Source: Gemmatimonadota bacterium
GTDB lineage: Bacteria > Gemmatimonadota > Gemmatimonadetes > Palauibacterales > Palauibacteraceae
Direction of reading: 5' to 3'
Length of the DNA: 64,000 bases
Assembly: GCA_039589195.1 (NCBI GenBank)
Contig: JBDHHV010000017.1
Span: 11,237 to 75,236 of the forward strand
Part shown: positions 1 through 64,000 of the stretch, in pieces
How the letters are laid out: the number at the start of each line of letters is the position of its first letter
Numbering within the stretch: position 1 is the first letter of the stretch
Translations under genes and position numbers: made by a program
Notes under the pieces: model-generated
What the model was told of the DNA's origin: nothing
What the model saw: only the letters and a program-made list of their open reading frames with translations
The model's database searches: none

Positions 1-2
1 CG

Positions 3-497
3 TTCCAGCGTCCGCCGGACTTCGAGGGCCCGCACCCGATCGTGATCGATTTCGTGCACGGCACCTACTTCCGCTCCGAGACCGGCCGGCTGACGCTGGT
101 GGGCTCGGTCGATCCGTCGGAAGCCGACGATGTCGTCGACCCGGATGAGTACCCGGAGCACGCCGAGCCCGAGTTCGTGGCCGAGGTGGGCGAAGCGTTC
201 GTGCGGCGGTACCCGGCCATGGAGAGAGCGCTCAGCACAGGTGGATTCGCGGGCCTGTACGCGGTCACCCCGGATTGGCACCCGATTATCGATGAGGTTC
301 CGGCCGGGAGTGGCTGCTACCTGTGCACCGGATTCAGCGGCCACGGATTCAAGCTGGCTCCGGCGGTCGGCTTGATGACGGCGGACCTCGTTACGGGCGT
401 CGCGGAGCCGGAGTTCCCGACGGACGTCTTCCGGTTCTCACGCTTTGCCGAGGGCGAGCTGGTGCGTGGTCGGTACGTCTACAGCATCACGGGTTGA
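3..497 (+). CDS. FAD-dependent oxidoreductase, D-amino acid oxidase / sarcosine oxidase beta-like family (5' partial, runs off the window start)
   Basis: The frame is open from base 3 (FQRPPDFEGPHPIVIDF...). C-terminal DAO-family motifs are present: GLYAVTPDWHPIID, TGFSGHGFKLAPAVG. Confidence 0.85.
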   Translation, partial: FQRPPDFEGPHPIVIDFVHGTYFRSETGRLTLVGSVDPSEADDVVDPDEYPEHAEPEFVAEVGEAFVRRYPAMERALSTGGFAGLYAVTPDWHPIIDEVPAGSGCYLCTGFSGHGFKLAPAVGLMTADLVTGVAEPEFPTDVFRFSRFAEGELVRGRYVYSITG

Positions 498-543
498 ATC
501 GCATCCACCGGGGCGACCGCCTCAGGGCAGGTAACTCCCGGGG

Positions 544-996
544 CTACCACACGGGCTCGTAGCCCTCTGCCACCAGGCTGGGCGGAGACCAGATGTGAAC
601 CTTGCGGGTCGGTCCGTTCTCATCCTCGAGCGCGCCCTCGACGTGGGTCCATGCGAGGATCGCACCCTTGAGGTTGAGGGCGTTCCAGCCCCGGTTGGCA
701 AGCTCCTGTGCGTACAGACCGCTTCGGTGCCCCACCGTGCAATACGCGACCACGGTGGCTCCTTCGTACGCGACCGGGTTGCTGTCGAAGTCGTCCGATG
801 TGATCGCACCGGCGATCATCGAGACCGCTTGCTCGTCGGGCCGCCGTACATCCACGACGACCAGATTCTGCTCGCCGAGCCGCTCCTTCAGCTCTTCCAC
901 GGTCAGCTCGCCGACCTCGGGGAAAAGCCGTTTCGACCTTCGATATACCGCTTCGATCCGTTGTCGCTTCGCCTCGTCGGACCTCGGCTTCCACAT
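544..996 (-). CDS. Single-domain rhodanese-like sulfurtransferase (150 aa)
   Basis: C-terminal part of ORF 544..2271, from ATG at 996 (MWKPRS...). VVVDVRRPDE and active-site loop YCTVGHRS. The upstream part of the long ORF is antisense shadow of the 1096 gene. Confidence 0.85.
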   Translation of the reverse strand: MWKPRSDEAKRQRIEAVYRRSKRLFPEVGELTVEELKERLGEQNLVVVDVRRPDEQAVSMIAGAITSDDFDSNPVAYEGATVVAYCTVGHRSGLYAQELANRGWNALNLKGAILAWTHVEGALEDENGPTRKVHIWSPPSLVAEGYEPVW

Positions 997-1095
997 CTGC
1001 TTTTCTCCCTCGAGGGGGCGTTGCCGAACGCGCACTGAAACGCTTACCTGAGAGCCTGGTCCGATAGGATACAACCAAAAGCGGGGGAAATATAC

Positions 1096-2259
1096 ATGTC
1101 TACCGGGAATGCGAAGAACCTCGTTTTGGTCGGCGGAGGGCACGCACACATCCACGTGCTGGAGCGCTGCATCGAAGACGGACCCCCGGATGCCAGGCTC
1201 ACCCTGGTCGTCGACCGCCGGATCGCCGTGTACTCGGGGATGGTACCGGGCTACGTGGCGGGCCAGTACCGGGCAGAGGAACTCCAAATCGATGCGGTCG
1301 CGCTCGCAGAGCGCGCCGGTGCGGAGGTGGTCCTGGCGCCAGCGACCGGAGTCGATCTCGAGGGGAAGCGGATTCTGATCGAAGGTGGCGAGGGGGTGCC
1401 CTACGACATCGCGTCCTTCGATATCGGATCGACCGTGATCGGACTGGACGTGCCCGGAGTCCTCGAGCACGCGAGGCCCACGCGCCCGATCGGCGAGTTC
1501 GTGCAGGATTTCGAGGCCGTGGTGGAGGAGGCGCGCGCACACCAGGGAGATGACCCCTTCCAGGTGATCGTCGTGGGCGGGGGAGTCGGGGGCGTGGAAC
1601 TGGCGTTCGCCGTCGATCAGCGTCTGCGGGATGCCGTGGGCCGGGCTCCGCAGGTGATTCTCGTCGAGTTCGGGCCTCGCATCCTGTCTCGCTACCCAAG
1701 GTCGATTATCCGGCGCGTGGAGCGCTCGGCGGCGGCACGAGGCATACAGATCCGATGCAACCGCGAGGTGGTGGCCGCCGACGCGGAGTCCGTGCGCCTC
1801 GGCGACGGCGAGCGAATCGGCTGCGACGCGCTGATCTGGGTCACGGGGCCTACCAGCCACGAAGTGTTCCGGGACTCGGAGCTGGCCACCGATGAGCGGG
1901 GGTTCGTGTTGATAAGACCCACGCTCCAGTTCCGCGACTACGATGACCTGTTCGCGGTCGGTGACTGCGCGACTTTCATCGACTATCCCGACACGCCGAA
2001 GGCGGGGGTCTACGCGGTCCGCGAGGGTCCTTACATCACAGACAACCTTTACGCCGCCGTGGAGGGCCGACCGCTCCGCCCGTACAAGCCACAGGGAGAT
2101 TTCCTCACCCTCATGAACCTGGGCGACGGTCGTGCTATCGGGGCCAAGTGGGGGTTGTCGTTCGAGGGTCGCTGGGTGATGCGCTGGAAGGACCGGATCG
2201 ACCGAAAGTTCATGCACCGCTTCCAGGCCCTGGCCGGCATGCTCCCCACACCCGCGTAG
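1096..2259 (+). CDS. Pyridine nucleotide-disulfide oxidoreductase, TIGR03169-like (resembles the N-terminal domain of fused SelD proteins), stand-alone
   Basis: LVLVGGGHAH, YSGMVPGYVAG, second Rossmann motif VVGGGVGGVE, FAVGDCA, PKAGVYAVREG, C-terminal WKDRIDRKFM. No SelD domain follows. Confidence 0.85.
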   Translation: MSTGNAKNLVLVGGGHAHIHVLERCIEDGPPDARLTLVVDRRIAVYSGMVPGYVAGQYRAEELQIDAVALAERAGAEVVLAPATGVDLEGKRILIEGGEGVPYDIASFDIGSTVIGLDVPGVLEHARPTRPIGEFVQDFEAVVEEARAHQGDDPFQVIVVGGGVGGVELAFAVDQRLRDAVGRAPQVILVEFGPRILSRYPRSIIRRVERSAAARGIQIRCNREVVAADAESVRLGDGERIGCDALIWVTGPTSHEVFRDSELATDERGFVLIRPTLQFRDYDDLFAVGDCATFIDYPDTPKAGVYAVREGPYITDNLYAAVEGRPLRPYKPQGDFLTLMNLGDGRAIGAKWGLSFEGRWVMRWKDRIDRKFMHRFQALAGMLPTPA

Positions 2260-2425
2260 GGGGCCCTCCATCCATCCCGGTCCATCGCGCAGCGCCGGGC
2301 GCTCCTCGCGTGTCTTTGGGGAGGCTGCTGGGCTGGATCTTGCCGCTTCGCCAGGGTACGCAGAGGCTCGGCGTCGCGCGAATGACCCCAGGAGGCTGCT
2401 GAAGAACCCTATGCACGGTGAGTAG

Positions 2426-5296
2426 TTGAGCTTCCAACCGCCATCTGATCCGAAGGGGCCCGTGTCATCGACGTCAGTGCCGAGCGGGCTGCACCCGCGA
2501 GTGGCGTTCCTCGCGGCGTGTATCGTTGGCGGCGGCCTGATCGGCGCGTCCCCCCTGCGCGCCCAGGTCGGCGAGTCCGATTCCAGCGCCGGCGACCGCG
2601 ATTCAGGCGTGACGGCCCGCGATGTGCCTACCGCGCTCGCCGTGCGCCGGGTCGAGGCGATTCAGGTCGACGGGCGGGCGGACGAGGACGCGTGGCAGGC
2701 CGCGCCGGCGGCGACCTCGTTCGTGCAGGGAAACCCGAACGAAGGAGCGCCCCCCGCGCAGCCGAGCGCGGTTCGCGTCCTGTTCGACGATGGTGCCCTA
2801 TACGTGTTCGCGCGGCTGTACGAGACCGATCCGGATCGCATCGCCAACCAGTTGGTGCGGCGTGACGAAGAGGGCCAGTACGATTACTTCGAGCTCTCGC
2901 TCGACCCCAACCACGATCACCTGACCGGGTATCGCTTCCGTGTGAGCGCCGCCAACCAGCAGAGCGACTCGTATCTGTTCGGCGACACTCGGGAGGACGA
3001 CAACTGGGACGCTGTCTGGTCCTCCGCCACGAGTCGGGACTCCGTCGGGTGGAGCGTCGAGATGCGGATCCCGCTCTCTCAGATCCGTTACGAGGCGGCC
3101 ACCGGCGCACAGACCTGGGGTGTGAACTTCACCCGCAGGAGACTGGCGTCGAACTCCACGAGCTATTTCTCGCTCCAGTCGCGGACCGTGCGCGGTCGGG
3201 TCAGCCAGTTCGGCGCGCTGGACGGGATCGAGGTCAGCAGCGATGCGCGCAGGCTGGAGATCCTCCCTTACCTCGCCTCGGAATTCCACCGTGCCGAGGG
3301 GGAGCCGGGAGATCCGCTCTTCGATGGGACCGAGTTGACGCCGCGATTCGGGCTCGACGTCCGCGCCGGCCTGGGCACGGCGTTCAGCGTCGATGCCACG
3401 GTCAACCCCGACTTCGGTCAGGTCGAGGTCGATCCGGAGGTCATCAACCTGACGGCCTTCGAGACGTTCTTCCCCGAGAAGCGGCCGTTCTTCGTCCAGG
3501 ACGCGCAGATCCTCAGCTTCGCGCTCGGGAGCCGGTCCGGAGGCGGCGGCGGCGGCGGCGGGTTCAGGGGAGGAGATCAGCTCTTCTTCTCACGACGGAT
3601 CGGCCGCACACCCCACGGGAGCGGGCCGGACGATGCGGACTTCACCGACATTCCGGGCCAAACGACGATCCTGGGGGCGGCGAAGCTGACCGGGCGCACA
3701 GACGGCGGGCTCTCCGTCGGGCTCCTGACCGCCGCGACCGCGGCGGAAAGGGCGGACATCTACTTCGAGGAGGATGGTCTCTTCGACAAGTCGCTTGTGG
3801 AGCCGGCGTCCCAGTTCGGCGTCGCCCGCTTGCAGCAGGACTTCCGGAACGGGGGGACGACCCTCGGCGCGATCGCGACGGGGATGCGCCGGGATCTACC
3901 CTCGAGCGGGGCGTTCGATGACCTGTCATCGAACGCCTATTCGGCGGGCCTCGATTTCGAGCATCAGTGGGGTGGCGCGCAGAACCGGAATTGGCGCCTC
4001 TTCGGGTTCCTCGCCGGCACGCACGTGCGGGGCCCCAGCGATGCGCTGCTCGACATCCAGGAGTCCTCGAACCACTACTTCCAGCGCCCCGACGCCGATT
4101 ACCTCGAGGTCGACTCCACCGCCACTTCCATGACGGGCATCAACTGGCGACTACAGTTCTCGCGTCAGAGCGCGGAGCACTGGACGTGGTCGGTGTGGCT
4201 GGCGCAGATCACGCCCGGGTTCGAGGTGAACGACCTGGGGTTCTCCCGATCCTCCGAGAGACTCGACGGAGGTGCCTCCGTCTCGTACCGGAGCATCGAG
4301 CCCGGCCCGCTGTTCCGGAGCTATTCGGTGCGCCTCACCACGTTCCACAGCTGGCGTCAGGACCTGCTTGACGACTTCTTCGATGCCGGGAACTGGGCGC
4401 AAACCTACAAGCGTGGGACGTTCAGCCTGTCCAGCAATTTCGACTTCCTCAACAACTGGGGACTGAATCTCAGGACCTCGTGGAACCCCCAGAGCCTGAG
4501 CGACACGAAGACCCGCGGTGGGCCGCTGATGACCGAGCCCGGCTCGTTCAGTTTCAACGTCTCGGTGAACACGGATCGGCGAAGGGCGGTGAGCCTCCGG
4601 CCGTCGGTCGAGTATCGACCCCGGTCCCGCGGCAACGGATACGAGGTGAGCACCGGGCTCGGCGTCTCGCTCCGACCGACTTCCAGTTGGGAGATCGAGT
4701 TCCAGCCGCGCTTCAGCCGCCAGCGAACAGGCTCGCAGTACGTTACGGACAGCGACGCCGTCTTCTACGAGCCGACGTACGGCGACCGGTACCTGTTCGG
4801 TGATCTCCTGCGGCACTCGTTCTCCGTGGAGACGCGCATCAACGTCGCGTTCTCCCCCGACCTCAGCCTCCAGCTGTTCGCGCAGCCGCTCGTCTCCACA
4901 GGCGAGTACCTGTCGTATCGCCAGCTCGAGACCTCCGAGACATTCGATTTCCTCGAGTTCGAAGAGGGCGTTGCGACGGAGACCGAGGACGGTGTGCTCT
5001 GCGGCTCCGGCAGTACCTGCGTGCTGGCTGGGGAACGCTACGTAGACTTCACCGGCGATGGGCTGGCGGACGACTCGTTCGGTGACCGGAACTTCAATAT
5101 CCGCTCTCTGCGCAGCTCGGCCGTGTTGCGTTGGGAGTACCTGCCGGGATCGGTGCTCTTCCTCGTGTGGCAGCAAGCGCGTCGGGACGAGTTGGAGAAC
5201 GGGGACTTCAACCTCGGACGCGATCTGGGCGGCATCTTCTCGGCCCCCGGCGAGGACACGTTCATCGCGAAGGCGAGCTTCTACGTAGACTTCTGA
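2426..5296 (+). CDS. DUF5916-type outer-membrane beta-barrel with N-terminal CBM9/DOMON-like domain (copy 1)
   Basis: Signal peptide-like hydrophobic stretch. IQVDGRADEDAW and WSVEMRIPLSQIRY (CBM9-like). VNPDFGQVEVD and FPEKRPFF (DUF5916). C-terminal aromatic barrel end (FYVDF). TTG start uncertain. Confidence 0.8.
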   Translation: MSFQPPSDPKGPVSSTSVPSGLHPRVAFLAACIVGGGLIGASPLRAQVGESDSSAGDRDSGVTARDVPTALAVRRVEAIQVDGRADEDAWQAAPAATSFVQGNPNEGAPPAQPSAVRVLFDDGALYVFARLYETDPDRIANQLVRRDEEGQYDYFELSLDPNHDHLTGYRFRVSAANQQSDSYLFGDTREDDNWDAVWSSATSRDSVGWSVEMRIPLSQIRYEAATGAQTWGVNFTRRRLASNSTSYFSLQSRTVRGRVSQFGALDGIEVSSDARRLEILPYLASEFHRAEGEPGDPLFDGTELTPRFGLDVRAGLGTAFSVDATVNPDFGQVEVDPEVINLTAFETFFPEKRPFFVQDAQILSFALGSRSGGGGGGGGFRGGDQLFFSRRIGRTPHGSGPDDADFTDIPGQTTILGAAKLTGRTDGGLSVGLLTAATAAERADIYFEEDGLFDKSLVEPASQFGVARLQQDFRNGGTTLGAIATGMRRDLPSSGAFDDLSSNAYSAGLDFEHQWGGAQNRNWRLFGFLAGTHVRGPSDALLDIQESSNHYFQRPDADYLEVDSTATSMTGINWRLQFSRQSAEHWTWSVWLAQITPGFEVNDLGFSRSSERLDGGASVSYRSIEPGPLFRSYSVRLTTFHSWRQDLLDDFFDAGNWAQTYKRGTFSLSSNFDFLNNWGLNLRTSWNPQSLSDTKTRGGPLMTEPGSFSFNVSVNTDRRRAVSLRPSVEYRPRSRGNGYEVSTGLGVSLRPTSSWEIEFQPRFSRQRTGSQYVTDSDAVFYEPTYGDRYLFGDLLRHSFSVETRINVAFSPDLSLQLFAQPLVSTGEYLSYRQLETSETFDFLEFEEGVATETEDGVLCGSGSTCVLAGERYVDFTGDGLADDSFGDRNFNIRSLRSSAVLRWEYLPGSVLFLVWQQARRDELENGDFNLGRDLGGIFSAPGEDTFIAKASFYVDF
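3542..3559 (+). repeat. In-frame (GGC)6 microsatellite encoding a poly-Gly loop
   Basis: ggcggcggcggcggcggc read directly; protein SGGGGGGGFRGG. Confidence 0.8.
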
Positions 5297-5496
5297 GCCC
5301 CCCGGATCCCGCGCTCCCAGGTCCCACCCGGGCTCTACTCAACCCCGTCCCGGTGACCCCGCCAAGGTCGCGCCCCGATGCCGCGATCAGTAACCGCATG
5401 CAAGAGAACTACTTACGGCAGCGTTCTGGAAGCCCGCCGGCAGATTGCCTACCTTGGGGCAGTTCAGCTGTTCGGCCCGACTCGGAGGTGCAGGCC

Positions 5497-5914
5497 GTGA
5501 CCCCGCTCCCGCTCGACGATCTGTCATCCGCCTATCACCCACGCCCCGGGGGACTCCCACTGTATGCCGGCGGCGCCAAGGGAGGCCTGCTGGCTGGCAC
5601 GGCCGTGTTCGCGGTCCTGTTTCTCTACGACCTGTTCAGGGTTGGCCAAGTATGCCTTTCTCCATTTCTGCGTCTTCGCGGCGATCGGGATCGGAGCCGC
5701 CCTCTTCTTCCAGCGCGGAAGCGTAGCGGTGAACACGCTGACGGGAGCCCTGTATGGCATCGTCGCGTGCTCCGCGGCGTTCTACACGGGAATCGCGCTG
5801 TTGACGGGGGGCTTTCTGGCCACACCCGACTGGCGCCTCGTGGTCGGGGCCAACGCGGTCGCCGGGGTGATCATGGTCGCCAACCTCCTGGGTGACCGGG
5901 ACGCAGCCTGCTAG
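5497..5914 (+). pseudogene. Small multi-pass membrane protein interrupted by a +1 frameshift near 5638
   Basis: GGAGG RBS (5484-5488) then GTG 5497. Frame 1 reads MTPLPLDDL...GTAVFAVLFLYDLF, then frame 2 continues GLAKYAFLHFCVFAAIGIG... Removing A5638 gives one continuous hydrophobic protein. Could be a sequencing error. Confidence 0.6.
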
Positions 5915-7503
5915 GTTTGCCCGGCTCGCAGCACGCGGTCCAGCGTCATGATGTGCTCCGCCAACGTGCGGCGTAATGCGTTGAAGGAACCGAGGGAGGC
6001 TGCGCGGGCGGGGTCGACCAGCTCGAAGCCGTCCGCCGGAAACGATGTGTCTCGCTCGGCGTATGCGGTCCAGTCCGGGATCACGGACTCCTCCAATCGC
6101 TCCAACAGCTCCGCCGCCGCCTCCGCCTCCCAGATCCCGGTGCCCGTGGCCCTCGCCGCGGCGATCCGCTCCTCCAATGCGATCAGGTACTTCAGGTCGT
6201 CGATCCCTTCCCGACTGCGCTCGTAGTCCAGGGTGGGTCGCAGCGAGCCTTCCCCGGTGTGTATGACCGAGCCTCGCTGGTTCGTTCCGAGATTGTAGTA
6301 CCACTCCAGCTTTCCACCGACCCCGAGCTTTGACATGCGCCAGAAGAAGAACCCGAACGGGAGGCGGCCGCTGCCGGTGTTCACGAACCACGGGATTGCA
6401 CCGGTCTCGCGGCGGAGCTCGGAGAGGAACGTCTCGTTCACCAGCTTGCGGCCCCGGTTGTGGTGATCGATCCCGTCCCACCCGTTGTTGAACGCGGCGA
6501 CGCTCAGGTAGGGCGCCATCTCCATGACCTCCCGGTACCCGTTCATGTCGCTCGTCGTGGCGAGCTCCGGTAGCTCCTCGAAGACCAGGCGCGCGAGCTG
6601 CCCGCCCTCGCGGACCCCTTCGAGGCCGCGGTTGGTGTACTCGTCGCCGATGCTGAACAGGGTGAGTTGACCGCGCTCCCGTGTCTCACGGTATAGCCTA
6701 CGCATGACCTCGATGTACTTCTGTTGGAAGCGCTTCGAGTCGATGGGCCCGTATCCGGGCAAGCGAGTGAGGCTCAGCTGCATCGAGGTCCCGAAGTACA
6801 GCGGTTGTGTGAATCCGGCGACCTGGTAGGCCTCGATGAACGCGCCCAGCTCGGTCGTATCGTCGTCATCGATGGGCAAGTGAAACCCGTATAGCGGAGC
6901 CACGGCCGTCATGCCGTGCTCGCGCATGTCGGCCAGCTGGCGGACTAGCGCCTCCGGGTCGCGCGGGTGGGAGTAGTTGTAGCCGAGCGCGAAGGGCGGC
7001 TCGGCCAACCGAAGCGGGAGCACCTCCAGCACGATGTCGAGGCGGGCGAGAGTCTCCCCCGCGCTCGTTACGGTCACCGTGCCCGCGTAGTCCCCGGGCT
7101 TGGCGTCATGCGGAACTCGGACCGTGAGCCAGAACAGGCGAGCGGATCCGGCGGACAACGTAAGGCTCGGACCGAGATCGGTCAGAACGCTGCGACCCAA
7201 CTCCGGGATGCGCTCCACCGAACGTACCCGCACGTCGGCCGCCGGGATCACACCCATCGGTCCGCTCAGGGCGCTGCCCCTGATGGTGACCTCCTGCAGC
7301 GGAGCGCTGGAGCCCAGGGCGAAGGCGACCGGCTCGTACTCGCCTGGCGCGGCGAACAACCGGGCCGTGCGGTTTCGCTGCCCTCCGAGTGGCTCGGGCA
7401 CCGCGCGCTCCGGCGCCATGTAATCCGTCACGTACAGGTCGATCTCGCGCGCCGGCTCCTGGAGCGCACTCAGAAGCAACGCGACAAGAAGCAGCACGTT
7501 CAT
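5911..7503 (-). CDS. Secreted GH123-like / DUF4091-containing putative glycoside hydrolase (530 aa)
   Basis: Signal peptide MNVLLLVALLLSALQ. N-terminal Ig-like domain (APGEYEPVAF, FWLTVRVPHDAKPGDYAG). Adjacent acidic pair SIGDEY. DUF4091-like C-terminus ERSREGIDDLKYL. Confidence 0.65.
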   Translation of the reverse strand: MNVLLLVALLLSALQEPAREIDLYVTDYMAPERAVPEPLGGQRNRTARLFAAPGEYEPVAFALGSSAPLQEVTIRGSALSGPMGVIPAADVRVRSVERIPELGRSVLTDLGPSLTLSAGSARLFWLTVRVPHDAKPGDYAGTVTVTSAGETLARLDIVLEVLPLRLAEPPFALGYNYSHPRDPEALVRQLADMREHGMTAVAPLYGFHLPIDDDDTTELGAFIEAYQVAGFTQPLYFGTSMQLSLTRLPGYGPIDSKRFQQKYIEVMRRLYRETRERGQLTLFSIGDEYTNRGLEGVREGGQLARLVFEELPELATTSDMNGYREVMEMAPYLSVAAFNNGWDGIDHHNRGRKLVNETFLSELRRETGAIPWFVNTGSGRLPFGFFFWRMSKLGVGGKLEWYYNLGTNQRGSVIHTGEGSLRPTLDYERSREGIDDLKYLIALEERIAAARATGTGIWEAEAAAELLERLEESVIPDWTAYAERDTSFPADGFELVDPARAASLGSFNALRRTLAEHIMTLDRVLRAGQT

Positions 7504-8213
7504 GGGCGGGGGTCGAGTACGAGGGTGGCGTCGTCCAGCCAGATCGTCCCAGCACCCGTCATGTTGAGATAGACGCGGAAGCCCCGAGCACCGGGGCTCA
7601 ACCGGCCGCTCACCTCGATCCGTTCCCACGCGGGTCCTCCGCGCCTGTGCACGGATCCGCTCGCACCTGCGTCAAAGCTCACGAGGAGCTCGTTCTCACC
7701 CGATCCCTTCGCCCAGACCGAGAACCGATAGTCCTGCGATCCCGCGACCGCTGGCAGGATGGGTGTGAAGACCGCGATCCTGCCGGGGGTGCCGGTGGAC
7801 GTTATTCGCGCCGAGTAGCGCCCCGATCGCACGTGCCGGGCCCGATCCTCCCAATGGGCCTCGTACTCCCCTTCCCACCGCCACCCTTGCCACCAATGCC
7901 AGCGCGAGCGGTCATCGCGCGTGTTGCGGTTGATCGCTTCGAAACCGCCGTTTTGGATCAAATCGGGGGGGCTCTCGACGGCGAGCATTGTGGGCTTGAA
8001 GGTCCCCTCGAGCCGTGCAAGGAGCATGTTCCGTCGGCGCTGGTAGGCGGCCTCACTGAGCAGACCAGCCATCTTCTGCACATCGATCGCGGCCAGCGCC
8101 CTCTCGACTCTCTCCTTCGACCACAGCTCCTCCGTCAGGTCGGCTCGGGTCTGAGCGCTCAGACCCGATGTGAGTGCAACGATGCCCAGCCCGCACAGGA
8201 AGGCTCTTCCCAA
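7500..8213 (-). CDS. Secreted protein with a short helical N-terminal region and a CBM4/9-like carbohydrate-binding domain
   Basis: Signal peptide, then DLIQNGGFE...SGRYSARI...YRFSVWAKG...IWLDDATLV, typical of galactose-binding-fold CBMs. Its stop overlaps the start of the downstream GH-like gene. Confidence 0.65.
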   Translation of the reverse strand: MGRAFLCGLGIVALTSGLSAQTRADLTEELWSKERVERALAAIDVQKMAGLLSEAAYQRRRNMLLARLEGTFKPTMLAVESPPDLIQNGGFEAINRNTRDDRSRWHWWQGWRWEGEYEAHWEDRARHVRSGRYSARITSTGTPGRIAVFTPILPAVAGSQDYRFSVWAKGSGENELLVSFDAGASGSVHRRGGPAWERIEVSGRLSPGARGFRVYLNMTGAGTIWLDDATLVLDPRP

Positions 8214-8252
8214 TACTCTCGCTCCTCGTCACTACCGTTGGGCCGTCTCGTG

Positions 8253-8284
8253 AAAAAGCGGGACCGCCGTGAGCGGCCCCGCTT
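8253..8284 (-). terminator. Rho-independent terminator of the TPR lipoprotein gene
   Basis: Minus strand reads aagcggggccgc-tcacg-gcggtcccgctt followed by T residues; 12-bp stem, 50 nt after the stop at 8334. Confidence 0.7.
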
Positions 8285-8333
8285 CCCTGCCGTGAGCGAC
8301 TATCCGCGAGCACCAGACGGCGACCGCGACCGC

Positions 8334-9884
8334 TTACATCGCGAGCTTCTCCATCGCCTCCGCACGGACGAGCGCGAACCCCACGAAGTTGAAGTTGGAC
8401 TCCGCGACCTCCGTCAACAGCGTCCGGGCTTGCTCCGTGTTCCCGGCGCCTTCATGGGCCAGCGCGAGCAGGTACTTGTTGTACACGTTGGCGAGATTCC
8501 CCTGCTCCAGGTGCAGGATGGCTTCGGCCCAATTCTCCCGCTCGAGGGCGATGACCCCCTGCAGCTCGTGGACCGGCTCCATCTTCCTCGGATTGGGATC
8601 GGGCTCTACAAGCCGGGCGCACTCGTCTGCTTTCGCGGCGGCGGTGTCGAAGTCGTTCCTGCGCGCCGCGAGCATGCCATCCCAATACGAGATGTTCGCT
8701 TCCTGGCCTCGGCGGAACTCCTCCGTGCCCACGGTCGCGGCGTCGATCATCATGAACTCGCTCCGCCGCGCGAGCACTCGCTCCGCCGCCGGGAACAGAT
8801 CGTGGTGCAACGTGATGTAGGCCAGATTGGTCAGCGCGTTGATCCTCTGGCCGTTCCGCTCGTGCTCCGGGATTTCGATCTCGCCGCTATCGATGGCCGT
8901 CAGAACGGCTTCCAGCTCGTCGATCGCGGCTTGCGGGTTGCCGGCGTGCACGTGGGTGAAGGCGCGGAAGTTCGCGAAGCCAGCCTTCTGCCCTCCGATG
9001 CCCATGGCGATGGCGGCATCGTAGTCGGCGCGCGCGGCATCGTAGTTCCCCAGGAACGAGTTGATGTGGCCGCGTTTCAGCGTCGGGATCCCGTCGCTCG
9101 GGTCCAGCTCGGCGCTGCGTCCGTAGGCCTCCCGCGACTCCTCGAGCCGCTGCTGTGCTCGCAGGACATCACCCAGCATCTCGACGGGCTGCCCTTCGGT
9201 CGGCGCGAGCTCGACCGCCCGCCGCATATGCTCCTCGGCCAGCGTGTAGTCCTTGGGATCGCTGAACAGGAAGTTGGTGCCGAGTTGCAGGTGCGCGGCG
9301 ATCATGCCGGGCGCCAGATCGATCGCCTCCATCATCGTGGCGCGCGCCGCTTCATTTCGGTTCAGCGTGGCCTGGACTCCTGCCAGGGCCAACCGGGCGC
9401 GAGGGCTCTCCGGGACCAGCTCGACGAGCCTCTGACCCAATTCCAGCGCCCCCTCGATGTCGCTCGCCAGAAACGCCTTGTTGATGTCTATGAGAATCCC
9501 TTCGGCCTCGGTCGCCGTCTCCGAATGCTCGGCCGCCATGTTCGTGTACTCGTTGAACTCATCGAGCGACGTCGCGTTGTTGGCGGCGTTCACGTAGGCG
9601 TGGGTGAACTCCGGGTCCAACTCGATCGCCCGCTTGAACAGGTCCCTCGCCTCGTAGCCCCGGCCCACGTCGGACGCGTACTGACCCTCCATGAAGGCGG
9701 ACCTGGCCTCTTCGGACGTGGTCGTTACCGGGAGGACCATCACGACTTCCGTTCCGTCCATCCCAACCGTCGGGCTGGCCATTTCGGTCGTTTCGGTCAC
9801 CTCACCGGCCTGGTCGCCCCCGCAAGCCACGAGCCCCGACAAGAGCGCGAACGATGCCAGGATGTGAGCGGTGCCTTTCTTCAT
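8334..9884 (-). CDS. TPR-repeat lipoprotein (516 aa)
   Basis: ATG 9884 with AGGAGG upstream. Lipobox LVAC-GG. Multiple TPR-like repeats (ARDLFKRAIELDPEF, AEEHMRRAVELAP, YGRSAELDP). Confidence 0.8.
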   Translation of the reverse strand: MKKGTAHILASFALLSGLVACGGDQAGEVTETTEMASPTVGMDGTEVVMVLPVTTTSEEARSAFMEGQYASDVGRGYEARDLFKRAIELDPEFTHAYVNAANNATSLDEFNEYTNMAAEHSETATEAEGILIDINKAFLASDIEGALELGQRLVELVPESPRARLALAGVQATLNRNEAARATMMEAIDLAPGMIAAHLQLGTNFLFSDPKDYTLAEEHMRRAVELAPTEGQPVEMLGDVLRAQQRLEESREAYGRSAELDPSDGIPTLKRGHINSFLGNYDAARADYDAAIAMGIGGQKAGFANFRAFTHVHAGNPQAAIDELEAVLTAIDSGEIEIPEHERNGQRINALTNLAYITLHHDLFPAAERVLARRSEFMMIDAATVGTEEFRRGQEANISYWDGMLAARRNDFDTAAAKADECARLVEPDPNPRKMEPVHELQGVIALERENWAEAILHLEQGNLANVYNKYLLALAHEGAGNTEQARTLLTEVAESNFNFVGFALVRAEAMEKLAM

Positions 9885-10145
9885 GCTGGGTCCTCCTTGG
9901 ATGAATCGACGGCACCGGATCGCGCAGGTTGCACGCTCACCGAGTGCGTGGGGGTCGGTTGTCTTCGGAAACCGCGTCGGGCGAGAAGCCAAAAGGAGGC
10001 CGGCGCCCGGGACCAGGTGGTATACGGCGAAACTGCAAACGTCTAACCTCAACTACCGGGTATCCTGACCCTATGTCCGCCCGTCCCGTAATCACGCAAT
10101 TTCCCGCAGTCGTGACCGCGGCGCAAGCGTGGGAGCTCCGGGGTG

Positions 10146-11198
10146 CTACTCCTCGCCAGGGGCGCCGACCCCAGCCAGCACGGCCTCGGAATCATCCCCT
10201 CCTGCCCCGGCGGTTGCCGGCTCGTTCGTGCTGTGGACTGGAGCCCCGTCCCCATCCTCGGTCCGCAGCATGCGCGAATAAAGGCTGAGATCGGAATCCG
10301 CCACCCACTTGAAGAGAAGGCGCGTCCACGAGGTGTGTGCCACCAGGCTCTCGTAGTACTCGGGCGCCGCCGCCTTGAGGCTCGGCAGACGGTTCCACGG
10401 GATGGATGGGAAGTCGTGATGCTCGTTGTGGTATCCGACGTTGAACGCGACCCGGTTCGCCGCCCCATAGTAGCTGTAGGTCTCCTGCGATGTCCCCATC
10501 AAATAGTGCCGCTGGATCCACCGCGCACCCAGTGGGTGAAACCCGGCCGAGAAGAACATGGAGGCGAACAGATACCAGAACGCGGCCGGACCCCACACCT
10601 GCCACACGAGGACATCGACAGACACGATGATGATCCAATTCAGGACCACCCAGCGGTCCACCATCCGGACCTCTTTGACACGAAACGTGTGCGTCACGGC
10701 AATGATCGGGAACAGGAACAGCCACAGCGCCTTCCGGATTCCGGAGTTCCCCACCAGCTTCGCTTCCCATTCGTTCGGCACGTCCGCATCCAGTTCGTAA
10801 ACCCCCTGATGGGAGTGGTGCGCCAGATGGTAGTGCTTGAACGACACCGAGCTGGGGAGGACGCTCGGAAAGTTCGCCAGGATACCCGCCAGCGTGTTCA
10901 GCACCCTCGACTTGAACAGGAGGTTGTGCGCGCACTCATGGACCATCACGAAAAGGGCATGGTTCGCGACCGCGCCCGCCGTATAGGCCAAGAGCAAGAG
11001 CAGCCACCAGGGCCGCCCGACGATCCAGGACGCAAGGAACATCTGCAGACCGACGAGCGCCAGGATTCCGAGAAAGCTGAACGGGTTTCTGCCGATGTGC
11101 TCTCGAACATCCGGGTGCTCACGCAAGATCGCCCGGGTACGCGCCTTATGTGGCTCGGGGCTGTCCGAGTACGAGAAGCCCTCGGGCACCGTGGCCAT
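10146..11198 (-). CDS. Membrane fatty-acid desaturase of the sphingolipid delta-4 desaturase/C4-hydroxylase (DEGS/DES1-like) type
   Basis: Three His boxes HECAH, HYHLAHH, HNEHH. N-terminal PEPHKARTRAILREHP resembles the Lipid_DES motif. QETYSYYG...FNVGYHNEHHDFPSIP and C-terminal SLYSRM match DEGS1-type sequence as recalled. Confidence 0.8.
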   Translation of the reverse strand: MATVPEGFSYSDSPEPHKARTRAILREHPDVREHIGRNPFSFLGILALVGLQMFLASWIVGRPWWLLLLLAYTAGAVANHALFVMVHECAHNLLFKSRVLNTLAGILANFPSVLPSSVSFKHYHLAHHSHQGVYELDADVPNEWEAKLVGNSGIRKALWLFLFPIIAVTHTFRVKEVRMVDRWVVLNWIIIVSVDVLVWQVWGPAAFWYLFASMFFSAGFHPLGARWIQRHYLMGTSQETYSYYGAANRVAFNVGYHNEHHDFPSIPWNRLPSLKAAAPEYYESLVAHTSWTRLLFKWVADSDLSLYSRMLRTEDGDGAPVHSTNEPATAGAGGDDSEAVLAGVGAPGEE

Positions 11199-11325
11199 AT
11201 CCTTGCAGCCTTCTTCCAGGAGAAAAGGGGTTACGGGGCCGCTTACCTTATATGGCGGGCAGGCACGCAGGCAAGACAGTGCCACGTCACCGTGCGCACC
11301 GGCGTGGCTTCCGCCCCGCCCGAAT

Positions 11326-11757
11326 TCAACCGTCGTAGCTCTCGTCGGAGGCGATCCGGCGAATCCTCTCCAGGCGGCCCGCGACCTGATCCACCGAGCG
11401 CTCGAGTGGGGCCCGCGCCCGAGGATCCAGTGGGCCTCCTCCCGTCAGTGGCGCGGGGCGACAGTCCCACACTCGCGCCCACGACAGGGCGGCCCAGGCG
11501 CCGACTTCCCGCAGCAGATCGGGACCTGGTCGCTGCAGCGAAAGTCCGAGATTCCGAGCCGCGTCGTCCAGCTCCGCCAGCAACGCCCGAAGCTCGGCCT
11601 CCATCTCGGCCAGTCGCCGCCCACGATGCTCGTCCCCCCGCCCGGCGTCCCGGTCGACCCGCTCGAGCAGGCGTCCGGCCTCGACCGCCAGCCGTCCGAA
11701 CCGAACCTCCAGCCGCCGGCGTTGGGTCTCTGTCAGCTCGGGAGGGGCGTCGGTCAT
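11326..11757 (-). CDS. Hypothetical alpha-helical protein (143 aa)
   Basis: Fits between two same-strand genes, coding-like composition, coiled-coil character. No confident family. Confidence 0.6.
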   Translation of the reverse strand: MTDAPPELTETQRRRLEVRFGRLAVEAGRLLERVDRDAGRGDEHRGRRLAEMEAELRALLAELDDAARNLGLSLQRPGPDLLREVGAWAALSWARVWDCRPAPLTGGGPLDPRARAPLERSVDQVAGRLERIRRIASDESYDG

Positions 11758-11785
11758 GACGGCACCCGAAGCCGATCCGCTCGGC

Positions 11786-14180
11786 TCAGGGGACAAGCTC
11801 CTGTCGATGCGGTCTCAGGACGAACAAACCCTCCTTCATGCTCGACACGATCACCGTCCCGCTCTCGAAGAACGGAAATGCCGTCCAGGCACCGTTGAAG
11901 CCTGCGGGGTCGCCCTCGTACGGCGTCGTGTCGAAGAACGCCACCTCGACCGGGTTCTCCGGATCGGAGATGTCGAGGACCCGCAAGCCGGCCTGATAGT
12001 TGGCCTGGTATACGCGATCGCCCTTCACGTACAGGTTGTGGTCGGTGGCTCCGGTCGAACCGAGGTGCTCGCCGACGAGCACGGGATCGTCCAGATCGGA
12101 CACGTCCCATATGAGCATCCGCGTTCGCTCGGTCCGTCCTACAAGCTCGTCCAGCTCGTCATCCAGATAGAAGTAACGCTGGTCCTCGGTGAGCCACCCC
12201 TGGTGGACGTAGGCCAGACCGGGATAGCTCGCCGCCGCGAGCGGCAGCGGATCTCCCTTGTCCGTCACATCCACGATCCGCAGCGCTGTCTCGTTCGACG
12301 CGAAGCAGATCTCCCGGTCTTGGTAGTCCTGGTCAGGCCCGCGGTAGACGACGCACTGTGCGTCGTGCGTTCGCCCTTGCCAGATCAACCCGGTCTCACT
12401 GTCCATGTAGCAACCGGCGAAGGTGGGATCCAGCGGGTCGCGGATGTCCACGATGTGCAACCCGCCTCCGCACGTCTCCCCTCCCCCGCTATTCCCCACG
12501 GTGTAGGCGAAGCCGCTCTCGGTATCGATCACGAGGTTGTGAGCGCTGTGGATCCCGTCGTAGCGCACGTCGGGCTCGAACGTGACCGGCGGGTCGCGCA
12601 CGTCGCGTAGCCGGGTGAGGTCGAACACCAGCATGCCGTGATCACCCGCGCCATCGCCCGTGAAGAAGAGGTGGTCTTCGTACACCTTCAGGTCACGGGC
12701 CCCGCTGCGGGGGGCGGGCAGCGCGCCAAGGTACACGGGCATCGTCGGGTCGGTGATGTCCACGAACGCCGCCCCACCCGAGCGGCCCACGAGCGCGTAC
12801 TCACGACCCGTCTCCGGATCCGTCCAGCCCCACAGGTCGCTGAGCCCCTCCCCCGGGGTACCGCCCAGCTCGGAGATCGGCAGGAAGGCGAGGAGGTTTA
12901 CATCACGGCATGCAAACCGCTCCGCTGCCCCCGCTTCGCACGGCACCTCCGCTCCCGCAACCGTCTCGAGTCGGCCGCCGGGATCCAGCCACACCGCGTC
13001 CGCCCACCCTCCCGAGTCGTCTCGCTTGAACGCGGCCGCGCGTCCGATCCCGCCGTCTGCCAGCGGCGCGCCCGCGACGGCAACCTGGGGACCCAACCCG
13101 ACCGAGGCCCCCAAACGGTCGCCGGGCTCGAGACCCCGCACGCGGAGCGGGCCCGCCCGCTGCCATGCGCCGTTCGACCCCTCTCTCGTGAATGGGTAGA
13201 CGGCCCCACGCCGTTCGTTCGACCCCGGCCCACCGACCCAGAGCTCACCGCCGGCGATGGCGAGAGCCGACCCGAACGCATCGCCCGGCTGGCTCGTGGG
13301 TGGGCTCAGCCGACCCCTCTCGCTCCACGACCCGGTGGAGGGATCCATCGCGAAGGCGATGACCACACCGCCCGTTGCCTGTGAGCCCGGCGCTCCGACC
13401 AGCGCGGAGCCACCGTCGAGCGCCACGGCGCTCCCGAACCCCGCTCCGGCACCCAGACCTTCCGGGACCAGCCGTGCCGTCTGCGTCCATGTGCTACCGC
13501 CGTCATCTCTCTCGAACACGTACACGGACCCCGACGTACCGCTCCGCGGCGCGCCCACGAGAGCGCGGGCTCCCTCGATCGCCAGCGATGCGCCGAACTG
13601 GCCGGACGCGCCGCCGTCGATCGGTTCGAGCTCCCCCCTTTCCAGCCAGCCGTTCGAGCCGGACTCCCGCTGGAAGACCCGCACTCCGCGGGGGGTGCTC
13701 GGTCCACCCGGGACCGCCACCAATGCGACGTCGTGATCGACGGCGACGACCCTGGGGGCCGGCTGCAGGATGCGCATGACTGTCCCCAGGTCGAGGGCCG
13801 CCTGGGCGTGCTCTCCCACCGGTGCTGGTCCAGCCGCCGGTCACCCCACGCTCCCACGCGTCGGCACCCCAGCGTACGTCGGGGTCGCCACCTCCGACGA
13901 GCAGCAGATCGTCCGCGAGCGCGATCGATCCGCTAAACCCCTCACCGGTCTGCTCGCCTCCGCGAGGTCGGAGGCGCTCCGCCACTTGCCAGGCTCCATC
14001 CTCCCCTTGCCCGTATACGTACACGGTCGCGGGCCCTCGCCCCACGTTCGGCTTGAGCACGAGCACCTGCCGGCCCTCCGCGGCCACGGCGCGCCCGAAC
14101 TGATCTTGAGGCCACAGCGATTGAGAGGCGGACAGCAGTAGAAGTGCGGCCACCGAAGACGCGCGTGCGATCCTGTTCAT
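11786..14180 (-). pseudogene. Choice-of-anchor B family secreted protein with FG-GAP/integrin-like repeats, split by a frameshift near 13820
   Basis: The N-terminal ORF (ATG 14180, signal peptide MNRIARASSVAALLLL, QFGRAVAAEG) changes frame into ORF 11786..13819, which has FG-GAP repeats (FGASLAIEG, FGSAVALDG) and the LVIVD/choice-of-anchor B region (SDLWGWTDPETGREYA, HQGWLTEDQRY, DHNLYV, WTAFPFFESG). Confidence 0.75.
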
Positions 14181-14387
14181 GGGGACGTTCCGATCCAAGA
14201 GTGCGAGGCGCCGAAACCGAGCGGCGCGGAAGCCACGAAGGTGCGGAAGATGGGTCGTCCCCCACCCTCCGGCCAGTCACCGGCCATCACACCGGAGTGT
14301 CACTCACTCGCACCACTCGCACCCGCTGGCTAGACTCTCCTCAGCGACCTGCTCGTCTCCTCGACCACGCATCGGAGGCCTTCGACC

Positions 14388-16622
14388 ATGATTCACGAGA
14401 CCGGTTCGCTCGTCAGACGCCGCACCTCGCATGCTCCCTTCCGGCGCCAGCTGGCCGCCGTGGCGATCGCATCGATGGTATCCCCGTTAGCGGGCACGCT
14501 CCCGCTGGTCGCGCAGGATCCGGGGAGTGAGGACGGAGACCGCTGGACACCAGCCCTCAGCATGAAATACCGCGCCATTCAGGGGACGGCGGTCTCGCCG
14601 GATGGCGGCCGCGTGGCGTACGTCGTCAGGACACCGCTGATGGAGGGGCCGCAGTCGGAGTATCTGAGCCACATCTGGCTCGCCAACACCGACGGTTCCG
14701 GGGCGCGCCAATACACGCGTGGTGAAGAGTCCGCCGGCAGCCCCTCGTTCTCTCCGGACGGCGAATGGCTCGCCTTTACTACGGGTCGTGGCTCGGAGGA
14801 GGAGAATGGGGGCAGGAACCAGGTCTGGATTCTCCCGCTGACCGGGGGCGAGGCGCGGCCGGCGACCGACGCCCGATCAGGCGTCGGCGTGTATCGATGG
14901 TCGCCCGACGGCACCCGGATCGCCTACGTCATGCGCGACCCCGAAACGAAAGAGGAGAAGAAGGCCAAGGATGAGAAGACGGATGTCATCCTCGTCGACC
15001 AGAACTTCAAGTACGGGCACCTCTATGTCGTCGAGGTGGACCCCGACGCTCCCGAGGTTCCCGAGGCGACGCGCCTGACCGGGGGCGAGTACCACGTTAC
15101 CGGTTTCGACTGGTCTCCCGACGGCACCCGGATCGTCTTCGGGCACCAGGCCGATCCGCGCATCAACACCGGCCGACTGTCGGGCGATATCGCGATCGTA
15201 TCCGTCCCTGCGGCGGCGGACATCGAAGCCATGCGGGAAGCGGCGGCCGCGGCGGACTCCGGTGAAGAGACGGGAGAGGAGGGCGAAGAGGAGGGCCAGG
15301 AGGAGACCGGCATCGAGATGAAGGCCATGGGCGAGGTTACCCAACTCGTCACGGGTGCGGGCGTCGAGGGCAACCCCCGCTGGTCACCGGACGGCCGCTG
15401 GATCGCGTTCGCTTCCACGGGCCCGCAGATCGAGCCCATCGGACTCGGAGACCTCTACGTCGTATCTCCCGGCGGGGGCGAGCCACGCATGCTGGCCGAA
15501 ACCCCGAACCGGAGCGCGAGCGTCATCGGCTGGTCGGGCGACAGCGGGCACCTCTTCCTGAACGAGGCGCTCGGGACGACGCGGCACGTGATCGCCGTCC
15601 CCGTTCAAGGCGAAGAGATTCGCCACGTGAGCTCGGGCGCCGGCGTCATGGGCGGCGTATCGGTGACCCCCGATGGGGGACTCATGGCGTTTACGTGGCA
15701 AACCCCGGATGAACCGTGGGATGTCTACGTCTCCCCCACCGACTCCTATGCACCGACGCGCATCACCGATGCGCACGCGGACGTGCCACGACCCGAGATG
15801 GGGCGGACGGCACTCGTCGCATGGACCTCGCCCGACGGCACCCCGGTAGAAGGGCTGCTCACCTATCCGGTGGGCTACGAGTCCGGGCGGCGGTACCCGC
15901 TCATTCTGAACGTGCACGGGGGACCGGCGGGGGTGTACTCGCAGGGCTTCACGGGCTCCCCCGGCATCTACATGCTCCAGTACTTCGCCCAGGAGGGGTT
16001 CGCGATCCTGCGCCCCAACCCTCGAGGCTCGACCGGGTATGGGAAGGAGTTCCGCTACGCCAACTTCCGGGATTGGGGCTACGGCGATCTGAGCGATCTC
16101 CTGGCTGGCGTGGACCACGTGGTCGAGATGGGCGTGGCGCACCCCGACAGCCTGCTCCTCATGGGGTGGAGCTACGGGGGCTACATGACCTCGTTCGCGG
16201 TCACGCAGACCGACCGGTTCAAGGCGGCCAGCATGGGCGCCGGACTGCCGAACCTCGTGAGCATGACCACGACGACCGACATCCAGGACTATCTTGTCGG
16301 GCACATGGGGGCCGAGTTCTGGGAGGACTACGAGGAGTACGAGAAGCACTCCGCGATCTACCAAATCGCGAACGTGAGGACGCCTACGCAGGTGATTCAC
16401 GGACAGAACGATCTGCGAGTGCCGTTCACGCAGGGACAGGAGTTCTACCGGGCGCTGCAGCGTCGCGGCGTCCCGACCGAGTTCGTAGTCTACCCCCGCA
16501 CACCTCACGGTCCCCGTGAGCCGAAGTTCGTCATGGACGTCTCGGAGCGCATCCTGACGTGGTTCAAGAAACACCTGCGGCCCGAGACCGTCACGGCGGC
16601 TGCGGGAGAGGGCGGTAACTGA
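14388..16622 (+). CDS. Secreted S9 family (prolyl oligopeptidase / acylaminoacyl peptidase) serine peptidase with PD40 beta-propeller
   Basis: SPDG/WSPDG propeller repeats, LNVHGGP, NPRGSTGYG, nucleophile motif GWSYGG, HGQNDLRVP, terminal YPRTPHG. Confidence 0.92.
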   Translation: MIHETGSLVRRRTSHAPFRRQLAAVAIASMVSPLAGTLPLVAQDPGSEDGDRWTPALSMKYRAIQGTAVSPDGGRVAYVVRTPLMEGPQSEYLSHIWLANTDGSGARQYTRGEESAGSPSFSPDGEWLAFTTGRGSEEENGGRNQVWILPLTGGEARPATDARSGVGVYRWSPDGTRIAYVMRDPETKEEKKAKDEKTDVILVDQNFKYGHLYVVEVDPDAPEVPEATRLTGGEYHVTGFDWSPDGTRIVFGHQADPRINTGRLSGDIAIVSVPAAADIEAMREAAAAADSGEETGEEGEEEGQEETGIEMKAMGEVTQLVTGAGVEGNPRWSPDGRWIAFASTGPQIEPIGLGDLYVVSPGGGEPRMLAETPNRSASVIGWSGDSGHLFLNEALGTTRHVIAVPVQGEEIRHVSSGAGVMGGVSVTPDGGLMAFTWQTPDEPWDVYVSPTDSYAPTRITDAHADVPRPEMGRTALVAWTSPDGTPVEGLLTYPVGYESGRRYPLILNVHGGPAGVYSQGFTGSPGIYMLQYFAQEGFAILRPNPRGSTGYGKEFRYANFRDWGYGDLSDLLAGVDHVVEMGVAHPDSLLLMGWSYGGYMTSFAVTQTDRFKAASMGAGLPNLVSMTTTTDIQDYLVGHMGAEFWEDYEEYEKHSAIYQIANVRTPTQVIHGQNDLRVPFTQGQEFYRALQRRGVPTEFVVYPRTPHGPREPKFVMDVSERILTWFKKHLRPETVTAAAGEGGN

Positions 16623-16687
16623 CGGCAGCTCGATCGCCCGACGCTACGCGCCGGACGTGAGTTCAACCCGAATCGAGGAGTAGGAAC

Positions 16688-17464
16688 GTGGCAGAGCCGT
16701 TCGCGCGCCGTCCTTCATCAGGGGTCAGCCTGTCCGCACGGATCATCGGCCGGCGTGCGGGTCGCACGGCCGTTCGCGAGCTCGAGGCGCTCTTGGCCCG
16801 GGCCAAGCGAGTGCGAGACGTATCCGTCGAGCGGGTGCACAAGCTGAGCGAGTCGCACGGAATCGACCTTCGCGAGCGGCTTCGAACCCCGCGCCGGAAC
16901 CTGTACCGCCGATTCCTCGAGCACTGTCTTCTGGACTGCTCGCTGACGGAGGAGGAGGCGGAGGAGCTCGCCCACCTTCGGAAGCTGCTGCACCTGGCGG
17001 ACAGCGATGTGGCGCATGTTCACGATGCGGTATCCCGTGCCGTGTACGGAGCGGCGCTCGAGGATGTGCTCGACGACCACAGGCTCGACGAGGACGAAGA
17101 GCGCTTCCTCACACGGTTGCGCGACGAGCTCGGGATGTCCGAGGTGGATGCGAGCCGCATGTACGAAGAGGAGGCTCGCCGCGCGCAGCAACGCCTTTTG
17201 TCGACGGTGCCGAACGCCGCCGTGTTCGCGTCTCGTGAAGGGGTCATCCAGCTGAAGGGTGGATCGACCGTCGGCCTCCAGGACGCCGTCCGGACGGTCG
17301 TGGATGAGTCCTGCCACGCGCTCCCGCATCTGAGCTGGGCCGAGTTGAGCGAAGTCAGGGTCCGGATCGAGAGCGGGCGGATCGCGGAGTGGCAGGTCAA
17401 GCTCAAGGCCGGGCTGGGGCCACCCCCGACGGCGTCCGGTCCCGACGCTTCCCCCGGGGTTTGA
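16688..17464 (+). CDS. Fusion of two TerB-like helical repeats with a C-terminal dodecin-like domain
   Basis: GAGGAG RBS, GTG start. Repeats DCSLTEEEAEELAHLRKLLHL and DHRLDEDEERFLTRLRDELGM. C-terminus VIQLKGGS...LSWAELSEVRVRIESGRIAEWQVKLKAGL follows the dodecin pattern. Confidence 0.6.
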   Translation: MAEPFARRPSSGVSLSARIIGRRAGRTAVRELEALLARAKRVRDVSVERVHKLSESHGIDLRERLRTPRRNLYRRFLEHCLLDCSLTEEEAEELAHLRKLLHLADSDVAHVHDAVSRAVYGAALEDVLDDHRLDEDEERFLTRLRDELGMSEVDASRMYEEEARRAQQRLLSTVPNAAVFASREGVIQLKGGSTVGLQDAVRTVVDESCHALPHLSWAELSEVRVRIESGRIAEWQVKLKAGLGPPPTASGPDASPGV

Positions 17465-17530
17465 CACAAGCGAGAACCCCGACAGCGACCCTCAACGGCC
17501 GTTCTCGTTGGCGAGCCGGCTCATCGGTCG

Positions 17531-17552
17531 TATATTCGCTTATACGGGTATA
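17531..17552. promoter_or_regulatory. Putative ArsR operator (imperfect AT-rich palindrome)
   Basis: tatattcg-cttata-cgggtata, 6 of 8 arm positions complementary, about 30 nt upstream of arsR in an otherwise GC-rich context. Confidence 0.55.
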
Positions 17553-17583
17553 TGATCGCGACTACCGATGAGGAGCTCCTTCC

Positions 17584-17934
17584 GTGCGCCAGTGGGCCGG
17601 TTGGTTCAAAGCGCTGTCCGAAGAAACCCGCTTGGAGATCCTCACCCTCCTTCTGAGACACGGGGAGTTGTGCGTGTGTGAGATCGAGGGCCTGCTCGAG
17701 GTCTCCCAATCGACAGCCTCGAGACACCTTCGATATCTGCTGAACGCGGGCCTGGTCGAGGATCGGCGCGAGGGTCTCTGGGTCTACTATCGAGTGGCAG
17801 ATAGGGACGATCCTCACCACCAGGAGCTCTCGAGCTTCCTCCGCGCGCTCCTCGAGGACGCCCCTCTGCCCGACCTCAGCCGCGAGATCGAGGCGATGCG
17901 CGCCGACCGCTGTGCGCCGGTAGTCGGCCCGTGA
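17584..17934 (+). CDS. arsR: ArsR/SmtB family metalloid-responsive repressor
   Basis: [13 protein letters not shown], alpha-3 metalloid site [28 protein letters not shown]. Overlaps acr3 (GTGA). Confidence 0.9.
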
Positions 17935-19040
17935 GTACGGCGAGAGCCACGGTCGCGGGGCGGCTGTCGTTCCTCGACCGCTATCTGACCCTGTGGATCT
18001 TCGCCGCCATGGCTGCCGGCGTCGGGATCGGGTATCTGTGGCCCCGCGCGATCGAGTCATTCAACGATGTCACCCAGATAGGGACGACTTCCGTACCGAT
18101 CGCGATCGGTCTCATCCTGATGATGTATCCGCCGCTGGCCAAGGTCCGCTACGAGAAGTTCGGATCTGTCTTTCGGCACAAGAAGATCCTCGGACTGTCG
18201 CTGTTCCAAAACTGGATCGTGGGCCCGATCGTCATGTTCGTCCTGGCGATTCTCCTCCTCAGAGATCTGCCGGGATACGCGGTCGGGCTGATCCTGGTCG
18301 GGTTGGCCCGCTGTATCGCGATGGTGCTGGTGTGGAACGATCTGGCCGATGGCGATCACGATCTCGCGGCCGGGCTCGTAGCCGCGAACGCCGTATTCCA
18401 GGTGCTGTTCTACGGTGTGTACGCGTGGGTCTTCATCACCTTTCTCCCACCCGTTTTCGGTCTGGAGGGGTTCGCCATGGATGTGGGGATGGGCGAGATC
18501 GCGCGCACCGTTCTCATCTATCTGGGGATCCCGTTCTTCGGTGGGCTGATCACCCGATTCGTGCTGCTGAGGATGAAAGGCCTGCGCTGGTACGAAGACG
18601 TCTTCATCCCGCGTATCAGCCCGCTCACACTCGCAGCGCTGTTGTTCACGATCGTGATCATGTTTTCGCTGAAGGGGGAGCTGATCGTCCAGCTACCCCT
18701 GGACGTTGTCCGCATCGCGATCCCGCTCACGATCTACTTCGTGGCGATGTTTGCCATCACCTTCGTAGGGGCACGCCTGCTACGGGGCGAGTACCCGGAG
18801 ACCGCCACGGTCGCACTTACGGCCGCCAGCAACGACTTCGAGCTGGCAATCGCCGTGGGGATCGCGGTGTTCGGGATTCAATCGCCACAGGCATTCGCGA
18901 CCGTGATCGGGCCGCTCGTCGAGGTTCCGGTCCTGATCGGTCTGGTGCACGTGGCACTTTGGGTGAGGGGTCGGATGTTCGCGCCGGTGCAGGTTGCGGG
19001 CGGGGACGCTTTGGGGCCCGCGAGCACGTCGGGCCCGTAG
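17931..19040 (+). CDS. acr3: ACR3 family arsenite efflux transporter
   Basis: [58 protein letters not shown]. Confidence 0.95.
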
Positions 19041-19083
19041 CGGCGACCGGCGAAGGACTCGAGCCGCCGCCGGATTCAGCTCG

Positions 19084-19470
19084 CTACAACACCTCGTCGA
19101 GCAGGAAGAGGTCGGTCAGCAGCGCACGCACGTGTATCGACGCGTTCAAGTTGTCGATCAGCTGCGAGCTGATTGCCGGTTGCGCCAGCACGAGCGCGAC
19201 TGCCGCTCCGGCACGGCGCGCATCCTCTCGCACGACTTCGATCATCGTGAGATAGGCCTCCGCCGGGGTAAGCCCTTCCTGTTCGACCAACTCCGGTAGC
19301 CCGTTCGCGAGTGCGCTCAGCGCTTCGTCGGTTCGCTGGAGAAAGTCGCGCACCTGCGCATCCATGCGGCGGGCCGCATCGCCGGTGGCTCCCTGCGCCG
19401 CGAACGCGAGGAAGAACTCATAGCTCTCCTCGATCGCTTCGATTCGTCCCTTGAGATCGTCGCGGTTCAA
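19084..19470 (-). CDS. Conserved-looking hypothetical protein, last gene of the Mo-hydroxylase operon (128 aa)
   Basis: TTG start overlaps the cytochrome b stop (TTGA). Motifs IEESYEFFLAFAAQG and SSQLIDNLNASIHVRALLTDLFLLDE. Confidence 0.7.
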   Translation of the reverse strand: MNRDDLKGRIEAIEESYEFFLAFAAQGATGDAARRMDAQVRDFLQRTDEALSALANGLPELVEQEGLTPAEAYLTMIEVVREDARRAGAAVALVLAQPAISSQLIDNLNASIHVRALLTDLFLLDEVL

Positions 19471-20363
19471 GAGCCGCCCGACGGTTCGGCGTCCGAAGCC
19501 GCGCCGGCAAGCTGCACCCGATCGGCCTCGACGCCGGCGACTTCCCCGGCCGGGCCTCGGTTCAGGACCCAGCGCTCGGGGTCGTGGTGCAGCAGGTATT
19601 CCTCGCGCTGGATCCACCCCCACACCATGGAGCGTGTGAGCCAGCGCTTCTCGGGCCTGACGGCGAAATAGATGTGCGCGACGATGAGCGTAATGAGAGC
19701 CACACCGGAGAGACCGTGGAGGACGTACATGATCCCCCACGCCGAGTCCGAGAGGAAGTAGGGGTTCTGATTCCAGAACGGGGTATCGATGCGGAGCATC
19801 ATCAACACGCCCGTCACGATCGCGACCACCGAGACGACCGCCGCGGCGTGGTGGTAGAGCTTGTGATCGAGAGGGTATTTCCCGGCCTTCGGCGACAACC
19901 CGCGCGATCGGCGGAAGAAGCGAGCGAGCGCCTGCGACCCCTCGGTCACGTCTACGCTCCCGATCCACATGGACCGGAGGTCCTGCCGCAACATCGCGTG
20001 GAGTACGTGATACACGATCGTGAGAGTGAGGACGACGCCGGCGATCCAGTGGATCGTCACCCATGGGAAGCGAATCCCGACGACCGGAAGAAACGCGGTG
20101 AGGAGGAGCGCGAACATGGCCAACGCCATGAGCCAGTGGAACACCCTCGATGGGAGCGTGTGGCGAGTGACGCGCTCGGGAACTCCCTCGCCGGGCACGA
20201 ACGCCTCTTCCGAAGGCATGGGCCGTGCGATCCAACGGACGTAGATCCCATGCGCGACGACAAACACCGCACCGGCGATGAGCGCCAGCCACATGAGATC
20301 CCAGGCGATTCCGACCAGGACGTCCTGTCCCCACGGGTTGGCAGCGCTGCGAAGGATCTCCAT
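19467..20363 (-). CDS. Membrane cytochrome b subunit (FdnI / formate dehydrogenase gamma / cytochrome b561-like)
   Basis: RHTLPSRVFHW, TIHWIAG, GKYPLDHKLYH, VLHGLSG, IVAHIYFA. Four TM helices with candidate heme His ligands plus one extra N-terminal TM. Ends HHDPERW. Confidence 0.85.
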   Translation of the reverse strand: MEILRSAANPWGQDVLVGIAWDLMWLALIAGAVFVVAHGIYVRWIARPMPSEEAFVPGEGVPERVTRHTLPSRVFHWLMALAMFALLLTAFLPVVGIRFPWVTIHWIAGVVLTLTIVYHVLHAMLRQDLRSMWIGSVDVTEGSQALARFFRRSRGLSPKAGKYPLDHKLYHHAAAVVSVVAIVTGVLMMLRIDTPFWNQNPYFLSDSAWGIMYVLHGLSGVALITLIVAHIYFAVRPEKRWLTRSMVWGWIQREEYLLHHDPERWVLNRGPAGEVAGVEADRVQLAGAASDAEPSGGS

Positions 20364-20375
20364 GGCCGCGGCCCG

Positions 20376-21377
20376 CTACGCGCCCGCGTCGCGCAGCGCC
20401 CTTCGGACGAGGTTCCGGGTGAGCGGGAGCTTGTAGTCGTTGTGGCGGAGCGGCCGCGCCCCGCGTATGGCCAACTCGCCCGCGGCCGCCGCCGTGTCCT
20501 CGTTTGGCGGCATCCCCTGAACGAGGTTCTCCACATCGGGTAGCCGCATCGGTTTTGGCGCCACTCCGTTGACCGCGATCCTCGCGCGCTCGATGCGCCC
20601 ACCGGCAACGACGATCGCCGATGCTACGCTCACGAGGGCGAAGTCCCACGACTGGCGGTCCCGAACCTTCTCGAAATAGAAGCGCGCCCCGGCCCATGTT
20701 GATGGGATCCGGATGTGGGTGAGCAAGTCGCCGGGCTCCAGCACCGTCATGCGCGTGATGTCGATGTCGGGGCCGAGGAAGTAGTCCTCGGCCGCCACGA
20801 CACGCTCACCGTCCGTGTTGCGGATCACCATCTCGGCGTCCAGGGCGACCAGGGCCGGGGCGGTGTCCGATACGCTCACGGCCACGCACCGGCTCCCACC
20901 GAACACGCAATGCTCGCGGTTCATGGATTGCGGCGTCGCAGCGTAGCACGTGTTGCCGCCGGCGCGGTAGCATGGCCATCCGCCCCGGTAGTACCAGCAG
21001 CGGGTATCTTGCGAGATGTTGCCCCCGATGGTGCCCTGATTCCGGATCTGGGGCGTGGCCACGTGCCCCGCGGCCGTCGATAGCAGGCCGAACCGCTCAA
21101 CGATCTCCCGGTGCGATGCGACTTCGGACAGCGTCGTCAGCGCCCCGATCTCCAACCCGTTTGCCGTAGGCCGCACACCACGCAGCTCCAGGACGCCACC
21201 CAGCTCGACCACCGTCTCGGGTCGCTTCACCCGGTCCTTGAGCCAGTCCAGGCTGTCGAGCCCACCCGCGAGCACCCACGAGCGCTCTCCGTGGCGTTGC
21301 AAGAGGGCGACTGTGTCCTCGACGCTCGTCGGCTGCAGAAGCTCGAACGTCGGCATCATGTCGCGAATTACGGCCAT
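20376..21377 (-). CDS. Xanthine dehydrogenase family FAD-binding subunit with PaoB/HcrB-type [4Fe-4S] insertion
   Basis: LAGGLDSLDWLK, TPQIRNQGTIGGN, Cys insert RCWYY...PCY...TCY...RCV, FYFEKVRDRQSWDFALVSVA. Confidence 0.92.
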   Translation of the reverse strand: MAVIRDMMPTFELLQPTSVEDTVALLQRHGERSWVLAGGLDSLDWLKDRVKRPETVVELGGVLELRGVRPTANGLEIGALTTLSEVASHREIVERFGLLSTAAGHVATPQIRNQGTIGGNISQDTRCWYYRGGWPCYRAGGNTCYAATPQSMNREHCVFGGSRCVAVSVSDTAPALVALDAEMVIRNTDGERVVAAEDYFLGPDIDITRMTVLEPGDLLTHIRIPSTWAGARFYFEKVRDRQSWDFALVSVASAIVVAGGRIERARIAVNGVAPKPMRLPDVENLVQGMPPNEDTAAAAGELAIRGARPLRHNDYKLPLTRNLVRRALRDAGA

Positions 21378-21440
21378 CGTTACGCTCCTCTGGAAGCGTG
21401 TTGAGGCACCCCGGTCTTTCGTGCGCGCGCCAGGCGTACC

Positions 21441-23837
21441 CTATACGTGTGTGTCGAGGCGCCCGTAGGGCTGTTTGCGACCCTCCAACTCGGCGAGGAT
21501 GACGTCCGTCGTCAACGGCGTTCGGCACAGGCACACCCCACCGAGGGCATCCGCGATCGCCGAGGTGATCGCGGCCGAGCCCGCTCCGATCGGGGGCTCG
21601 CCGATCCCCTTGGCGCCCACCGGATTCTCCGGATCGGGCTCGTTCACCGCTCCCCAATCCATCACCAGGGGCGCATCAAGGATTCCCGGGGGTCGCGCGG
21701 TGTACAGGCGGTGCGCGAACGGGACGCCCCACTTCGGGTCGAATACCCACTTCTGACTCCTCGCCTGCCCGAACCCTTGCACGCCGCCGCCATGGATCTG
21801 GGACGCGAGGTTTCGCGGGTGGAGGACCGTGCCGCAGTCCGCGACCCCGGCGTACTCCTTGATCTCCACCTCGCCCGTCTCCACGTCGACCTCGACGCGC
21901 GCGAAGCCGACTACCCACGACCAGGTCCCACCTTCGTGCGAGTAATTGTCTTTGGCGACACCCATGAGTCCCTGTCCCGCCAGCGCGCCCGCTGCGCCCA
22001 CCGTCACGGCATGGATATCGTCCGGGAGCTCCCGTCCGCTGTACTCGCCGCCCAGCGCGATCGCACGCTCGGCCGCCCGCCCGAAGCTCATGGCTCTGGA
22101 CGGGGACGACCTCAGAAACACACGACCATCCGCCGCTTCGTAGTCGGCTGGCGATCCGCCGAGGTCGCGAGCGGCGATCTCCTGCAGCTTCCGCTTCGCG
22201 TCCATCGCAGCCGCGTGGTTCGCGCGTGTGTGCGCGTGCGCGGTTTGGCTGCCCGCCTGCACCGAGCTCCACGGCAGGTGGTCCGAGGTGTCACCCCAGA
22301 TGACCGAACAGCGCTCCCACGGCATCCCCAGGACGTCGGCCGCCGCACGAGCCGTGTCCGCAAAGGAGTGCGTACCGAGGTTGCCGATCCCCTGGTGGAT
22401 GTAGAGGTCGCCATCGGGCCGGATCACCATCAGGCCATCGAAGCCAGACGAACCACCCACGTACGGGCTGAGCCCTACGCCCACTCCGGTCACCCTGGTG
22501 CCGTTACGGTCGCCGCTGAGGCGGCTCTTCTCCGCCCACCCGAACACCTCCGCACCCACGTCGAGGGCCTCGCGGACGTACGCGCTGGTCAGCCCCCCCT
22601 GGTTCGGGCCGAACCGCGAGTCGTGGTCGGGTGCGTTGGCCCGGCGCATCCGTACCCGGTCGATCCCCAACTCGCGCGCCGCCTTGTCCATGAGCGGCTC
22701 GAGCATGGCGACGATCTGCGCCCCACCGGGCGCCCGCTGTGCCGAACGCGGAGGCGTGTTCGTGTACACGGTGATTCCACGGAATCGCATGGCTGCAGGC
22801 TGGTACATGAGCGATGCGACCGCCGAGGCGGACATGTGGTCCCCCGAGCTCCCGTAGGCGCCGTGGTCCTGTACGATGTACAGATCGATCGCCGTGACCA
22901 CCCCATCGTTCCGCCACCCGATCCGGGTCCATGCCTGGAACCCGGGGCGTGCACGCCCGATGTAGTGTTCCTCGTAACGCGTGATCCGCAGCATCACGGG
23001 CCGTCCTACCTTGCGAGACAACAGCGCCGGCACGTGCATGATCGGGCTCATGGTGATCTTCGAGCCGAAGCCACCACCGCAGTACTGCCCGATAAACACC
23101 ACGTCCTGCGGGTCCAGGTCCAGGGAGTTGGCGAGAGACACGCGGGCCCGTGCCGTGCTCTGAGTGGAGCCGTACAGATGAAGCTTGCCGTTCTGCCAAT
23201 ACGCCATACAGCTTCGTGGCTCCATCGGGTGGTGGGTGAGCGACTGGTGGACGATGGTGTCATCGAGAATCAAGTCCGCTTGGGCGAAGCCGGCGTCGAG
23301 GTCGCCGACGCTCCACTCCTGTACGGGCTCACCCATGGGGAGCTTCCCTTCGGCAACCGCCGCAAAGTCGGCTTCGGTCCACTTGACCGACTTCAGCTCG
23401 CGGCCGTCGATGGTGTTCCCGCCCAGGCGTGCGTTCGGCCCGTCCGGCCGTAGGCTCTCGAGTGGGTCCAGCACGAAGGGGAGCGGTTCCAGATCGACTT
23501 CGATCTGCTCGATCGCATCCGCCGCCGTGGTCTCGTCCACGGCAGCCACCGCGAGGATCGGCTCACCGACGTAGTGCGGCTCGTTCGTGAGCGCGCGTTC
23601 GCCAGGGGGCTCGGCTGCGGGCAGATCGTCGGCGGTGAGGATGTCGATGACCCCCGGCATGGCGAGGGCGCGGCTGGTGTCGATGCTTCGGACGCGGCCG
23701 TGCGGCATGGGACTGAGGAGGAGCTTCGCGAACAGCATGCCCTCTGCCCGAAAGTCCTCCGCGAACTTGGCCGCCCCCGTGATCTTGGCTACGAGGTCGG
23801 GTGGGGCAATGTCCTGACCGATCAGCTTTTCCGCCAT
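21441..23837 (-). CDS. Xanthine dehydrogenase family molybdopterin-binding (large) subunit
   Basis: KITGAAKFAED, HHPMEPRS, GGGFGSK, active-site loop SAQRAPGGAQ, QIHGGGVQGFG, GAKGIGEPP (catalytic Glu). Confidence 0.93.
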   Translation of the reverse strand: MAEKLIGQDIAPPDLVAKITGAAKFAEDFRAEGMLFAKLLLSPMPHGRVRSIDTSRALAMPGVIDILTADDLPAAEPPGERALTNEPHYVGEPILAVAAVDETTAADAIEQIEVDLEPLPFVLDPLESLRPDGPNARLGGNTIDGRELKSVKWTEADFAAVAEGKLPMGEPVQEWSVGDLDAGFAQADLILDDTIVHQSLTHHPMEPRSCMAYWQNGKLHLYGSTQSTARARVSLANSLDLDPQDVVFIGQYCGGGFGSKITMSPIMHVPALLSRKVGRPVMLRITRYEEHYIGRARPGFQAWTRIGWRNDGVVTAIDLYIVQDHGAYGSSGDHMSASAVASLMYQPAAMRFRGITVYTNTPPRSAQRAPGGAQIVAMLEPLMDKAARELGIDRVRMRRANAPDHDSRFGPNQGGLTSAYVREALDVGAEVFGWAEKSRLSGDRNGTRVTGVGVGLSPYVGGSSGFDGLMVIRPDGDLYIHQGIGNLGTHSFADTARAAADVLGMPWERCSVIWGDTSDHLPWSSVQAGSQTAHAHTRANHAAAMDAKRKLQEIAARDLGGSPADYEAADGRVFLRSSPSRAMSFGRAAERAIALGGEYSGRELPDDIHAVTVGAAGALAGQGLMGVAKDNYSHEGGTWSWVVGFARVEVDVETGEVEIKEYAGVADCGTVLHPRNLASQIHGGGVQGFGQARSQKWVFDPKWGVPFAHRLYTARPPGILDAPLVMDWGAVNEPDPENPVGAKGIGEPPIGAGSAAITSAIADALGGVCLCRTPLTTDVILAELEGRKQPYGRLDTHV

Positions 23838-23934
23838 GATCTGTCATCTCCGCTATGCCGGCCGCTGAAGAGCTCCAGCGGGCCGTGTTACGCGGAGCGA
23901 GCCCTGGCGGGATCGCCCCGCGAACGCCGTCAGC

Positions 23935-24570
23935 CTATACGCGGCGTGCGTACTCGGCGGCCCGCTCGGCCGAGTTCAGGATTTTGTGGTAGTCACCACA
24001 GCGGCAGAGATTCCCCGAGAGGTAGTGCGCGGCTTCCTCACGGGTGGGGTTCGGGTTCTCGTTCACCATCGCGACCATGCTCATGATGTATCCCGGCGCG
24101 CAAAACGCGCACTGGAAACCACCTTCTTCGACGACGGCCTGCTGCACCGGGTGAAGCTCACCGTTCTCGGCAGCCAACCCTTCGATCGTGGTGACCTGGC
24201 GCTCCCGGACCGCGCCCGTGAGCACGGAACACGAGTAGTGTGGCACCCCGTCGATCAACACCGTGCAGGCACCGCATTCGGCGCGGTCACACCCCAGCTT
24301 CGTCCCGGTGAGCCCGAGCTTGTAACGCAGCGTCATGGCCAGCGTCTCTTGCTGCAGGACATCTACCCGGCGGGACTGGCCGTTCACGTTCAGCGCTATC
24401 AGACGGGGGATGCTGCCACGGGCGGAGGGGCTACCGGCGAGTGCGCTCGAGGCACGAAACAGATAGCCGGTGGAGGAGATCGCCGCGCCGGCGGCGATCA
24501 CCCCTTTGATGAAGCTCCGTCGGGAGAAGGGCCGCGGCTCGGACTCGACGATGATCTCGATGTCAGTCAT
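23935..24570 (-). CDS. Xanthine dehydrogenase family [2Fe-2S] subunit with twin-arginine (Tat) signal (PaoA-like)
   Basis: ATG 24570. SRRSFIK Tat motif plus hydrophobic stretch. GTKLGCDRAECGACTV, FQCAFCAPG, GNLCRCGDY. Confidence 0.93.
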   Translation of the reverse strand: MTDIEIIVESEPRPFSRRSFIKGVIAAGAAISSTGYLFRASSALAGSPSARGSIPRLIALNVNGQSRRVDVLQQETLAMTLRYKLGLTGTKLGCDRAECGACTVLIDGVPHYSCSVLTGAVRERQVTTIEGLAAENGELHPVQQAVVEEGGFQCAFCAPGYIMSMVAMVNENPNPTREEAAHYLSGNLCRCGDYHKILNSAERAAEYARRV

Positions 24571-24727
24571 GATCGACCTCGACAGGGGCGTCACACGGCG
24601 TCGTTTGAGAATCCTGGGACGCAGGTGTCCCCGAGACAAGACGTGCACCCGGGTTGCCGCGCTCCGGCCCGCCGGCGAACGTGACGGCGGCGCGGGGTAA
24701 TTGAACGAACAAGATGAGCGGAGAGGT

Positions 24728-25207
24728 ATGGACGACGTCGTGGTCCGGCGCGCGGTTCCGGCAGATGTGCCTGCTCTCGAGGGCCTTTGGACCGAGTTCA
24801 TCGACCATCACGCCGAGGGCGATGCGTACTTCCGTCGTTCACCCGGGGCCGAGCGGATCCATGGGGCTCGTCTATCGGAGGAGTTGGACCGGGCCGACCG
24901 CTTGATCCTGGTCGCCGAGCACGGGCGAAAGCCCGTCGGGTTCGCGATCGCCGAGATCAGGGGCGCCTCCGACCTGTTCCTCGTCGGGCCGTATGGTTTT
25001 GTGCGCGATCTCGGCGTCACGCGCACCGCGCGCCGGCTAGGTGTGGGCCAACGGTTGTACGACGCGGTACTGGAATGGCTTGCCGAGCTCGGCGTGCTGC
25101 GGGCAGAGCTGGATGTGACCGAGACGAACGAGACCGCGCGCAGATTCTGGGAACGGCAGGGCTACCGGCCGCTATACACCCGGATGACAGTAGATTTGAG
25201 CGACTGA
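24728..25207 (+). CDS. GNAT family N-acetyltransferase
   Basis: VRRAVPADVPAL, acetyl-CoA loop ARRLGVGQRL, NETARRFWERQGY. ATG 24728 follows GGAGAGG; TTG 24701 is an alternative start. Confidence 0.88.
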   Translation: MDDVVVRRAVPADVPALEGLWTEFIDHHAEGDAYFRRSPGAERIHGARLSEELDRADRLILVAEHGRKPVGFAIAEIRGASDLFLVGPYGFVRDLGVTRTARRLGVGQRLYDAVLEWLAELGVLRAELDVTETNETARRFWERQGYRPLYTRMTVDLSD

Positions 25208-25298
25208 AGCCTGGCCGTTCACCGGATGCACGCAGTCATGGGTCGGCCCGGCAGCCAGGGTCGGCCCGGCGGCCCAACGGCAGCCCGGCGACCGGCGA

Positions 25299-25907
25299 TC
25301 AGGAGGTCCGCTCGCTCAGCTCGCGGTTCAGCCATGCCCGAGCCACGGTCCAGTCGCGCTTCACCGTCGCCGGCGAGACGTCGAGGGCCTCCGCCGTATC
25401 CTCGACACCCATCCCTCCGAAGAAACGGAACTCGACGACCCGGGCCTGACGCTCGCTCAGCCGCTCGAGCTCGGACAACGCCTCGTCGAGTGCGATCAGG
25501 TCCGCCGGTCGGTTCTGGGCCGCCAGCACGACGCTCTCGAGCGGCACATGCGTGGATCCCGCTCCGCGCTTCTCCGCTTTCTTCATGCGTGCGTAGCTAA
25601 CCAGAATTCGACGCATGGCACCTGCGCTGGCGGCGAAGAAGTGTGCCCGTCCCCGCCAGCTGATCCGGTCGAGCTGGACCAGCTTCAGGTAGGCCTCGTG
25701 CACGAGAGCCGTGGGACTCAACGTGTGGTCGGCGCGCTCCCGCCGGAGCTCTCGCTGTGCAAGTCCCCGCAGGTGCTCATAAACCACCGGCAATAGCCGA
25801 TCCAGTGCAGCACTATCACCTTCGGAAAGCTTCGCCAGGATCCGGGTGACGTCAGCGTCCCCCGGCTCTTGCGGTGGGTTCGCGGGTGCTTCGCGCCGGT
25901 CCTGCAT
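25299..25907 (-). CDS. ECF sigma factor, TIGR02999-type (family usually linked to Ser/Thr kinases)
   Basis: DVTRILAKL, DRLLPVVYEHLRGLA, HTLSPTALVHEAYLKL, HFFAASAGAMRRILV, VEFRFFGG, TVKRDWTVARAWL. Start uncertain. Confidence 0.9.
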   Translation of the reverse strand: MQDRREAPANPPQEPGDADVTRILAKLSEGDSAALDRLLPVVYEHLRGLAQRELRRERADHTLSPTALVHEAYLKLVQLDRISWRGRAHFFAASAGAMRRILVSYARMKKAEKRGAGSTHVPLESVVLAAQNRPADLIALDEALSELERLSERQARVVEFRFFGGMGVEDTAEALDVSPATVKRDWTVARAWLNRELSERTS

Positions 25908-26042
25908 ACCGCAGGCTGCGAGGCTGGGCCCGATTCGTCAACGGCGCGACGGCCCGCGGCGGGTTGTCGGGGGGTTCGGTCCCGAGGCACGTTCCGTGCT
26001 GTTTTTCGGTTGGCCGCCCGGGATTCTCCGCGACGGGATCGT

Positions 26043-27194
26043 ATGAAGGCAATAGAGGTCGTGAGGCGCGTACACCGATGGGCCGGTCTGGTGACCGGTG
26101 CCATTATCGCCGTGGCTTCCATCACCGGCGCCATGCTCGTTTACGAGCCGGAGCTCGACCGGGCCATGAACCCACATCTGTGGAGGGTGGCCGACCGACC
26201 GGGCGCGCGGCTCCCGGTCTCCGACATCATCGATATCGTCGACGATCGATACCCGCGGCACCGGGTGAACAGCCTCGTCCTCGAGAGCGACCCTCGCATC
26301 GCCGTGGTCGCGTATCCGGGTCGTGACCTCCAGGTCTTCTTGGATCCACACACCGGAGAGATACTCGGAGACCGGATCCCGTCGAAGACCCTGTTTGGTC
26401 GGACCTACGGTCTTCACAGGAACCTGCTCACGGGCAAGACCGGCAACACCGTCGTAGGCCTGTCGACGGTGGCGCTCGTGATCATGATCGTGCTGGGCGT
26501 TTGGCTGTGGTGGCCGCAGTCACGAGCGAAGCTCAAGCCCGGTCTTCGGCTGCATTTCGGCCGTGGGTGGAAGCGAGCCAATTACGATCTGCACAACGTG
26601 CTCGGGTTCTACAGTGCCTTGGTGCTCATTGTCCTGGCTACGTCCGGTGTGATGCTCGCCTACCCGGGCCTGACGGTGAGTCTAGGGCGGCTGTTGTTCC
26701 CGGCCGCGACCGTAGCGGTCGCGCCGGCCGTGCCGTTGAGCCGTCAAACGGCCGACCCCGCGACGACCCAAGGCGGATCGGTCGTGGATCTGGCTGTCGC
26801 GTACGCCGGGCGCGAGTTGCCCGGGGCTCACCGGACTTCGGTCCGATTTCCGCCTCCACGGGGTGGCCCGCTGACGGTGATCAAAGCGATGACGGGTCCG
26901 TCTGAGGCGCCGGAGGTCCACACGCTAACCTTCGACGCCGAGACCGCGGAACTCCTCAGTATCGCTCTTCATTCCGATGCGCCGACGGCCCAAAAGGCAC
27001 ACCGCTTGATAGCGGAGGTCCACCTCGGAACCGTATACGGCTGGCCGACCAAGGCGGTCGCGTTCCTGGTCAGCCTGATCGCGGGAACGCTACCGATCAC
27101 CGGTGCGATCGTGTGGTTCCCCCGCTGGCGGCGGAAGCGACGTCGGAAGCGACGTCGGAAGCGGATGCGCGCACGACCGGCGACCGGAACCTGA
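26043..27194 (+). CDS. PepSY-associated TM helix domain protein
   Basis: RRVHRWAGL, VFLDPHTGEILG, LHRNLL, GVWLWWP, YDLHNVLG, EVHLGTVYGW, TGAIVW. Confidence 0.9.
   Translation: MKAIEVVRRVHRWAGLVTGAIIAVASITGAMLVYEPELDRAMNPHLWRVADRPGARLPVSDIIDIVDDRYPRHRVNSLVLESDPRIAVVAYPGRDLQVFLDPHTGEILGDRIPSKTLFGRTYGLHRNLLTGKTGNTVVGLSTVALVIMIVLGVWLWWPQSRAKLKPGLRLHFGRGWKRANYDLHNVLGFYSALVLIVLATSGVMLAYPGLTVSLGRLLFPAATVAVAPAVPLSRQTADPATTQGGSVVDLAVAYAGRELPGAHRTSVRFPPPRGGPLTVIKAMTGPSEAPEVHTLTFDAETAELLSIALHSDAPTAQKAHRLIAEVHLGTVYGWPTKAVAFLVSLIAGTLPITGAIVWFPRWRRKRRRKRRRKRMRARPATGT
27132..27163 (+). repeat. 12-bp tandem repeat (cggaagcgacgt, 2.7 copies) encoding RKRR units
   Basis: cggaagcgacgt cggaagcgacgt cggaagcg read directly. 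Confidence 0.85.
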
Positions 27195-27274
27195 GACCCG
27201 GTTTTCCGACCCGATTCGGGCTCGTCGATTCTCGGGGTTGCCGTCCGGCGACCGGCCGGCATCCTTATGGGGTT

Positions 27275-28114
27275 ATGCGGAGTCGACATGGATGCGCCCT
27301 GGCCGTTGCTATCGCCCTCTCGTGGCCCACTGTCATGCACGCACAGCAGCTGAACAAATACCTGCGGTATGCGCACGAAGGGGCCTCACACTACGGGGTG
27401 CTTGACGGCGAAGACATCCGCCAGCTGGCGGGTGATCCGTTCACCTCTTCCCAAGAGACCGGGGTGACCGTATCGCTTGCTTCGGTTCGCCTGCTGTCCC
27501 CGTGCGAGCCGACCAAGGTGATCGCGGTCGGACTCAACTACGGGAGTCATCTTGGAGACCGGGCGACTCCGACCTATCCGGGGTTGTTCGCGAAGATGCC
27601 CACTTCGATCATCGGTCCCGGTGATGAAATCGTGATGCCCCCCGACGCAGAAGACGTGCATTACGAGGGCGAGCTGGTCGTCGTGATCGGACGACGGGCG
27701 AAAGACGTCTCCCCGAGCGAGGCGTCTGCGCACATCTTCGGCGTGACGGCGGGCAACGACGTCAGCGAGCGCGGTTGGCAGCGCGACGATCTGCAGTGGC
27801 TGCGAGCGAAGGGCTCAGACACCTTTGGCCCGTGCGGCCCGATGATCGTGTCCGGACTCGATTACAACGACCTGCTCCTGGAGACACGCTTGAACGGTGA
27901 GCCCCGACAGTCCGAACGGTCAAGAGACCTCTTGTACGACGTTGACGAGATCGTGAGCTACGTGAGCCGATACGTCACGTTGCTCCCGGGTGACGTGATC
28001 TTCACGGGTACACCGGGGACGACGGGTCCCATGCAGCACGGCGACGTCGTGGAAGTCGAGCTCGAGGGGGTAGGCATCCTCCGAAACACGGTTGTCCGCG
28101 GTGAGCCCCGATGA
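27275..28114 (+). CDS. Fumarylacetoacetate hydrolase family protein with an apparent signal peptide
   Basis: KVIAVGLNY, FAKMPTSIIGPG, HYEGELVVVIG, GNDVSERGW, KGSDTFGPCGP, GDVIFTGTPG. N-terminus MRSRHGCALAVAIALSWPTVMHA-QQ. Confidence 0.9.
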   Translation: MRSRHGCALAVAIALSWPTVMHAQQLNKYLRYAHEGASHYGVLDGEDIRQLAGDPFTSSQETGVTVSLASVRLLSPCEPTKVIAVGLNYGSHLGDRATPTYPGLFAKMPTSIIGPGDEIVMPPDAEDVHYEGELVVVIGRRAKDVSPSEASAHIFGVTAGNDVSERGWQRDDLQWLRAKGSDTFGPCGPMIVSGLDYNDLLLETRLNGEPRQSERSRDLLYDVDEIVSYVSRYVTLLPGDVIFTGTPGTTGPMQHGDVVEVELEGVGILRNTVVRGEPR

Positions 28115-29376
28115 CCGATAACGGGAGTCCCTCGCCCGAGGGTGACAAGCCCGGTGCGGTGTTCGCCGCTTTGGGGCTCGCACCGGATCTCGTGGAGGCG
28201 GTTGTCAGGGTCGGGTACACGGAGCCCACGGAGATTCAGCGGTTGGCGATTCCGGCTGCCCTGGAAGGACGTGACATCCTCGGCACCGCTCATACGGGAA
28301 CAGGCAAGACGGCGGCCTTCACGCTTCCCATGATTCAGCTGCTCGCGGGCGGCGATCATCTCGATCACCCTCGCGGTCTCGTCGTTACGCCGACGCGGGA
28401 GTTGGCGCAGCAGGTCGGAGCAGCCGTCGCCCGCTACGGGGCGGCCTCCTCCATCGAAGCCGTGATCGTCCACGGAGGCACGTCCGTCCGTGGTGAAGCG
28501 AACGAGCTTCGATTCGGCTGCGACGTCCTGGTGGCGACCCCGGGCCGGCTGCTGGATCACCTGAACCGGGGCGCCGCGGACCTCTCCGGTGTCGAAGTGC
28601 TCGTGCTGGACGAAGCGGACCGCATGCTCGACATGGGTTTCATCGATGACGTCAAGGAGATCGTCGCCGCGACACCCAAGTCCCGGCAGACGTTCCTGTT
28701 CTCCGCCACCATGCCGAACGGCGTCATGTGGCTGGCGCAGGAGATGATGCGCGATCCCATGCGGGTCAACGTCGGCCTGGAGGCCGCGGCCGAGGGCATC
28801 CAACAGGTCGTGCACCCGGTGGACTGGGCGCGAAAGCATCAGTTGCTGCTTCATGTCCTCGAGGAGATGACATCCGGCCAGGTACTCGTGTTCACGCGTA
28901 CGCGCGACACGGCCAATTATCTGAGCGAGTTCCTGGGCGCCCGCGAGGTCTCGGTGGATGACATGCACGGCGGAAAATCGCAGGGCGAACGGGACTCGAG
29001 CCTTACCCGTTTCAGGGAGGGCCGGACCCGGATTCTGGTCGCGACAAACGTCGCGGCTCGCGGCCTGGACATACGTGGGATCAAGCATGTCATCAACTTC
29101 GACGTGCCCGAGGATCCCCGGGATTACGTGCACCGGGTAGGCCGAACGGCACGCGGCGATGAGACCGGGGATGCGATCACCCTCGTTTCGCCCGGTGATT
29201 GGCTCCTGGTGCGACAGATCGAAGCCCTCACCGGCGAGCAGATCGAGCGAGTCGAGGTCGAAGGTTTCGAACCCAGCGTCCCCCCACCCGATTCGCGCGG
29301 AGACACCGAGGACGCTTACCCGGCAGGCCCGGACAGGCCCCGGTCGGCCCTCAGCCGAGGCATTCGGAAGAGATAG
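28111..29376 (+). CDS. DEAD-box RNA helicase
   Basis: Q motif PTEIQ, GTGKT, PTRELAQQ, TPGRL, DEAD, FSAT, ARGLD, HRVGRTAR. Confidence 0.95.
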   Translation: MTDNGSPSPEGDKPGAVFAALGLAPDLVEAVVRVGYTEPTEIQRLAIPAALEGRDILGTAHTGTGKTAAFTLPMIQLLAGGDHLDHPRGLVVTPTRELAQQVGAAVARYGAASSIEAVIVHGGTSVRGEANELRFGCDVLVATPGRLLDHLNRGAADLSGVEVLVLDEADRMLDMGFIDDVKEIVAATPKSRQTFLFSATMPNGVMWLAQEMMRDPMRVNVGLEAAAEGIQQVVHPVDWARKHQLLLHVLEEMTSGQVLVFTRTRDTANYLSEFLGAREVSVDDMHGGKSQGERDSSLTRFREGRTRILVATNVAARGLDIRGIKHVINFDVPEDPRDYVHRVGRTARGDETGDAITLVSPGDWLLVRQIEALTGEQIERVEVEGFEPSVPPPDSRGDTEDAYPAGPDRPRSALSRGIRKR

Positions 29377-29469
29377 CAGCCCTTCCCACCTGTTCGACAA
29401 GCGCACATCGAGAACGACCACGGCGCCGACTCGAAGGAGTCCCGTCACACCCGAGAGTTCTCTGTGGGC

Positions 29470-29499
29470 TTGACATGCAACCGTACGGTTGCATATTAT
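29470..29499 (+). promoter_or_regulatory. Sigma70 promoter with a perfect 20-bp operator palindrome; probably a leaderless transcript
   Basis: TTGACA 29470-29475, 18-nt spacer, TATTAT 29494-29499. ATGCAACCGT|ACGGTTGCAT spans 29475-29494. ATG at 29506 with no RBS. Confidence 0.85.
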
Positions 29500-29505
29500 C
29501 CCGTC

Positions 29506-29814
29506 ATGACGACGCTCTTCGATGCGGTGGCGGATCCGACCAGACGGCGAATCCTCGAGCGACTGCGGACCTCCGGTCCTTTGTCCTTGAGCGAGATCGC
29601 CGAGGATTTCCCGATCACGCGTCAGGCCATCACGAAGCACCTCGACGCCCTCGCGGCGTGCGGGTTGGTGCGAACGACCCATGTCGGCCGAGAGCGCATC
29701 CACGAGTTGGATCCGCAGCCTCTTCGCGAGATGGAGGAGTGGCTCGCGCCGTACGCCGCCGAATGGGATCGGCGTCTGGACCGGCTGCACAGGCACCTGG
29801 AGGGAGATCGATGA
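29506..29814 (+). CDS. ArsR-family HTH regulator (SRPBCC-associated type, no canonical metal-binding CxC)
   Basis: FDAVADPTRRRILERL, ITRQAITKHLDAL, GRERIHEL, EWDRRLDRL. Overlaps the next gene (ATGA). Confidence 0.9.
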   Translation: MTTLFDAVADPTRRRILERLRTSGPLSLSEIAEDFPITRQAITKHLDALAACGLVRTTHVGRERIHELDPQPLREMEEWLAPYAAEWDRRLDRLHRHLEGDR

Positions 29815-30224
29815 CCGGTACCGTCGAGAAGACACTGAAGTTTGCCGCTTCGCCCGAGCGTGTGTGGCGAGCGATCACCGACCCGGATGAGCTGTCCCGC
29901 TGGTTTCCCGATCGCGTGGACGGTGGAGAGCTTCAGCCAGGCATGGAAGGGGGCTGGTTCTGGGAGAAGCACGGTCGGTACGCGTTCCGGGTCGAGATCA
30001 TGGAGCCCCCCAGGAGGCTCGTATGGCGATGGGCGCGCGACGCCGATACCGCCCTCGAGGACGGGGTGACGACGACGGTCGAATGGGTCCTCGAGCCCGC
30101 GCCCGACGGTGGCACGGTGCTCAGGCTGTGCGAGAGCGGGTTCGCCCTGAAGAAGGATCGCGATGTGAACGACGGGGGGTGGGACGCCGAGCTGAAAGAG
30201 CTGGTTGCCCTTCTCGGCAGCTGA
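29811..30224 (+). CDS. SRPBCC / AHSA1-like START-fold ligand-binding protein
   Basis: ASPERVWRAITDPDELSRWF, EPPRRLVWRW, TTVEWVL, GTVLRLCESGF, GW...L. Confidence 0.9.
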   Translation: MTGTVEKTLKFAASPERVWRAITDPDELSRWFPDRVDGGELQPGMEGGWFWEKHGRYAFRVEIMEPPRRLVWRWARDADTALEDGVTTTVEWVLEPAPDGGTVLRLCESGFALKKDRDVNDGGWDAELKELVALLGS

Positions 30225-30253
30225 AGGCTCCCAGGAGGATCTCGGACTCGGCC

Positions 30254-30297
30254 AAAAAAGAAAGCGGGACCGCCCTCGATCGAGGGCGGTCCCGCTT
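30254..30297 (-). terminator. Rho-independent terminator of the cold-shock gene
   Basis: Perfect inverted repeat aagcgggaccgccctcg-at-cgagggcggtcccgctt (30262-30297), followed on the minus strand by TCTTTTTT. Confidence 0.85.
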
Positions 30298-30333
30298 GAG
30301 CGTCTATGTCAGACCGCTAGGGTCTTGGACGCC

Positions 30334-30540
30334 TCAGACCTTCCGGACGTTCTCGGCCGCAGGACCCTTCTGGCCCTGGACGACCTCGAGCTCCACACGG
30401 TCACCCTCGTTAAGGGTCTTGAAGCCCTCAGCCTGGATCGCCGAATGGTGGACGAAGACCTCGCCCTGGCCGTCATCGAGAGCGATGAAGCCATAACCCT
30501 TGGCGTCGCTAAACCACTTCACGGTTCCGTTGCTCGGCAT
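30334..30540 (-). CDS. Cold-shock protein (CspA family, 68 aa)
   Basis: [15 protein letters not shown] (RNP1), VFVHHSAI (RNP2), [26 protein letters not shown] upstream. Confidence 0.96.
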
Positions 30541-31018
30541 TGCCGTACTCCTACGTTCTTGGTGGTGTCGCCGGGAGTACGGACCTGCCGTCACTACCGA
30601 CTACAAACAGTCGCGGACCATTTGCCCCCGCGTTGGGCTTGCTGACCACCCCCATCCATGTGGACGGTGGGGCCGACGCTCGAGAGCCAAAAAAAAACGG
30701 GCCTGGTTTGCTCCCCAGATCCCGCCTTTCGTACGCTCCTGGACGCTGAGCGAAAAGATACTGTCAATCGGCGATCACGTCAATCCCGTGGCGAGCCGAC
30801 ATCCTGATAAGCCCAGTACCGGAGTGGGTTTCCTCTTCGGGTCACGGCACCCACCGCCAAGCCTCGCCGTCTACGGTGGAGCGTCGGGCCGAGCGATCAC
30901 CCCTTGCCTGCGTCGCGCGCGGATTTCCACCTTCCGAGTGTCGCCCCCCGTCGGCGCGATGTGGCCCCCATCGCGCATCGAGCCGTTCTTTCGCGTCGAG
31001 CCGAAGATGAGAAGATCG

Positions 31019-33697
31019 ATGAAGAGCCTGCCGGTCGTTTTCCACACCGTGTCGCTCCTGATCACGCTGGTGTCGGTCCCGGGCGGTTTGAAGGCCCAAT
31101 CCCGACCTGACGTCCCCTCACCCTCCGAGTTCCACGGCTACGATCTCGGAAGCCGATATACGATCACGGCGGCCCTGTACGATTACTACCGGGTCCTGGC
31201 TCAGGGCAGCCCGCACATCGAGTACCTGGAGTATGGTCGGAGCATCCAGGGCCGCCCGCTGCCCATTCTGACCGTGTCGAGCGAGGCCAATCTGGCCGAT
31301 CGGGTAACGATTCTCGACGGGATACGTCGACTGACGCACGTAACGGCGGCTCTGCCCGAGTCAGAGCTCACCAGACTCGTGACCCGGACACCCGCAGTGG
31401 TCTGGATCTTCATCGTCGACACCGATGAAGAGGCCGGAGTCGAGGTGTTGCAGGAGGTGGCCTACGACCTGGCGACTCGAACGGATCCCGAAGCGCAGGC
31501 GATTCGCGACAACCTGCTCGTCGTTTTCGCCCCGCTTACGAATCCGGACTCTCATGCCCGCTACGTCACCTGGCACAAGCTCTACAACGTGGAGGGAGCC
31601 TCGACCGACCCCAACGCGGTGGAAAACTCGGCTCACTGGGGCATGAATACGGATGGGAACGCGTTCGGAATCGACGTGAACCGCGATTTCGGATGGTTCG
31701 TCACACCCGAGATGCGGGCGTTCGCCCAAGCGGTCACGGACTCGCGTCCGCAGCTCATGCTGGACGTGCACAGTGGACCGGACGTCATCTTCCTACCGCC
31801 GTTCCCCCGCCCGTATCATCCGCTGTGGCCCGCGCAGGCAGAGAGCTGGTGGGAGCGGGTGGCGGAGCGGGCGAGCGAGAATTTCGGCCGGCGCGGCTGG
31901 ACGTTCAACAGCCGCCAGGGCTATGAGGGAGTGACGAGCGTCGGGTTCGGGCTCTCGTGGGGGATGCTCGGTGGGTCGGTCGCCAGCTTCCTGTACGAAA
32001 CGTTTGGGGGCCGACCCGGCAAGACGCTGGCCTTCCATCGGAGTGATGGGACGATCGCCACCATGCGCATGGCCATGGATCGCCATGCGGAGGGCATCTG
32101 GTCGTTGCTGCAGGTGGCGTCCGACAACCGCGAGACCCTGCTGCGAGACGCGCACCGCGTCGTGGTGGAAGGTGTGGAGGCAGCCCGAGCGGGGACGGTG
32201 CGAGCGATAGCCCTCCCGGCCGCAGGGGGCGACCCCCACAAAGTGAGTCGGCTGGTGGACCGCCTCGGACTGCAGGGCGTGGCGGTGCGTCAGGCGACCG
32301 ACCGCTTCACGGCCGTTGCGGCGTCATTTTTCGCGCTCGATCACCGGGCTCCCCGCCAGTTCGATGCCGGGACGTACGTGGTCGATCTCACCCAACCGAG
32401 GGCTCGTCTCGCGCGTGCGCTCCTGGATCCGACAATCGACTATGGCGACCCCCAGGTCGAACTCCCGTTCGGCCGTCGAATGCCGTACTACGACGTCACC
32501 TGGGGAGCCCTCCCCTACTTGTTCGGAGTGGAGGCGTACGCGCTTCGGGAGCTGCCTGCCGGTCTGACCGTCACGATGGGCAGCCGGGCCACGCCGGCCG
32601 GTGGCCTGCGGAGCCTGGCCCGGGCCGAGTCTCCGTACGCCTGGATACTCCCGGCCGGGCTCGAGTCATCCTACAGGATCGCGATCCGGCTGATGCGTGA
32701 GGGATTCCGATTGCGCGTCTTCCACGCTCCGTTCGAGGTGGGCGGCGAGACCTTCGCGAAGGGCACGTTCGCCGCGATCCGCCAGAGGAACCCGGAGGGG
32801 CTCGCAGATCGGCTGTCCGAGTTGGTCGAGACGCTCGGGGGCACGGCGATCGAGGTCGCCGGTCCGTTCACGGACGCCGGCGTGGCGTTCGGCGACGAAA
32901 GCCGTCTCGTCGCGATCCGCCAACCACTCGTGGCCGTCGTCGCGGATTGGCCCGTGTCCCAAGACCACATCTTCGGAGGCATCCGAAGCGTTCTCGAGGG
33001 GGACTTCGGACTCGCCTTCAGCCCCGTGATGCTCGAGACGATCAACCAGGCGGATCTCTCCAAGTACACGGCAGTCGTATTGCCGCACGCGGGGATGGCC
33101 ATCCGCGGCGGCCCCGGGTTCAGCGCCGGGTATGCCGGACGGCTCGATTTGGAGAACCTGCGCCGCTACGTACGGGCGGGGGGCACGCTGATCGCCGTCA
33201 AGGGCGCCGCGGCGGAGGTCTCGCGAGACTCGCTGCTGGGTGCGGGCGTGATGTTCGACGGGTGGGCTTCCGAGGCCAACGGGGCCGCGCTACGCGCCCG
33301 TTGGGAGACGGCGGGGCTCGACGACTTGGCGCTGGAAACGTCGTCAACTGTCGCCTGGCGGCCCGAGCTGCGACCGGTTGGCGCACCCCTCGTCGGTGTG
33401 GGGGTGCGAACGGATGAGTTCGCGGCACCGGGCGCGTATCCGGTGCTCCTGGACGCCGAGGCGGTCTCCGGGGTCGAGGTCCTGGCCCGCTACGGAGCCG
33501 ACCCGAACGCCCTCGTCCTGGATGGCTTCGTCACGGATGCGGATCGTGAGAGGATCGCGGGGCGCCCTTTCCTCATCATTCGGCGCGTCGGCCAAGGCAG
33601 GGTCGTGTACCTGGCAGACGATCCGACGTACCGGGGCCAGTGGTACGGGCTCAACCTCCTGTTTCTCAACCTGCTGCTGTTCAGCCCGACGGCGTGA
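31019..33697 (+). CDS. Secreted M14-family zinc carboxypeptidase-like protein with C-terminal class I glutamine-amidotransferase-like domain
   Basis: Signal peptide, PSPSEFHGY, YGRSIQGRPL, TNPDSHAR, DVNRD, LDVHSG, FLYET. C-terminal YVRAGGTLIAV, GQGRVVYLADDPTYRG. The first zinc motif reads VDTDE instead of VHGxE. Confidence 0.85.
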   Translation: MKSLPVVFHTVSLLITLVSVPGGLKAQSRPDVPSPSEFHGYDLGSRYTITAALYDYYRVLAQGSPHIEYLEYGRSIQGRPLPILTVSSEANLADRVTILDGIRRLTHVTAALPESELTRLVTRTPAVVWIFIVDTDEEAGVEVLQEVAYDLATRTDPEAQAIRDNLLVVFAPLTNPDSHARYVTWHKLYNVEGASTDPNAVENSAHWGMNTDGNAFGIDVNRDFGWFVTPEMRAFAQAVTDSRPQLMLDVHSGPDVIFLPPFPRPYHPLWPAQAESWWERVAERASENFGRRGWTFNSRQGYEGVTSVGFGLSWGMLGGSVASFLYETFGGRPGKTLAFHRSDGTIATMRMAMDRHAEGIWSLLQVASDNRETLLRDAHRVVVEGVEAARAGTVRAIALPAAGGDPHKVSRLVDRLGLQGVAVRQATDRFTAVAASFFALDHRAPRQFDAGTYVVDLTQPRARLARALLDPTIDYGDPQVELPFGRRMPYYDVTWGALPYLFGVEAYALRELPAGLTVTMGSRATPAGGLRSLARAESPYAWILPAGLESSYRIAIRLMREGFRLRVFHAPFEVGGETFAKGTFAAIRQRNPEGLADRLSELVETLGGTAIEVAGPFTDAGVAFGDESRLVAIRQPLVAVVADWPVSQDHIFGGIRSVLEGDFGLAFSPVMLETINQADLSKYTAVVLPHAGMAIRGGPGFSAGYAGRLDLENLRRYVRAGGTLIAVKGAAAEVSRDSLLGAGVMFDGWASEANGAALRARWETAGLDDLALETSSTVAWRPELRPVGAPLVGVGVRTDEFAAPGAYPVLLDAEAVSGVEVLARYGADPNALVLDGFVTDADRERIAGRPFLIIRRVGQGRVVYLADDPTYRGQWYGLNLLFLNLLLFSPTA

Positions 33698-33778
33698 CCG
33701 CATCTACCGCTCGGGGCGGCGCCACTCCCGGCTCTTCCAGCACGACATCGTCGGTCTCCAGCGCGAGCGCATCGGCGA

Positions 33779-34345
33779 TCAGCCTCCTTCCGGCATGGGG
33801 GGCTCGAGGTGCCCGAGCTGGACGAGCATGCTCAGGTTGTCCCACACCACGTGGATCTCCGTGATCATGCCACCCTCCAGCCGGAGGATGCCGGCGAAAT
33901 CGAGGTCCACTCGCTGTCCGGTCGCCGGAAAGGGACCGATCGGGCCATCCTGCGTACCCGAATAGTTCGCCCAGACCCCCACCAGGTCTCCCTCGGCTAC
34001 GAGGAAGCGAATGTCCTGCATCGCATCGGGCACCCCCGTGAAGTCCTGCCGGAGCATGTCCTTGAACTGATCCAGGCTCCGCACCTCGAGGCCCGGCGTG
34101 GACGGGCTGTGGCGGACGACATCGGGCGACACGAGCTCGTCCAGGTCGTCGAACCGCCGTTCGTTCATCGCCGCCACGAAACGGCGTACGACCTCCTTGT
34201 TCGCCGCCTCCTGGTCGGCTGCTGCATTCGCGGAGGCGCTTGCGGCCGCCTGCGACGTGTCCTGAGCCGGCGTGCACCCGACTCCCAGCCCCGCGATCAG
34301 GCCGAGTCGAAGGACGAAGGCCGGGAACTGCCGACGAATGCTCAT
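33779..34345 (-). CDS. SnoaL-like ester cyclase / NTF2-fold lipoprotein
   Basis: Lipobox-like GVGC, ANKEVVRRF, LVAEGDLV, GTQDGPIGPFPATGQRV, GMITEIHVVWD. Confidence 0.88.
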   Translation of the reverse strand: MSIRRQFPAFVLRLGLIAGLGVGCTPAQDTSQAAASASANAAADQEAANKEVVRRFVAAMNERRFDDLDELVSPDVVRHSPSTPGLEVRSLDQFKDMLRQDFTGVPDAMQDIRFLVAEGDLVGVWANYSGTQDGPIGPFPATGQRVDLDFAGILRLEGGMITEIHVVWDNLSMLVQLGHLEPPMPEGG

Positions 34346-34402
34346 AGTGCGACTCCTCTCGGATTCACGCGGCGTGACACCTCATGCGTACCCGCAGCAC
34401 AC

Positions 34403-36631
34403 CTAATAACGGAAGGCGTAGGAGAGCTTGATCAGCAACTGATTGGAGGAGAGCTCCCAGCGATCCGTCAGGTTCTCGACGTTGTGATTGTACACCACGA
34501 ATAGGTCGCCGAGGGGACTGAACGTCCACCGGAGCCGGGTGTTGGCTCCCAGCTCGCGAGTGTCGTCATCGTATTGGACGAAGCCGCTGAACTCCAGGTC
34601 GGGCGAGAGGTTCAGCCTCAGGCGGCCCCCATACAGCTCCTGCGTGAAATCTCCCCCGGGCAGCGAGCCCGTGTTCCGGGTCATGTTCAGCTCGATCGTC
34701 GCGAGCGGAGTCGGGTTGATGTTCATCCGCAGCTCGAGCTGATCCAGACTGCCATCGTAGAACGGCCCGAACCACCAGGTGACCCGTCCGCTCACCTTCC
34801 GCTTGGATGCGATGTCCGCCTCCATCCGATAGCGGATGAAGTGGTACGAGCCGGGCGGGATGACCACTCCGTCAGCGATCTCGAACGGCTCGACCAGCCG
34901 CTCGCCCTCGGGGTTGAAGTTGAATTCGAACCGTTCGCCGCTCTCGAAGGTCCAGTTGATGGGGGCCGTGAAGATCCGATAGCTCTCCCAGTTCCCGTCC
35001 AGATCGAGGGTGAGGCTGGGGAAGAGCTCGTTCCGGATGAGCCGAAGCCACGACCAGCCGGGTCGCACGCTCCAGGTTGCGCGGGGGTTGATGTTCTGGA
35101 TCCCACGACGCGGCACGAAGCCCAGCGAGGGATCGAAACCATCCCCGATGCGCTGATAGGTGAGCGCGACGTCCCAGGTATCGTTCGGGTAGTCGATCTT
35201 GGCGCCAAAGGCGGTCCGGTCACCCTCGAGTCCTTCTCGATCGGTGAGCAACCCCCACACTCCGACCAGAAGGTTCTTGTCACCGGCGAAGCGAGAGGTT
35301 TGGAACGTGAAGTCGGTGCCGACCAGATAGCTGCCCGGCGCCCCGGCGGGATCGCCGAACGTCGCCATCACGCCCGCGGTCGACTCCTGCAGCACGTTCT
35401 GCTGGATTCGTACCGCTCCCAGGGTGGTCGCGTCCCACAGGGTATCCACCGACCCGGTGTTCGTGACGAGGGCGCCGAAGTTCGTGTTGCCGCTACGCCC
35501 ACTCAGCTTGCCGCCCACGCGGAGCGGCACTTCCTCGCCTTCGAGCAGCCCGATCCTTCGCGTGAAGAACGGAACGATGTTGGGACGGAACCCGGCTGTG
35601 AGACCGATCCCGAAGTCGAAGATGTCGGCGCCCTCGAGGAAGAACGTTCGCTTTTCCGGGAAGAACTGGCTGAAGCGGGTGAGGTTGGTTTGGCGCGTGT
35701 CCACCTCGGTTTCGGCGAAGTCCGTGTTCACGGTCCCGATCGCCGTCACGTTCGGTCCTATCCGCTGCGCGAAGTCCAGGCTCGGATCCCACGTGCCGTC
35801 GGTATCGGAATCGGCATCCGGCTTCTCGAAACCGCCCACGAAGGAGGGTCGCACCGTCAGACCGATTCCGGTGCTGAAGACGGGCAGCTCGGTGATCCGC
35901 CCCGCACGGCTGGTCTGAGTGACCTTCGCGTCGCGGATCGGGCTCGCCCAGCGGCTGACCTCCTGCAACCGATCCGTGCGGCGCTCGACATTGAAACCCC
36001 ACTCTCGCAGCCCGCGCCGGAAGGTCAGGCTCTGCATCGGAATACGAATCTCCGCAGACCAGCCCTGTTCGGTCCTTGCCGTCTTCGCCTTCCACACGGC
36101 GTCCCAGAGCTCGTCCTCTCCCTCACCACGGTTCGCGACCAGGGCATCGTAGCGCGCGCCACGAGGGTTCACGGCGAACACGTATCCGGATCGCCCATCG
36201 AGGAAAGGATCGAGCACGATCTTCACGTGATCTTCGCTGCGGAGCTCGGGGTCGCGGACGAGCGAGTAGCTGACGACTCCGCTCGGATCCGGGTCGAAGG
36301 CCTCCACGCCGATGATCAGGGCGGTCGGGTCGGCGAGCAGTCGCACGCGAGTGCGCCCGACGAGGTCACCACCTTCGACGGGCTCGGTCATGGTCAAACC
36401 GTCGATCAGCTCCGCCGCGAGCCACGCCGAGTCATCGAGGATGCCGTCCAGCCTCAGCGAGGCGTCCGCGGCACCGACGCGAACGGATGGAGTCCCGGTG
36501 TCCTGGGCGCTCAGGCACAGGGGAGAGGACAGCGCCGAGAGCCCGCTCAGGGCTATGAGGACCCAGCGTGATCGCGGCGTGGAGCCGGCGGTTCCCCGTG
36601 AGTGAACCGTAGTCCCGTGCGTGTGAGGCAT
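34403..36631 (-). CDS. DUF5916-type outer-membrane beta-barrel with CBM9/DOMON-like domain (copy 2)
   Basis: LRLDGILDDSAW, WSAEIRIPMQSL, VNTDFAETEVD, FPEKRTFFLEG, terminal YAFRY. Start uncertain (ATG 36631 chosen). Confidence 0.82.
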   Translation of the reverse strand: MPHTHGTTVHSRGTAGSTPRSRWVLIALSGLSALSSPLCLSAQDTGTPSVRVGAADASLRLDGILDDSAWLAAELIDGLTMTEPVEGGDLVGRTRVRLLADPTALIIGVEAFDPDPSGVVSYSLVRDPELRSEDHVKIVLDPFLDGRSGYVFAVNPRGARYDALVANRGEGEDELWDAVWKAKTARTEQGWSAEIRIPMQSLTFRRGLREWGFNVERRTDRLQEVSRWASPIRDAKVTQTSRAGRITELPVFSTGIGLTVRPSFVGGFEKPDADSDTDGTWDPSLDFAQRIGPNVTAIGTVNTDFAETEVDTRQTNLTRFSQFFPEKRTFFLEGADIFDFGIGLTAGFRPNIVPFFTRRIGLLEGEEVPLRVGGKLSGRSGNTNFGALVTNTGSVDTLWDATTLGAVRIQQNVLQESTAGVMATFGDPAGAPGSYLVGTDFTFQTSRFAGDKNLLVGVWGLLTDREGLEGDRTAFGAKIDYPNDTWDVALTYQRIGDGFDPSLGFVPRRGIQNINPRATWSVRPGWSWLRLIRNELFPSLTLDLDGNWESYRIFTAPINWTFESGERFEFNFNPEGERLVEPFEIADGVVIPPGSYHFIRYRMEADIASKRKVSGRVTWWFGPFYDGSLDQLELRMNINPTPLATIELNMTRNTGSLPGGDFTQELYGGRLRLNLSPDLEFSGFVQYDDDTRELGANTRLRWTFSPLGDLFVVYNHNVENLTDRWELSSNQLLIKLSYAFRY

Positions 36632-36736
36632 ACCTCGAGAGGATGCTGTGGCGTGAGTCGGCTCGTCAAACGCCACGCGTGTGGCCATAGTGAGGTGGGC
36701 GGGTGCCGCACCGCAGACAGGAAGACCGGAGGTCAG

Positions 36737-37063
36737 GTGACCGATTCCGCCGAGTGGCAGGTCCTGGACAATCGGGAGAGTGGCCGGTTCGAGATCACGA
36801 TCCACGGCGAGACGGCCTACCTCGAGTACACGCGCGGGCCGCACCAGCTAGCCCTGATCCATACCGAGGTCCCGTCATCTCTCTCGGGCCGCGGGCTGGC
36901 GAGTCGACTGAACCGGTACGCGCTGGACCACGCACGGACCGAGGGCCTCCAGGTCACCGTCGCGTGTCCGTTCGCCCTCGGGTTCGTGGACCGACACCCG
37001 GAGTACGCCGACTTGTTGAGCCGGCCGACCGGGCCCGCCGTCTCCGAGCCCCCCTGGATGTGA
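36737..37063 (+). CDS. Small GNAT-like protein (YjdJ / Acetyltransf_CG type)
   Basis: GGAGG RBS then GTG 36737. DNRESGRFEI, HTEVPSSLSGRGLAS, ACPF, HPEY. Confidence 0.88.
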   Translation: MTDSAEWQVLDNRESGRFEITIHGETAYLEYTRGPHQLALIHTEVPSSLSGRGLASRLNRYALDHARTEGLQVTVACPFALGFVDRHPEYADLLSRPTGPAVSEPPWM

Positions 37064-37180
37064 GGCACGCGTCCGAAACCTGCCGGCGCGCGACTCCGTT
37101 CGAACCTAAGCGGGGCATGCAAGCGTCCCAGTCGGGATAGGCATCGCCACCGCGTCCTCGAACGCCAGGAGTCGACCCGC

Positions 37181-39646
37181 ATGGACACGCTTCTCCAGGA
37201 CATTCGCTTCAGCCTCAGGACTCTCAGGAAGAGCCCTGTCTTCACGATCGTTGCCGCGGCGACGCTGGCCCTCGGGATCGGGGCCAACACCGCGGTGTTC
37301 AGCGTCGTGAACGGAGTGCTGCTGCGAGATCTTCCGTACGAGGAGCCCGATCGGTTGACGTTGATCTGGACGAACTTCGGGCCCGACCTGCCCCAGAATT
37401 GGGTGTCTGGGCCCGAGTTCGTGGAGATGCGCGAGTTCCAGACGCAGTTCGAGGATATCGGCGTCGTGGTGCCCACGACCGTGAGCTTCACGGGACAGGG
37501 GGAGCCCGAACAGATCGGCGCGGCCGGCGCGTCGGGCGGGTTCTTCCAGGTTCTGCGCGTGTCGGCCGCGCACGGTCGGCTGTTCGGGCCCGAGGATGAC
37601 ACCCCCGCGTCCGCACCCGTCGCGGTCCTGGATCACGGCTTCTGGCAGCGACGCTTCGGTGGGGAGGAGAGCGTGGTCGGACGAACGCTGACCGCGGATG
37701 GTGTGACGTACACCGTGATCGGGGTGCTGCCGCCGGACTTCCGCGTTCGCCACCCCGATGCACAGTTCCCCGATCGAATCGACATGTGGGCCCCCATGAT
37801 CCCGATCCTCGGGGCCGAGTACGAGCAGTTGGGTCGCGGCGGACACTTCCTGCGCGCGTTCGGGCGCATGAGGCCGGGCGTGAGCCTGGCGCAGGCGGAG
37901 GCCGACATGCACTCCACCGCGGTCCAGATGCAGGAGAGGACACCGCAGTACTACGACGGGGTCGAGGGCTGGGACATCACGGTGCTCTCGCTTCACCAGG
38001 ACCTGGTCGAGGACGTGAAGCCGGCGCTCATCATCCTGCTGGTTGCGGTGCTCTTCGTTCTTCTCATCGCGTGCGTGAACGTGGCCAACCTCCAGCTGAC
38101 CCGTGCGGCCGGGCGAGAGCGCGAGATCGCGTTACGCTCCGCGCTCGGCGCCGGACGCGGCCGCCTCTTCCGGCAGCTCCTCACGGAGAGCCTGGTTCTG
38201 GGGCTGGTCGGGTCCGCGCTCGGTCTGGTGGTGGCGTTCGGTCTGGTCCGGGTCCTCATCGCCGTGGCCCCTGACGCCCTCCCATTGCGGGACGTGATCG
38301 GGATAGACGGAACCGTGCTTCTGTTCACTCTTACCCTCGCCGTAGCCACCGCGCTGCTCTTCGGTCTCGCTCCGGGGCTCGTGTCGCTCAAGAGGTCTCT
38401 GTTCGGGTCCCTGAAGGAGGGTGGACGGGGCAGCACGGCGGGCATCGGTGGTGCGCGGCTCCGGACCGCGCTCGTGGTGTCGGAGATCGCGCTCGCGATC
38501 GTGCTGCTCGTAGGTGCCGGATTGATGATGCACAGCCTCAACCGGCTACTCTCGGCCGATCCGGGCTATTCGACCGAACAACTCATAACCCTGCAGATCT
38601 CGCTCCCCAACAGCCGTTACGATGCGGAAGCGACGCGGTCGTTCTGGGATCGGCTCGTGGAGCGCGCCGAGGCCCTCCCGGGGGTGGACCAGGTGGGCCT
38701 GGTCTCACATCTCCCGTTGAGCGGTGCGTATGCGTCGGGCACGACCAGGGTAGAGCGGTCCGAGGCCATGCAACCGGACCCGGGCGACAACTTCGCCTCC
38801 ATCGAGGCGGAGCGTCGCTGGGTAAGCCCGGAGTATTTCCAGACCATGGGGATCCAACTGATCGCGGGTCGGATGTTCACGATCGCGGACAACATCGACG
38901 CGCCTCTCGTCGCTATTGTCGACGAGGAGTTCGCTCGACGATTCTGGCCCGAAGAGAATCCGATCGGCCAACGGATCAGCATCAACCAGAACGCGGATGG
39001 GCGTGTTTGGCGAGAGGTCGTCGGTCTGGTTCGCCACTCGCGCCACTACGATCCGGGCACGATCGGACGCGAGGCCGCGTACTACCCGTACGCTCAGGCC
39101 GGCGTGAACACCATGTTCCTGGCCGCGCGGACGAGTACCGACCCCGCATCCGTGACCAGCGCGGTGCGTGAGGCGGTCTGGGCCCTGGACCCCGATCAGC
39201 CCGTATCGGACATCCGGACGATGGAGGACCGGGTGGGCGGGGCCGTCGCACAACCTCAATTCAACCTGTGGCTCCTGGCCGCCTTCGCCCTCATCGCACT
39301 CCTCCTGGCCGGGATCGGCATTTACGGCGTCATCGCGTACTCCGTTGGCCAGCGTCGTCACGAGGTCGGCGTGCGGATGGCCCTCGGTGCCGACCGCGCG
39401 GACGTGCGGTCGCTCTTCCTGCGTCAGGGCATGGTGTTGGTCGCCGTGGGCGTGGCACTCGGGGTCGTCGCGGCACTCGGGCTATCGCGGTTGCTCACGA
39501 GCCTCCTGTACGAGGTGAGCCCGGCGGATCCGGTCACGTACATCGCGGTCGCTCTCGTCTTGAGCACCGTGGCGGTGGGCGCGTGCCTGATTCCGGCTAT
39601 GGTTGCAACGCGGGTGGAGCCCGTGTCGGTGCTACGCGAGGAGTAG
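37181..39646 (+). CDS. MacB/FtsX-like duplicated orphan ABC permease (ADOP type), no N-terminal extension
   Basis: [81 protein letters not shown]. Confidence 0.92.
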
Positions 39647-39692
39647 CCCGGCAGCCTTCCAATCCGTGCGGGTCGAGCTATCTTCCGGCCCC

Positions 39693-41840
39693 ATGAATCG
39701 AGGCCACCCGGAGTTCACGTTTCGAGTTCAGCACGCTGCGGCGCCCCTCGCCCTGGCGATCTGTGCGCTCGCGCCTTGCTCGATGGCCGGGCAGGCCCCT
39801 GATAGCGTTCGCGCCGAGGCCGAGCGGGACACGCTGCCCGTATATCGAACGAGCGAGATCGCCGTGCAGGTCGCGCGGTCGGTCGCCGCTCTCGCGGGGC
39901 TGCCATACGCGATCAGCGTAGCCGACCGCTCCGCGGTCCAGGTCGGGGAACGCACCGTGTCCCTGGACGAGGCGCTCCGTTTCGTCCCCGGGCTGTTCGT
40001 GCACAACCGTCGCAACTACTCGCTGGGTGACCGGGTCACGGTGCGGGGGCAGGGTGCGCGCGCCCAGTTCGGGGTGCGGGGCGTCCGGGTCCTCGCGGAC
40101 GGGATCCCGCTCACCCTCGCGGACGGCCAGAGCACGCTCACCAACCTGGACCTCGCTTCGGTCGGGCGAGTGGAGGTGATACGTGGATCCGCTTCCGCGC
40201 TGTACGGGAACGCCGGCGGCGGCGTCCTCAGTTACCGAACCGAGCTTCCCGTCGACCAATCCCTGCTTCTGGAGCCGCGGCTTACGGGAGGCAGCCACGG
40301 GTTCCTCCAGACGCGGCTAAAGGCCTCCGGCTCGACGGGCGGTGTCTCGTATCTCGGCAGCCTGAGCTACCTGCGGACGGATGGCTTCCGAGACTTCTCG
40401 GAGGCCGAGGTGTTCCGCGCGAACGTGCGCGTTGCGGGACGTGTCGGCGAGACGGGAGAGGTCCGCGGTCTGCTCAACCTGTACAGCACACCCTTCGCCC
40501 AGAACCCCAGCTCGCTGTCGCTCGAGGACGCTCGCGATAACCCGCGGATGGCACGCTCGTTCATCATCTCCCAGGGCTCCGGCGAGGACGCGACGCAGGG
40601 ACAGGGCGGAGTGGCGCTCGATCTCCCGCTCGGTGAGACGGCGCGTTTTCGGGCTACGGCGTGGGGACTGTGGCGCGATCTGTGGAACCCGATCCCGGGC
40701 CGCATTATCCAGATCGACCGGCTCGGGGGCGGCTTCCGGTCGGAGGTCGCCGGCAGCCTCGGGCGGGACATCAGTTGGGTGGGGGGGGTCGATCTCGAGC
40801 TCCAGCGCGACGAGCGCATGGAATCGGAGAACCTGGGCGTCGACGAAGACGTGCCGGAGAGTCGGGCGCAGGAGGGCGAGCTGCTCCTCGACCAGCGTGA
40901 GCGCGTGCTGGGTCTGGGACCGTTCCTTCGCGTCGGCGTCGAACTGGGGGAGCGCTGGACGCTCACGCTGGGGGGCCGGCTCGACGTGTATCACTTCGAG
41001 GCGGACGATCGCCTTCTCACGGATGGCGACGACTCCGGGAAACGCACGTTCACCGAGTTCAGCCCGACTGCCGGCCTAGCCTTCGAAGCTACCGACTGGC
41101 TCCAGGTGTACGGCAACTTCTCGACGGCCTTTCAGACCCCTACCACGAGCGAGCTCTCGAACCAGCCGGACGGTTCCGGAGGGTTCAACCCCGATCTCGA
41201 GCCGGAGAGGATCGTGGGTGGCGAGCTCGGCGTGCGGGGCTCCTTCCAGGATGCTCGCCTCGGGTACGGGGTCTCGGCCTTTCTGGCCAACGTCAAGGAC
41301 GCGCTGATCCCGTTCGAGGGCCCGACCGAGGAGGTGTTCTTCCGGAACGCGGGCGAAGTGGGGCGGTCCGGTGTCGAGGTCGCCGTCGGTTGGCAGCCCC
41401 ACTCCGCCTGGCGCGTGGAGCTCGCGCAAACGATCCAGCGGCTGCGCTTCGAGGAGTTCGAGGTCGACGGTGACGATCTTGCCGGCAAGGACGAGCCGGG
41501 GGTCCCGAACCACTGGCTCACGCTCGGACTCACGCATACGCCGGATCTCGGGCTCAGGACCGAGGTCAACTTCCGGTGGGTGGACGCATACCCGGTGGAC
41601 GATGCCAACACGGCCTTCAACGACTCGTATCGGGTCGTCGATCTCCGCCTGTCACTCGACCGCACCCAGCGTGGGTGGCCGCTGCGCATGTTCCTGGGTA
41701 TCGACAACCTGTTCGATGAACGCTACAACGGATCCGTCGTCCCGAACGCGTTTGGTGCCCGCTACTACGAGCCGGCCCCCGGGTTCGAGGTGTACGGTGG
41801 AGTCAGCTGGCCGATCGGCTCGACGCGGGGCTCTCCCTAG
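39693..41840 (+). CDS. TonB-dependent receptor (YncD-like)
   Basis: Plug motifs SLDEALRFVPG, VRGQG...FGVRGVRVLADGIP, RVEVIRGSASALYGNAGGGV. Barrel motifs NPDLEPE, GIDNLFDERY. C-terminal W. Confidence 0.92.
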   Translation: MNRGHPEFTFRVQHAAAPLALAICALAPCSMAGQAPDSVRAEAERDTLPVYRTSEIAVQVARSVAALAGLPYAISVADRSAVQVGERTVSLDEALRFVPGLFVHNRRNYSLGDRVTVRGQGARAQFGVRGVRVLADGIPLTLADGQSTLTNLDLASVGRVEVIRGSASALYGNAGGGVLSYRTELPVDQSLLLEPRLTGGSHGFLQTRLKASGSTGGVSYLGSLSYLRTDGFRDFSEAEVFRANVRVAGRVGETGEVRGLLNLYSTPFAQNPSSLSLEDARDNPRMARSFIISQGSGEDATQGQGGVALDLPLGETARFRATAWGLWRDLWNPIPGRIIQIDRLGGGFRSEVAGSLGRDISWVGGVDLELQRDERMESENLGVDEDVPESRAQEGELLLDQRERVLGLGPFLRVGVELGERWTLTLGGRLDVYHFEADDRLLTDGDDSGKRTFTEFSPTAGLAFEATDWLQVYGNFSTAFQTPTTSELSNQPDGSGGFNPDLEPERIVGGELGVRGSFQDARLGYGVSAFLANVKDALIPFEGPTEEVFFRNAGEVGRSGVEVAVGWQPHSAWRVELAQTIQRLRFEEFEVDGDDLAGKDEPGVPNHWLTLGLTHTPDLGLRTEVNFRWVDAYPVDDANTAFNDSYRVVDLRLSLDRTQRGWPLRMFLGIDNLFDERYNGSVVPNAFGARYYEPAPGFEVYGGVSWPIGSTRGSP

Positions 41841-41944
41841 CGGGGCTCTCCCCAACCAAGGCTCCCGCAAGCAGCTCTCCCTGGCGTGGCTCCCTCGGGG
41901 GCTCCCGCCCTTCGCTCGGAAACGGACCGTCACACGAGAAGAGA

Positions 41945-41976
41945 ACGGGCTCCCGGGAGGGATCCCGGAAGCCCGT
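41945..41976 (-). terminator. Probable terminator between convergent genes
   Basis: 14-bp stem (one G-U pair) acgggcttccggga-tccc-tcccgggagcccgt on the minus strand, followed by TCTCTTCTC. Confidence 0.55.
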
Positions 41977-42055
41977 CGTTCTGGAGCTGCCGCCTGGACG
42001 CGCCCTCGGACGCGGCTGCGCCCTCAGACCCGGCCGGCCGGAGTCGACGTCCGCG

Positions 42056-44503
42056 CTACGGCCTCAGTACCAGGTTCAGGTACATGCGCACACCCGGCAC
42101 CGCCGTCCCGCCTGTCGGCGCATTCCCGATCGCGATCCGCATGAACATCCCGATCGTGTCGCCGGGGTTCACGCAGAAGTCCTGGGTCTCGCCCGAGCAC
42201 AGCGGGTGCTTGAGCTCATACCAGATGAACTCGTCGGATGGATCGGAGCCATCGAACCCGATGCTCCCCCCACCGTCCTGGCCAGCGTCTGTGGCCCCGC
42301 AGATCGCGCTGCCCGTGAGGCAAGTGGACTCCAGGTAGCGATCGACGAACGTCTGCGTCGTCGAGCCCCTGACCTTCTCCTGGCCGATCTCGAACAAGTC
42401 GTCGTTCACATCGGCCGTGCCATCGGACAAGCCCCCCACATCGAACTCGTACGCGACGGCCGTGTTATCCTCGGACGAAGGCCGCGGGAGCTTGAACCCG
42501 AGGTAAAGGTCCGTGCCGTCATGCAGCCAGTAGAGCGTGCCGTCCGGCTGCGTTCCGGGTCCCCCGCCGGACAGATTCAGCGGCCCGATCGACATCGAGT
42601 CCGCGCAGTTCGGATCCGTCCAAACGCCATCGCGGCTCCCGTCGGTCACGTCCGGGGTGGCGCACACCTGAGCCTCGAACTCGACCACGAGGTCGTTCGC
42701 CCACACCGGCACCGACGTGGAGGAGGCCGGCAGGAACGTGTCGAGTCCGGGCACCGGCCCGTTCGGGAACCCGCTCGGGCCCGGGCCTACGGTTCCCGGC
42801 GGGGTGTCGCTCTCCGTGTCGCCGGGCTCCAGATCGCACGGGCCGGCATCCCCCGGAAAGCCGCTTCCCGTGGTTTCGAGGGTGCCACTCACGGCGATCC
42901 CGCACCCGAGCGCCCACAGCTTGGTCCTGTCATCGCCGATCGTCCACGCCACCTGCACCAGGCCCGTAGATCCCGTCGTGAAGTCGACGTGCGCCAGGCT
43001 GTTGGTTCCGTGCACCTGGCCCGCCACGCACGTCGCTTCGGGGCCGTACTTCGCGATTGATGCCGGGTCGCCCGGGGCGAGATCCGCCGGACAGGCGACC
43101 CCGACGGCACCGGGATCATCCGCATCGGGCTCGGCGAACACGTGCACCGTGGCCCCTTCGTCGGCCATGCCCTGCGGGCCCACCGGGTCTCCCACTTCGT
43201 CGAACACGGACAGCTGTACATCGGTCGTGCCGAAGGCCGCCACGTTGGGCGTCAAGGTGGTCGAGTTCAGCATCGCCGCCGGCCGAGCGATCACGAAGTC
43301 GCTGCCGGGCGAGACGCCACCCAGATCTCCACCGGCGCTGCCGTGCCCGACTGCGCCGGTTGCCACCAGCTCACGTACGCCGAACACGCCGGCGAGCCTG
43401 TCGAACACGTGCTTCAGGATGGTGGGCTCCGTCGCTACCGTGGCGCAGGCGGCAGGATCGACGGGGGGCAAACTCAGGATCCCCTGGTCGTCCACCATGT
43501 GGATCGTGGCGACGTCCTCGAGGGCCGGATCGATGGCCGGGAACGGGTTGTCGCCGCCCTCGAACAGGATGCAGGAGCCGTCGGCCAGCGTGACCGCGTC
43601 GCTGAACGTGAAGTTCTTGCAGGTCCACGTCGGGATGTCCATCAGCGCCGAGGGCAGGAGGATTCGACCATCGGGCGCCGTGGCACCCTCGCAGTCCGAG
43701 ATGCCGGTGATCGTAACCACGCCACCCTGGCTGTTCGGTGCGACGATGAGTGTCGTCTCGTCCAGGGTCAGTTCCGCCCCGCGATTCATGTCGGCGACGC
43801 ACTGGACGAAGTCCTCTCCGGACGCGGTCCCGAAGCAGGAGCCGCCCGAGTCGTCGAGGAGGAAATTGATGTTCTGGTTGCTACCGCTTCGGATGTACAG
43901 GATCTGGTTGTTCAGCGGCTGACCCTGGGACGGATCGTCGGTCACTCCGAAGTCCCGGAAGCCGAGGTCGACGCTCGACGTTCCGACCTGCAGGCTGACC
44001 CAAACCCGCCACAGCTCCTGCGTGGTTTGCCCCCTCAATCTCGGGGTCCTCCATTGCGTCTGGTAGAAGGTACCGGTCGCGTCCGTCTTGACGATCACCG
44101 GCGATGCGCCGCTGATGTCGACGGTGCCGCTCCCACCGCTGTCGGGCACGTAGTCGCCGGTGATCGCGTCGATCGTGAACCGGTACGCCATGACCTTGAG
44201 GCCGCTCTCGAAACCCGATACGAACGCGCCCGTGGGCGGTGTCGCGGCCGTGGACGCACGGAAGAAGAAGCCGGCGGTCCCGACGTGGTGGTCCGGGTCC
44301 CGCATGTCGGCGTAAGCGTCGCACGGCGACTCCTGGCTACTGAGGCCGGGAGCACCGGCGGGATCCGGCATGCAGGTGGTGGAGCCGCCGGCAACGTGCG
44401 TGGCGGCGATGGGCAACGACTCCGGACCCGCCGGAGAACGCTCGGAGTCACTACAGGCTACGACGAGCGTAGCGCACAGACCTGCAAGTAGCAGGCGTTT
44501 CAT
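42056..44503 (-). CDS. Large Cys-rich surface lipoprotein with C-terminal DOMON/CBM9-like domain (815 aa)
   Basis: Lipobox LVVAC. Beta-rich, acidic, many Cys. C-terminal GTLYWLHDGTDLYLGF...AVAYEFD...FIWYELKHPL resembles DOMON. AAGGAG upstream. Confidence 0.6.
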   Translation of the reverse strand: MKRLLLAGLCATLVVACSDSERSPAGPESLPIAATHVAGGSTTCMPDPAGAPGLSSQESPCDAYADMRDPDHHVGTAGFFFRASTAATPPTGAFVSGFESGLKVMAYRFTIDAITGDYVPDSGGSGTVDISGASPVIVKTDATGTFYQTQWRTPRLRGQTTQELWRVWVSLQVGTSSVDLGFRDFGVTDDPSQGQPLNNQILYIRSGSNQNINFLLDDSGGSCFGTASGEDFVQCVADMNRGAELTLDETTLIVAPNSQGGVVTITGISDCEGATAPDGRILLPSALMDIPTWTCKNFTFSDAVTLADGSCILFEGGDNPFPAIDPALEDVATIHMVDDQGILSLPPVDPAACATVATEPTILKHVFDRLAGVFGVRELVATGAVGHGSAGGDLGGVSPGSDFVIARPAAMLNSTTLTPNVAAFGTTDVQLSVFDEVGDPVGPQGMADEGATVHVFAEPDADDPGAVGVACPADLAPGDPASIAKYGPEATCVAGQVHGTNSLAHVDFTTGSTGLVQVAWTIGDDRTKLWALGCGIAVSGTLETTGSGFPGDAGPCDLEPGDTESDTPPGTVGPGPSGFPNGPVPGLDTFLPASSTSVPVWANDLVVEFEAQVCATPDVTDGSRDGVWTDPNCADSMSIGPLNLSGGGPGTQPDGTLYWLHDGTDLYLGFKLPRPSSEDNTAVAYEFDVGGLSDGTADVNDDLFEIGQEKVRGSTTQTFVDRYLESTCLTGSAICGATDAGQDGGGSIGFDGSDPSDEFIWYELKHPLCSGETQDFCVNPGDTIGMFMRIAIGNAPTGGTAVPGVRMYLNLVLRP

Positions 44504-44723
44504 ACACAAGCTCCTTGGAGACGAGGGAGAAAGAAGACGACCAGTAACGGGACCGCGACTGCTCAGAGACGGCCGCGAATGTGCACCGTGTAAGAGGAAG
44601 CCGCAAGCCCGCAGTATTTAAAGACTTGCCGGTCTCTTATTCCGCAATGCGATCATGCTCTCCGACGGAGGGCCCGGGTTACCGGTTTGGTCGGGAGAGT
44701 CGTGGCGGCGAGTCGAGGGGAGG

Positions 44724-46571
44724 CTACTCTCTGCTCGTGAGCACCCGGAAGTCGGGGCGGTCCCGCAGGGAGCGCCAGTTCCAGTGCAGCTGTCCTCCGA
44801 CCTCGAAGGAGTGCGCGGGGTTGGCCGCCACGTACCGCTTGAGCAGCTCCATGGCCCCATCGGGGTCCCCGGTGGTCGCGAGGATGCGGGCTTCCAGCAC
44901 CATGAGATCCTCGTTCGGATCGATATCCCCCTCCGCACGACCCAAGGGCAGTACGCTCGAAGCGCTGTCAGCCAGCCCCGCCTTCCTGAGGATACCGGCC
45001 ACCAGGAGATACCCCTTCCGCTCCTCGATCGGACGCGGCCCGGCGTCGAGGACGTCCTGGAGCTCGGCGTGAAGCTCCCAGGCGACGTCGGGATCGGCCT
45101 CCTCGGACGGGGCGAGCATGAGCCACAGCTGGCACTGGATGAAGTCGTGGTCGTCAGGGAATCGGAGGTGCCCCGCCTCGCACCACTGTCGAGCATCGTT
45201 GAACTGCTCCAGGTCGTAGTGCGCCCAGAAGAGGCGACCGAGGACCTGGTCCGCGTTCTGTAGGAATGCATCCTCCTCGTAGGCTCGCCGCGCCGCCAGC
45301 GCGACCGAGGCGTTGTCGGCCCTCTGCATGTACAGGTGGCTGAGCATGGACCAGGCGCTCGCCAGCGACGGGTCCACATCCACCGCATCCTCCAGGTCGG
45401 CCTGGGCGTCGTCCAGCAGGCGGTCCGCCTCGTCCGCATCCTCGACGGCGTCGAGGAGCCAAAGGATATAGCGGAGCGTACCCCGCGCCTCGTGGGCGTC
45501 CGGGTCCCTGGTGGCGATGGCCAGAGCTTGCTCGGCGTGAGGCAGCCCGGCGCGAAGCTCCGCCGCGCCGGTCTCGTAGTCGCCTTTGAGGGCGGCCCAG
45601 ATCCAGCCGCGCCGGAACGCGACATCGGCCCTGAGCACGGACGGCTGGGTCCAGGTGGGGTCGATGGTGCCCGCCAGGGCCAGCAGCGAATCCGCGTCGC
45701 TCAGCGCGGCGAGCGCGGCGTCCAGCTCGTCACTGTCCCGCAGCTCGGTGGATTGCTTGCGCAGCCGCTCGGCCCTCTGAACGAAGGACCAGGCCTCGAC
45801 GCTGGAGGTTCCCGATTTGCGCTCGCGGAGGCGAACCTCCTCGCCCAAGCGCTCGCGCAGGAAGCCCGAGATGCTCTGGGCCACCGAGTCCCGCGCGGCG
45901 AGAAGCTCCTCGGCTGGCAGCTCGAAGCTCTCCCGCTCGATATCCGCACCGCTCAGACCATCGACCAGTCGAGCGGTCACCCGCAAGCGATCCCTGCGCG
46001 GTTCGACGCTCCCCTGGATCAGGCTCCCGACCCGGAGGGCGCGGGCGATGCTGTCGGGCGGAAGCTCGAGATCACGAAACGGCGCAACGCCGTTGGTCGA
46101 GACGACATCCAGGGCTCGGACCTGGGATAGTCGCTCGATCAGCGCCTCTGTGAGACCGTCTGCGGCGAACCTGAGCTCGCCATCCGCGCTCAGGTCCTCG
46201 AAGTAGAGCACCGCGACGGAGCGCGGGTCGAGACCCGCAGCGGCCGCCTCCTCGGCCGAGACAGCCGCCCCGCGATAGTTGCCGATCAGAATGCCGGAAA
46301 TCGTCAGGGCCGCGACCAGCATTATCCCCTGGAGCCAGATCTCCAGCTTGGGGGGCTTCTGAGCCCCTTTCTCGCCGTGGAACCAGGCCAGGATGAGCGT
46401 GCCCGGGATCCCGAACAGATAGAAGACGAGGGCGACCCGATAGGCGACTCCGGGGAGGATGGAGTTCCCCACGAGCTGGTCGACGCCCTCCAGCGCCAGG
46501 AAGCCACCGGCGATGTACGCCCCCAGCCACGGGAAGACGCGCCGCCGGCGCAGATTTTCAGACAGACCCAT
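44724..46571 (-). CDS. Membrane-anchored TolB-N/FlgO-like plus TPR protein (putative signalling protein)
   Basis: N-terminal LRRRRVF...AYIAGG...LILAWF TM hairpin, SVAVLYFEDLS, ADGLTEALIERLS, IQGSV...RVTARLVD, then TPR helices. Confidence 0.8.
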   Translation of the reverse strand: MGLSENLRRRRVFPWLGAYIAGGFLALEGVDQLVGNSILPGVAYRVALVFYLFGIPGTLILAWFHGEKGAQKPPKLEIWLQGIMLVAALTISGILIGNYRGAAVSAEEAAAAGLDPRSVAVLYFEDLSADGELRFAADGLTEALIERLSQVRALDVVSTNGVAPFRDLELPPDSIARALRVGSLIQGSVEPRRDRLRVTARLVDGLSGADIERESFELPAEELLAARDSVAQSISGFLRERLGEEVRLRERKSGTSSVEAWSFVQRAERLRKQSTELRDSDELDAALAALSDADSLLALAGTIDPTWTQPSVLRADVAFRRGWIWAALKGDYETGAAELRAGLPHAEQALAIATRDPDAHEARGTLRYILWLLDAVEDADEADRLLDDAQADLEDAVDVDPSLASAWSMLSHLYMQRADNASVALAARRAYEEDAFLQNADQVLGRLFWAHYDLEQFNDARQWCEAGHLRFPDDHDFIQCQLWLMLAPSEEADPDVAWELHAELQDVLDAGPRPIEERKGYLLVAGILRKAGLADSASSVLPLGRAEGDIDPNEDLMVLEARILATTGDPDGAMELLKRYVAANPAHSFEVGGQLHWNWRSLRDRPDFRVLTSRE

Positions 46572-46774
46572 GTACACTCACGGTACGGAGACGAGTTCGA
46601 CCCAAGGATGCGCGCACTCCGCGGAGGTGTCAACTTGGAGGATGGCCGGTCGGGCCAGGTGAGCCGAGCAGTCTCGGGTACGAGCTCGCTGGCCGTGGCG
46701 CACGCGTTTCTGGCGCGTGTATCATCGGGTCGCGAGTTTCAGTTCGTCACTGCCGTTCACCGAAAGGTCCCTCT

Positions 46775-47320
46775 ATGCGCCGCATCCTGTTCCTCACAGT
46801 CACGCTCGCCGCCTGCTCCGCTGAGACTCCGAATATCGACGCCGAATCCCAAAGTCCGGCGCAGGCAGATGCCGCGGCTACCCCGAGCGAGTCTCCGGGC
46901 GAGCCCGTCACGGATCCCCGAGACGTCGCGTTCGCGCCGGAGTTGCAGATCGACCTGGCCGCGATGGAGAGGCGGGCGAGCGGGCTCTACGTACAGGTGC
47001 TGGCCGAAGGCGAGGGACCGGCGGCGGTGTCCGGGGATGCCATGGGCGTCGACTACACCGTGTGGCTCTCGGATGGCAGGGTGCTCGACTCGAGCTTTGA
47101 TCACACACCCCCGGCACCGCTCCCGATGGTCCTGAACGAGACGAGTCTGATAACCGGGTGGACGGAAGGTGTGACCGGGATGCGATTGGGTGAGAAGCGC
47201 CGACTGGTGGTCCCATTCGACCTGGCGTACGGAGCGGCGGGCCGCCCGGGCGTGCCACCGTACGCGACGCTCGTGTTCGAGGTGGAGCTCGCGATCCACA
47301 CACCGGGCGGCGGCCCGTAG
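46775..47320 (+). CDS. FKBP-type peptidyl-prolyl isomerase lipoprotein
   Basis: Lipobox LAAC. GEG..A..GD, VDYTVWLSDG..LDSS, ITGWTEGVTGM..GEKRRL, PFDLAYG, LVFEVEL. Confidence 0.93.
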   Translation: MRRILFLTVTLAACSAETPNIDAESQSPAQADAAATPSESPGEPVTDPRDVAFAPELQIDLAAMERRASGLYVQVLAEGEGPAAVSGDAMGVDYTVWLSDGRVLDSSFDHTPPAPLPMVLNETSLITGWTEGVTGMRLGEKRRLVVPFDLAYGAAGRPGVPPYATLVFEVELAIHTPGGGP

Positions 47321-47386
47321 CGGCCCCCGGGCTCGTTTCGCGGCGGGCCCCGTGGATCTTTTCCTCTCCTTTCCTGTACCTGCGTC

Positions 47387-47407
47387 ATCAATACATTGTT
47401 CATTGAT
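47387..47407. promoter_or_regulatory. Putative PadR operator (ATCAAT-N9-ATTGAT)
   Basis: AT-rich inverted repeat 13 nt upstream of the PadR start. Confidence 0.55.
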
Positions 47408-47420
47408 ACATGAACCGGAG

Positions 47421-47783
47421 ATGGACGTGCGTGACCCGAGAGACCTCCTGCCGCTAACTCCGTTGTGGTACAACATCCTGCTCGCGCTGACGGACGAAGT
47501 CCGGCACGGGTATGCGATCATCAAGGAGATCGAGAGCCGAACCCGCGGGAGCATGGTCCCGGCGACGGGAACCGTGTATCTGGCTCTCCAGCGCCTCCTC
47601 GAGGAGGGGCTCATCGTCGAGGAGCCCGCGGAGCCCCCAAAAGACCGCCGGCGCCGGCGGCGATACGCGCTCACCCCGTTCGCGCGCGAGGTCATCGCCG
47701 CGGAGACCGAGCGCATCGCGATGCAAATCAAGGTGGCGGTCGAAAAGGGGGCCGTCCCGCACTCCGTGCTCGAATCCTCCTGA
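47421..47783 (+). CDS. PadR-family regulator (LPLTP...ILLAL subtype)
   Basis: ILLAL...RHGYAIIKEI, GTVYLALQRLLEEGLI, RRRYALTPF. Confidence 0.9.
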   Translation: MDVRDPRDLLPLTPLWYNILLALTDEVRHGYAIIKEIESRTRGSMVPATGTVYLALQRLLEEGLIVEEPAEPPKDRRRRRRYALTPFAREVIAAETERIAMQIKVAVEKGAVPHSVLESS

Positions 47784-47807
47784 CCGTCCCCCGATCGCAC
47801 TGAGCTC

Positions 47808-50531
47808 TTGTACTCGCTCGTCTTCCGGATTCTGCTCCGCCTCTACCCCAAGTCTTTCCGCACAATGCACGGCGAGGACATCCTCGCCACGCTCGAAGAC
47901 CGGCTGACCGAAAGGGGCTCAAGAGGAGGGCTCGCCGTCTCCCTTCACGCCCTCCGGGAGCTCGCAGTCCTGATTCGCTCGCTCCCGGGCGAGCGTGCGC
48001 GGGAAGCCGACCGCAGGCGGCGGAACCGTCGGCTCTCATCCGACCGGGAGAGCCTGATTCATTCGACGCTCCAGGACCTCCGCCATGCGGGTCGCGGATT
48101 CTGGCGAGCTCCCGTTTACACGGCGGTGATAGTGCTGACGCTGGCTCTCGGGATCGGAGCCAACACGGCCATCTTTTCCGTGGTCAACGAGGTCCTGCTC
48201 AGCGGGGTTCCCTATCACGATCCCGATCGGCTGGTCCTGATCTGGAACCGGTTCGACTCGCTCGAGAACGAGCGGAACTGGGTCCACGATCTTCAGGTTC
48301 GCGACCTCCGCGACCAGGCCACGGTCTTCGAGGGTATCGCGGCGATGCAGATGGTGTCGGGTCGTATCCTCGGGGGAGACCGGCCCATCCACACCGACGT
48401 CGCTCGGGTCTCGAGCAGTTTCTTCGAGTTGCTCGGTGTGGAGCCTCTGCTCGGGCGGACGTTCCGGGAGGGAGAAGACGTGTGGGCCTCTCCGTGGGTC
48501 GTCCTGATCACGCACGAATATTGGACCCGAGAGTTCGCCCAGGATCCGGACATCGTCGGAAAGAAGATCCGTGTCGGCTGGCCGATGATGGAGATCATCG
48601 GGGTGCTGCCCAGGGACTTCGATTATCGGATGTACGAGACGCCGGACCACCGTGTCAGACCGGAGCTGTGGATCCCGCACCAGATCGACTACGGGTGGTG
48701 GGAACGCGCGATACCGGGCAACGGAGTAGCGGTGTTGGCGCGTCTGCGGGAAGGCGTGCCCGACACTCAGGCCCGCCAAGATCTGGAACGCGTCGCCGGC
48801 GCGCAGGACCGGCGCTTCTTCGACAGCGCGGGGCTCCGGTTCGACATGGTCCCTCTGGAGACCGACCTGGTGAAGGACGTGCGGCCGGCAATACTGCTTC
48901 TCGTCGGTGCCGTGGCCTTCGTGCTCCTCATCGCGATGGCCAACATCGCGACCCTGGTCCTCGCGCGGACCCAAGTTCGCCAGGGCGAGCTGGCCATTCG
49001 CCACTCGCTGGGCGCCTCGAGCGCGCGGGTCATGAGGCAGGTGCTCACGGAGAACATCGCCCTGGCGCTCGCTGGGGGACTCCTCGGCCTGGAGTTCGCT
49101 CTCCTGGGCACGCGCTTGCTGGTGGAGCTCGCTCCGGTCGAGCTCCCGTGGCTGGCGGATATCGGGGTCGACGTGCGGGTCCTCGCTTTTACCCTTGTCC
49201 TGACGGTGGTGACCGGGCTGATCTCCGGGTTGGCCCCCGCGTGGCAGGCTCGCCGGGTAGACCCGGTCCGGGCCCTCAAGGAGCTCGGGCGTCCCGGCTC
49301 CGAGACCCGCCGCGTGCGCCGCCTGCGTGGGGCGCTGATCACGCTCCAGTTCGCCCTCTCGCTGGTTCTCGTGGCGGGAGCGGGACTGTTGATCCGGAGC
49401 TTCAACCGTCTCGTCGACGTGGACCCGGGGTTCCGCCCGGAGAATACTCTCACCTTCTCCGTATACCTGATGGAGGAGTACGAGGACACCTCGAAGAGCA
49501 ACGCGTTCTATGCAGAGCTTCTCGAGCATCTCCGGGAGCTGCCGGAGGTCGCGGCGGTCGGGGGAGCGAGCGCGCTTCCGCTGAGCGCACCCGCCTACGG
49601 TCCGATCTTCCGCACCGAGCCGGCCTTTCAGGTGAATCTCTTCTTGTTGCCGGGACACGGACTCGAGCCGGAGCCGTTGCTGAGAGATCGGGACGCCTGG
49701 GTCTTGTCCGATCTCAACGCCGCGCTGCCGGGTTACTTCGAGGCGGCGGGAATCTCGCTCGTGGACGGCCGGGAATTCACGGACGCGGATGGCGCCGGCG
49801 CGGTACCGGTCGTGGTCGTGGACGAGCAACTCGCGGGGACGCTCTGGCCCGGCGAAGATGCCGTGGGTCGGGAGGTGTGGGCCCTGGACGGTTGGCGCAC
49901 CGTAGTCGGGGTCGCGCGCCACACCCACCACCACGCGTACGGGCGCGTAGGGCGGCCGCAGCTGTACTTCCCACATGCCCAGGTTCGGAGTGGCCGCGTC
50001 TCGATGGTCGTGCGAACGACGGGCGATCCAGCCTCCCTCGTCCAGGCGATCCGTCAGCGGGTCGATCGAGTCGATCCGCAGGTCCCGATCGGTGACATCC
50101 GGCCCCTGGACGAACTCGTGCAGGAGGCGTTCGCGCAGCCCCGTTTTCTGATGACGCTGATGAGCATCTTCGCGGCTGCGGCCGCGTTGCTGGCGGCAGT
50201 CGGCATCTACGGGATCCTCTCGTTTGCCGTGAGTCGAAGGCGGCGGGAGATCGCGGTCCGGATGTCGATCGGTGCGCGACCCCGCGATGTCGCCTGGCAG
50301 GTGATCGGGCAGGGCGTGGGGCTGGCGGCTGCAGGGTCGGTGCTCGGCCTGGTAGCCGTCCTCGCCATGGGGCGTCTGATGGAGAGCCTGATCTACGGGA
50401 TTCAGCCGTACGACCCCTTCACGCTCGTCGCCGCCGCGCTCGGCGTCCTCGGGCTCGCCCTCACCGCCTGTTGGATCCCCGCGCGGCGTGCGGCCTCCGT
50501 CGACCCCCTTTCAGTCCTGACCTCGGACTAG
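47808..50531 (+). CDS. ADOP-type orphan MacB-like permease with N-terminal 'LLRLYPxxFR' extension
   Basis: N-terminus [66 protein letters not shown]. Confidence 0.9.
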   Translation: MYSLVFRILLRLYPKSFRTMHGEDILATLEDRLTERGSRGGLAVSLHALRELAVLIRSLPGERAREADRRRRNRRLSSDRESLIHSTLQDLRHAGRGFWRAPVYTAVIVLTLALGIGANTAIFSVVNEVLLSGVPYHDPDRLVLIWNRFDSLENERNWVHDLQVRDLRDQATVFEGIAAMQMVSGRILGGDRPIHTDVARVSSSFFELLGVEPLLGRTFREGEDVWASPWVVLITHEYWTREFAQDPDIVGKKIRVGWPMMEIIGVLPRDFDYRMYETPDHRVRPELWIPHQIDYGWWERAIPGNGVAVLARLREGVPDTQARQDLERVAGAQDRRFFDSAGLRFDMVPLETDLVKDVRPAILLLVGAVAFVLLIAMANIATLVLARTQVRQGELAIRHSLGASSARVMRQVLTENIALALAGGLLGLEFALLGTRLLVELAPVELPWLADIGVDVRVLAFTLVLTVVTGLISGLAPAWQARRVDPVRALKELGRPGSETRRVRRLRGALITLQFALSLVLVAGAGLLIRSFNRLVDVDPGFRPENTLTFSVYLMEEYEDTSKSNAFYAELLEHLRELPEVAAVGGASALPLSAPAYGPIFRTEPAFQVNLFLLPGHGLEPEPLLRDRDAWVLSDLNAALPGYFEAAGISLVDGREFTDADGAGAVPVVVVDEQLAGTLWPGEDAVGREVWALDGWRTVVGVARHTHHHAYGRVGRPQLYFPHAQVRSGRVSMVVRTTGDPASLVQAIRQRVDRVDPQVPIGDIRPLDELVQEAFAQPRFLMTLMSIFAAAAALLAAVGIYGILSFAVSRRRREIAVRMSIGARPRDVAWQVIGQGVGLAAAGSVLGLVAVLAMGRLMESLIYGIQPYDPFTLVAAALGVLGLALTACWIPARRAASVDPLSVLTSD

Positions 50532-50557
50532 AACCTGCCCGGTACACCTCCGCCCCC

Positions 50558-50611
50558 ATCGTCGTACAACCTTTTTGCTATATACTTGGTCTCTATATAT
50601 TGTACGACAAT
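50558..50611. promoter_or_regulatory. Two oppositely oriented TTGTACGAC(A/G)AT sites (GntR/FadR-like operator pair)
   Basis: attgtacgacaat (50599-50611) is itself a 5-3-5 palindrome. The reverse complement of 50558-50570 is gttgtacgacgat. AT-rich spacer upstream of 50687. Confidence 0.6.
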
Positions 50612-50686
50612 CTATTGAAGCTATAGGGGTGCGTCCTCGTCGAGCGTCGACGTCGGCCGTCCCCGAGCATCCGAAGGAGGCATACG

Positions 50687-51967
50687 GTGAACAAGAGCTC
50701 AACGATTCTGGCCTTTACGATCGCCGCCGTGGCGTGGGCGGTGCTGCCCGCTGCGACTCGGGCCACCCAGCAACACGGTGCGCCCACATACGAGACCGAC
50801 ACGTTCTCCACGACGGGCGAGACGATCCCGGGAACCGGCCGGATCGGTGGCATCGCCGTGGATCGGTTCGGGTACGTGTACGTGGCCAATTTTGATCTTG
50901 GCGTGTGGCGGATCTCTCCCGGGGGAGAGGCTCGTCAGCTGGCCGATGGGCTGTACGGCTCGTCCGGAAACGTCGTCGCGCCGAACGGCGACCTTCTCCA
51001 GGGCAATTGGCTGGCGAACACGATCGTCCGCATCGACCGGCAGGGCGAAGTCCATCCGTTCGTGAGCGGCGGGCTCGACGGCCCGGTCGGGATCACGATC
51101 GCACCGAGCGGGGACATCTTCGTGGTGAACTCCCGCGGGAATCACGTGACCAGGATCAGTCAGGACGGCTCGGAGGTCACGGAGTTTCTCAGGCACGAGC
51201 TGCTCCAGCAGCCCAACAGCATCGTCGCCGACCGCGAGGGCAACCTTTTTGTCGCGAACCTCAGCAACACGTCGATACTCAAGATCACGCCCGACGCTGA
51301 GGTGGAGGAGATCGCGCGGCTTCCCGGGCAGGGGAACGCCCACCTCACATTCGGATCCGACGGAGCGCTGTACGTGACCAAGATCTGGGACCACGTGGTC
51401 ATGCGAGTCCAGCTGGACGGCACGTACGAGGTGGTCTCGGGGAACGGACTGGAGGGCTTCCAGGATGGCCCGTTGGGTGAATCGATGGTCGCATACCCGA
51501 ACGGCATCGTGCAATCCGGCGGAGTGCTCTACTTCAACAACCTCGACGGTGACATGGAGAACGGCGAGAAGGGCACGATCGTCGTTCGTCGGCTGTACCC
51601 GCCCTCGGGCCGCCGCGCGCTGCTCGAATCGCTCCACCGGGGTGGCGTGCCGGCGATGCTGGACACCCTCCAGGGCCTCGTGGGACAGGGAGACGACAGC
51701 ATGGGTCGCGCCGCACCCGGCATCTACGCCTTCGTCCGGTACCTCGTTCGGAAAGCGGAGACCGAAGCCGCATTCGCCCTCATCGAGCGAATGCTCGAGG
51801 GTGATCCGGACAAAGCCCGCGCGTTCGTGAACGCCGGGAACGTGCACGCCCTGGCCGGTAGCAGGGAGGAGGCCATGAGCTATTACCGGCGGGCTCTCGA
51901 CGCGGATCCGGACAACGAGCAGGCGAAGTTGCGCCTGGAAGCGGCCGAGCTGTTCAGAACCCCTTAG
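50687..51967 (+). CDS. Secreted NHL/SMP-30-like beta-propeller with C-terminal TPR
   Basis: Signal peptide. GIAVDRFGYVYVA, GPVGITIAPSGDIFV, PNSIVADREGNLFV, GFQDG. YYRRALDADPDN TPR. Confidence 0.8.
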   Translation: MNKSSTILAFTIAAVAWAVLPAATRATQQHGAPTYETDTFSTTGETIPGTGRIGGIAVDRFGYVYVANFDLGVWRISPGGEARQLADGLYGSSGNVVAPNGDLLQGNWLANTIVRIDRQGEVHPFVSGGLDGPVGITIAPSGDIFVVNSRGNHVTRISQDGSEVTEFLRHELLQQPNSIVADREGNLFVANLSNTSILKITPDAEVEEIARLPGQGNAHLTFGSDGALYVTKIWDHVVMRVQLDGTYEVVSGNGLEGFQDGPLGESMVAYPNGIVQSGGVLYFNNLDGDMENGEKGTIVVRRLYPPSGRRALLESLHRGGVPAMLDTLQGLVGQGDDSMGRAAPGIYAFVRYLVRKAETEAAFALIERMLEGDPDKARAFVNAGNVHALAGSREEAMSYYRRALDADPDNEQAKLRLEAAELFRTP

Positions 51968-51987
51968 ATCGCCACGCCAGGGTTGCA

Positions 51988-52025
51988 TCTCGGCGGTGGC
52001 CAGCACCTGAGGGCCACCGCCGAGA
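51988..52025. repeat. Perfect 14-bp inverted repeat (terminator or REP-like hairpin)
   Basis: tctcggcggtggcc-N10-ggccaccgccgaga; no U-tract on either side. Confidence 0.7.
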
Positions 52026-52230
52026 CCCGAGCTGACGCGTCTAGCCTGTTCGCGATCCGAGCGGCTCGAGCACCCACCAGCGTCGCACGGGCGCGTCCGC
52101 TTCTGACCACCCCCTCTTGCCTGGCTTCCGCACGACAATCCACCTTTCGCCTCTTCGTACACTGGCTTCACCACCGTGACTCGATCTCTGCGTGCACCGG
52201 CGATAGCCTGGAGGATCCGGAAGGACGGGA

Positions 52231-52653
52231 ATGAGAGTCTACATCAGGTTCCTCGCCCTGGTCCTGGCATGGTCGGGAGCGGGAGCGTCCACGGCACACG
52301 CGCAGGTCCCTGACAACACCGACGCGAGACCTTCCACACAGGACGGCATTTACACCCGGGAGCAGGCGCGGCGTGGTGAGGAGCTCCTTCGCGACGAGTG
52401 CTCCGCCTGCCACATGAATGCCTGGTTCGAGGGATCTTTCCTCCAGGCCTGGAATGGTGCGACTGTGGGTATGCTGTACGAGCGAATCCGCTCGACGATG
52501 CCCGAAGACCAGCCGAGTGGCCTCGAGAACCGGGAATACGCGGACATGCTGGCGTTCATCTTCGAGCTGAACGGAATCCCCTCTGGGGAGGAGGAGCTCG
52601 CCAGCCGGAAGAACGAGCTGGACAAGATTCTCATTCAGTGGAGGCAGCCATGA
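52231..52653 (+). CDS. Periplasmic monoheme cytochrome c
   Basis: Signal peptide, [16 protein letters not shown] heme motif, STMPEDQP (axial Met). Overlaps the PQQ dehydrogenase start (ATGA). Confidence 0.92.
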
Positions 52654-54633
52654 ACCGGGTGGTGCGCAGCAGCCGGTCCACCAGAGCCGTGCTCCCGATG
52701 GCCGCCGCCCTTCTGTTGGGTTGGGCACACCCCGCGGCATCGCAGCGTGCGGGCACCGAGAACGGCGAGTGGCGCTACTGGGGCGGGGACGAGGGCAGCA
52801 GCCGCTATTCGCCGCTGGATCAGATCGACGCGAGCAACGTCGGGGAGCTCGAGGTCGCATGGCGCTGGAAAGCGGCCAACTACGGCCCCGAGCCCGATTT
52901 CATCTACCGGGCCACGCCTCTCAAGGTGGGCGACAAGCTCTACACCGTCGCCGGTCAGCGACGCACCGTGGTGGCGATCGACCCGGCCACGGGCGAGACG
53001 CTGTGGATGTGGCGGATGAGGGACAATCCTCGCTGGCAAACCTCCACGAGAAAGAACTACGGCAAGGCAGTCGCCCACGCGGAGGTCGATGGCCGCGGTG
53101 TCATCTACACGATCACGCCCGGCTACTACCTGGCCGCGCTCGACGCCGACACCGGTCGACCCCTGCCCCACTTCGGGCTGAACGGGATCGTGGACCTCCA
53201 CCTGGGTCTGGGCGACTACGCGGTTCACCCGGACAGCGGGACGCTGGCGTACGGGGATATCACGGCGTCTTCCCCACCGATCGTGGTGAACGGGGTCGTG
53301 GTCGTGGGCAACTCGCACGATCGCGGATACTACCCGCGAAGAATCGAGAACATCCCGGGTAACATCCGCGGGTACGACGCGAAGACCGGGGCCCGGGGAA
53401 TACGGCCACGACACGTGGGAAGGCGACTCCTGGCAGTACACCGGGAACATCTCCGCGTGGGCCCCGCTGTCGGCCGACTCGGAGCGCAATCTCGTGTTCA
53501 TCCCCACCGATACGCCCACCAACGACTACTACGGTGGCGACCGGCTCGGGCAGAACCTCTACGGCACCAGCATCATCGCACTCGACGTCCGCACCGGGGA
53601 GCGGGTGTGGCACTATCAGATGGTACACCACGACGTGTGGAACTACGACAATCCCAACGCACCCAAGGTCGTCGACGTCACGATGGCGAACGGCCGCCGC
53701 GTCCCCATGGTAATCGAGACCACGAAGCAGGGGTGGGCGTACGTGTTCGACCGCGAGACCGGCGAGCCGGTGTGGCCGATCGAGGAGCGACCGGTGCCGC
53801 AGTCGGACGCTCCCGGGGAAGCCACCTGGCCCACGCAGCCCTTTGTCACCCGGCCCGCCGCGTTCGAGCACCAGGGGGTCATGGAGGACGACCTGATCGA
53901 CTACACCCCCGAGCTCCGGGCACAAGCGCTCGAGATCGCGCGGCAATATCGGATGGGCGGGATGTTCAATCCGCCTTCGCTGCTCGATCACCCCGACGGT
54001 ACGAAGGGAGCGTTTCACGCCCCCGGAGCGAACGGTGGCGCCAACATCCCGGGTGGCTCGTCGGTCGACCCGGAAACCGGCATCCTGTACGTGGCCAGCC
54101 AGCGTGGGCACACGGTGAGCTCGCTCGTGCCCGGAACGGAGTCGGAGCAGGCGTCTCCACGCTGCGCGCCGGCCGCGAGCTGTACGAGCAACGCGTCGTA
54201 TGTGTCGACGGGTCCGGGTGGGGTCGGTGGGCCACAAGGGCTACCGCTGCTCAAGCCGCCCTACGGGGCGATTACCGCGATCGACCTCAAGACCGGCGAC
54301 CAGCTGTGGCGCATCCCGAACGGAGACACCCCCGCGTCGGTGAGGGACCACCCGGCGCTCCAGGGCGTCGACCTGCCCAACACCGGAAAGCGCGCACACG
54401 CCAACATCCTCACGACCAGGACGCTGCTCTTTTATGGGGAAGGGCGACGCCAGGAGCCCTGGCTGCACGCGGTGGACAAGATGACCGGCGAGGAGATCGC
54501 CCGCATCGAGCTCCCTGCCACCACGAACACCGCACCCATGACGTTCATGCACGACGGCGTACAGTACATCGTGGCCGCCGTGGCGGGTGCGGGCGTCGAG
54601 GCCGAGCTGGTAGCGCTGCGCCTACCGGAGTAG
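52650..54633 (+). pseudogene. PQQ-dependent dehydrogenase (glucose/quinate DH-like, soluble), broken by a frameshifting deletion near 53390
   Basis: Frame A: [40 protein letters not shown]. Frame B: [47 protein letters not shown]. The usual WxFxTIP segment between them is missing. Confidence 0.85.
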
Positions 54634-54658
54634 CCCCCGGGTCTCTCCATCTCCCGCA

Positions 54659-54684
54659 GCGGGGCGTGGACCACCGCGCCCCGC
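54659..54684. terminator. GC-rich hairpin between convergent genes
   Basis: gcggggcgtgg-acca-ccgcgccccgc, 11-bp stem with one G-U pair; no clear U-tract. Confidence 0.4.
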
Positions 54685-54690
54685 GAACGG

Positions 54691-55377
54691 CTAGCGCCCA
54701 CAGAGACCGACGTCGATCTCTCCACACGCCACTTCGTAGGCCCTCGCCAGCCACCGGAGGAGCACCTCCCCGGCCTCCTCGGGACCGCGTCCGAAGACCA
54801 GGATCCCATCTTCATGCCCACCCATGGCCAGGATACGGCGCTCGGGAAGGACGGTCTCGCGGTACAACCGGTGCACCTCCACCGCCATCTCGGGCGTGCC
54901 GTAAGGAACCTTCGGGTCCGTGGTGGGGAGCCGCAGGTGCTGCGCCCGCCGCCACACGACCGGGCAATGGGCGTGGAGCACGCAACGGATCTGCGGGCCC
55001 AGATCGTAGGCGGCGCCGTGTGTCATGGATTCGGATGACGGTTCGGCACCGCCTCGGCTTCGGACCTGGTTGTGGCGGTAGTCGTACCGCTCGACGACGG
55101 CGAAGTCATCCAGGCCGAGGCAGCGCTTCCCGGAGGTCTGCGTGCCGGTGATGAGGAAGGATCGCCGGCCAAGACCCGCGTTAGGCGGACCGATTCGAGC
55201 GCTCACGTTCCCATATCCGGCACCTTCGTATCGGGCCGGGTCCTGCCCGACGAGGCCCGTCAGGGACATGATCTCCCGCCACGCGATCAGCTTGCAGGCG
55301 AGCTCACCGTAGCGCCGGGGCTCGAGGGGCACTCGCTCGTGCTCCACCTCGAACTTGATGACGCCTTCTTGTGGCAT
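54691..55377 (-). CDS. Class II aldolase/adducin family protein
   Basis: [45 protein letters not shown]. Confidence 0.88.
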
Positions 55378-55508
55378 GCGGGGCTCGACTCTCGGGTGAC
55401 TCGTGATGTGGTCGGTGGTCGTTCAGGATCTCGGTTCGGACACTCTCTCGCAACCGGCCAGCGTGGTTCGGCGACCCACGGCGCGACCCGACGGAGCGGA
55501 GCCCTACC

Positions 55509-55547
55509 CTTGATTACCGAGAGGTGGTACTCTTGATTACCGAGAGG
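55509..55547. promoter_or_regulatory. Exact 16-bp direct repeat CTTGATTACCGAGAGG, period 23 bp; likely tandem PadR operators
   Basis: Copies at 55509-55524 and 55532-55547. The second copy sits in the quasi-palindrome ctcttg-attac-cgagag. About 55 nt upstream of padR. Confidence 0.7.
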
Positions 55548-55603
55548 AACGTGAGAGTTGGCTCGCGGACCTCGAGACTGGCCCGCAGAGCGCGAGGAAC
55601 ACG

Positions 55604-55936
55604 ATGGCGAGAGCGAAACCGGACATGATCAAGGGGACCCTGGATATGCTGATCCTGAAGGTCGTCTCGCTCGAACCCATGCACGGCTGGGGGATCAGCG
55701 AGCGGATCCAGGGTCTCTCGAGCGAGACGCTGAAGGTGAATCAGGGCTCGCTGTACGCGTCGCTCCATCGCCTCACGCGCGAAGGGTGGATCCGCTCCCA
55801 CTGGCAGACTACCGAGAACGGGCGTCGAGCCAGGTACTATCAGCTCACGCCACCTGGAAAACGTCAGCTGGGCACCGAGGCCGAGCGCTGGCAACGGCTC
55901 TCGACGGCGGTCCACATCATCCTGGCGACCACCTAG
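55604..55936 (+). CDS. PadR-family regulator, acidobacterial (TIGR03433-like) subtype
   Basis: KGTLDMLILK, PMHGWGISERI, VNQGSLYASLHRL, TENGRRARYYQLT, E..RW.RLS.AV..IL. Confidence 0.93.
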   Translation: MARAKPDMIKGTLDMLILKVVSLEPMHGWGISERIQGLSSETLKVNQGSLYASLHRLTREGWIRSHWQTTENGRRARYYQLTPPGKRQLGTEAERWQRLSTAVHIILATT

Positions 55937-55953
55937 AAAGCGGGAATAGACAC

Positions 55954-58668
55954 ATGCGATGGATCCATGACCTCCTCTTCAGGCTCAGAGCGCTGCTCGT
56001 GCCGCGTTTGATGGAGCAAGAGCTGGACGACGAGATCCGTTTCCACCTGGAGATGGAGGTCGAGAAGCTCGTAGGCCAGGGGATGGGAGAGGACGAGGCC
56101 CGTCGGCTGGCTCTCAACCGTTTTGGCGCGATCGGCCGGCAGAAGGACCGAGCCCGCTGGTCCTGGGGTGTCGGGCTCGCGCGTGACCTGCAGGCAGATG
56201 TACGGCTCGTCGCCCGCCAGATGAGACGGCACCCCGGGTTTGCCGCGGGTGCCGCCCTCACCCTCGCGCTCGGCATCGGCGCGAACACCGCGATCTTCTC
56301 CATCGCCGATCAGGTGCTTCTCCGCCGCCCCGCCGTGGATGATCCGGACCGGCTCGCCGCCATCTACACGACCTGCCGCCGGGGCAGCGTCAGGTGTTCC
56401 TCCTCGTACCCCGACTTCGAGGACTACCGCGACCTTTCCCGCAGCTTCCTCGACATGGCCGCGTACAGTCCGGTACCGCTCAACGTGGGCGACCCCGAGG
56501 CCGCGCGGCTGGCGACCGGACTCCTGGTGACGGGCAACTACTTCGGACTGCTCGGAACCCGCATACACGTCGGGCGATCGATCCAGCCTTCCGACAACGA
56601 GACGGGTGCGCCCGCCCGTGTGACCGTCCTCGCGCACGGTTTCTGGCGCGACGCGTTCGGCTCCGACTTGGGGATCGTCGGCAAGACGGTGCGGTTGAAC
56701 GGGGTATCCTTCACGGTCGTTGGAGTCGCCACGGAGGGCTTCCGCGGATTGGATTTGAACGTGACGCCCGATCTGTGGCTGCCGATCCGCTCGGCCCGAG
56801 AGTTGGGACCCGCGGTCGGAGGCGCGGGAGAGGCGGACGCTGCCGAGAATCGGGGAATGCGGTGGATCGGCACGCTCGTCGGAAGACTGGGGCCAGGCGT
56901 GACGGTCCAGCGGGCGAGGGCGGATATGGATGGGCTCGCGCTGCGGTTGGGTGAGCAGTTCCCGCAAGAGCGAGCCGCGATCGACGGCGTCCGCGGGATT
57001 ACGGTCGATCCGGTGCGGGGCTACCTGCTGCCGCGTGGCTCCGAGGCCAGCTTGAAACGCTTCGTCTGGATGTTGCTCGCGGTCGTCGGTCTCAGCCTGC
57101 TACTCGCGGCGGCGAACCTGGCGAATTTGTTGCTCGCGCGCTCCACGACCCGAGGGCGAGAGATCGGGATTCGGATGGCCGTCGGGGCCGGACGCTCGCG
57201 CGTCGTTCGCCAGCTGCTCACCGAGAGTCTCGCCCTCTCACTGATCGGAGGCACCGCCGGTCTGCTGGTTGGGAAGCTCATGCTCGGGCTGCTCGGTGCC
57301 TTCCAACTTCCTGGAGCCGTCGCGATCGGCGACCTCGAGGTGGGGCTCGACACGGGCGTGCTGTTCTTCGCGCTCGGACTGTCGGTGTCGACGGCCTTCC
57401 TGTTCGGACTCGTCCCGGCGCTCCAGACGACCCGGCCGGACCTCGTGAAGGCCCTCAAGGGTGAGGTCTCACGGCGGCTCGGGAACCAGGGCCGATTGCG
57501 ACGATCCCTCGTAGCCGTGCAGATGGGCCTGTGCGTGGTTCTGTTGGTCGGATCGGGCCTCTTCATCCGGACGCTGCGAAATAGCCTGGCCACGGATCTC
57601 GGCTTCACGCACCGCTTCGTGACCACGGCACGGTTCAATCTCTCGCTCCTACGTTACTCCGAGGAGCGTGGGGTCGCCTTCGTAGACGAGCTACTCCGCC
57701 GGGTCAGGGAGATCCCGGAGGTGGAGGAGGCCAGCGTGTCGACTCTCGTCCCGTTCCAGGGCGCCGGCTTCCGTGGAATGTTCGCCGATATCGGGGGCTA
57801 CGAACCGGCACCCGACGAGGAGATCCGCCTCGACTACGTGGTGGTCGAGCCCGGCTACTTCGAGACCCTGGGTATCGGACTCGTCGAGGGGCGTGCGATC
57901 AGCGAGCGAGACTTCGAGGGATCACCAAGCGTCGTCGTGATCAATCGACACATGGCCGAGCGTTACTGGCCGGATCGAAGTGCTGTCGGAGGATCGGTCG
58001 CGTTTGCCGGTGCCGACTTCGAGTTCGAAGTGGTGGGGGTCGTGGACGACCCCGTCTGGGCTGCCGTGGGCGAGGAACCGACCCCGTTCGTCTTCCTACC
58101 GCTGGCGCAGAGACCGAGCTTCTCGACGAGTTTTCTCACCCTGGTGGCTCGTGGGAGCGGTGACCCACGAGGATTGTCGCCGAGCATCAGAGACCAGTTC
58201 CTGGTCCTGGATCCCGATCTCTCTCTCACGGAACTCCGCCCGTTGAGTGAGCAGGTGGGTGACGCGCTGATGCCTCAGCGGATGGGTACGGTGCTTCTCG
58301 GCATGTTGGGGGGCCTGGCGCTGCTCCTGGCGGCGGTGGGCATCTACGGAGTGGTGAGCTACAGCGTCCGGCGCCGCGCACGGGACATCGGGATCCGGAT
58401 CGCGGTCGGGGCTTCCGCCGCGGCCATCCGTCGGACCGTGGTCCTGGAAATGGCCATCCCGGTCCTCGCGGGGCTGGTCGGGGGTGCGGCGGTCGCACTC
58501 GGGCTCTCGCGGACGATCGAGACGTTCATGTTCGGGGTCAGCCCCAACGACCCGCTCACGTTCGTCGCCATAACAGCTCTCCTCGTAGTCGTGGCGTTGG
58601 TCGCGACGCTGATCCCCGCTCGCTGGGCAAGCCGACTGGACCCCATGCGGGTCCTCACGGTCGAATAA
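55954..58668 (+). CDS. ADOP-type orphan MacB-like permease with 'permease prefix' (ELDDEIRFHL) N-terminal domain
   Basis: ELDDEIRFHLEMEVE...[60 protein letters not shown]. Confidence 0.92.
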   Translation: MRWIHDLLFRLRALLVPRLMEQELDDEIRFHLEMEVEKLVGQGMGEDEARRLALNRFGAIGRQKDRARWSWGVGLARDLQADVRLVARQMRRHPGFAAGAALTLALGIGANTAIFSIADQVLLRRPAVDDPDRLAAIYTTCRRGSVRCSSSYPDFEDYRDLSRSFLDMAAYSPVPLNVGDPEAARLATGLLVTGNYFGLLGTRIHVGRSIQPSDNETGAPARVTVLAHGFWRDAFGSDLGIVGKTVRLNGVSFTVVGVATEGFRGLDLNVTPDLWLPIRSARELGPAVGGAGEADAAENRGMRWIGTLVGRLGPGVTVQRARADMDGLALRLGEQFPQERAAIDGVRGITVDPVRGYLLPRGSEASLKRFVWMLLAVVGLSLLLAAANLANLLLARSTTRGREIGIRMAVGAGRSRVVRQLLTESLALSLIGGTAGLLVGKLMLGLLGAFQLPGAVAIGDLEVGLDTGVLFFALGLSVSTAFLFGLVPALQTTRPDLVKALKGEVSRRLGNQGRLRRSLVAVQMGLCVVLLVGSGLFIRTLRNSLATDLGFTHRFVTTARFNLSLLRYSEERGVAFVDELLRRVREIPEVEEASVSTLVPFQGAGFRGMFADIGGYEPAPDEEIRLDYVVVEPGYFETLGIGLVEGRAISERDFEGSPSVVVINRHMAERYWPDRSAVGGSVAFAGADFEFEVVGVVDDPVWAAVGEEPTPFVFLPLAQRPSFSTSFLTLVARGSGDPRGLSPSIRDQFLVLDPDLSLTELRPLSEQVGDALMPQRMGTVLLGMLGGLALLLAAVGIYGVVSYSVRRRARDIGIRIAVGASAAAIRRTVVLEMAIPVLAGLVGGAAVALGLSRTIETFMFGVSPNDPLTFVAITALLVVVALVATLIPARWASRLDPMRVLTVE

Positions 58669-58793
58669 TCATCAGGCGCTGTGGGACCGTGTGCGGGTTC
58701 TTGCGGCCGAACGACTCCGCCGCTCTCTTTGCGGAGTCCGCATTCAAGTGGTTCTTGCCGCTGTGTCCTGCCACACCCACAGGAGGTAGACGT

Positions 58794-59582
58794 ATGAAGA
58801 GGCTGGCTTCCTCGTTTCTCGTGGTTGCCGCACTGCTCGTCGCGGGAGTGCTTCCCGCGCAGGCCCAAGAAGAGGCCCCCACCCTGGTGTCCGTCGGTAC
58901 GCTGAGCGTCACCCCGGCCCACTCAGCACAGTTCGGCGAGCTGGTCGCGAAGGTGGTCGAGGCGGCGAAAATGTCCGATCTGGACGCCAAGTACAGGTGG
59001 GCGGTCTACCAGGAAGGCAACAAGTTTCGCTTCGTCACGTGGCCCGAGAATTGGGCGAGCCTGGATGACCAGGGTGCCTGGGTCCGTGAGGTCGGAGCCG
59101 GCGAAGGCGGCGCCATGATGCAGGAGGCGTTCGCCGAGTTCGAGGAGCTCTGGGTAACCTCGGAGTCGCACATGGCCGGCATGGTCGAGGAGTGGAGCTA
59201 CGTGCCGGAGGACGGGCTCCAGGCCGGCGACCACACGGGCGCCGTGGTCTTCCAGACGTGGGTCCGCCCCGGAATGGCCGAGGCGTACAGTGAGAACACG
59301 GCCGGCATCATGACGCTGATGGGGGAGATCGGCTTCCCCTACCCGATCTACGGCCACCGGGTGCTGCTCGGTGATGAGAACCTCACCTACTTCGTCGTGC
59401 TGCACGATGGGCTGAGCGACTTCTATGGCGAAAAGAGCTTCGGCGCTTTCATCGAGGCGGCCGGAGTCGGTGAGGAATGGGCCGCGCATTTCGAGGCCCG
59501 GAACGAGCTGGTCTACGCGACCGACACCTGGCAGTCCACCTGGCGCCAGGACATGAGCTACCTGCCGGACGACGGCTCGTGA
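58794..59582 (+). CDS. Secreted hypothetical protein, probable duplicated dimeric alpha/beta-barrel (NIPSNAP-like) fold
   Basis: AGGAGG RBS, signal peptide ending AQA. Two roughly 110-aa halves with alternating beta/helix pattern, each ending W.../TWRQDMSY-like. Confidence 0.55.
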   Translation: MKRLASSFLVVAALLVAGVLPAQAQEEAPTLVSVGTLSVTPAHSAQFGELVAKVVEAAKMSDLDAKYRWAVYQEGNKFRFVTWPENWASLDDQGAWVREVGAGEGGAMMQEAFAEFEELWVTSESHMAGMVEEWSYVPEDGLQAGDHTGAVVFQTWVRPGMAEAYSENTAGIMTLMGEIGFPYPIYGHRVLLGDENLTYFVVLHDGLSDFYGEKSFGAFIEAAGVGEEWAAHFEARNELVYATDTWQSTWRQDMSYLPDDGS

Positions 59583-59758
59583 CCTAGCCGCGTCGGCGCC
59601 TCGGGGTCCCACCTCGAGGCGACGGGTGTCGCCATACGAGGGCGAGGTCGCGACGCGCGGCCTCGCCCTTCTTCGCATCGCCATCCACAGCGAAGGAACG
59701 TCTGTCCCCATCCGGGCGTTGTTGGGTTGAACCAGCCACAGGAGACAGGAGGCAAGCC

Positions 59759-60196
59759 ATGAAGCCAATCGCGTCCGCCCTCGGTGTCGGAGCCGTCCTT
59801 TTCTTTGCCGCGTGCGGAGGAGGCGGCGGCGGTGGCCCGGCCGGAGGAGGCAACCCACCGCCCCCACCACCCCCACCACCGACTCCACCCCCGCCGGGAG
59901 CCAACGTCGTGATCGACATCATCGACAACGCGTTCGTGGCCCCGAACGGCGACAGGAACGATGACATCGAAATCACCATCAACTCGGGTGACACCGTCGG
60001 GTTCACGCATAACGGTGCCGTGGCCCATACGGTGACCTTCACCACGAGGGCGCCGGGTTCGACGGGGGCGACGAACTCAGGCACGATGAATCGTGGAAGT
60101 ACCCATTCCGTGACGCTGAGCACGCCCGGCACCTACGTGCTTCGGTGCGACTTCCACCCGGGCATCATGCGTGACGTCACCATCATCGTGACCTGA
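59759..60196 (+). CDS. Blue-copper (cupredoxin) lipoprotein with Gly/Pro-rich tether
   Basis: Lipobox FAAC, G7/P-rich linker. Type-1 Cu ligands AHTVT and CDFHPGIM (C-x2-H-x3-M). Confidence 0.88.
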   Translation: MKPIASALGVGAVLFFAACGGGGGGGPAGGGNPPPPPPPPPTPPPPGANVVIDIIDNAFVAPNGDRNDDIEITINSGDTVGFTHNGAVAHTVTFTTRAPGSTGATNSGTMNRGSTHSVTLSTPGTYVLRCDFHPGIMRDVTIIVT

Positions 60197-60270
60197 CGCG
60201 GCAGCCGCTCCCCCGGGTCGCGCGGGCATGACCGCACGACCCGGCCGAACGGCCCACCCGAGGACCGACC

Positions 60271-60741
60271 ATGCGAGTTCTGCATCCGCTCTTCGTGCAC
60301 CTTCACATCGCGTTTCTTCTCATGGCTTTCGCGTCCATGTACACGTGGCTCTTCCGTGGATTGGCGACGAGCGTGTTCGAGGACCGCCTGTACCGCTTCT
60401 CTCGCACGAATACCTGGCTGGGGGTCATCACCGTCGCGCTCTCGATGGTGTTCGGGGTTCGGGACGGGTTCGCCGGTTCGATCACGCGCTTCGACAGCGG
60501 CGTGGGAGGCTGGCTCGTGCTGAAGGTGGGACTCGCGGTCGTGTTGCTGGCCGTGTACGGGCTCTTCCTGTATAAGAGCGGGCGGAAGAAGAGCTACTTG
60601 CAGGAGGACCGACGGGTCATGCTCTGGTGCCTCGGTACACAGGCGGTCGGCATCGTCATCGTGGCGATCATCACCACGATCGGAACCATGCTCGTCTACT
60701 ACCAGGACCGATTGCCGGGCTTCCCGGGACCCCCGTGGTGA
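60271..60741 (+). CDS. DUF2231-like 4-TM membrane protein (putative heme b binding)
   Basis: LHPLFVHLHIAF motif, four hydrophobic segments. Stop overlaps the next start (GTGA). Confidence 0.65.
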   Translation: MRVLHPLFVHLHIAFLLMAFASMYTWLFRGLATSVFEDRLYRFSRTNTWLGVITVALSMVFGVRDGFAGSITRFDSGVGGWLVLKVGLAVVLLAVYGLFLYKSGRKKSYLQEDRRVMLWCLGTQAVGIVIVAIITTIGTMLVYYQDRLPGFPGPPW

Positions 60742-62009
60742 CCGCGAGGCGGAAGCCGGCTCGCGTCGCCATTTTGGGCGGTGGGTTCGGGGGCCTGTAC
60801 GCGGCCAGTTACTTGAGCGCGGCGGACCTCCCGGAAGACGCTGTCGAGGTGACGCTCGTTTCGGACGCGAACCACTTCACCTTCACCCCACTCCTCGCCG
60901 AGGTGGTCGCGGGCAACCTCGGCCAGGAGCACGTCACGGTGCCATATCGGGTCCTGGGGCGGCGTCGGGGATTCCGCTTCGTCAGGGGAGAGGTCGAGGG
61001 AGTCGACCCGAGGTCCGGGACGGCGTTCACGTCCGCCGGACCCGTACACTTCGACTACGCGGTCGTCGCGCTGGGGGCGCGCCCGCGGTACTTCGGCAAC
61101 GAGGAGCTACGGCGCGAGAGTCTTCCGTTTACATCCGTCACCGACGCGACAGTCATCCGCAACCGGATCCTGGAGGCGGCCGAGCGAGCCGATGCGGAGC
61201 GGAGTGCGAGCCGGAAGCGCCAGCTGCTCACGTTCGCGGTGGTAGGGGCGGGCCCGGCCGGTGTCGAAGTGGCCAGCGAGATCCTGCACCTGCTGACCGG
61301 CGTCCTTCCGCGCTACTACGATCTCGGGAGCGAGCCCCGGGTCATCCTGCTGGACGGGGGAGATCGGATTCTGCGCGGGTGGGATGAGGAGCTTGCCGCA
61401 CGCGGTCAGGATGAGCTTCGCCGGCGGGGGATCGATCTGCGGTTGTCGACCACGGTGGGTGGCTTCGACGGGCGGATCGTGACGGCGCGGGGGCCGGATG
61501 GCGACTCGACCCTCGAGGCCGGCGCGTTGATTTGGGCCGCGGGCACCGCCCCCGCGACGGGTGGTTGGGTCGACTCCCTCCTGCCGCGGGCCGCCTCGGG
61601 GCACCTTGCCGTGGAGCCAACGCTGGCGCTGAACGGGGCGGAGAACATCTTCGCCGCGGGGGATGTGGCTCGCCTGGCCAACCCTCGCACCCAAGAGCCC
61701 TACGCGCCCGTCGCGCCGATCGCGATCAGCCAGGGGGTCAGGGCAGCCGGGAACATCGAGAACTCGATTGCCGGCCGGCCGGTTGAAGAGTACCGGGCGC
61801 ATCACGCCGGGAAGATCATCTCGCTGGGTAGCGGTGTAGCGCTCGTCGACCTGCTCGGGCTACAAATCCGTGGCAGACCGGCGTGGATGCTCTACCGAGG
61901 CGCGTACCTGCTCAAGCTCGTCGGAACCAAGAACAAGCTCCGGACCGGTGTGACCCTGCTCTTGAACCGGATCTTCGAGCGGGACCTCAGCCTGGTAAGC
62001 GCGGACTGA
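60738..62009 (+). CDS. NDH-2-like (type II NADH dehydrogenase) FAD-dependent oxidoreductase
   Basis: ILGGGFGG, FTFTPLLAEV, VVGAGPAGVEVA, LIWAAG, FAAGD, SLGSG.A, W..YR..YL. Quinone-site motif reads APIAISQ. Confidence 0.88.
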   Translation: MTARRKPARVAILGGGFGGLYAASYLSAADLPEDAVEVTLVSDANHFTFTPLLAEVVAGNLGQEHVTVPYRVLGRRRGFRFVRGEVEGVDPRSGTAFTSAGPVHFDYAVVALGARPRYFGNEELRRESLPFTSVTDATVIRNRILEAAERADAERSASRKRQLLTFAVVGAGPAGVEVASEILHLLTGVLPRYYDLGSEPRVILLDGGDRILRGWDEELAARGQDELRRRGIDLRLSTTVGGFDGRIVTARGPDGDSTLEAGALIWAAGTAPATGGWVDSLLPRAASGHLAVEPTLALNGAENIFAAGDVARLANPRTQEPYAPVAPIAISQGVRAAGNIENSIAGRPVEEYRAHHAGKIISLGSGVALVDLLGLQIRGRPAWMLYRGAYLLKLVGTKNKLRTGVTLLLNRIFERDLSLVSAD

Positions 62010-62031
62010 GGGCGGCCGCTCGCGCGGGCAC

Positions 62032-63189
62032 CTACCCCTCCACCACCACGACGCCCTTCATGAACGGGTGCGGGACACAGTGGTAGGGGAATTCGCCCAC
62101 CGCGTCGAAAGTGTGCTCCCAGGTCTCGCCGGGACCGATCAGGGCGGAGCCCCAGTCACCATCGTCGGAGGTCGCGGTGTGACCCACCGGGTCCTTGTTC
62201 ACCCAACGCACGGTAGTACCCGCCGGAATGCGGATCTCCTTGTCACGAAAGGCGAGCTGGGACATCTCGACTTCCACGACACGCTTCCCGGGTGACTCCT
62301 GGAGGGCCTCGGGTGATCGTAGCTCATCCGGCTTGAAGATCTTCCCCCAGCGCGCGAAGCCGCTGAACGGGACGGTGAACTCGAATCCCCAGAAGACGGA
62401 CGCGCCGAATCCCTCGGGAACGAACGTTCCCGAGCCCGCGGATACTCCGGCCAGCGTCCCGCTCGTCACGTTCGTCGCCATGATCGAGAGGGTATGCGGC
62501 GTGAACGGGATCCCGAGGTTCAGGCCTGCGCTCCAGGCCACGTCCCCCTCCGGACCGGCGACCAGATCCGCGACATCCGCGGCGATCGTCACGTACCGGT
62601 TCACCTTGACCCCGATCCCCCCGGCGAGCGCCAGAGCTTCGTCGTCGACTCCGTCCGGGAAGTCGTAGATGTCCGAGAACCCACGCACCGCACCACTCAA
62701 CAGGACGGGGCCCGCGCGTGTCTCGGCGGCCAACTCGCCATCCAGGCTCTGCTTGGCGCCGTTCCAGGCCCCCGTGACCGCGAGCGAGAACAGACCGTCG
62801 CCGGCTCCGCGCAGGGGGGCGAACTTCACGTACGGCTGCCACTCGTTGATGAGGCGGGCCCCCGGCGAGTTGCTGCTGTAACGAAACCCCGCCATGGCAC
62901 CGTCGAAGAGCCCCACCGAAAGATCGAACGTCGGGTAGTTCACGATCTTCCCGTCCCCGCCGAAGATGTCGGAGATGTCCGCATCGTCTCCAGCCATCTC
63001 GAAGCGGTGCGCGAACTGGAAGTTCAGCGTTCCGGGCGAGGAGACCCAGGCGCCGGACAGGTTCGGCGTCCGCTCCGTCAGCGGCTGCGCGGGCGCGACG
63101 GAAGGGGCCGTAAGGAGCGTACCCAGCAGCAGAAGCGCCACTCGGCCGCCGAGACCGTGCGAGATCCGATCAGCGGGCGTCCTTTCCAT
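62032..63189 (-). CDS. Secreted beta-barrel (DUF5777-like) fused to a C-terminal amicyanin-like blue-copper domain
   Basis: Signal peptide, GTLNFQFAHRF and amphipathic beta strands, then AGTTVRWVNKD..GHTATS...YHCVPHPFMKG (C-x2-H-x2-M, as in amicyanin CTPHPFM). Confidence 0.75.
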   Translation of the reverse strand: MERTPADRISHGLGGRVALLLLGTLLTAPSVAPAQPLTERTPNLSGAWVSSPGTLNFQFAHRFEMAGDDADISDIFGGDGKIVNYPTFDLSVGLFDGAMAGFRYSSNSPGARLINEWQPYVKFAPLRGAGDGLFSLAVTGAWNGAKQSLDGELAAETRAGPVLLSGAVRGFSDIYDFPDGVDDEALALAGGIGVKVNRYVTIAADVADLVAGPEGDVAWSAGLNLGIPFTPHTLSIMATNVTSGTLAGVSAGSGTFVPEGFGASVFWGFEFTVPFSGFARWGKIFKPDELRSPEALQESPGKRVVEVEMSQLAFRDKEIRIPAGTTVRWVNKDPVGHTATSDDGDWGSALIGPGETWEHTFDAVGEFPYHCVPHPFMKGVVVVEG

Positions 63190-63378
63190 GCCGCGGCTCC
63201 TTTGTTCTCGGTGGGTAAAGCCCGTTCAGATGGGACGGGCCCTACTGAGAGAAGTCGCAGAGGGCGGGTGTGGTTCCTGGCAGGCTGCCGAAGAGCTCCG
63301 GTGCGGCCGCGCGCGGACCCACCTGCGGTGGGTGCCCCTCTTGCGGAGGTCAGACAAGGAACGAGGAGGAGTCGATGC

Positions 63379-63924
63379 CTACCTGGACCACGGAGGGACG
63401 ATGCCGTTCATCCGCGCGTACGCCACGGACTGCCCGACATGCTCGTTCATGTGGGAGAGGAGCTGGAACAGGACCGCCCAACCCGCGACCTCACGACCGT
63501 AGAGGATAGTGCTCGCCGTCAGATCCTTCTCGGTCATGCGGGTCACCGACTCGCGCACATGCTCCGTCGAGCGCTGGTAGATCTCGAGAACCCGGGTCTT
63601 GTCCATGATCGCCTCCAGCTCCGACATCTCGATCCCGTCCGGGACCGCGATGCCGAGCGAGGTATCGAGGTAGAGGTAGTTGTATCGGGCGAGGTGCATG
63701 TACACCTGCGCGATGTGCATCACGCCTTCCATCGGGCTCCACCGGTACAGGTCCTCCGGGACCGCTTCCGCCAACGCCATGATCTTGCCGCTCGACCGGG
63801 CAAAGTGCTGCAGGAACTCATCGCGATAGTCGGTGGGCGCGCTCTGGGCCTGGGCTACCTGAGCGGTTTGAGCCATCAGGACGAGAGCGAGGGCGAGTCC
63901 GCGCGCGTGTCTCGCGTAGGGCAT
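63379..63924 (-). CDS. Secreted DinB/YfiT-family protein
   Basis: Signal peptide ending AQA, LAEAVPE..Y.WSP, MHLARYN, HMNEHVGQ..AYARMNGIVPPWS. Confidence 0.88.
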   Translation of the reverse strand: MPYARHARGLALALVLMAQTAQVAQAQSAPTDYRDEFLQHFARSSGKIMALAEAVPEDLYRWSPMEGVMHIAQVYMHLARYNYLYLDTSLGIAVPDGIEMSELEAIMDKTRVLEIYQRSTEHVRESVTRMTEKDLTASTILYGREVAGWAVLFQLLSHMNEHVGQSVAYARMNGIVPPWSR

Positions 63925-64000
63925 GGGAGATCCTCCAGGTCGGTGAACGTTCGGAGCGAGGTCCAAGTGTGCCCGGTTCGCGACCGGTCCGCGAGTGGCC

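Follow-up and report, generated by a model that had tools for sequence, protein, structure and literature searches.

Characterized bacterial sphingolipid pathways are said to yield (dihydro)ceramide by means of enzymes that, with the exception of Spt, are unrelated to those of eukaryotes. The double bond or hydroxyl at C4 governs ceramide packing and signalling in eukaryotes, where the electron donor of DES1 is cytochrome b5. A 2016 survey of membrane desaturases put the delta-4 sphingolipid group aside and did not discuss its bacterial members (PMC5037126), and a 2026 review describes DEGS1 as an 'early eukaryotic' invention (PMC12993136). Our own literature search found no characterized bacterial DEGS homologue. 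In Caulobacter, the DesA-family protein CC_0202 (CCNA_00202) is reported, in work cited in PMC11324152, to add a hydroxyl to the acyl chain that sphingolipids carry in amide linkage.

The window analyzed here, a stretch of 64,000 nucleotides that corresponds to contig C17 of a Gemmatimonadota genome (4.36 Mb in 246 contigs, 91.5% complete), encodes a protein, denoted DES, that a sequence-only reading had proposed to be a bacterial homologue of DEGS1/DES1. Profile searches bear out this proposal. The FA_desaturase domain (PF00487) is matched with an E-value of 3.5e-26 (92.9 bits against a cut-off of 29.7) and the Lipid_DES domain (PF08557) with an E-value of 1.7e-08 (34.2 bits against a gathering cut-off of 23; 38.1 bits in the genome-wide scan), and these Pfam matches are far beyond chance. 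The Lipid_DES segment comprises residues ~8-39 of the ATG-started protein, or 37-68 of a longer ORF started at an upstream GTG. NCBIfam holds no specific model for DES and returned weak matches to other desaturase-superfamily enzymes only. By BLASTP, DES is collinear over 333 aa with a named dihydroceramide delta(4)-desaturase from Hortaea werneckii (36% identity, E = 7e-70). Identity to an approximate human DEGS1 sequence, which serves as a tree label only, is 34%.

The three His boxes of DES are HECAH at residues 87-91 (HX3H), HLAHH at 124-128 (HX2HH) and HNEHH at 257-261 (HX2HH). In alignments of 12 and 51 sequences, bacterial and eukaryote-clade members alike have H87, H91, H124, H127, H128, H231, H257, H260 and H261 without exception, and H221 is nearly invariant; the ETYSYYG and NVGYHNEHHD blocks are likewise retained across the bacterial relatives and the eukaryote-containing clade. 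The translation contains all of the family motifs quoted in the sequence-only reading (PEPHKARTRAILREHP, QETYSYYGAANRVAFNVGYHNEHHDFPSIPWNRLP, APEYYESLVAHTSW and SLYSRM). Because both Pfam domains score above their cut-offs, the protein is collinear with a fungal DES over its full length and the His ligands are invariant, the assignment of DES to the DEGS/DES1 family is well supported.

Hydropathy places two hydrophobic hairpins at ~40-86 and ~155-220, as is typical of membrane desaturases. The AlphaFold model is all-helical (pLDDT 79, pTM 0.81), and the solved folds nearest to it are those of AlkB and of desaturase-like subunits from the FtsHi complex of chloroplasts (TM-score ~0.5, E-values from 8e-6 to 4e-3). 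What this fold match confirms for the predicted structure is limited to a di-iron membrane scaffold of the general kind. A sequence search of the PDB with DES gave no match, and by sequence the PDB holds no DEGS-family structure.

The features of the locus and of the ceramide-type gene cluster found elsewhere in the genome are collected in Table 1. The sequence-only reading gave the coordinates of DES exactly and did not give its strand. An alternative, longer ORF for DES begins with a GTG at 11285. Homologues of DES are 320-360 aa long, and the closest of them (350 aa) span the ATG-started protein over 100% of its length. Since these closest homologues align end to end, and since a purine-rich stretch precedes the ATG, we favor the ATG over the upstream GTG as the start site. 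By eye, a −35/−10-like pair (TTGCCT, 17-nt spacer, TATAAG) can be read upstream of DES; a scan of the same region for a strict consensus promoter found none. The pair, a weak by-eye reading, suggests that DES may have its own promoter.

Table 1. Coordinates of DES, its surroundings in the window and the ceramide-type genes on two other contigs of the same genome (C191 and C215).
Feature	Location	Strand	Remarks
DES, DEGS-family membrane di-iron desaturase/hydroxylase CDS	10146..11198	minus	ATG at 11198, stop codon 10148-10146; 350 aa + stop (ORF list, translation, Pfam)
Non-coding region upstream of DES	11199..11300	minus	RBS-like GGAAGAAGG ~10 nt before the ATG; read by eye
TPR-repeat protein gene, downstream of DES	8334..10052	minus	93 nt past the DES stop; Pfam TPR families
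spt-like alpha-oxoamine synthase	C191:667-1926	minus	Best NCBIfam match NF047600, serine palmitoyltransferase
CerR-like extended-SDR reductase	C215:~805-1749		54% identity to the protein of relative G058

The Pfam-annotated neighbors of DES (window positions ~500-17500) are the TPR protein, an FG-GAP/LVIVD protein, an S9 peptidase, a DUF5916/CBM9 protein and others, with no lipid-related genes among them. The earlier statement that the window holds no spt or cerS gene agrees with this annotated part; the remainder of the window is covered by the ORF list. In relatives, DES does not have the TPR gene as its neighbor, and a comparison of nine Gemmatimonadota DES loci revealed nothing common to them except DES itself. 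On a Chitinophagaceae contig and on a 5.4-Mb contig with DES, the neighbors are also unrelated. A search of a plasmid collection with DES yielded a single weak match (27% identity) and no sign of plasmid carriage. We found no RNA runs containing the DES locus, with partial matches solely in marine and marine-sediment DNA metagenomes. DES is a standalone gene and, as most genomes with the ceramide cluster lack it, an accessory one.

The family to which DES belongs is large in bacteria and already auto-annotated, so that DES taken by itself is nothing unusual; the rarity implied by the sequence-only reading was overstated. Of the 8000 candidates scored in a search of ~5.8 billion proteins with DES as query, at least 5425 reached E<=0.001, many of them labelled 'sphingolipid delta-4 desaturase' by IMG and 'fatty acid desaturase' by NCBI, and at E<=1e-30 the family forms 408 clusters at 50% identity. 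Among the genomes sampled, DES is present in 6% of Gemmatimonadota (16/251), 11% of Bacteroidota (32/301) and 4% of Acidobacteriota (8/221). Within the taxonomic family of the source organism, it was found in the source genome and in none of the other 15 sampled (1/16).

A genome-wide search for spt, cerS and cerR, which the sequence-only reading had proposed, located a spt-like/bCerS-like/CerR-like cluster on two other contigs of the same genome, C191 and C215. The source genome encodes two alpha-oxoamine synthases, one a clear Kbl and the other spt-like. The spt-like protein scores 531 bits with NF047600, which is below the equivalog cut-off of 640, compared with 383 bits for bioF and 370 for Kbl, and its orthologues are present in 141/251 Gemmatimonadota genomes. 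The two contigs share an exact 114-bp overlap, at which the cluster is broken by the assembly, and joining them yields an intact 377-aa GNAT-like ORF that spans the overlap. The gene order in the joined contigs is spt-like, GNAT-like, extended-SDR reductase and PAP2_3. In a complete relative (G058), the cluster lies on one strand with the spt-like gene at its head, followed by a 376-aa GNAT-like protein, an extended-SDR 'epimerase' reductase and a PAP2_3 membrane protein. The reductase of this relative matches PF01370 Epimerase (103.6 bits); its best NCBIfam matches, to the 3-oxo-lipid reductase OleD and to HpnA, fall far short of the cut-offs. Among the members of Pfam PAP2_3 are inositol-phosphorylceramide synthases and sphingomyelin synthases. 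The genome encodes one other FA_desaturase-family protein, a delta-9-type enzyme on contig C163 with HRKHH and HNNHH boxes, so DES is not needed for ordinary fatty-acid desaturation.

A search of curated families with the GNAT-like protein gave no match, and its identity was approached through gene context. We scanned species-representative genomes with the GNAT-like protein and obtained 80 loci from more than 10 phyla. An spt-like gene directly adjoins the GNAT-like gene in 64 of the 80 loci, a pattern that corresponds to the arrangement of Spt, bCerS and CerR genes described in the literature (PMC11334938); a CerR-like gene is present in 58/80 and a PAP2 gene in 30/80. On a Roseomonas mucosa plasmid, the homologue of the GNAT-like protein (39% identity, E = 7e-64) directly follows an LptF/LptG pair and is itself followed by an NTP-transferase gene; genes for an ACP, an spt-type PLP-dependent aminotransferase, a DAG-kinase-family protein and a CDP-alcohol phosphatidyltransferase are nearby. 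In Caulobacter, CC_1156 and CC_1155 are LptF2 and LptG2 and CC_1154 is the ceramide synthase CerS (PMC11324152), and the Roseomonas mucosa homologue holds the position of CC_1154. A Streptomyces plasmid carries an AOS-GNAT-epimerase operon. On the strength of this synteny we regard the GNAT-like protein as a putative bCerS and refer to its gene as bCerS-like. The Pfam family Acetyltransf_5 (PF13444) was tried separately as a marker for bCerS and rejected, as it matches neither the Caulobacter control genome nor the source genome.

All of the DES-positive genomes in the three phyla sampled (56/56) also have a bCerS-like gene, and DES is present in 0 of the 270 genomes from these phyla that have no bCerS-like gene. 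The association is seen in Gemmatimonadota (16/16 DES-positive genomes, base rate 155/251 or 62%, one-sided Fisher p = 3e-4) and in Acidobacteriota (8/8, base rate 61/221 or 28%, p = 2e-5). The corresponding count for Bacteroidota (32/32) is uninformative because 287/301 of these genomes (95%) have the bCerS-like gene. With the spt-like gene as the marker instead, 15 of the 16 DES-positive genomes of Gemmatimonadota have it. The remaining genome has its bCerS-like gene near a contig start, and the adjacent spt-like gene may be lost to the contig break. The Fisher tests ignore phylogeny, and the DES-positive Gemmatimonadota genomes, the source excepted, all belong to a single family in which the cluster is nearly universal; for these reasons we regard the co-occurrence as supportive, not conclusive, for a link between DES and ceramide. 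There is no such link at the operon level, as none of the 80 loci examined has DES less than 10 kb away from the bCerS-like gene, and DES has no conserved neighbors.

Based on these observations, we estimate a probability of roughly 0.55 that DES uses oxygen to desaturate or hydroxylate, at C4, dihydroceramide-type lipids which the organism makes itself. DES would be a four-helix-hairpin membrane protein with a di-iron centre held by the three His boxes and with an N-terminal Lipid_DES segment. Using O2 and an electron donor, it would remove hydrogen from C4 in the long-chain base of an N-acylated sphinganine, which could be dihydroceramide or a head-group derivative. Introduction of a 4,5-trans double bond would give ceramide, and hydroxylation of C4 would give phytoceramide. 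The organism would itself supply the substrate, through the products of the spt-like, bCerS-like, CerR-like and PAP2_3 genes on C191 and C215. We infer the substrate, the regiochemistry, the choice between desaturation and hydroxylation, and the electron donor. As the genome also holds a bacterial ceramide-synthesis cluster, the organism probably modifies its own sphingolipids. The suggestion in the sequence-only reading that this organism makes C4-modified sphingolipids thus gains from the cluster and from the strict co-occurrence, while the activity itself is predicted from sequence; its other suggestion, the remodelling of host or environmental lipids, is not needed in a genome with its own ceramide-type cluster.

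The absence of an operon link to ceramide genes is also what might be expected of a DEGS-family enzyme that acts on a different lipid, either another of the N-acyl amino-alcohol type (a sulfonolipid/capnoid-type base, a 1-deoxyceramide, an N-acyl amino-acid lipid) or a glycerolipid acyl chain near the head group. Bacteroidota make sulfonolipids as well as sphingolipids, and the near universality of the bCerS-like family in that phylum speaks for such a substrate, as do the diversity of bacterial ceramide-pathway products, which include 1-deoxyceramides and sulfono-derivatives (PMC11334938), and the ease with which membrane desaturases shift substrates (PMC5037126). This explanation has to contend with a DEGS clade for which no specificity beyond sphingolipids is known (PMC5037126), with a Lipid_DES segment and family-specific motifs that are fully retained, with a bCerS-like gene in every DES-positive genome, and with a delta-9-type acyl desaturase that is encoded separately. 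We consider it rather unlikely. Very unlikely, in our view, is that DES acts on sphingolipids acquired from outside, be it from hosts, from prey or from the environment: the genome has its own complete-looking spt/bCerS-like/CerR-like/PAP2_3 cluster, and if the lipid were exogenous, some of the 270 genomes without a bCerS-like gene would be expected to have DES. What speaks for uptake is that DES is patchy and stands alone, and that the sister genus in the same taxonomic family is Candidatus Palauibacter, which presumably includes sponge-associated lineages.

Because the family was first defined in eukaryotes and DES is missing from the 15 other sampled genomes of its taxonomic family, we also weighed whether DES was recently gained from a eukaryote or reflects contamination of the assembly with eukaryotic DNA. 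We constructed a quick maximum-likelihood tree of 131 sequences, comprising family representatives, named bacterial proteins and, as a label only, the approximate human DEGS1; the tree is unrooted and without an outgroup, all 131 sequences are family matches, and few of the representatives are named. A branch with an SH-aLRT of 100 divides the tree into two halves. One contains the window protein and all eight added bacterial or long-contig sequences (five with organism names), and the fungal enzyme falls in the opposite half together with the approximate human sequence. The named bacterial sequences that group with the window protein are from Gemmatimonadota, Bryobacteraceae, Chitinophagaceae and Bacteroidota, and inside this half the window protein clusters with other Gemmatimonadota proteins, which are its nearest relatives (67-90% identity). 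The GC content of DES (65%) is in line with that of the surrounding window, and the flanking genes are typically bacterial by Pfam. As the SH-aLRT 100 branch parts the bacterial group from the clade of the fungal enzyme, recent eukaryotic transfer and contamination are effectively refuted. The tree proposed in the sequence-only reading therefore excludes a recent eukaryotic transfer; being unrooted, it is compatible with an ancient exchange in either direction.

An ancient exchange between the domains would be indicated by how deeply and cleanly the bacterial clade is set apart from the eukaryotic one. A tentative and broader interpretation, to which we give slightly less than even odds, is that the bacterial DEGS homologues, DES among them, are a missing tailoring step of bacterial ceramide synthesis, forming 4-ene ceramides or 4-hydroxy phytoceramides on Spt/bCerS/CerR backbones. 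They would then be a second enzyme, after Spt, that the bacterial and eukaryotic pathways, convergent in other respects, have in common by descent, through an ancient inter-domain exchange and possibly with a bacterial origin of eukaryotic DES1. If the bacterial clade does act on ceramide, the C4 double bond or hydroxyl is also made by free-living marine and soil bacteria, and the evolutionary account of the pathway needs revision. The co-occurrence of DES with the bCerS-like gene makes this a concrete and cheaply testable hypothesis and indicates the genomes to use. The value of DES lies in this testable link to bacterial ceramide synthesis, not in the rarity of the gene.

Among known systems, the AlkB alkane monooxygenase and, from the Ycf2/Orf2971-FtsHi complex of chloroplasts, the desaturase-like subunits (PDB 8sbb, 8xks, 8xqw) have the helical membrane di-iron scaffold in common with the DES model; they differ in substrate and are only 15-17% identical. 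Caulobacter CC_0202, as far as it is described in the work cited above, provides an earlier example of a desaturase-superfamily enzyme, membrane-bound and di-iron, that tailors bacterial sphingolipids and is encoded away from the spt cluster. On that description it belongs to another subfamily than DES, and its reported site is the acyl chain, as against the C4 position of the long-chain base that is predicted for DES; the Lipid_DES profile gave no match in the Caulobacter control genome.

Eukaryotic DES1/DEGS1 and the bifunctional desaturase/C4-hydroxylase DEGS2 (PF08557 + PF00487; KEGG K04712) resemble DES in their two-domain architecture, similar length and three His boxes, and the motifs PH..R, ETYSYYG, NVGYHNEHHDFP and SW...YSR are common to both. 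DES differs from them in belonging to a separate, apparently bacterial clade (fully supported branch) and in its host, whose ceramide, if any is made, would come from the bacterial Spt/bCerS/CerR route. The bacterial DEGS homologues of Gemmatimonadota, Acidobacteriota (Bryobacteraceae) and Bacteroidota (Chitinophagaceae) are 54-90% identical to DES, have the same length and domains, and are likewise single-copy, standalone and patchy, with no difference of substance from DES.

The ceramide-type cluster of the window's own genome, which contains genes for an spt-like protein, a bCerS-like protein (the GNAT-like protein encoded by such clusters), a CerR-like protein and PAP2_3, lies outside the window on contigs C191 and C215. 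Comparison of the contig ends revealed an exact 114 bp overlap, and joining the two contigs restores a whole GNAT-like ORF of 377 aa. On C215 the cluster is followed by a gene for an ECF-type sigma factor.

Loci in the window, its genome and other replicons
Feature	Location	Strand	Remarks
CBM9-like carbohydrate-binding domain + DUF5916, 956 aa	window 2426-5296	+	
GH123-N-like protein	window 5911-7629	-	near CBM9-like/DUF5916 gene
ORF with C-terminal dodecin domain, 258 aa	window 16688-17464	+	
spt-like/bCerS-like/CerR-like/PAP2_3 cluster	own genome, C191 1-1926 and C215 1-2687		interrupted by assembly break
Second membrane desaturase, delta-9 type	own genome, C163 1129-2262	+	outside window; boxes HRKHH, HNNHH
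Lipid_DES match, short open frame	G461:C21:45104-45202		Bacteroidota
Lipid_DES match, short open frame	G647:C6:42727-42825		Acidobacteriota
bCerS-like homologue region	Roseomonas mucosa plasmid p1-AD2, NZ_CP025188.1, 11225-13146		
Four-gene operon	Streptomyces sp. NBC_01001 plasmid, NZ_CP108712.1, 5766-10292		666-kb linear plasmid

In a structural comparison with the PDB, the AlphaFold model of the window's DEGS-family desaturase homologue, DES (m99143148f675), was matched best by two chains, K and M, of the chloroplast import-motor complexes Orf2971/Ycf2-FtsHi from Chlamydomonas; this implies a subunit with a desaturase fold in these complexes. The delta-9-type desaturase on C163 carries an unusually long C-terminal tail (~100 aa, Ala/Arg/Glu-rich) that looks like a coiled coil. 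In the Bacteroidota genome G461 and the Acidobacteriota genome G647, the Lipid_DES matches are positioned in open frames of just 48-49 aa that contain a TAA in frame. Both loci are likely DES pseudogenes in decay, and such remnants are consistent with repeated DES loss.

Among the window's other genes, the CBM9-like/DUF5916 and GH123-N-like proteins may form a glycan-processing pair. In the dodecin ORF, the dodecin domain is joined to an N-terminal region with hits to the models for chloroplast Tic110 and for armadillo-like helical proteins, an odd fusion.

The bCerS-like GNAT family was found in 287 of the 301 Bacteroidota genomes sampled around the genome G252, very small genomes among them. 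Documented sphingolipid production in Bacteroidota seems to be narrower than this spread, and the family may also have a role there in the synthesis of sulfonolipids or other N-acyl lipids.

Two of the loci lie on plasmids. The Streptomyces operon encodes an AOS aminotransferase, a GNAT protein, an NAD-dependent epimerase and, as fourth product, a condensation-domain protein; it is thus of the ceramide type, but includes an additional, NRPS-like condensation enzyme. The Roseomonas mucosa homologue is annotated as 'dATP pyrophosphohydrolase', probably a misannotation, and is preceded by a gene for a 'sterol desaturase family protein'. The yeast sphinganine C4-hydroxylase SUR2 belongs to this superfamily, and the p1-AD2 sterol desaturase family protein would then be a candidate for another bacterial route to C4-hydroxylated bases, encoded within a sphingolipid gene region.

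Follow-up and report, generated by a model that had tools for sequence, protein, structure and literature searches.

The N-terminal head carried by a subset of ADOP family duplicated permeases, though part of the permease polypeptide, evolves with the PadR repressor encoded directly upstream, and head type and PadR clade correspond one-to-one; this is strongly supported by the comparisons described here. The correlation between head and PadR is real and robust, and docking of the repressor to the head is a plausible mechanism for it.

Three ADOP permeases (TIGR03434) were identified by ORF listing and family scans in the window, by which we mean the whole 64-kb stretch of DNA that was analysed. 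All three lie on the forward strand and exceed the curated full-length cut-off that defines TIGR03434 membership (622.3 bits), with scores of 952.4 bits for permease 1 (37181-39646), 828.1 bits for permease 2 (47808-50531) and 807.9 bits for permease 3 (55954-58668). Each has the duplicated architecture within one polypeptide, with two stretches of PF12704 (MacB_PCD) and two of PF02687 (FtsX). Permease 1 has no N-terminal head: it aligns to the TIGR03434 model from residue 4, its start is core position 1, and the upstream stop is separated from the core by only 39 residues, which are non-coding-like. The gene upstream of it (36602-37063, forward strand) encodes a GNAT-type acetyltransferase (PF14542, Acetyltransf_CG, 84.6 bits), so permease 1 has no PadR neighbour.

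Permease 2 aligns to TIGR03434 from residue 88, its duplicated MacB_PCD/FtsX body being preceded by an 83-residue LYP-type head (47808-48056, forward strand) that begins LYSLVFRILLRLYPKSFR and carries the motif LLRLYPxxFR. It lies behind PadR-A (47421-47783, forward strand), a PadR of the 'LPLTP' type that contains DLLPLTPLWYNILLAL; the permease ORF shares the PadR-A reading frame, with a TGA and eight codons between the two. Permease 3 likewise consists of a head and a body. Its 75-residue head (55954-56178, forward strand; motif ELDDEIRFHLE...G....EA...A..RFG) is of the perm_prefix_1 type, matching NF038403 at 43-49 bits (48.7 bits for the head; cut-off 30), and follows PadR-B (55604-55936, forward strand), a PadR of the TIGR03433 type (139.3 bits, cut-off 101.8). 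Both PadRs exceed the PF03551 (PadR family) gathering score of 27 bits, PadR-A at 56 bits and PadR-B at 71.6 bits. On the PadR tree, PadR-B falls in clade I and PadR-A in clade II, whose partners all bear LYP heads. The first-pass annotation of this DNA had described the permease at 37181 as lacking both a PadR and an extension, that at 47808 as bearing an LLRLYPxxFR extension behind an LPLTP-type PadR, and that at 55954 as bearing a 'permease prefix' behind a TIGR03433-type PadR, and all three descriptions agree with the domain scans.

Permeases 1-3, PadR-B and the permease 3 head are thus like the known families TIGR03434, TIGR03433 and NF038403, scoring above their cut-offs. Unlike these, PadR-A, with 49.1 bits on TIGR03433 (padR_acidobact), is a non-member of that family, and the LYP head is captured by no model. 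At E ≤ 10 the permease 2 head matched nothing in Pfam or NCBIfam, neither NF038403 nor the perm_prefix_2 model NF038404 (cut-off 35 bits), on which the paralogue C32:12317 scores 34 bits.

The genome from which the window comes (an assembly of 4.36 Mb in 246 contigs, 91.5% complete) contains 29 ADOP N-termini, nine of them headed. A PadR gene directly precedes each of the nine headed ADOPs and none of the roughly 20 without a head. Of the ten solid PadR matches in this genome, nine are partners of headed ADOPs; the tenth (C1) is a longer PadR with a C-terminal domain. Four head types occur, and each is paired with a distinct kind of PadR: there are four copies of perm_prefix_1, two each of LYP and 'ERRxWxAEWxAE' (ERW), and one of perm_prefix_2. 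The genome-wide comparison of extension type with PadR subtype, put forward as a check in the first-pass annotation, thus found the correlation across paralogues.

A wider sample comprised all 131 PF03551 matches with downstream DNA in 24 related genomes, together with ten loci of the own genome. Across these 25 genomes, which were sampled through their PadRs, an ADOP lies behind 88 PadRs, at a distance of -39 to +80 nt, and every one of the 88 ADOPs is headed, with heads of 71-114 residues. Louvain clustering of a phmmer graph of the heads, performed label-free, returned five communities, namely perm_prefix_1 (42), MRDW (18), perm_prefix_2 (12), LYP (11) and ERW (4), and one singleton. Headed ADOPs without a PadR were sought among the long-frame ADOPs of a relative with a complete genome, G021, and no clean counter-example was found there: of the apparent exceptions, one comes second in a PadR-ADOP-ADOP tandem and two adjoin masked sequence.

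Trees of the PadRs and of the permease bodies were compared over an identical set of 70 loci. On the PadR tree, head type can be explained with five changes, the fewest possible, and every type forms one clade (SH-aLRT 96-99). On the permease-body tree it requires 21 changes; both trees came from quick searches and the body tree is poorly resolved at depth, and its well-supported branches, taken by themselves, imply no fewer than 7, 4, 5, 3 and 3 changes for the five head types. A few rows inside the PadR clades are labelled 'non-ADOP'; they come from truncated contigs, from a decayed remnant or from partners that are not ADOPs. In mirror-tree comparisons of the distance matrices, the partial correlation between PadR and head given the body was 0.58-0.83, as against 0.15-0.39 between head and body given the PadR, and the correlation of PadR and head distances is also present within head types. 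Head-less bodies of the own genome interleave with headed bodies on the body tree, and the two kinds score equally on TIGR03434. The PadR gene adjoins the head-coding DNA, and this linkage contributes to co-inheritance.

The LYP head also occurs on proteins that are not ADOPs. PadRs of the LYP clade sometimes precede small non-ADOP membrane proteins that start with a LYP domain (loci L100 and L112), and the head was found on small or single-pass membrane proteins of 142-191 residues at L100, L112 and L133-L140, each behind a PadR whose best matches are clade II. A search with PadR-A, using one genome per species, returned 17 loci in Gemmatimonadota, Acidobacteriota and Eremiobacterota. A LYP-head ORF lies directly after the PadR in all 16 evaluable loci, and in eight of these it encodes a protein of 170-194 residues; in seven of the eight proteins the head is joined to a single TM helix and a conserved periplasmic domain some 90 residues long. 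The head also occurs on a Wzz-like and a T2SSF-like protein, both of which were reached without using PadR, and on both contigs a PadR fragment directly upstream has its best matches in the LYP clade (clade II). That the LYP head of these independently found proteins still stands behind a LYP-clade PadR argues most strongly for the head, and not the permease, being what the PadR is matched to. The earlier claim that extension type tracks PadR type therefore holds in the own genome, in 24 relatives and, for the LYP type, in three phyla.

With a profile of the LYP head, 13,018 cluster representatives (clusters at 50% identity) matched at E ≤ 1e-3, of which 1,903 reached E ≤ 1e-10. In a sample of 150 representatives, 71-910 residues long, the domain is almost always at the extreme N-terminus (median start residue 1). 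Sampled C-terminal partners include ADOP, T2SSF-like and Wzz-like regions, and no Pfam model covers the head in these proteins. A large LYP family that has no Pfam or NCBIfam model and is related to perm_prefix_2 is a partly new point, and flags a very large N-terminal domain family for which a model is wanting.

That a given PadR and head type occurs with a wide variety of permease bodies would also be expected if the two formed a selfish or merely linked cassette, spread by recombination and devoid of functional meaning. We consider this very improbable. The heads are conserved at the protein level and have confidently predicted folds (pLDDT up to 96), their pairing with PadRs persists over three phyla and on unrelated partner proteins, and the PadR and head distance matrices co-vary within types.

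Profile-profile comparison separates the heads into groups. The perm_prefix_1 and MRDW types and the N-domains of non-ADOP membrane proteins partnered with PadRs are related to one another with hhalign values of 87-96%. LYP is related to perm_prefix_2 at 39%, or 66% with a deeper profile (E 3e-4 to 6e-5), and the LYP and perm_prefix_2 PadR clades are likewise sisters on the PadR tree. Between the LYP/perm_prefix_2 group and the HAAS-like group (perm_prefix_1/MRDW) hhalign showed no relation (≤3%), and the ERW heads have no relatives among the head types. When all head types were searched against Pfam and NCBIfam at E ≤ 10, the only matches were to NF038403 and NF038404, besides a sole trace of HAAS, the MRDW head against PF22564 at E = 0.11 and 13 bits; neither window head matched PF22564 or DUF1700 at that threshold.

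The HAAS fold trait used for comparison is an arrangement of three helices, the third kinked at a GxP motif. The AlphaFold2 models of the two window heads are helical and of moderate confidence. They show helices at residues 2-11, 15-36 and 38-75 of the LYP head, with pLDDT 77-90 over residues 1-60, and a confident hairpin (17-41 and 46-60, pLDDT 83-96) for the perm_prefix_1 head, which carries an FG(G/D)(V/P) motif. Sequence-profile searches of the PDB returned only designed helical proteins and other noise, and Foldseek searches of the PDB with the two AlphaFold2 head models gave no match for one and a best E of 2.8 for the other. Several genomic traits of HAAS are present, in that the heads are always beside a stand-alone PadR (88 of 88 when sampled through PadR, nine of nine in the own genome, and also the LYP heads that were reached without PadR), take an N-terminal cytoplasmic position and are fused to varied multi-TM or sensor modules. 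The heads thus resemble HAAS in genomic logic, and neither sequence nor model places them in HAAS, least of all the LYP head. It is possible, if somewhat doubtful, that the LYP/perm_prefix_2 heads, and separately the ERW heads, are independent of HAAS and that several unrelated helical domains converged on tethering private PadR clades. If so, LYP, whose clusters at 50% identity number more than 13,000, would be a major one-step transmembrane signalling module of soil phyla that has so far escaped recognition.

The closest known system is the HAAS-PadR dyad, for which the models concerned are Pfam PF22564 and DUF1700/DUF1129/DUF1048. In the accessible text of Ravi et al. (mSystems 2024, PMC11237479), HAAS is always accompanied by a stand-alone PadR, FtsX-like TM domains with MacB/PCD domains are among its fusion partners, and HAAS is proposed to let go of the repressor in a signal-dependent way. 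The loci described here are like that dyad in pairing a small stand-alone PadR with a membrane protein that has an N-terminal cytoplasmic helical domain, and the perm_prefix_1 and MRDW heads are profile-level relatives of the N-domains of other PadR partners. Unlike HAAS proper, the window heads match neither of its PF22564 and DUF1700 models, and LYP groups with perm_prefix_2, at no more than 3% to the HAAS-like set. The head-PadR pairing fits the published model of membrane-to-gene signalling, itself a proposal, and the PadR-docking idea of the first-pass annotation, already published as the dyad, is a rediscovery. Three findings go beyond the accessible text of PMC11237479: each head type maps strictly to one PadR clade, this mapping does not depend on the permease body, and LYP/perm_prefix_2 is a large group that appears to be distinct. 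Literature searches on ADOP, TIGR03434 and 'permease prefix' found essentially nothing.

Candidate operators lie upstream of both PadR genes of the window. An AT-rich dyad, ATCAAT-N9-ATTGAT (47387-47407, no strand assigned), stands 14 nt upstream of the PadR-A start codon and occurs only once in the window, where 0.03 occurrences are expected, and once in the 4.36-Mb assembly. Upstream of PadR-B are two exact copies of TTGATTACCGAGAGG (55510-55524 and 55533-55547, together spanning 55510-55547, no strand assigned); these two are the only matches in the window, against 0.02 expected, no exact copy exists elsewhere in the assembly, and the repeats are kept at the orthologous locus L086 and at L082. 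Other PadR clades have AT-rich dyads of their own at the equivalent upstream position. Counts of 7-mers, used in looking for an operator word shared by each PadR clade, surfaced only sub-clade-specific words, and direct reading of the upstream regions told more. In Listeria monocytogenes, according to the available text of PMC6624303, LltR auto-represses lltR-lmo0600, and the membrane partners of the PadRs are Lmo0600, a DUF1700 membrane protein, and an FtsW/RodA-like protein. The loci analysed here would be like the LltR-Lmo0600 and LstR-Lmo0421 systems of that source, in which the PadRs mainly auto-repress a membrane-protein operon, and unlike them in that those systems belong to Firmicutes, have other membrane partners and involve no ADOP (PMC6624303, same portions, which report no binding of regulator to partner). 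By analogy with LltR, the clade-specific AT-rich elements suggest private autoregulation of the PadR genes.

The absence of an ABC ATPase from the 64 kb, pointed out in the first-pass annotation, was borne out by a scan with PF00005, which has no match on the 77.9-kb contig (C17) that contains the window. The word 'orphan' in the ADOP family name records just such a lack of an adjacent ATPase. Permeases 1-3 lack the cognate ATPase, fused or in the operon, that a MacB-type ABC transporter would have. The search for an ATPase elsewhere in the genome, suggested at the same time, found 40 PF00005 matches outside the contig. Among them are ABC ATPases next to ADOPs without a head, located on C52, C184 and C64 (a tandem of three on C64), and three MacB/LolD-type ATPases without a permease neighbour (C11, C49 and C143), and an ATPase encoded in trans may serve permeases 1-3.

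None of the nine headed ADOPs of the own genome has an ABC ATPase on the same contig. This count, and the 78-kb contig free of ABC ATPases, are what would be seen if the permeases were pure sensors that had lost transport and hence their ATPase, the strong form of the idea in the first-pass annotation. The complete relative G021, with 50 ADOPs and 41 ATPase domains, speaks against it: 45 of the 50 ADOPs have no ATPase within 5 kb, and this applies to 35 of the 37 PadR-less ADOPs as it does to 10 of the 13 PadR-linked ones. ADOPs in general thus tend to lack an ATPase close by, whether or not they have a head or a PadR, and this lack does not discriminate between sensor and transporter; the earlier argument from a missing ATPase to sensors did not survive these counts. 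The interleaving of headed and head-less bodies on the tree and their equal TIGR03434 scores also weigh against pure sensors, which we judge to be quite improbable. Transport by these permeases may persist, as it is compatible with sensing and the two functions are not exclusive.

A lack of ATPases specific to headed ADOPs was considered and is ruled out by the G021 counts. An ATPase does lie within 3 kb of some PadR-linked ADOPs, and in G021 such a neighbour is slightly commoner among PadR-linked ADOPs (3 of 13) than among unlinked ones (1 of 37).

The loci might instead be ordinary repressor-plus-pump operons, in which the PadR senses a cytoplasmic ligand, the head does some other job and the two co-vary through adjacency; that job may be docking or regulation of a trans-acting MacB-type ATPase, oligomerisation or membrane insertion. 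The ATPase domain of MacB holds the N-terminal cytoplasmic position that is taken here by the head, MacB-type ATPases are present in the genome, the three on C11, C49 and C143 having no permease beside them, and PadR control of efflux pumps is well known, LadR-MdrL being an example in the available text of PMC6624303. We regard such operons as an unlikely explanation nonetheless, since the head tracks the PadR far better than it tracks its own body, despite equal adjacency to both. Head-less ADOPs are never found with a PadR, and those adjacent to an ATPase (C52, C64 and C184) are head-less. Moreover, the LYP head keeps its PadR clade on single-pass, Wzz-like and T2SSF-like proteins, none of them ABC proteins, where docking of an ATPase would make no sense.

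The best reading of the pattern, and a plausible one, is that the head serves as a cognate PadR-docking module, and PadR and headed permease probably form a two-gene signalling module in which the cognate head would hold or release the repressor. That the two proteins bind physically, which of them controls the other, that the PadR genes are autoregulated and what kind of signal is involved are all matters that we infer from the pattern of pairing. In such a module the PadR, a small winged-helix repressor, would most likely repress its own operon through its private AT-rich upstream repeat. The helical head of 75-83 residues, predicted to lie at the cytoplasmic N-terminus directly before an elbow helix and TM1, would be the partner of the cognate PadR, and the MacB-type body, with its two periplasmic domains, would sense or handle something in the envelope. 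TM1 and the elbow helix could then relay the conformational state of the body to the head, so that the repressor is held or released. Two head superfamilies that are not detectably related, the HAAS-like perm_prefix_1 and LYP, would act in this way in the window, each with its own PadR clade.

Signalling by FtsX-fold permeases across the membrane to a cytoplasmic regulator is known from the 'transporter as sensor' BceAB-BceRS and from mechanotransmission in MacB, LolCDE and FtsEX. The arrangement proposed here on sequence grounds would resemble these in joining an FtsX-fold permease, by a conformational signal, to a cytoplasmic regulator. It would differ from Bce modules, which need a histidine kinase and the transporter ATPase, in that the proposed output is a tethered PadR and there is no known ATPase partner.

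Few gene families in Acidobacteriota and Gemmatimonadota are as strongly expanded as the ADOP permeases, of which the genomes counted here have 29-50 copies each. The matched and mismatched head-PadR pairs that coexist inside a single genome are ideal specificity controls for binding assays. Since the head goes with the PadR rather than with the permease and is shared by many unrelated membrane proteins, the label of 'orphan transporter' gives way to a concrete and testable design, in which a membrane protein would control a repressor directly.

The short N-terminal helical domain of the LYP type (LLRLYPxxFR), one of the head types found on permeases, is also carried by proteins that are not ADOPs (duplicated MacB_PCD/FtsX permeases, TIGR03434). 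Gemmatimonadota loci L133 and L135-L140 each encode, at about 3170-3890 in local coordinates, a member of a conserved family of 170-191 aa, built from the LYP head, a single TM helix and a ~90-aa periplasmic domain with the motif IDFxAxDPAGxFTLT...GDSIR. These proteins have no Pfam match, and every member is directly preceded by a clade II PadR gene. In two metagenome contigs, L149 and L150, the LYP head is joined to a Wzz-like chain-length-determinant module or a T2SSF-like module, and in both a PadR precedes the LYP-head gene.

At G021:C1:1637801-1643586, in a related genome, a PadR gene is followed by two successive headed ADOPs with nearly identical perm_prefix_1 heads, giving one repressor to two headed permeases. 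At L019 (G003:C106, 961-1320), behind a clade I (TIGR03433-type) PadR lies a 120-aa ORF, probably the remnant of a permease gene, in which the perm_prefix_1 motif is retained ahead of unrelated sequence. Loci L007 and L010 (946-2277) pair a distinct PadR clade with a 444-aa multi-TM protein with a weak DUF4153 trace, the N-domain of which is a profile-level relative of the perm_prefix_1 and MRDW types.

Few ADOP loci have an ATPase in cis; one that does lies in the same genome as the window (G000 C64), where three tandem head-less ADOP genes (9503-16960, minus strand) are followed by one MacB-type ABC ATPase (8972-9418). In the single-contig genome G022, TIGR03434 matches are mostly partial (200-700 bits, half the models covered), which suggests that many of the ADOP genes carry frameshifts or have decayed, or that the assembly contains errors.

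Within the window, a TonB-dependent receptor gene (39603-41840; Plug and beta-barrel) starts at or just past the end of head-less permease 1 (37181-39646) on the same strand, and may be its operon partner. Two long ORFs, at 42056-44509 (minus strand, 817 aa) and 7389-10046 (plus strand, 885 aa), lack a Pfam match and, given the GC content, may not be real genes.

PadR-A, the clade II PadR (47421-47783) upstream of permease 2 (47808-50531), shares one reading frame with that permease, and only a TGA stop and eight codons lie between them (47781-47810). The same in-frame layout is present at locus L097. Read-through of the TGA at the end of PadR-A would yield a natural PadR-head-permease fusion.

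Follow-up and report, generated by a model that had tools for sequence, protein, structure and literature searches.

Gene content of the locus

At 59759-63189 of the window, by which we mean the whole 64-kb stretch of DNA that was analysed, three co-directional genes converge on a fourth, and their products bring together blue-copper domains, a DUF2231 membrane protein, an NADH dehydrogenase-like flavoprotein and a predicted outer-membrane barrel. The question raised by this arrangement is whether the four proteins form one electron-transfer chain across the envelope, as proposed in a preliminary description of the locus, or belong to different systems. All four genes, here called A to D, were confirmed together with their coordinates and features, and the identities first assigned to their products are borne out by profiles, motifs and AF2/Foldseek:

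59759-60196, + strand: A, lipoprotein type-1 cupredoxin, 145 aa (Pfam Copper-bind, E 2.5e-6)
59759-59812, + strand: signal peptide of A
59813-59815, + strand: lipobox Cys19 of A (FFAAC)
59816-59902, + strand: Gly/Pro tether of A (linker G20-A48)
59903-60193, + strand: cupredoxin domain of A
60271-60741, + strand: B, four-helix inner-membrane DUF2231 protein, 156 aa (PF09990, 36.6 bits)
60738-62009, + strand: C, NDH-2-type NADH dehydrogenase flavoprotein, 423 aa (Pyr_redox_2, E 6e-36)
62010-62031: 22-bp spacer separating C and D, whose stops converge
62032-63189, - strand: D, predicted outer-membrane barrel fused to a cupredoxin, 385 aa (AF2, Foldseek; Copper-bind, E 4.7e-12)
62035-62280, - strand: amicyanin-like domain of D (loop CVPHPFM)
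62281-62364, - strand: linker of D (residues 276-303, low-confidence in AF2; a leash of roughly 25 residues)
62365-63027, - strand: predicted 12-strand barrel of D (AF2)
63088-63189, - strand: signal peptide of D

The real start of C is the GTG at 60738, which overlaps the TGA of B as GTGA. A promoter/terminator scan called no terminator-like site in the spacer between C and D, and the sole such site in 59400-63500 falls inside D. RNA runs that contain the locus were not found. Elsewhere in the window, a remote Pyr_redox ORF (~1039-2259) is the only other cupredoxin-like or NDH-2-like reading frame. The usual partners of amicyanin had been described as missing, which holds for MADH, found neither in the window nor in related loci. 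It has to be corrected in one respect, as a gene for a PQQ-dependent dehydrogenase, frameshifted in the window, lies 5 kb upstream of the four-gene locus; its product is a possible donor for a cupredoxin or cytochrome.

Two modules with separate distributions

The A-B-C-D layout is limited to contigs of the same species and one 90%-identical relative, and this relative is also the only one of 51 distinct D loci with B or C within 5 kb of D. The four genes are therefore not a conserved unit, which counts against the proposed four-part chain on the terms set for it in the preliminary description. What does recur next to D is a lipoprotein cupredoxin gene, located immediately downstream in 19 of 39 loci.

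B and C form a second recurrent association. We compared 49 B-C loci, drawn from Gemmatimonadota and Methylomirabilota/Rokubacteria plus two gammaproteobacterial records, and C directly follows B in 48 of them. A lipoprotein cupredoxin gene adjoins the pair in 29 (19 divergent, 9 co-directional, 1 after C), and the trio of cupredoxin, DUF2231 protein and NDH-2 that had been pointed out at this locus is therefore widespread. In two records, L029 and L043, the three genes all overlap by one and four bases (TGATG, ATGA) and are translationally coupled; Litchfieldella qijiaojingensis KCTC 22228, labelled as a cultured strain, carries the module as such a three-gene overlapping operon. The cupredoxin slot is occupied by three non-orthologous classes: most Gemmatimonadota have CxxHEAAGM there, Methylomirabilia have CxxHPFM, and the present lineage has the poly-Pro class. 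The other 20 loci feature neither an adjacent cupredoxin nor a CxxCH neighbour, and c-type cytochromes as substitute partners were not found there, so B-C can stand alone.

Close relatives document other arrangements: in L007 and L008 (D 80% identical), an A orthologue directly faces D and B-C is not in between, while L128 (B 86% identical) carries A-B-C and shares the left flank. When neighbouring ORFs were clustered, no additional family proved to be conserved alongside either module. The biggest remaining clusters of real proteins (a sigma-54 activator, an ECF sigma factor and peptidases S58 and M48) reach at most eight loci, and the larger leftover clusters appear, from their representative sequences, to be spurious overlapping frames. 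A literature search on DUF2231, DUF5777 and Gemmatimonadota with cupredoxin returned nothing relevant, and neither module was found described.

In the preliminary description, A was the partner of B-C in the chain, but the copper loop, the tether and the phylogeny of A all place it with D. A has the full type-1 copper ligand set (H90/C130/H133/M137, loop CDFHPGIM) and matches plastocyanin and amicyanin in the PDB (4e-7), with 33.2 bits against the amicyanin equivalog TIGR02657 (cutoff 110.2). Its C-x2-H-x3-M loop is found in 23 of 25 D-adjacent cupredoxins, whereas 28 of 32 B-adjacent ones have Cx2Hx4M. The linker of A, about 29 residues with seven Gly followed by P9-T-P4, has poly-Pro counterparts in 11 of the 25 D-adjacent proteins and in none of the 32 B-adjacent ones. 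A maximum-likelihood tree places A within the clade of D-adjacent cupredoxins (support 100/99 and 99/94), separate from the B-adjacent clade (98/88). Judged from these sequence traits, A is a cupredoxin of the D-partner class and not of the B-C class.

The flavoprotein C and its membrane partner B

C carries two GxGxxG dinucleotide folds and an amphipathic C-terminus, and its closest solved relatives are NDH-2 enzymes (9mqy, 2e-42; 4nwz, 1e-40), aligned over residues 6-403. The C-terminal membrane-binding domain NDH2_C is matched weakly (16.7 bits, cutoff 27.7), as it is in the L010 homologue. The quinone-site motif of NDH-2 is AQxAxQ, with AQxAxR and, as a minority, APxAxQ as accepted variants (PMC5299459). 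At this position C reads APIAISQ, and an alignment with 45 orthologues gives VAP[IVL]A[ILV][S/N/R/T/H]Q, with AP invariant in all 46 and the last Q shifted by one position. An altered motif as the sign of a non-quinone acceptor was considered and dropped, since APxAxQ is a known NDH-2 variant. C contains no Cys at all, and its orthologues have 0-5 unconserved ones; a sulfide:quinone oxidoreductase-type (SQR) or disulfide reductase was ruled out because of the missing Cys, including any redox-active pair, and the best match to NDH-2. From its sequence, C looks like a complete quinone-reducing NDH-2 and as such would need no protein acceptor.

B exceeds the DUF2231 cutoff (26.4 bits), as do all 33 aligned relatives, which share 70-89% identity. 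It belongs to an isolated subfamily of DUF2231. A profile search of 1.84 billion representatives yielded 32 matches, mostly fragments, which give no view of distant DUF2231 architectures; one of the matches (P0242) is an apparent glycosyltransferase-B fusion. The AF2 model (pLDDT 78) comprises helices 4-28, 34-68, 79-103 and 114-143, for which Foldseek against the PDB returned only generic four-helix bundles (best E 0.095) and no solved structural relative. No cofactor can be demonstrated in B.

The only three His of B, H5, H10 and H12 (60283-60306), lie on helix 1 and are invariant in the 33 relatives. Loops 1 and 3 are rich in K/R, and we therefore predict from charge distribution and model that the His cluster is at the periplasmic end of the helix; the invariant polar residues S34-T48 and L110-E112 would then be on cytoplasmic loops. 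B had been taken for a membrane heme protein. In di-heme cytochromes b, the paired His ligands of heme are spread over two or more transmembrane helices, whereas every His of B is on one, which rules out a classical bis-His heme b protein and leaves the proposed heme wiring unsupported. Cytochrom_B561 and Cytochrome_B profiles match the family with E 0.16 or worse, and the sole other similarities, both borderline, are to QcrA_N and CopD.

The barrel-cupredoxin fusion D

The AF2 model of D (pLDDT 81) shows 12 strands, and Foldseek relates the barrel to the 12-strand barrels FapF, NanC and Tsx (about 1e-5), in agreement with the membrane barrel first proposed; the last strand ends in the aromatic, beta-signal-like GFEFTVPF. 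D itself stays below the DUF5777 cutoff (PF19089; 14.6 bits against 23.1, E 0.019), while full-length homologues at 52-59% identity, out of at least 299 in total, score 32.7-36.6 bits (E 4e-9). The amicyanin-like copper domain had also been correctly recognised: its fold matches amicyanin (1.5e-7, TM 0.73) and its ligands H337/C371/H374/M377 are invariant in 50 sequences, at 49.1 bits against the TIGR02657 cutoff of 110.2.

From the pattern of long loops and short turns, we read both ends of the barrel, and hence the copper domain, as periplasmic. As modelled, the barrel is too small to enclose a protein, and no redox domain lies in or passes through a wide barrel. With 12 strands and a C-terminal domain placed on the periplasmic side, D does not correspond to an MtrB- or Cyc2-like sheath around a redox protein. 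With the His of B confined to one helix and a barrel of this size, a heme-wired or MtrCAB-like conduit is not supported.

Interpretation of the locus

On balance, the locus probably, though by no means certainly, combines two envelope redox modules that are independent and conserved and have become interleaved specifically in this lineage. The first, B-C, would be an NDH-2-type dehydrogenase made stoichiometrically with a dedicated DUF2231 four-helix subunit, which in most lineages would keep a neighbouring periplasmic lipoprotein cupredoxin. The second, D and A, would combine a 12-strand barrel bearing an amicyanin-like domain on a periplasmic leash with a cupredoxin whose lipid anchor is attached through a poly-proline rod. 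In the ancestor of a small clade, B-C may have come to sit between A and D, so that the D-type cupredoxin A would occupy the slot of the usual B-C cupredoxin.

Electron transfer between B-C and the cupredoxin, its direction and the substrate of the barrel are what we infer beyond this. C would oxidise NADH at the cytoplasmic face and reduce quinone at the C/B interface, docked by B via the invariant cytoplasmic loops, and the periplasmic His5/His10/His12 cluster could couple redox input to the blue-copper carrier. The tethered A and D may form a periplasmic relay ending at the outer membrane. Taken together, we would read the system as a blue-copper relay of the periplasm, anchored at the outer membrane and, in this lineage, adjoining an NADH dehydrogenase complex that in other lineages has a cupredoxin of its own.

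An unlikely alternative is that B is a mere anchor or assembly subunit of a canonical NADH:quinone oxidoreductase, the cupredoxin being co-regulated without taking electrons from B-C, and D and A being unrelated neighbours. In its favour, helices 3-4 of B resemble the cofactor-less N-terminal anchor of QcrA (27.5 bits in the best member), C retains two Rossmann folds, the AP-variant quinone motif and the amphipathic C-terminus of NDH-2, and 20 of 49 B-C loci lack a cupredoxin. However, a pure anchor role leaves the three invariant periplasmic-side His unexplained, and it fits poorly with one slot being filled by three different cupredoxin classes or with the gene overlaps that join cupredoxin, B and C in L029 and L043.

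A role in copper handling instead of respiration, with a CopD-like three-His site in B, C as cupric reductase and A and D as CopI-like proteins with an outer-membrane copper channel, appears improbable. Cu(I)-thiolate ligation has been proposed for E. coli NDH-2, but C has no Cys for it. The E. coli enzyme has been described as copper-dependent and as transferring electrons to copper (PMC8689200), which would suit this role, as would the invariant His61 and His232 of the D barrel, a weak CopI match in D (E 0.0028) and sub-threshold CopD matches in 14 of 33 B-family members (best E 0.006). Yet every CopD and CopI score is far under the curated cutoffs (CopD, PF05425, on B: 13.8 bits against a gathering cutoff of 32.1), CopA, Cus, CueR or a multicopper oxidase occur in no neighbourhood with called genes, and both cupredoxin sites have the full electron-transfer set H-C-H-M.

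Quite improbable, too, is that both modules are wired as one chain in this clade, leading from NADH via B-C and the three-His site of B, as a copper or His/Met heme site, to A and D, with the barrel admitting a small extracellular acceptor or donor, e.g., a metal ion. If true, this would connect cytoplasmic NADH with the cell surface by copper alone, free of heme, and DUF2231 would become a new kind of subunit for electron transfer across the membrane. The dedicated chain originally proposed, from NAD(P)H via C, a heme in B and A to D as a copper analogue of MtrCAB delivering electrons outside the cell, is similarly improbable. The close spacing of all four genes, both here and in the nearest relatives, would suit it, as would tethers of ~29 (A) and ~25 residues (D), which could together span much of the periplasm. 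Yet co-occurrence of the four genes ends at about 90% identity, one relative has retained A and D with no B-C between them, the His of B share a single helix, the barrel resembles NanC, Tsx and FapF with the copper domain past its last strand and predicted to be periplasmic, and no redox centre is seen crossing the outer membrane in the AF2/Foldseek analysis of D.

NDH-2, a drug target, is taught as a peripheral enzyme of one subunit. That a large clade of it is nearly always produced together with a strongly conserved membrane protein, and in many cases also with a blue-copper lipoprotein, suggests a respiratory branch so far unrecognised, and it provides the widespread orphan family DUF2231 with concrete, testable partners on both sides of the membrane. 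Gemmatimonadota are abundant in soils and sediments, and the barrel-cupredoxin fusion with its tethered partner would represent a phylum-wide, unstudied outer-membrane redox device. In this context, B-C separates A from D in some relatives and not in others, which offers a natural experiment, and the two cupredoxin classes are separated by a clean sequence signature.

Comparison with known systems

C aligns nearly full length with canonical NDH-2 (Caldalkalibacillus thermarum 4NWZ, S. aureus 5NA1, 9MQY; E 1e-40 to 2e-42) and shares both dinucleotide folds, the amphipathic C-terminus and a quinone motif near APxAxQ. It differs in having its gene right behind, and overlapping with, that of a DUF2231 membrane protein, often beside a cupredoxin, and in the motif APxAx[S/N]Q. 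C, B and the cupredoxin could follow the logic of Fre-MsrQ-MsrP of E. coli and of the eukaryotic NOX, STEAP and FRO reductases, in which a redox protein or metal outside the cytoplasm is served by a small helical protein in the membrane together with an NAD(P)H flavoprotein on the cytoplasmic side. MsrQ, NOX and STEAP hold bis-His b hemes on several helices, whereas the His of B are confined to helix 1, and homology is not detectable (STEAP1, Foldseek E 0.93).

At the outer membrane, barrels of 16 strands in Cyc2 and 26 in MtrB contrast with the 12 strands of D, whose barrel is of a different, DUF5777-like family. In the fused cytochrome-porin Fe(II) oxidase Cyc2 (PMC8406198) and in MtrCAB, as in D, a barrel is linked covalently or tightly with a one-electron carrier, and the adjacent gene in many cases encodes a periplasmic carrier; the carrier of D is, however, a C-terminal type-1 copper domain on a flexible linker and not an N-terminal heme inside the barrel. 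With amicyanin and plastocyanin, A and D share the cupredoxin fold, and D the C-x2-H-x2-M loop of amicyanin, but both score far under the equivalog cutoff, have no methylamine dehydrogenase nearby and carry membrane-tethered domains. The layout of D, in which a flexible linker connects the N-terminal barrel to a C-terminal domain predicted to be periplasmic, recalls two-domain proteins of the OmpA type, from which it is set apart by 12 strands rather than 8 and by a blue-copper domain in place of a peptidoglycan binder.

Components of the locus

All four genes were confirmed at their proposed positions, and the parts list of the preliminary description proved correct:

59759-60196, + strand: A, lipoprotein cupredoxin, 145 aa, lipobox Cys19, Pfam Copper-bind
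60271-60741, + strand: B, DUF2231 membrane protein, 156 aa, 36.6 bits (cutoff 26.4)
60738 (GTG start), + strand: C, NDH-2 homologue, GTGA overlap with the stop of B
62032-63189, - strand: D, barrel-cupredoxin fusion, stop 22 bp from the stop of C

The tether of A comprises 29 residues (G7-PAGGGN-P9-T-P4-GA), and its plastocyanin/amicyanin-family domain features the full type-1 ligand set H90, C130, H133 and M137, matching Pfam Copper-bind (E 2.5e-6) as well as a plastocyanin in the PDB (4e-7). Directly upstream of A, a 262-aa exported protein without family match is encoded (58791-59582), which is kept in the 90%-identical relative. Pairs of a PadR-family regulator and a MacB/FtsX-type permease were found near both modules described below (window 55604-59582 and relatives' loci L006, L007 and L009), and in the same-species contig L126 the locus lies between two copies. 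Cupredoxins or cytochromes can serve PQQ-dependent dehydrogenases as acceptors; a gene for such an enzyme (window 52398-54633, + strand) is broken into two reading frames. In L126 (98-99.5% identical), the 671-aa gene is intact; relative to it, about 32 nt near 53385-53390 are missing from the window, which would make the gene a frameshifted pseudogene, unless the assembly is in error, and linkage of this gene to either module was found in none of the other loci.

C matches Pyr_redox_2 (E 6e-36), contains no cysteines, and its closest solved structures are the NDH-2 enzymes 9mqy (2e-42) and 4nwz (1e-40). Its motif APIAISQ, of which AP is invariant across 46 orthologues, is close to APxAxQ, a documented minority motif of NDH-2 (PMC5299459). 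Judged by its sequence, C appears capable of reducing quinone. A second, distant ORF of the pyridine-nucleotide-disulfide-oxidoreductase family (window 1039-2259, + strand) matches C with E 7e-18; no DUF2231 gene or cupredoxin accompanying it was detected elsewhere in the window.

For B, AlphaFold2 predicted four helices (pLDDT 78). Among 33 relatives (70-89% identical), H5, H10 and H12, all on helix 1, are invariant, and the polar cytoplasmic surface (S34-T48, L110-E112) is strongly conserved. As K/R counts assign loops 1 and 3 to the cytoplasm, we read the His cluster as lying at the periplasmic end of helix 1. The other helices carry no histidine, so that one subunit by itself cannot form a classical bis-His heme b site, which speaks against the heme formerly proposed for B. 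No solved structure resembling B was found (best E 0.095), and among 1.84 billion representative proteins a profile of B matched just 32, marking B as an isolated subfamily. Borderline matches were obtained for QcrA_N on helices 3-4 (22/33 members, best 27.5 bits) and for CopD (14/33, below threshold every time). In one representative protein, P0242, a glycosyltransferase-4 domain is linked to the N-terminal 100 residues of a B-like sequence, apparently as a fusion.

The AlphaFold2 model of D, built from 50 homologues (pLDDT 81), comprises a signal peptide and, within residues 55-275, twelve strands, each 7-14 residues long; these are followed by a linker modelled with low confidence (276-303) and by a cupredoxin domain. 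In Foldseek comparisons with the PDB, the C-terminal domain resembled amicyanin (1.5e-7, TM 0.73) and the N-terminal domain FapF, NanC and Tsx, all outer-membrane barrels of 12 strands (about 1e-5). Pfam DUF5777 ("membrane bound beta barrel domain"), sub-threshold in the window D (E 0.019), reaches significance in full-length homologues, with E values as low as 4e-9. The family counts at least 299 full-length members, and those named are Gemmatimonadota. In the model, connections of 14, 13 and 26 residues take turns with short ones of 2-6; should the longer ones form the surface loops, the two ends of the barrel would be periplasmic, as would the copper domain.

Distribution of the two modules

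A genome scan with B returned 54 loci, mostly from Gemmatimonadota, with several from Rokubacteria/Methylomirabilia and two labelled Gammaproteobacteria; 49 loci were informative for synteny. C lies downstream of B in the same orientation in 48/49 loci, once as a remnant only, and a cupredoxin gene adjoins the pair in 29 (19 divergent, 9 co-directional, 1 after C); the 20 loci without cupredoxin showed neither a CxxCH-bearing nor any other conserved neighbour. In two loci, cupredoxin, B and C genes even overlap (TGATG, ATGA), namely L043, from a record labelled Aquisalimonas, and

L029 5561-7727 (NZ_BMXS01000015.1): overlapping cupredoxin-DUF2231-NDH-2 operon, record of the culture-collection strain Litchfieldella qijiaojingensis KCTC 22228

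Their B proteins are 69-71% identical to Gemmatimonadota B, pointing to either horizontal transfer or else contamination or mis-binning; if real, the operon offers a culturable test organism. This recurrence and translational coupling support the earlier proposal that cupredoxin, DUF2231 and NDH-2 belong together.

Of the distinct D loci compared (51, most of them metagenomic), the 90%-identical relative alone has B or C within 5 kb of D, and in gene-called neighbourhoods the window layout is restricted to this relative and same-species assemblies. Where D is 80% identical (L007), an A orthologue is the direct neighbour facing D, and B-C is missing between them; D homologues with 72% and 63% identity adjoin peptidase genes, and at 60% a small cupredoxin gene comes next after D. 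Altogether, a separate cupredoxin gene is located immediately downstream of D in 19 of the 39 loci with enough sequence. L004 (9810-15176) encodes a D of 60% identity; downstream of it and the partner cupredoxin come an HSP20 gene and then several large proteins showing faint similarity to multiheme cytochromes (MtrC/MtrF-like, cytochrome c3/c7), and upstream there is a sigma-54 activator gene.

Affiliation of the lipoprotein cupredoxin

B-adjacent cupredoxins carry CxxHEAAGM (C-x2-H-x4-M in 28/32), D-adjacent ones C[EDQ]xHPxxM (C-x2-H-x3-M in 23/25), and the copper loop of D's own domain reads CxPHPFM. Poly-proline tethers occur in 11/25 D-adjacent versus 0/32 B-adjacent genes. A of the window bears the D-adjacent signature (CDFHPGIM, poly-Pro). 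In a maximum-likelihood tree, the two clades split at 98/88 and A falls inside the D-adjacent one (supports 100/99, 100/95 and 99/94). A, located in the operon with B and C, is the partner of the outer-membrane module. The two Methylomirabilia B-adjacent cupredoxins group with the amicyanin-like type, so that B-C acquired three cupredoxin classes in different lineages.

In L128 (B 86% identical), an A-type cupredoxin is followed by B-C. Its left flank, with zf-dskA and GFO oxidoreductase, matches that of L007 (86-87% nucleotide identity), in which A and D are direct neighbours; this small clade has thus seen a gain or a loss of B-C exactly between A and D.

Discussion

The locus is a local interleaving of two modules. 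A four-part chain from NAD(P)H via C, heme in B and A to D was not borne out as a conserved system, the four-gene layout being limited to same-species assemblies and the 90%-identical relative. As C resembles a competent quinone reductase, the mechanism we favour would begin with quinone reduction by C, at a site that B contributes to or adjoins. The periplasmic His cluster of B could then couple this redox input to a blue-copper carrier, and A and D's domain might make up a relay of tethered carriers in the periplasm, located at the outer membrane.

Alternatively, B could be a pure anchor, with the cupredoxins merely co-regulated. Another option would be a copper-handling system, in line with weak CopD/CopI similarities and with the connection to copper that has been reported for NDH-2 of E. 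coli (PMC8689200). Our literature search found no mention of DUF5777, one paper that names DUF2231 once, and no description of an NDH-2 with a membrane partner or of a barrel-cupredoxin fusion. The conduit originally envisaged, which would resemble MtrCAB, is disfavoured by synteny, by the 12 strands of the barrel and by the predicted periplasmic position of its copper domain.
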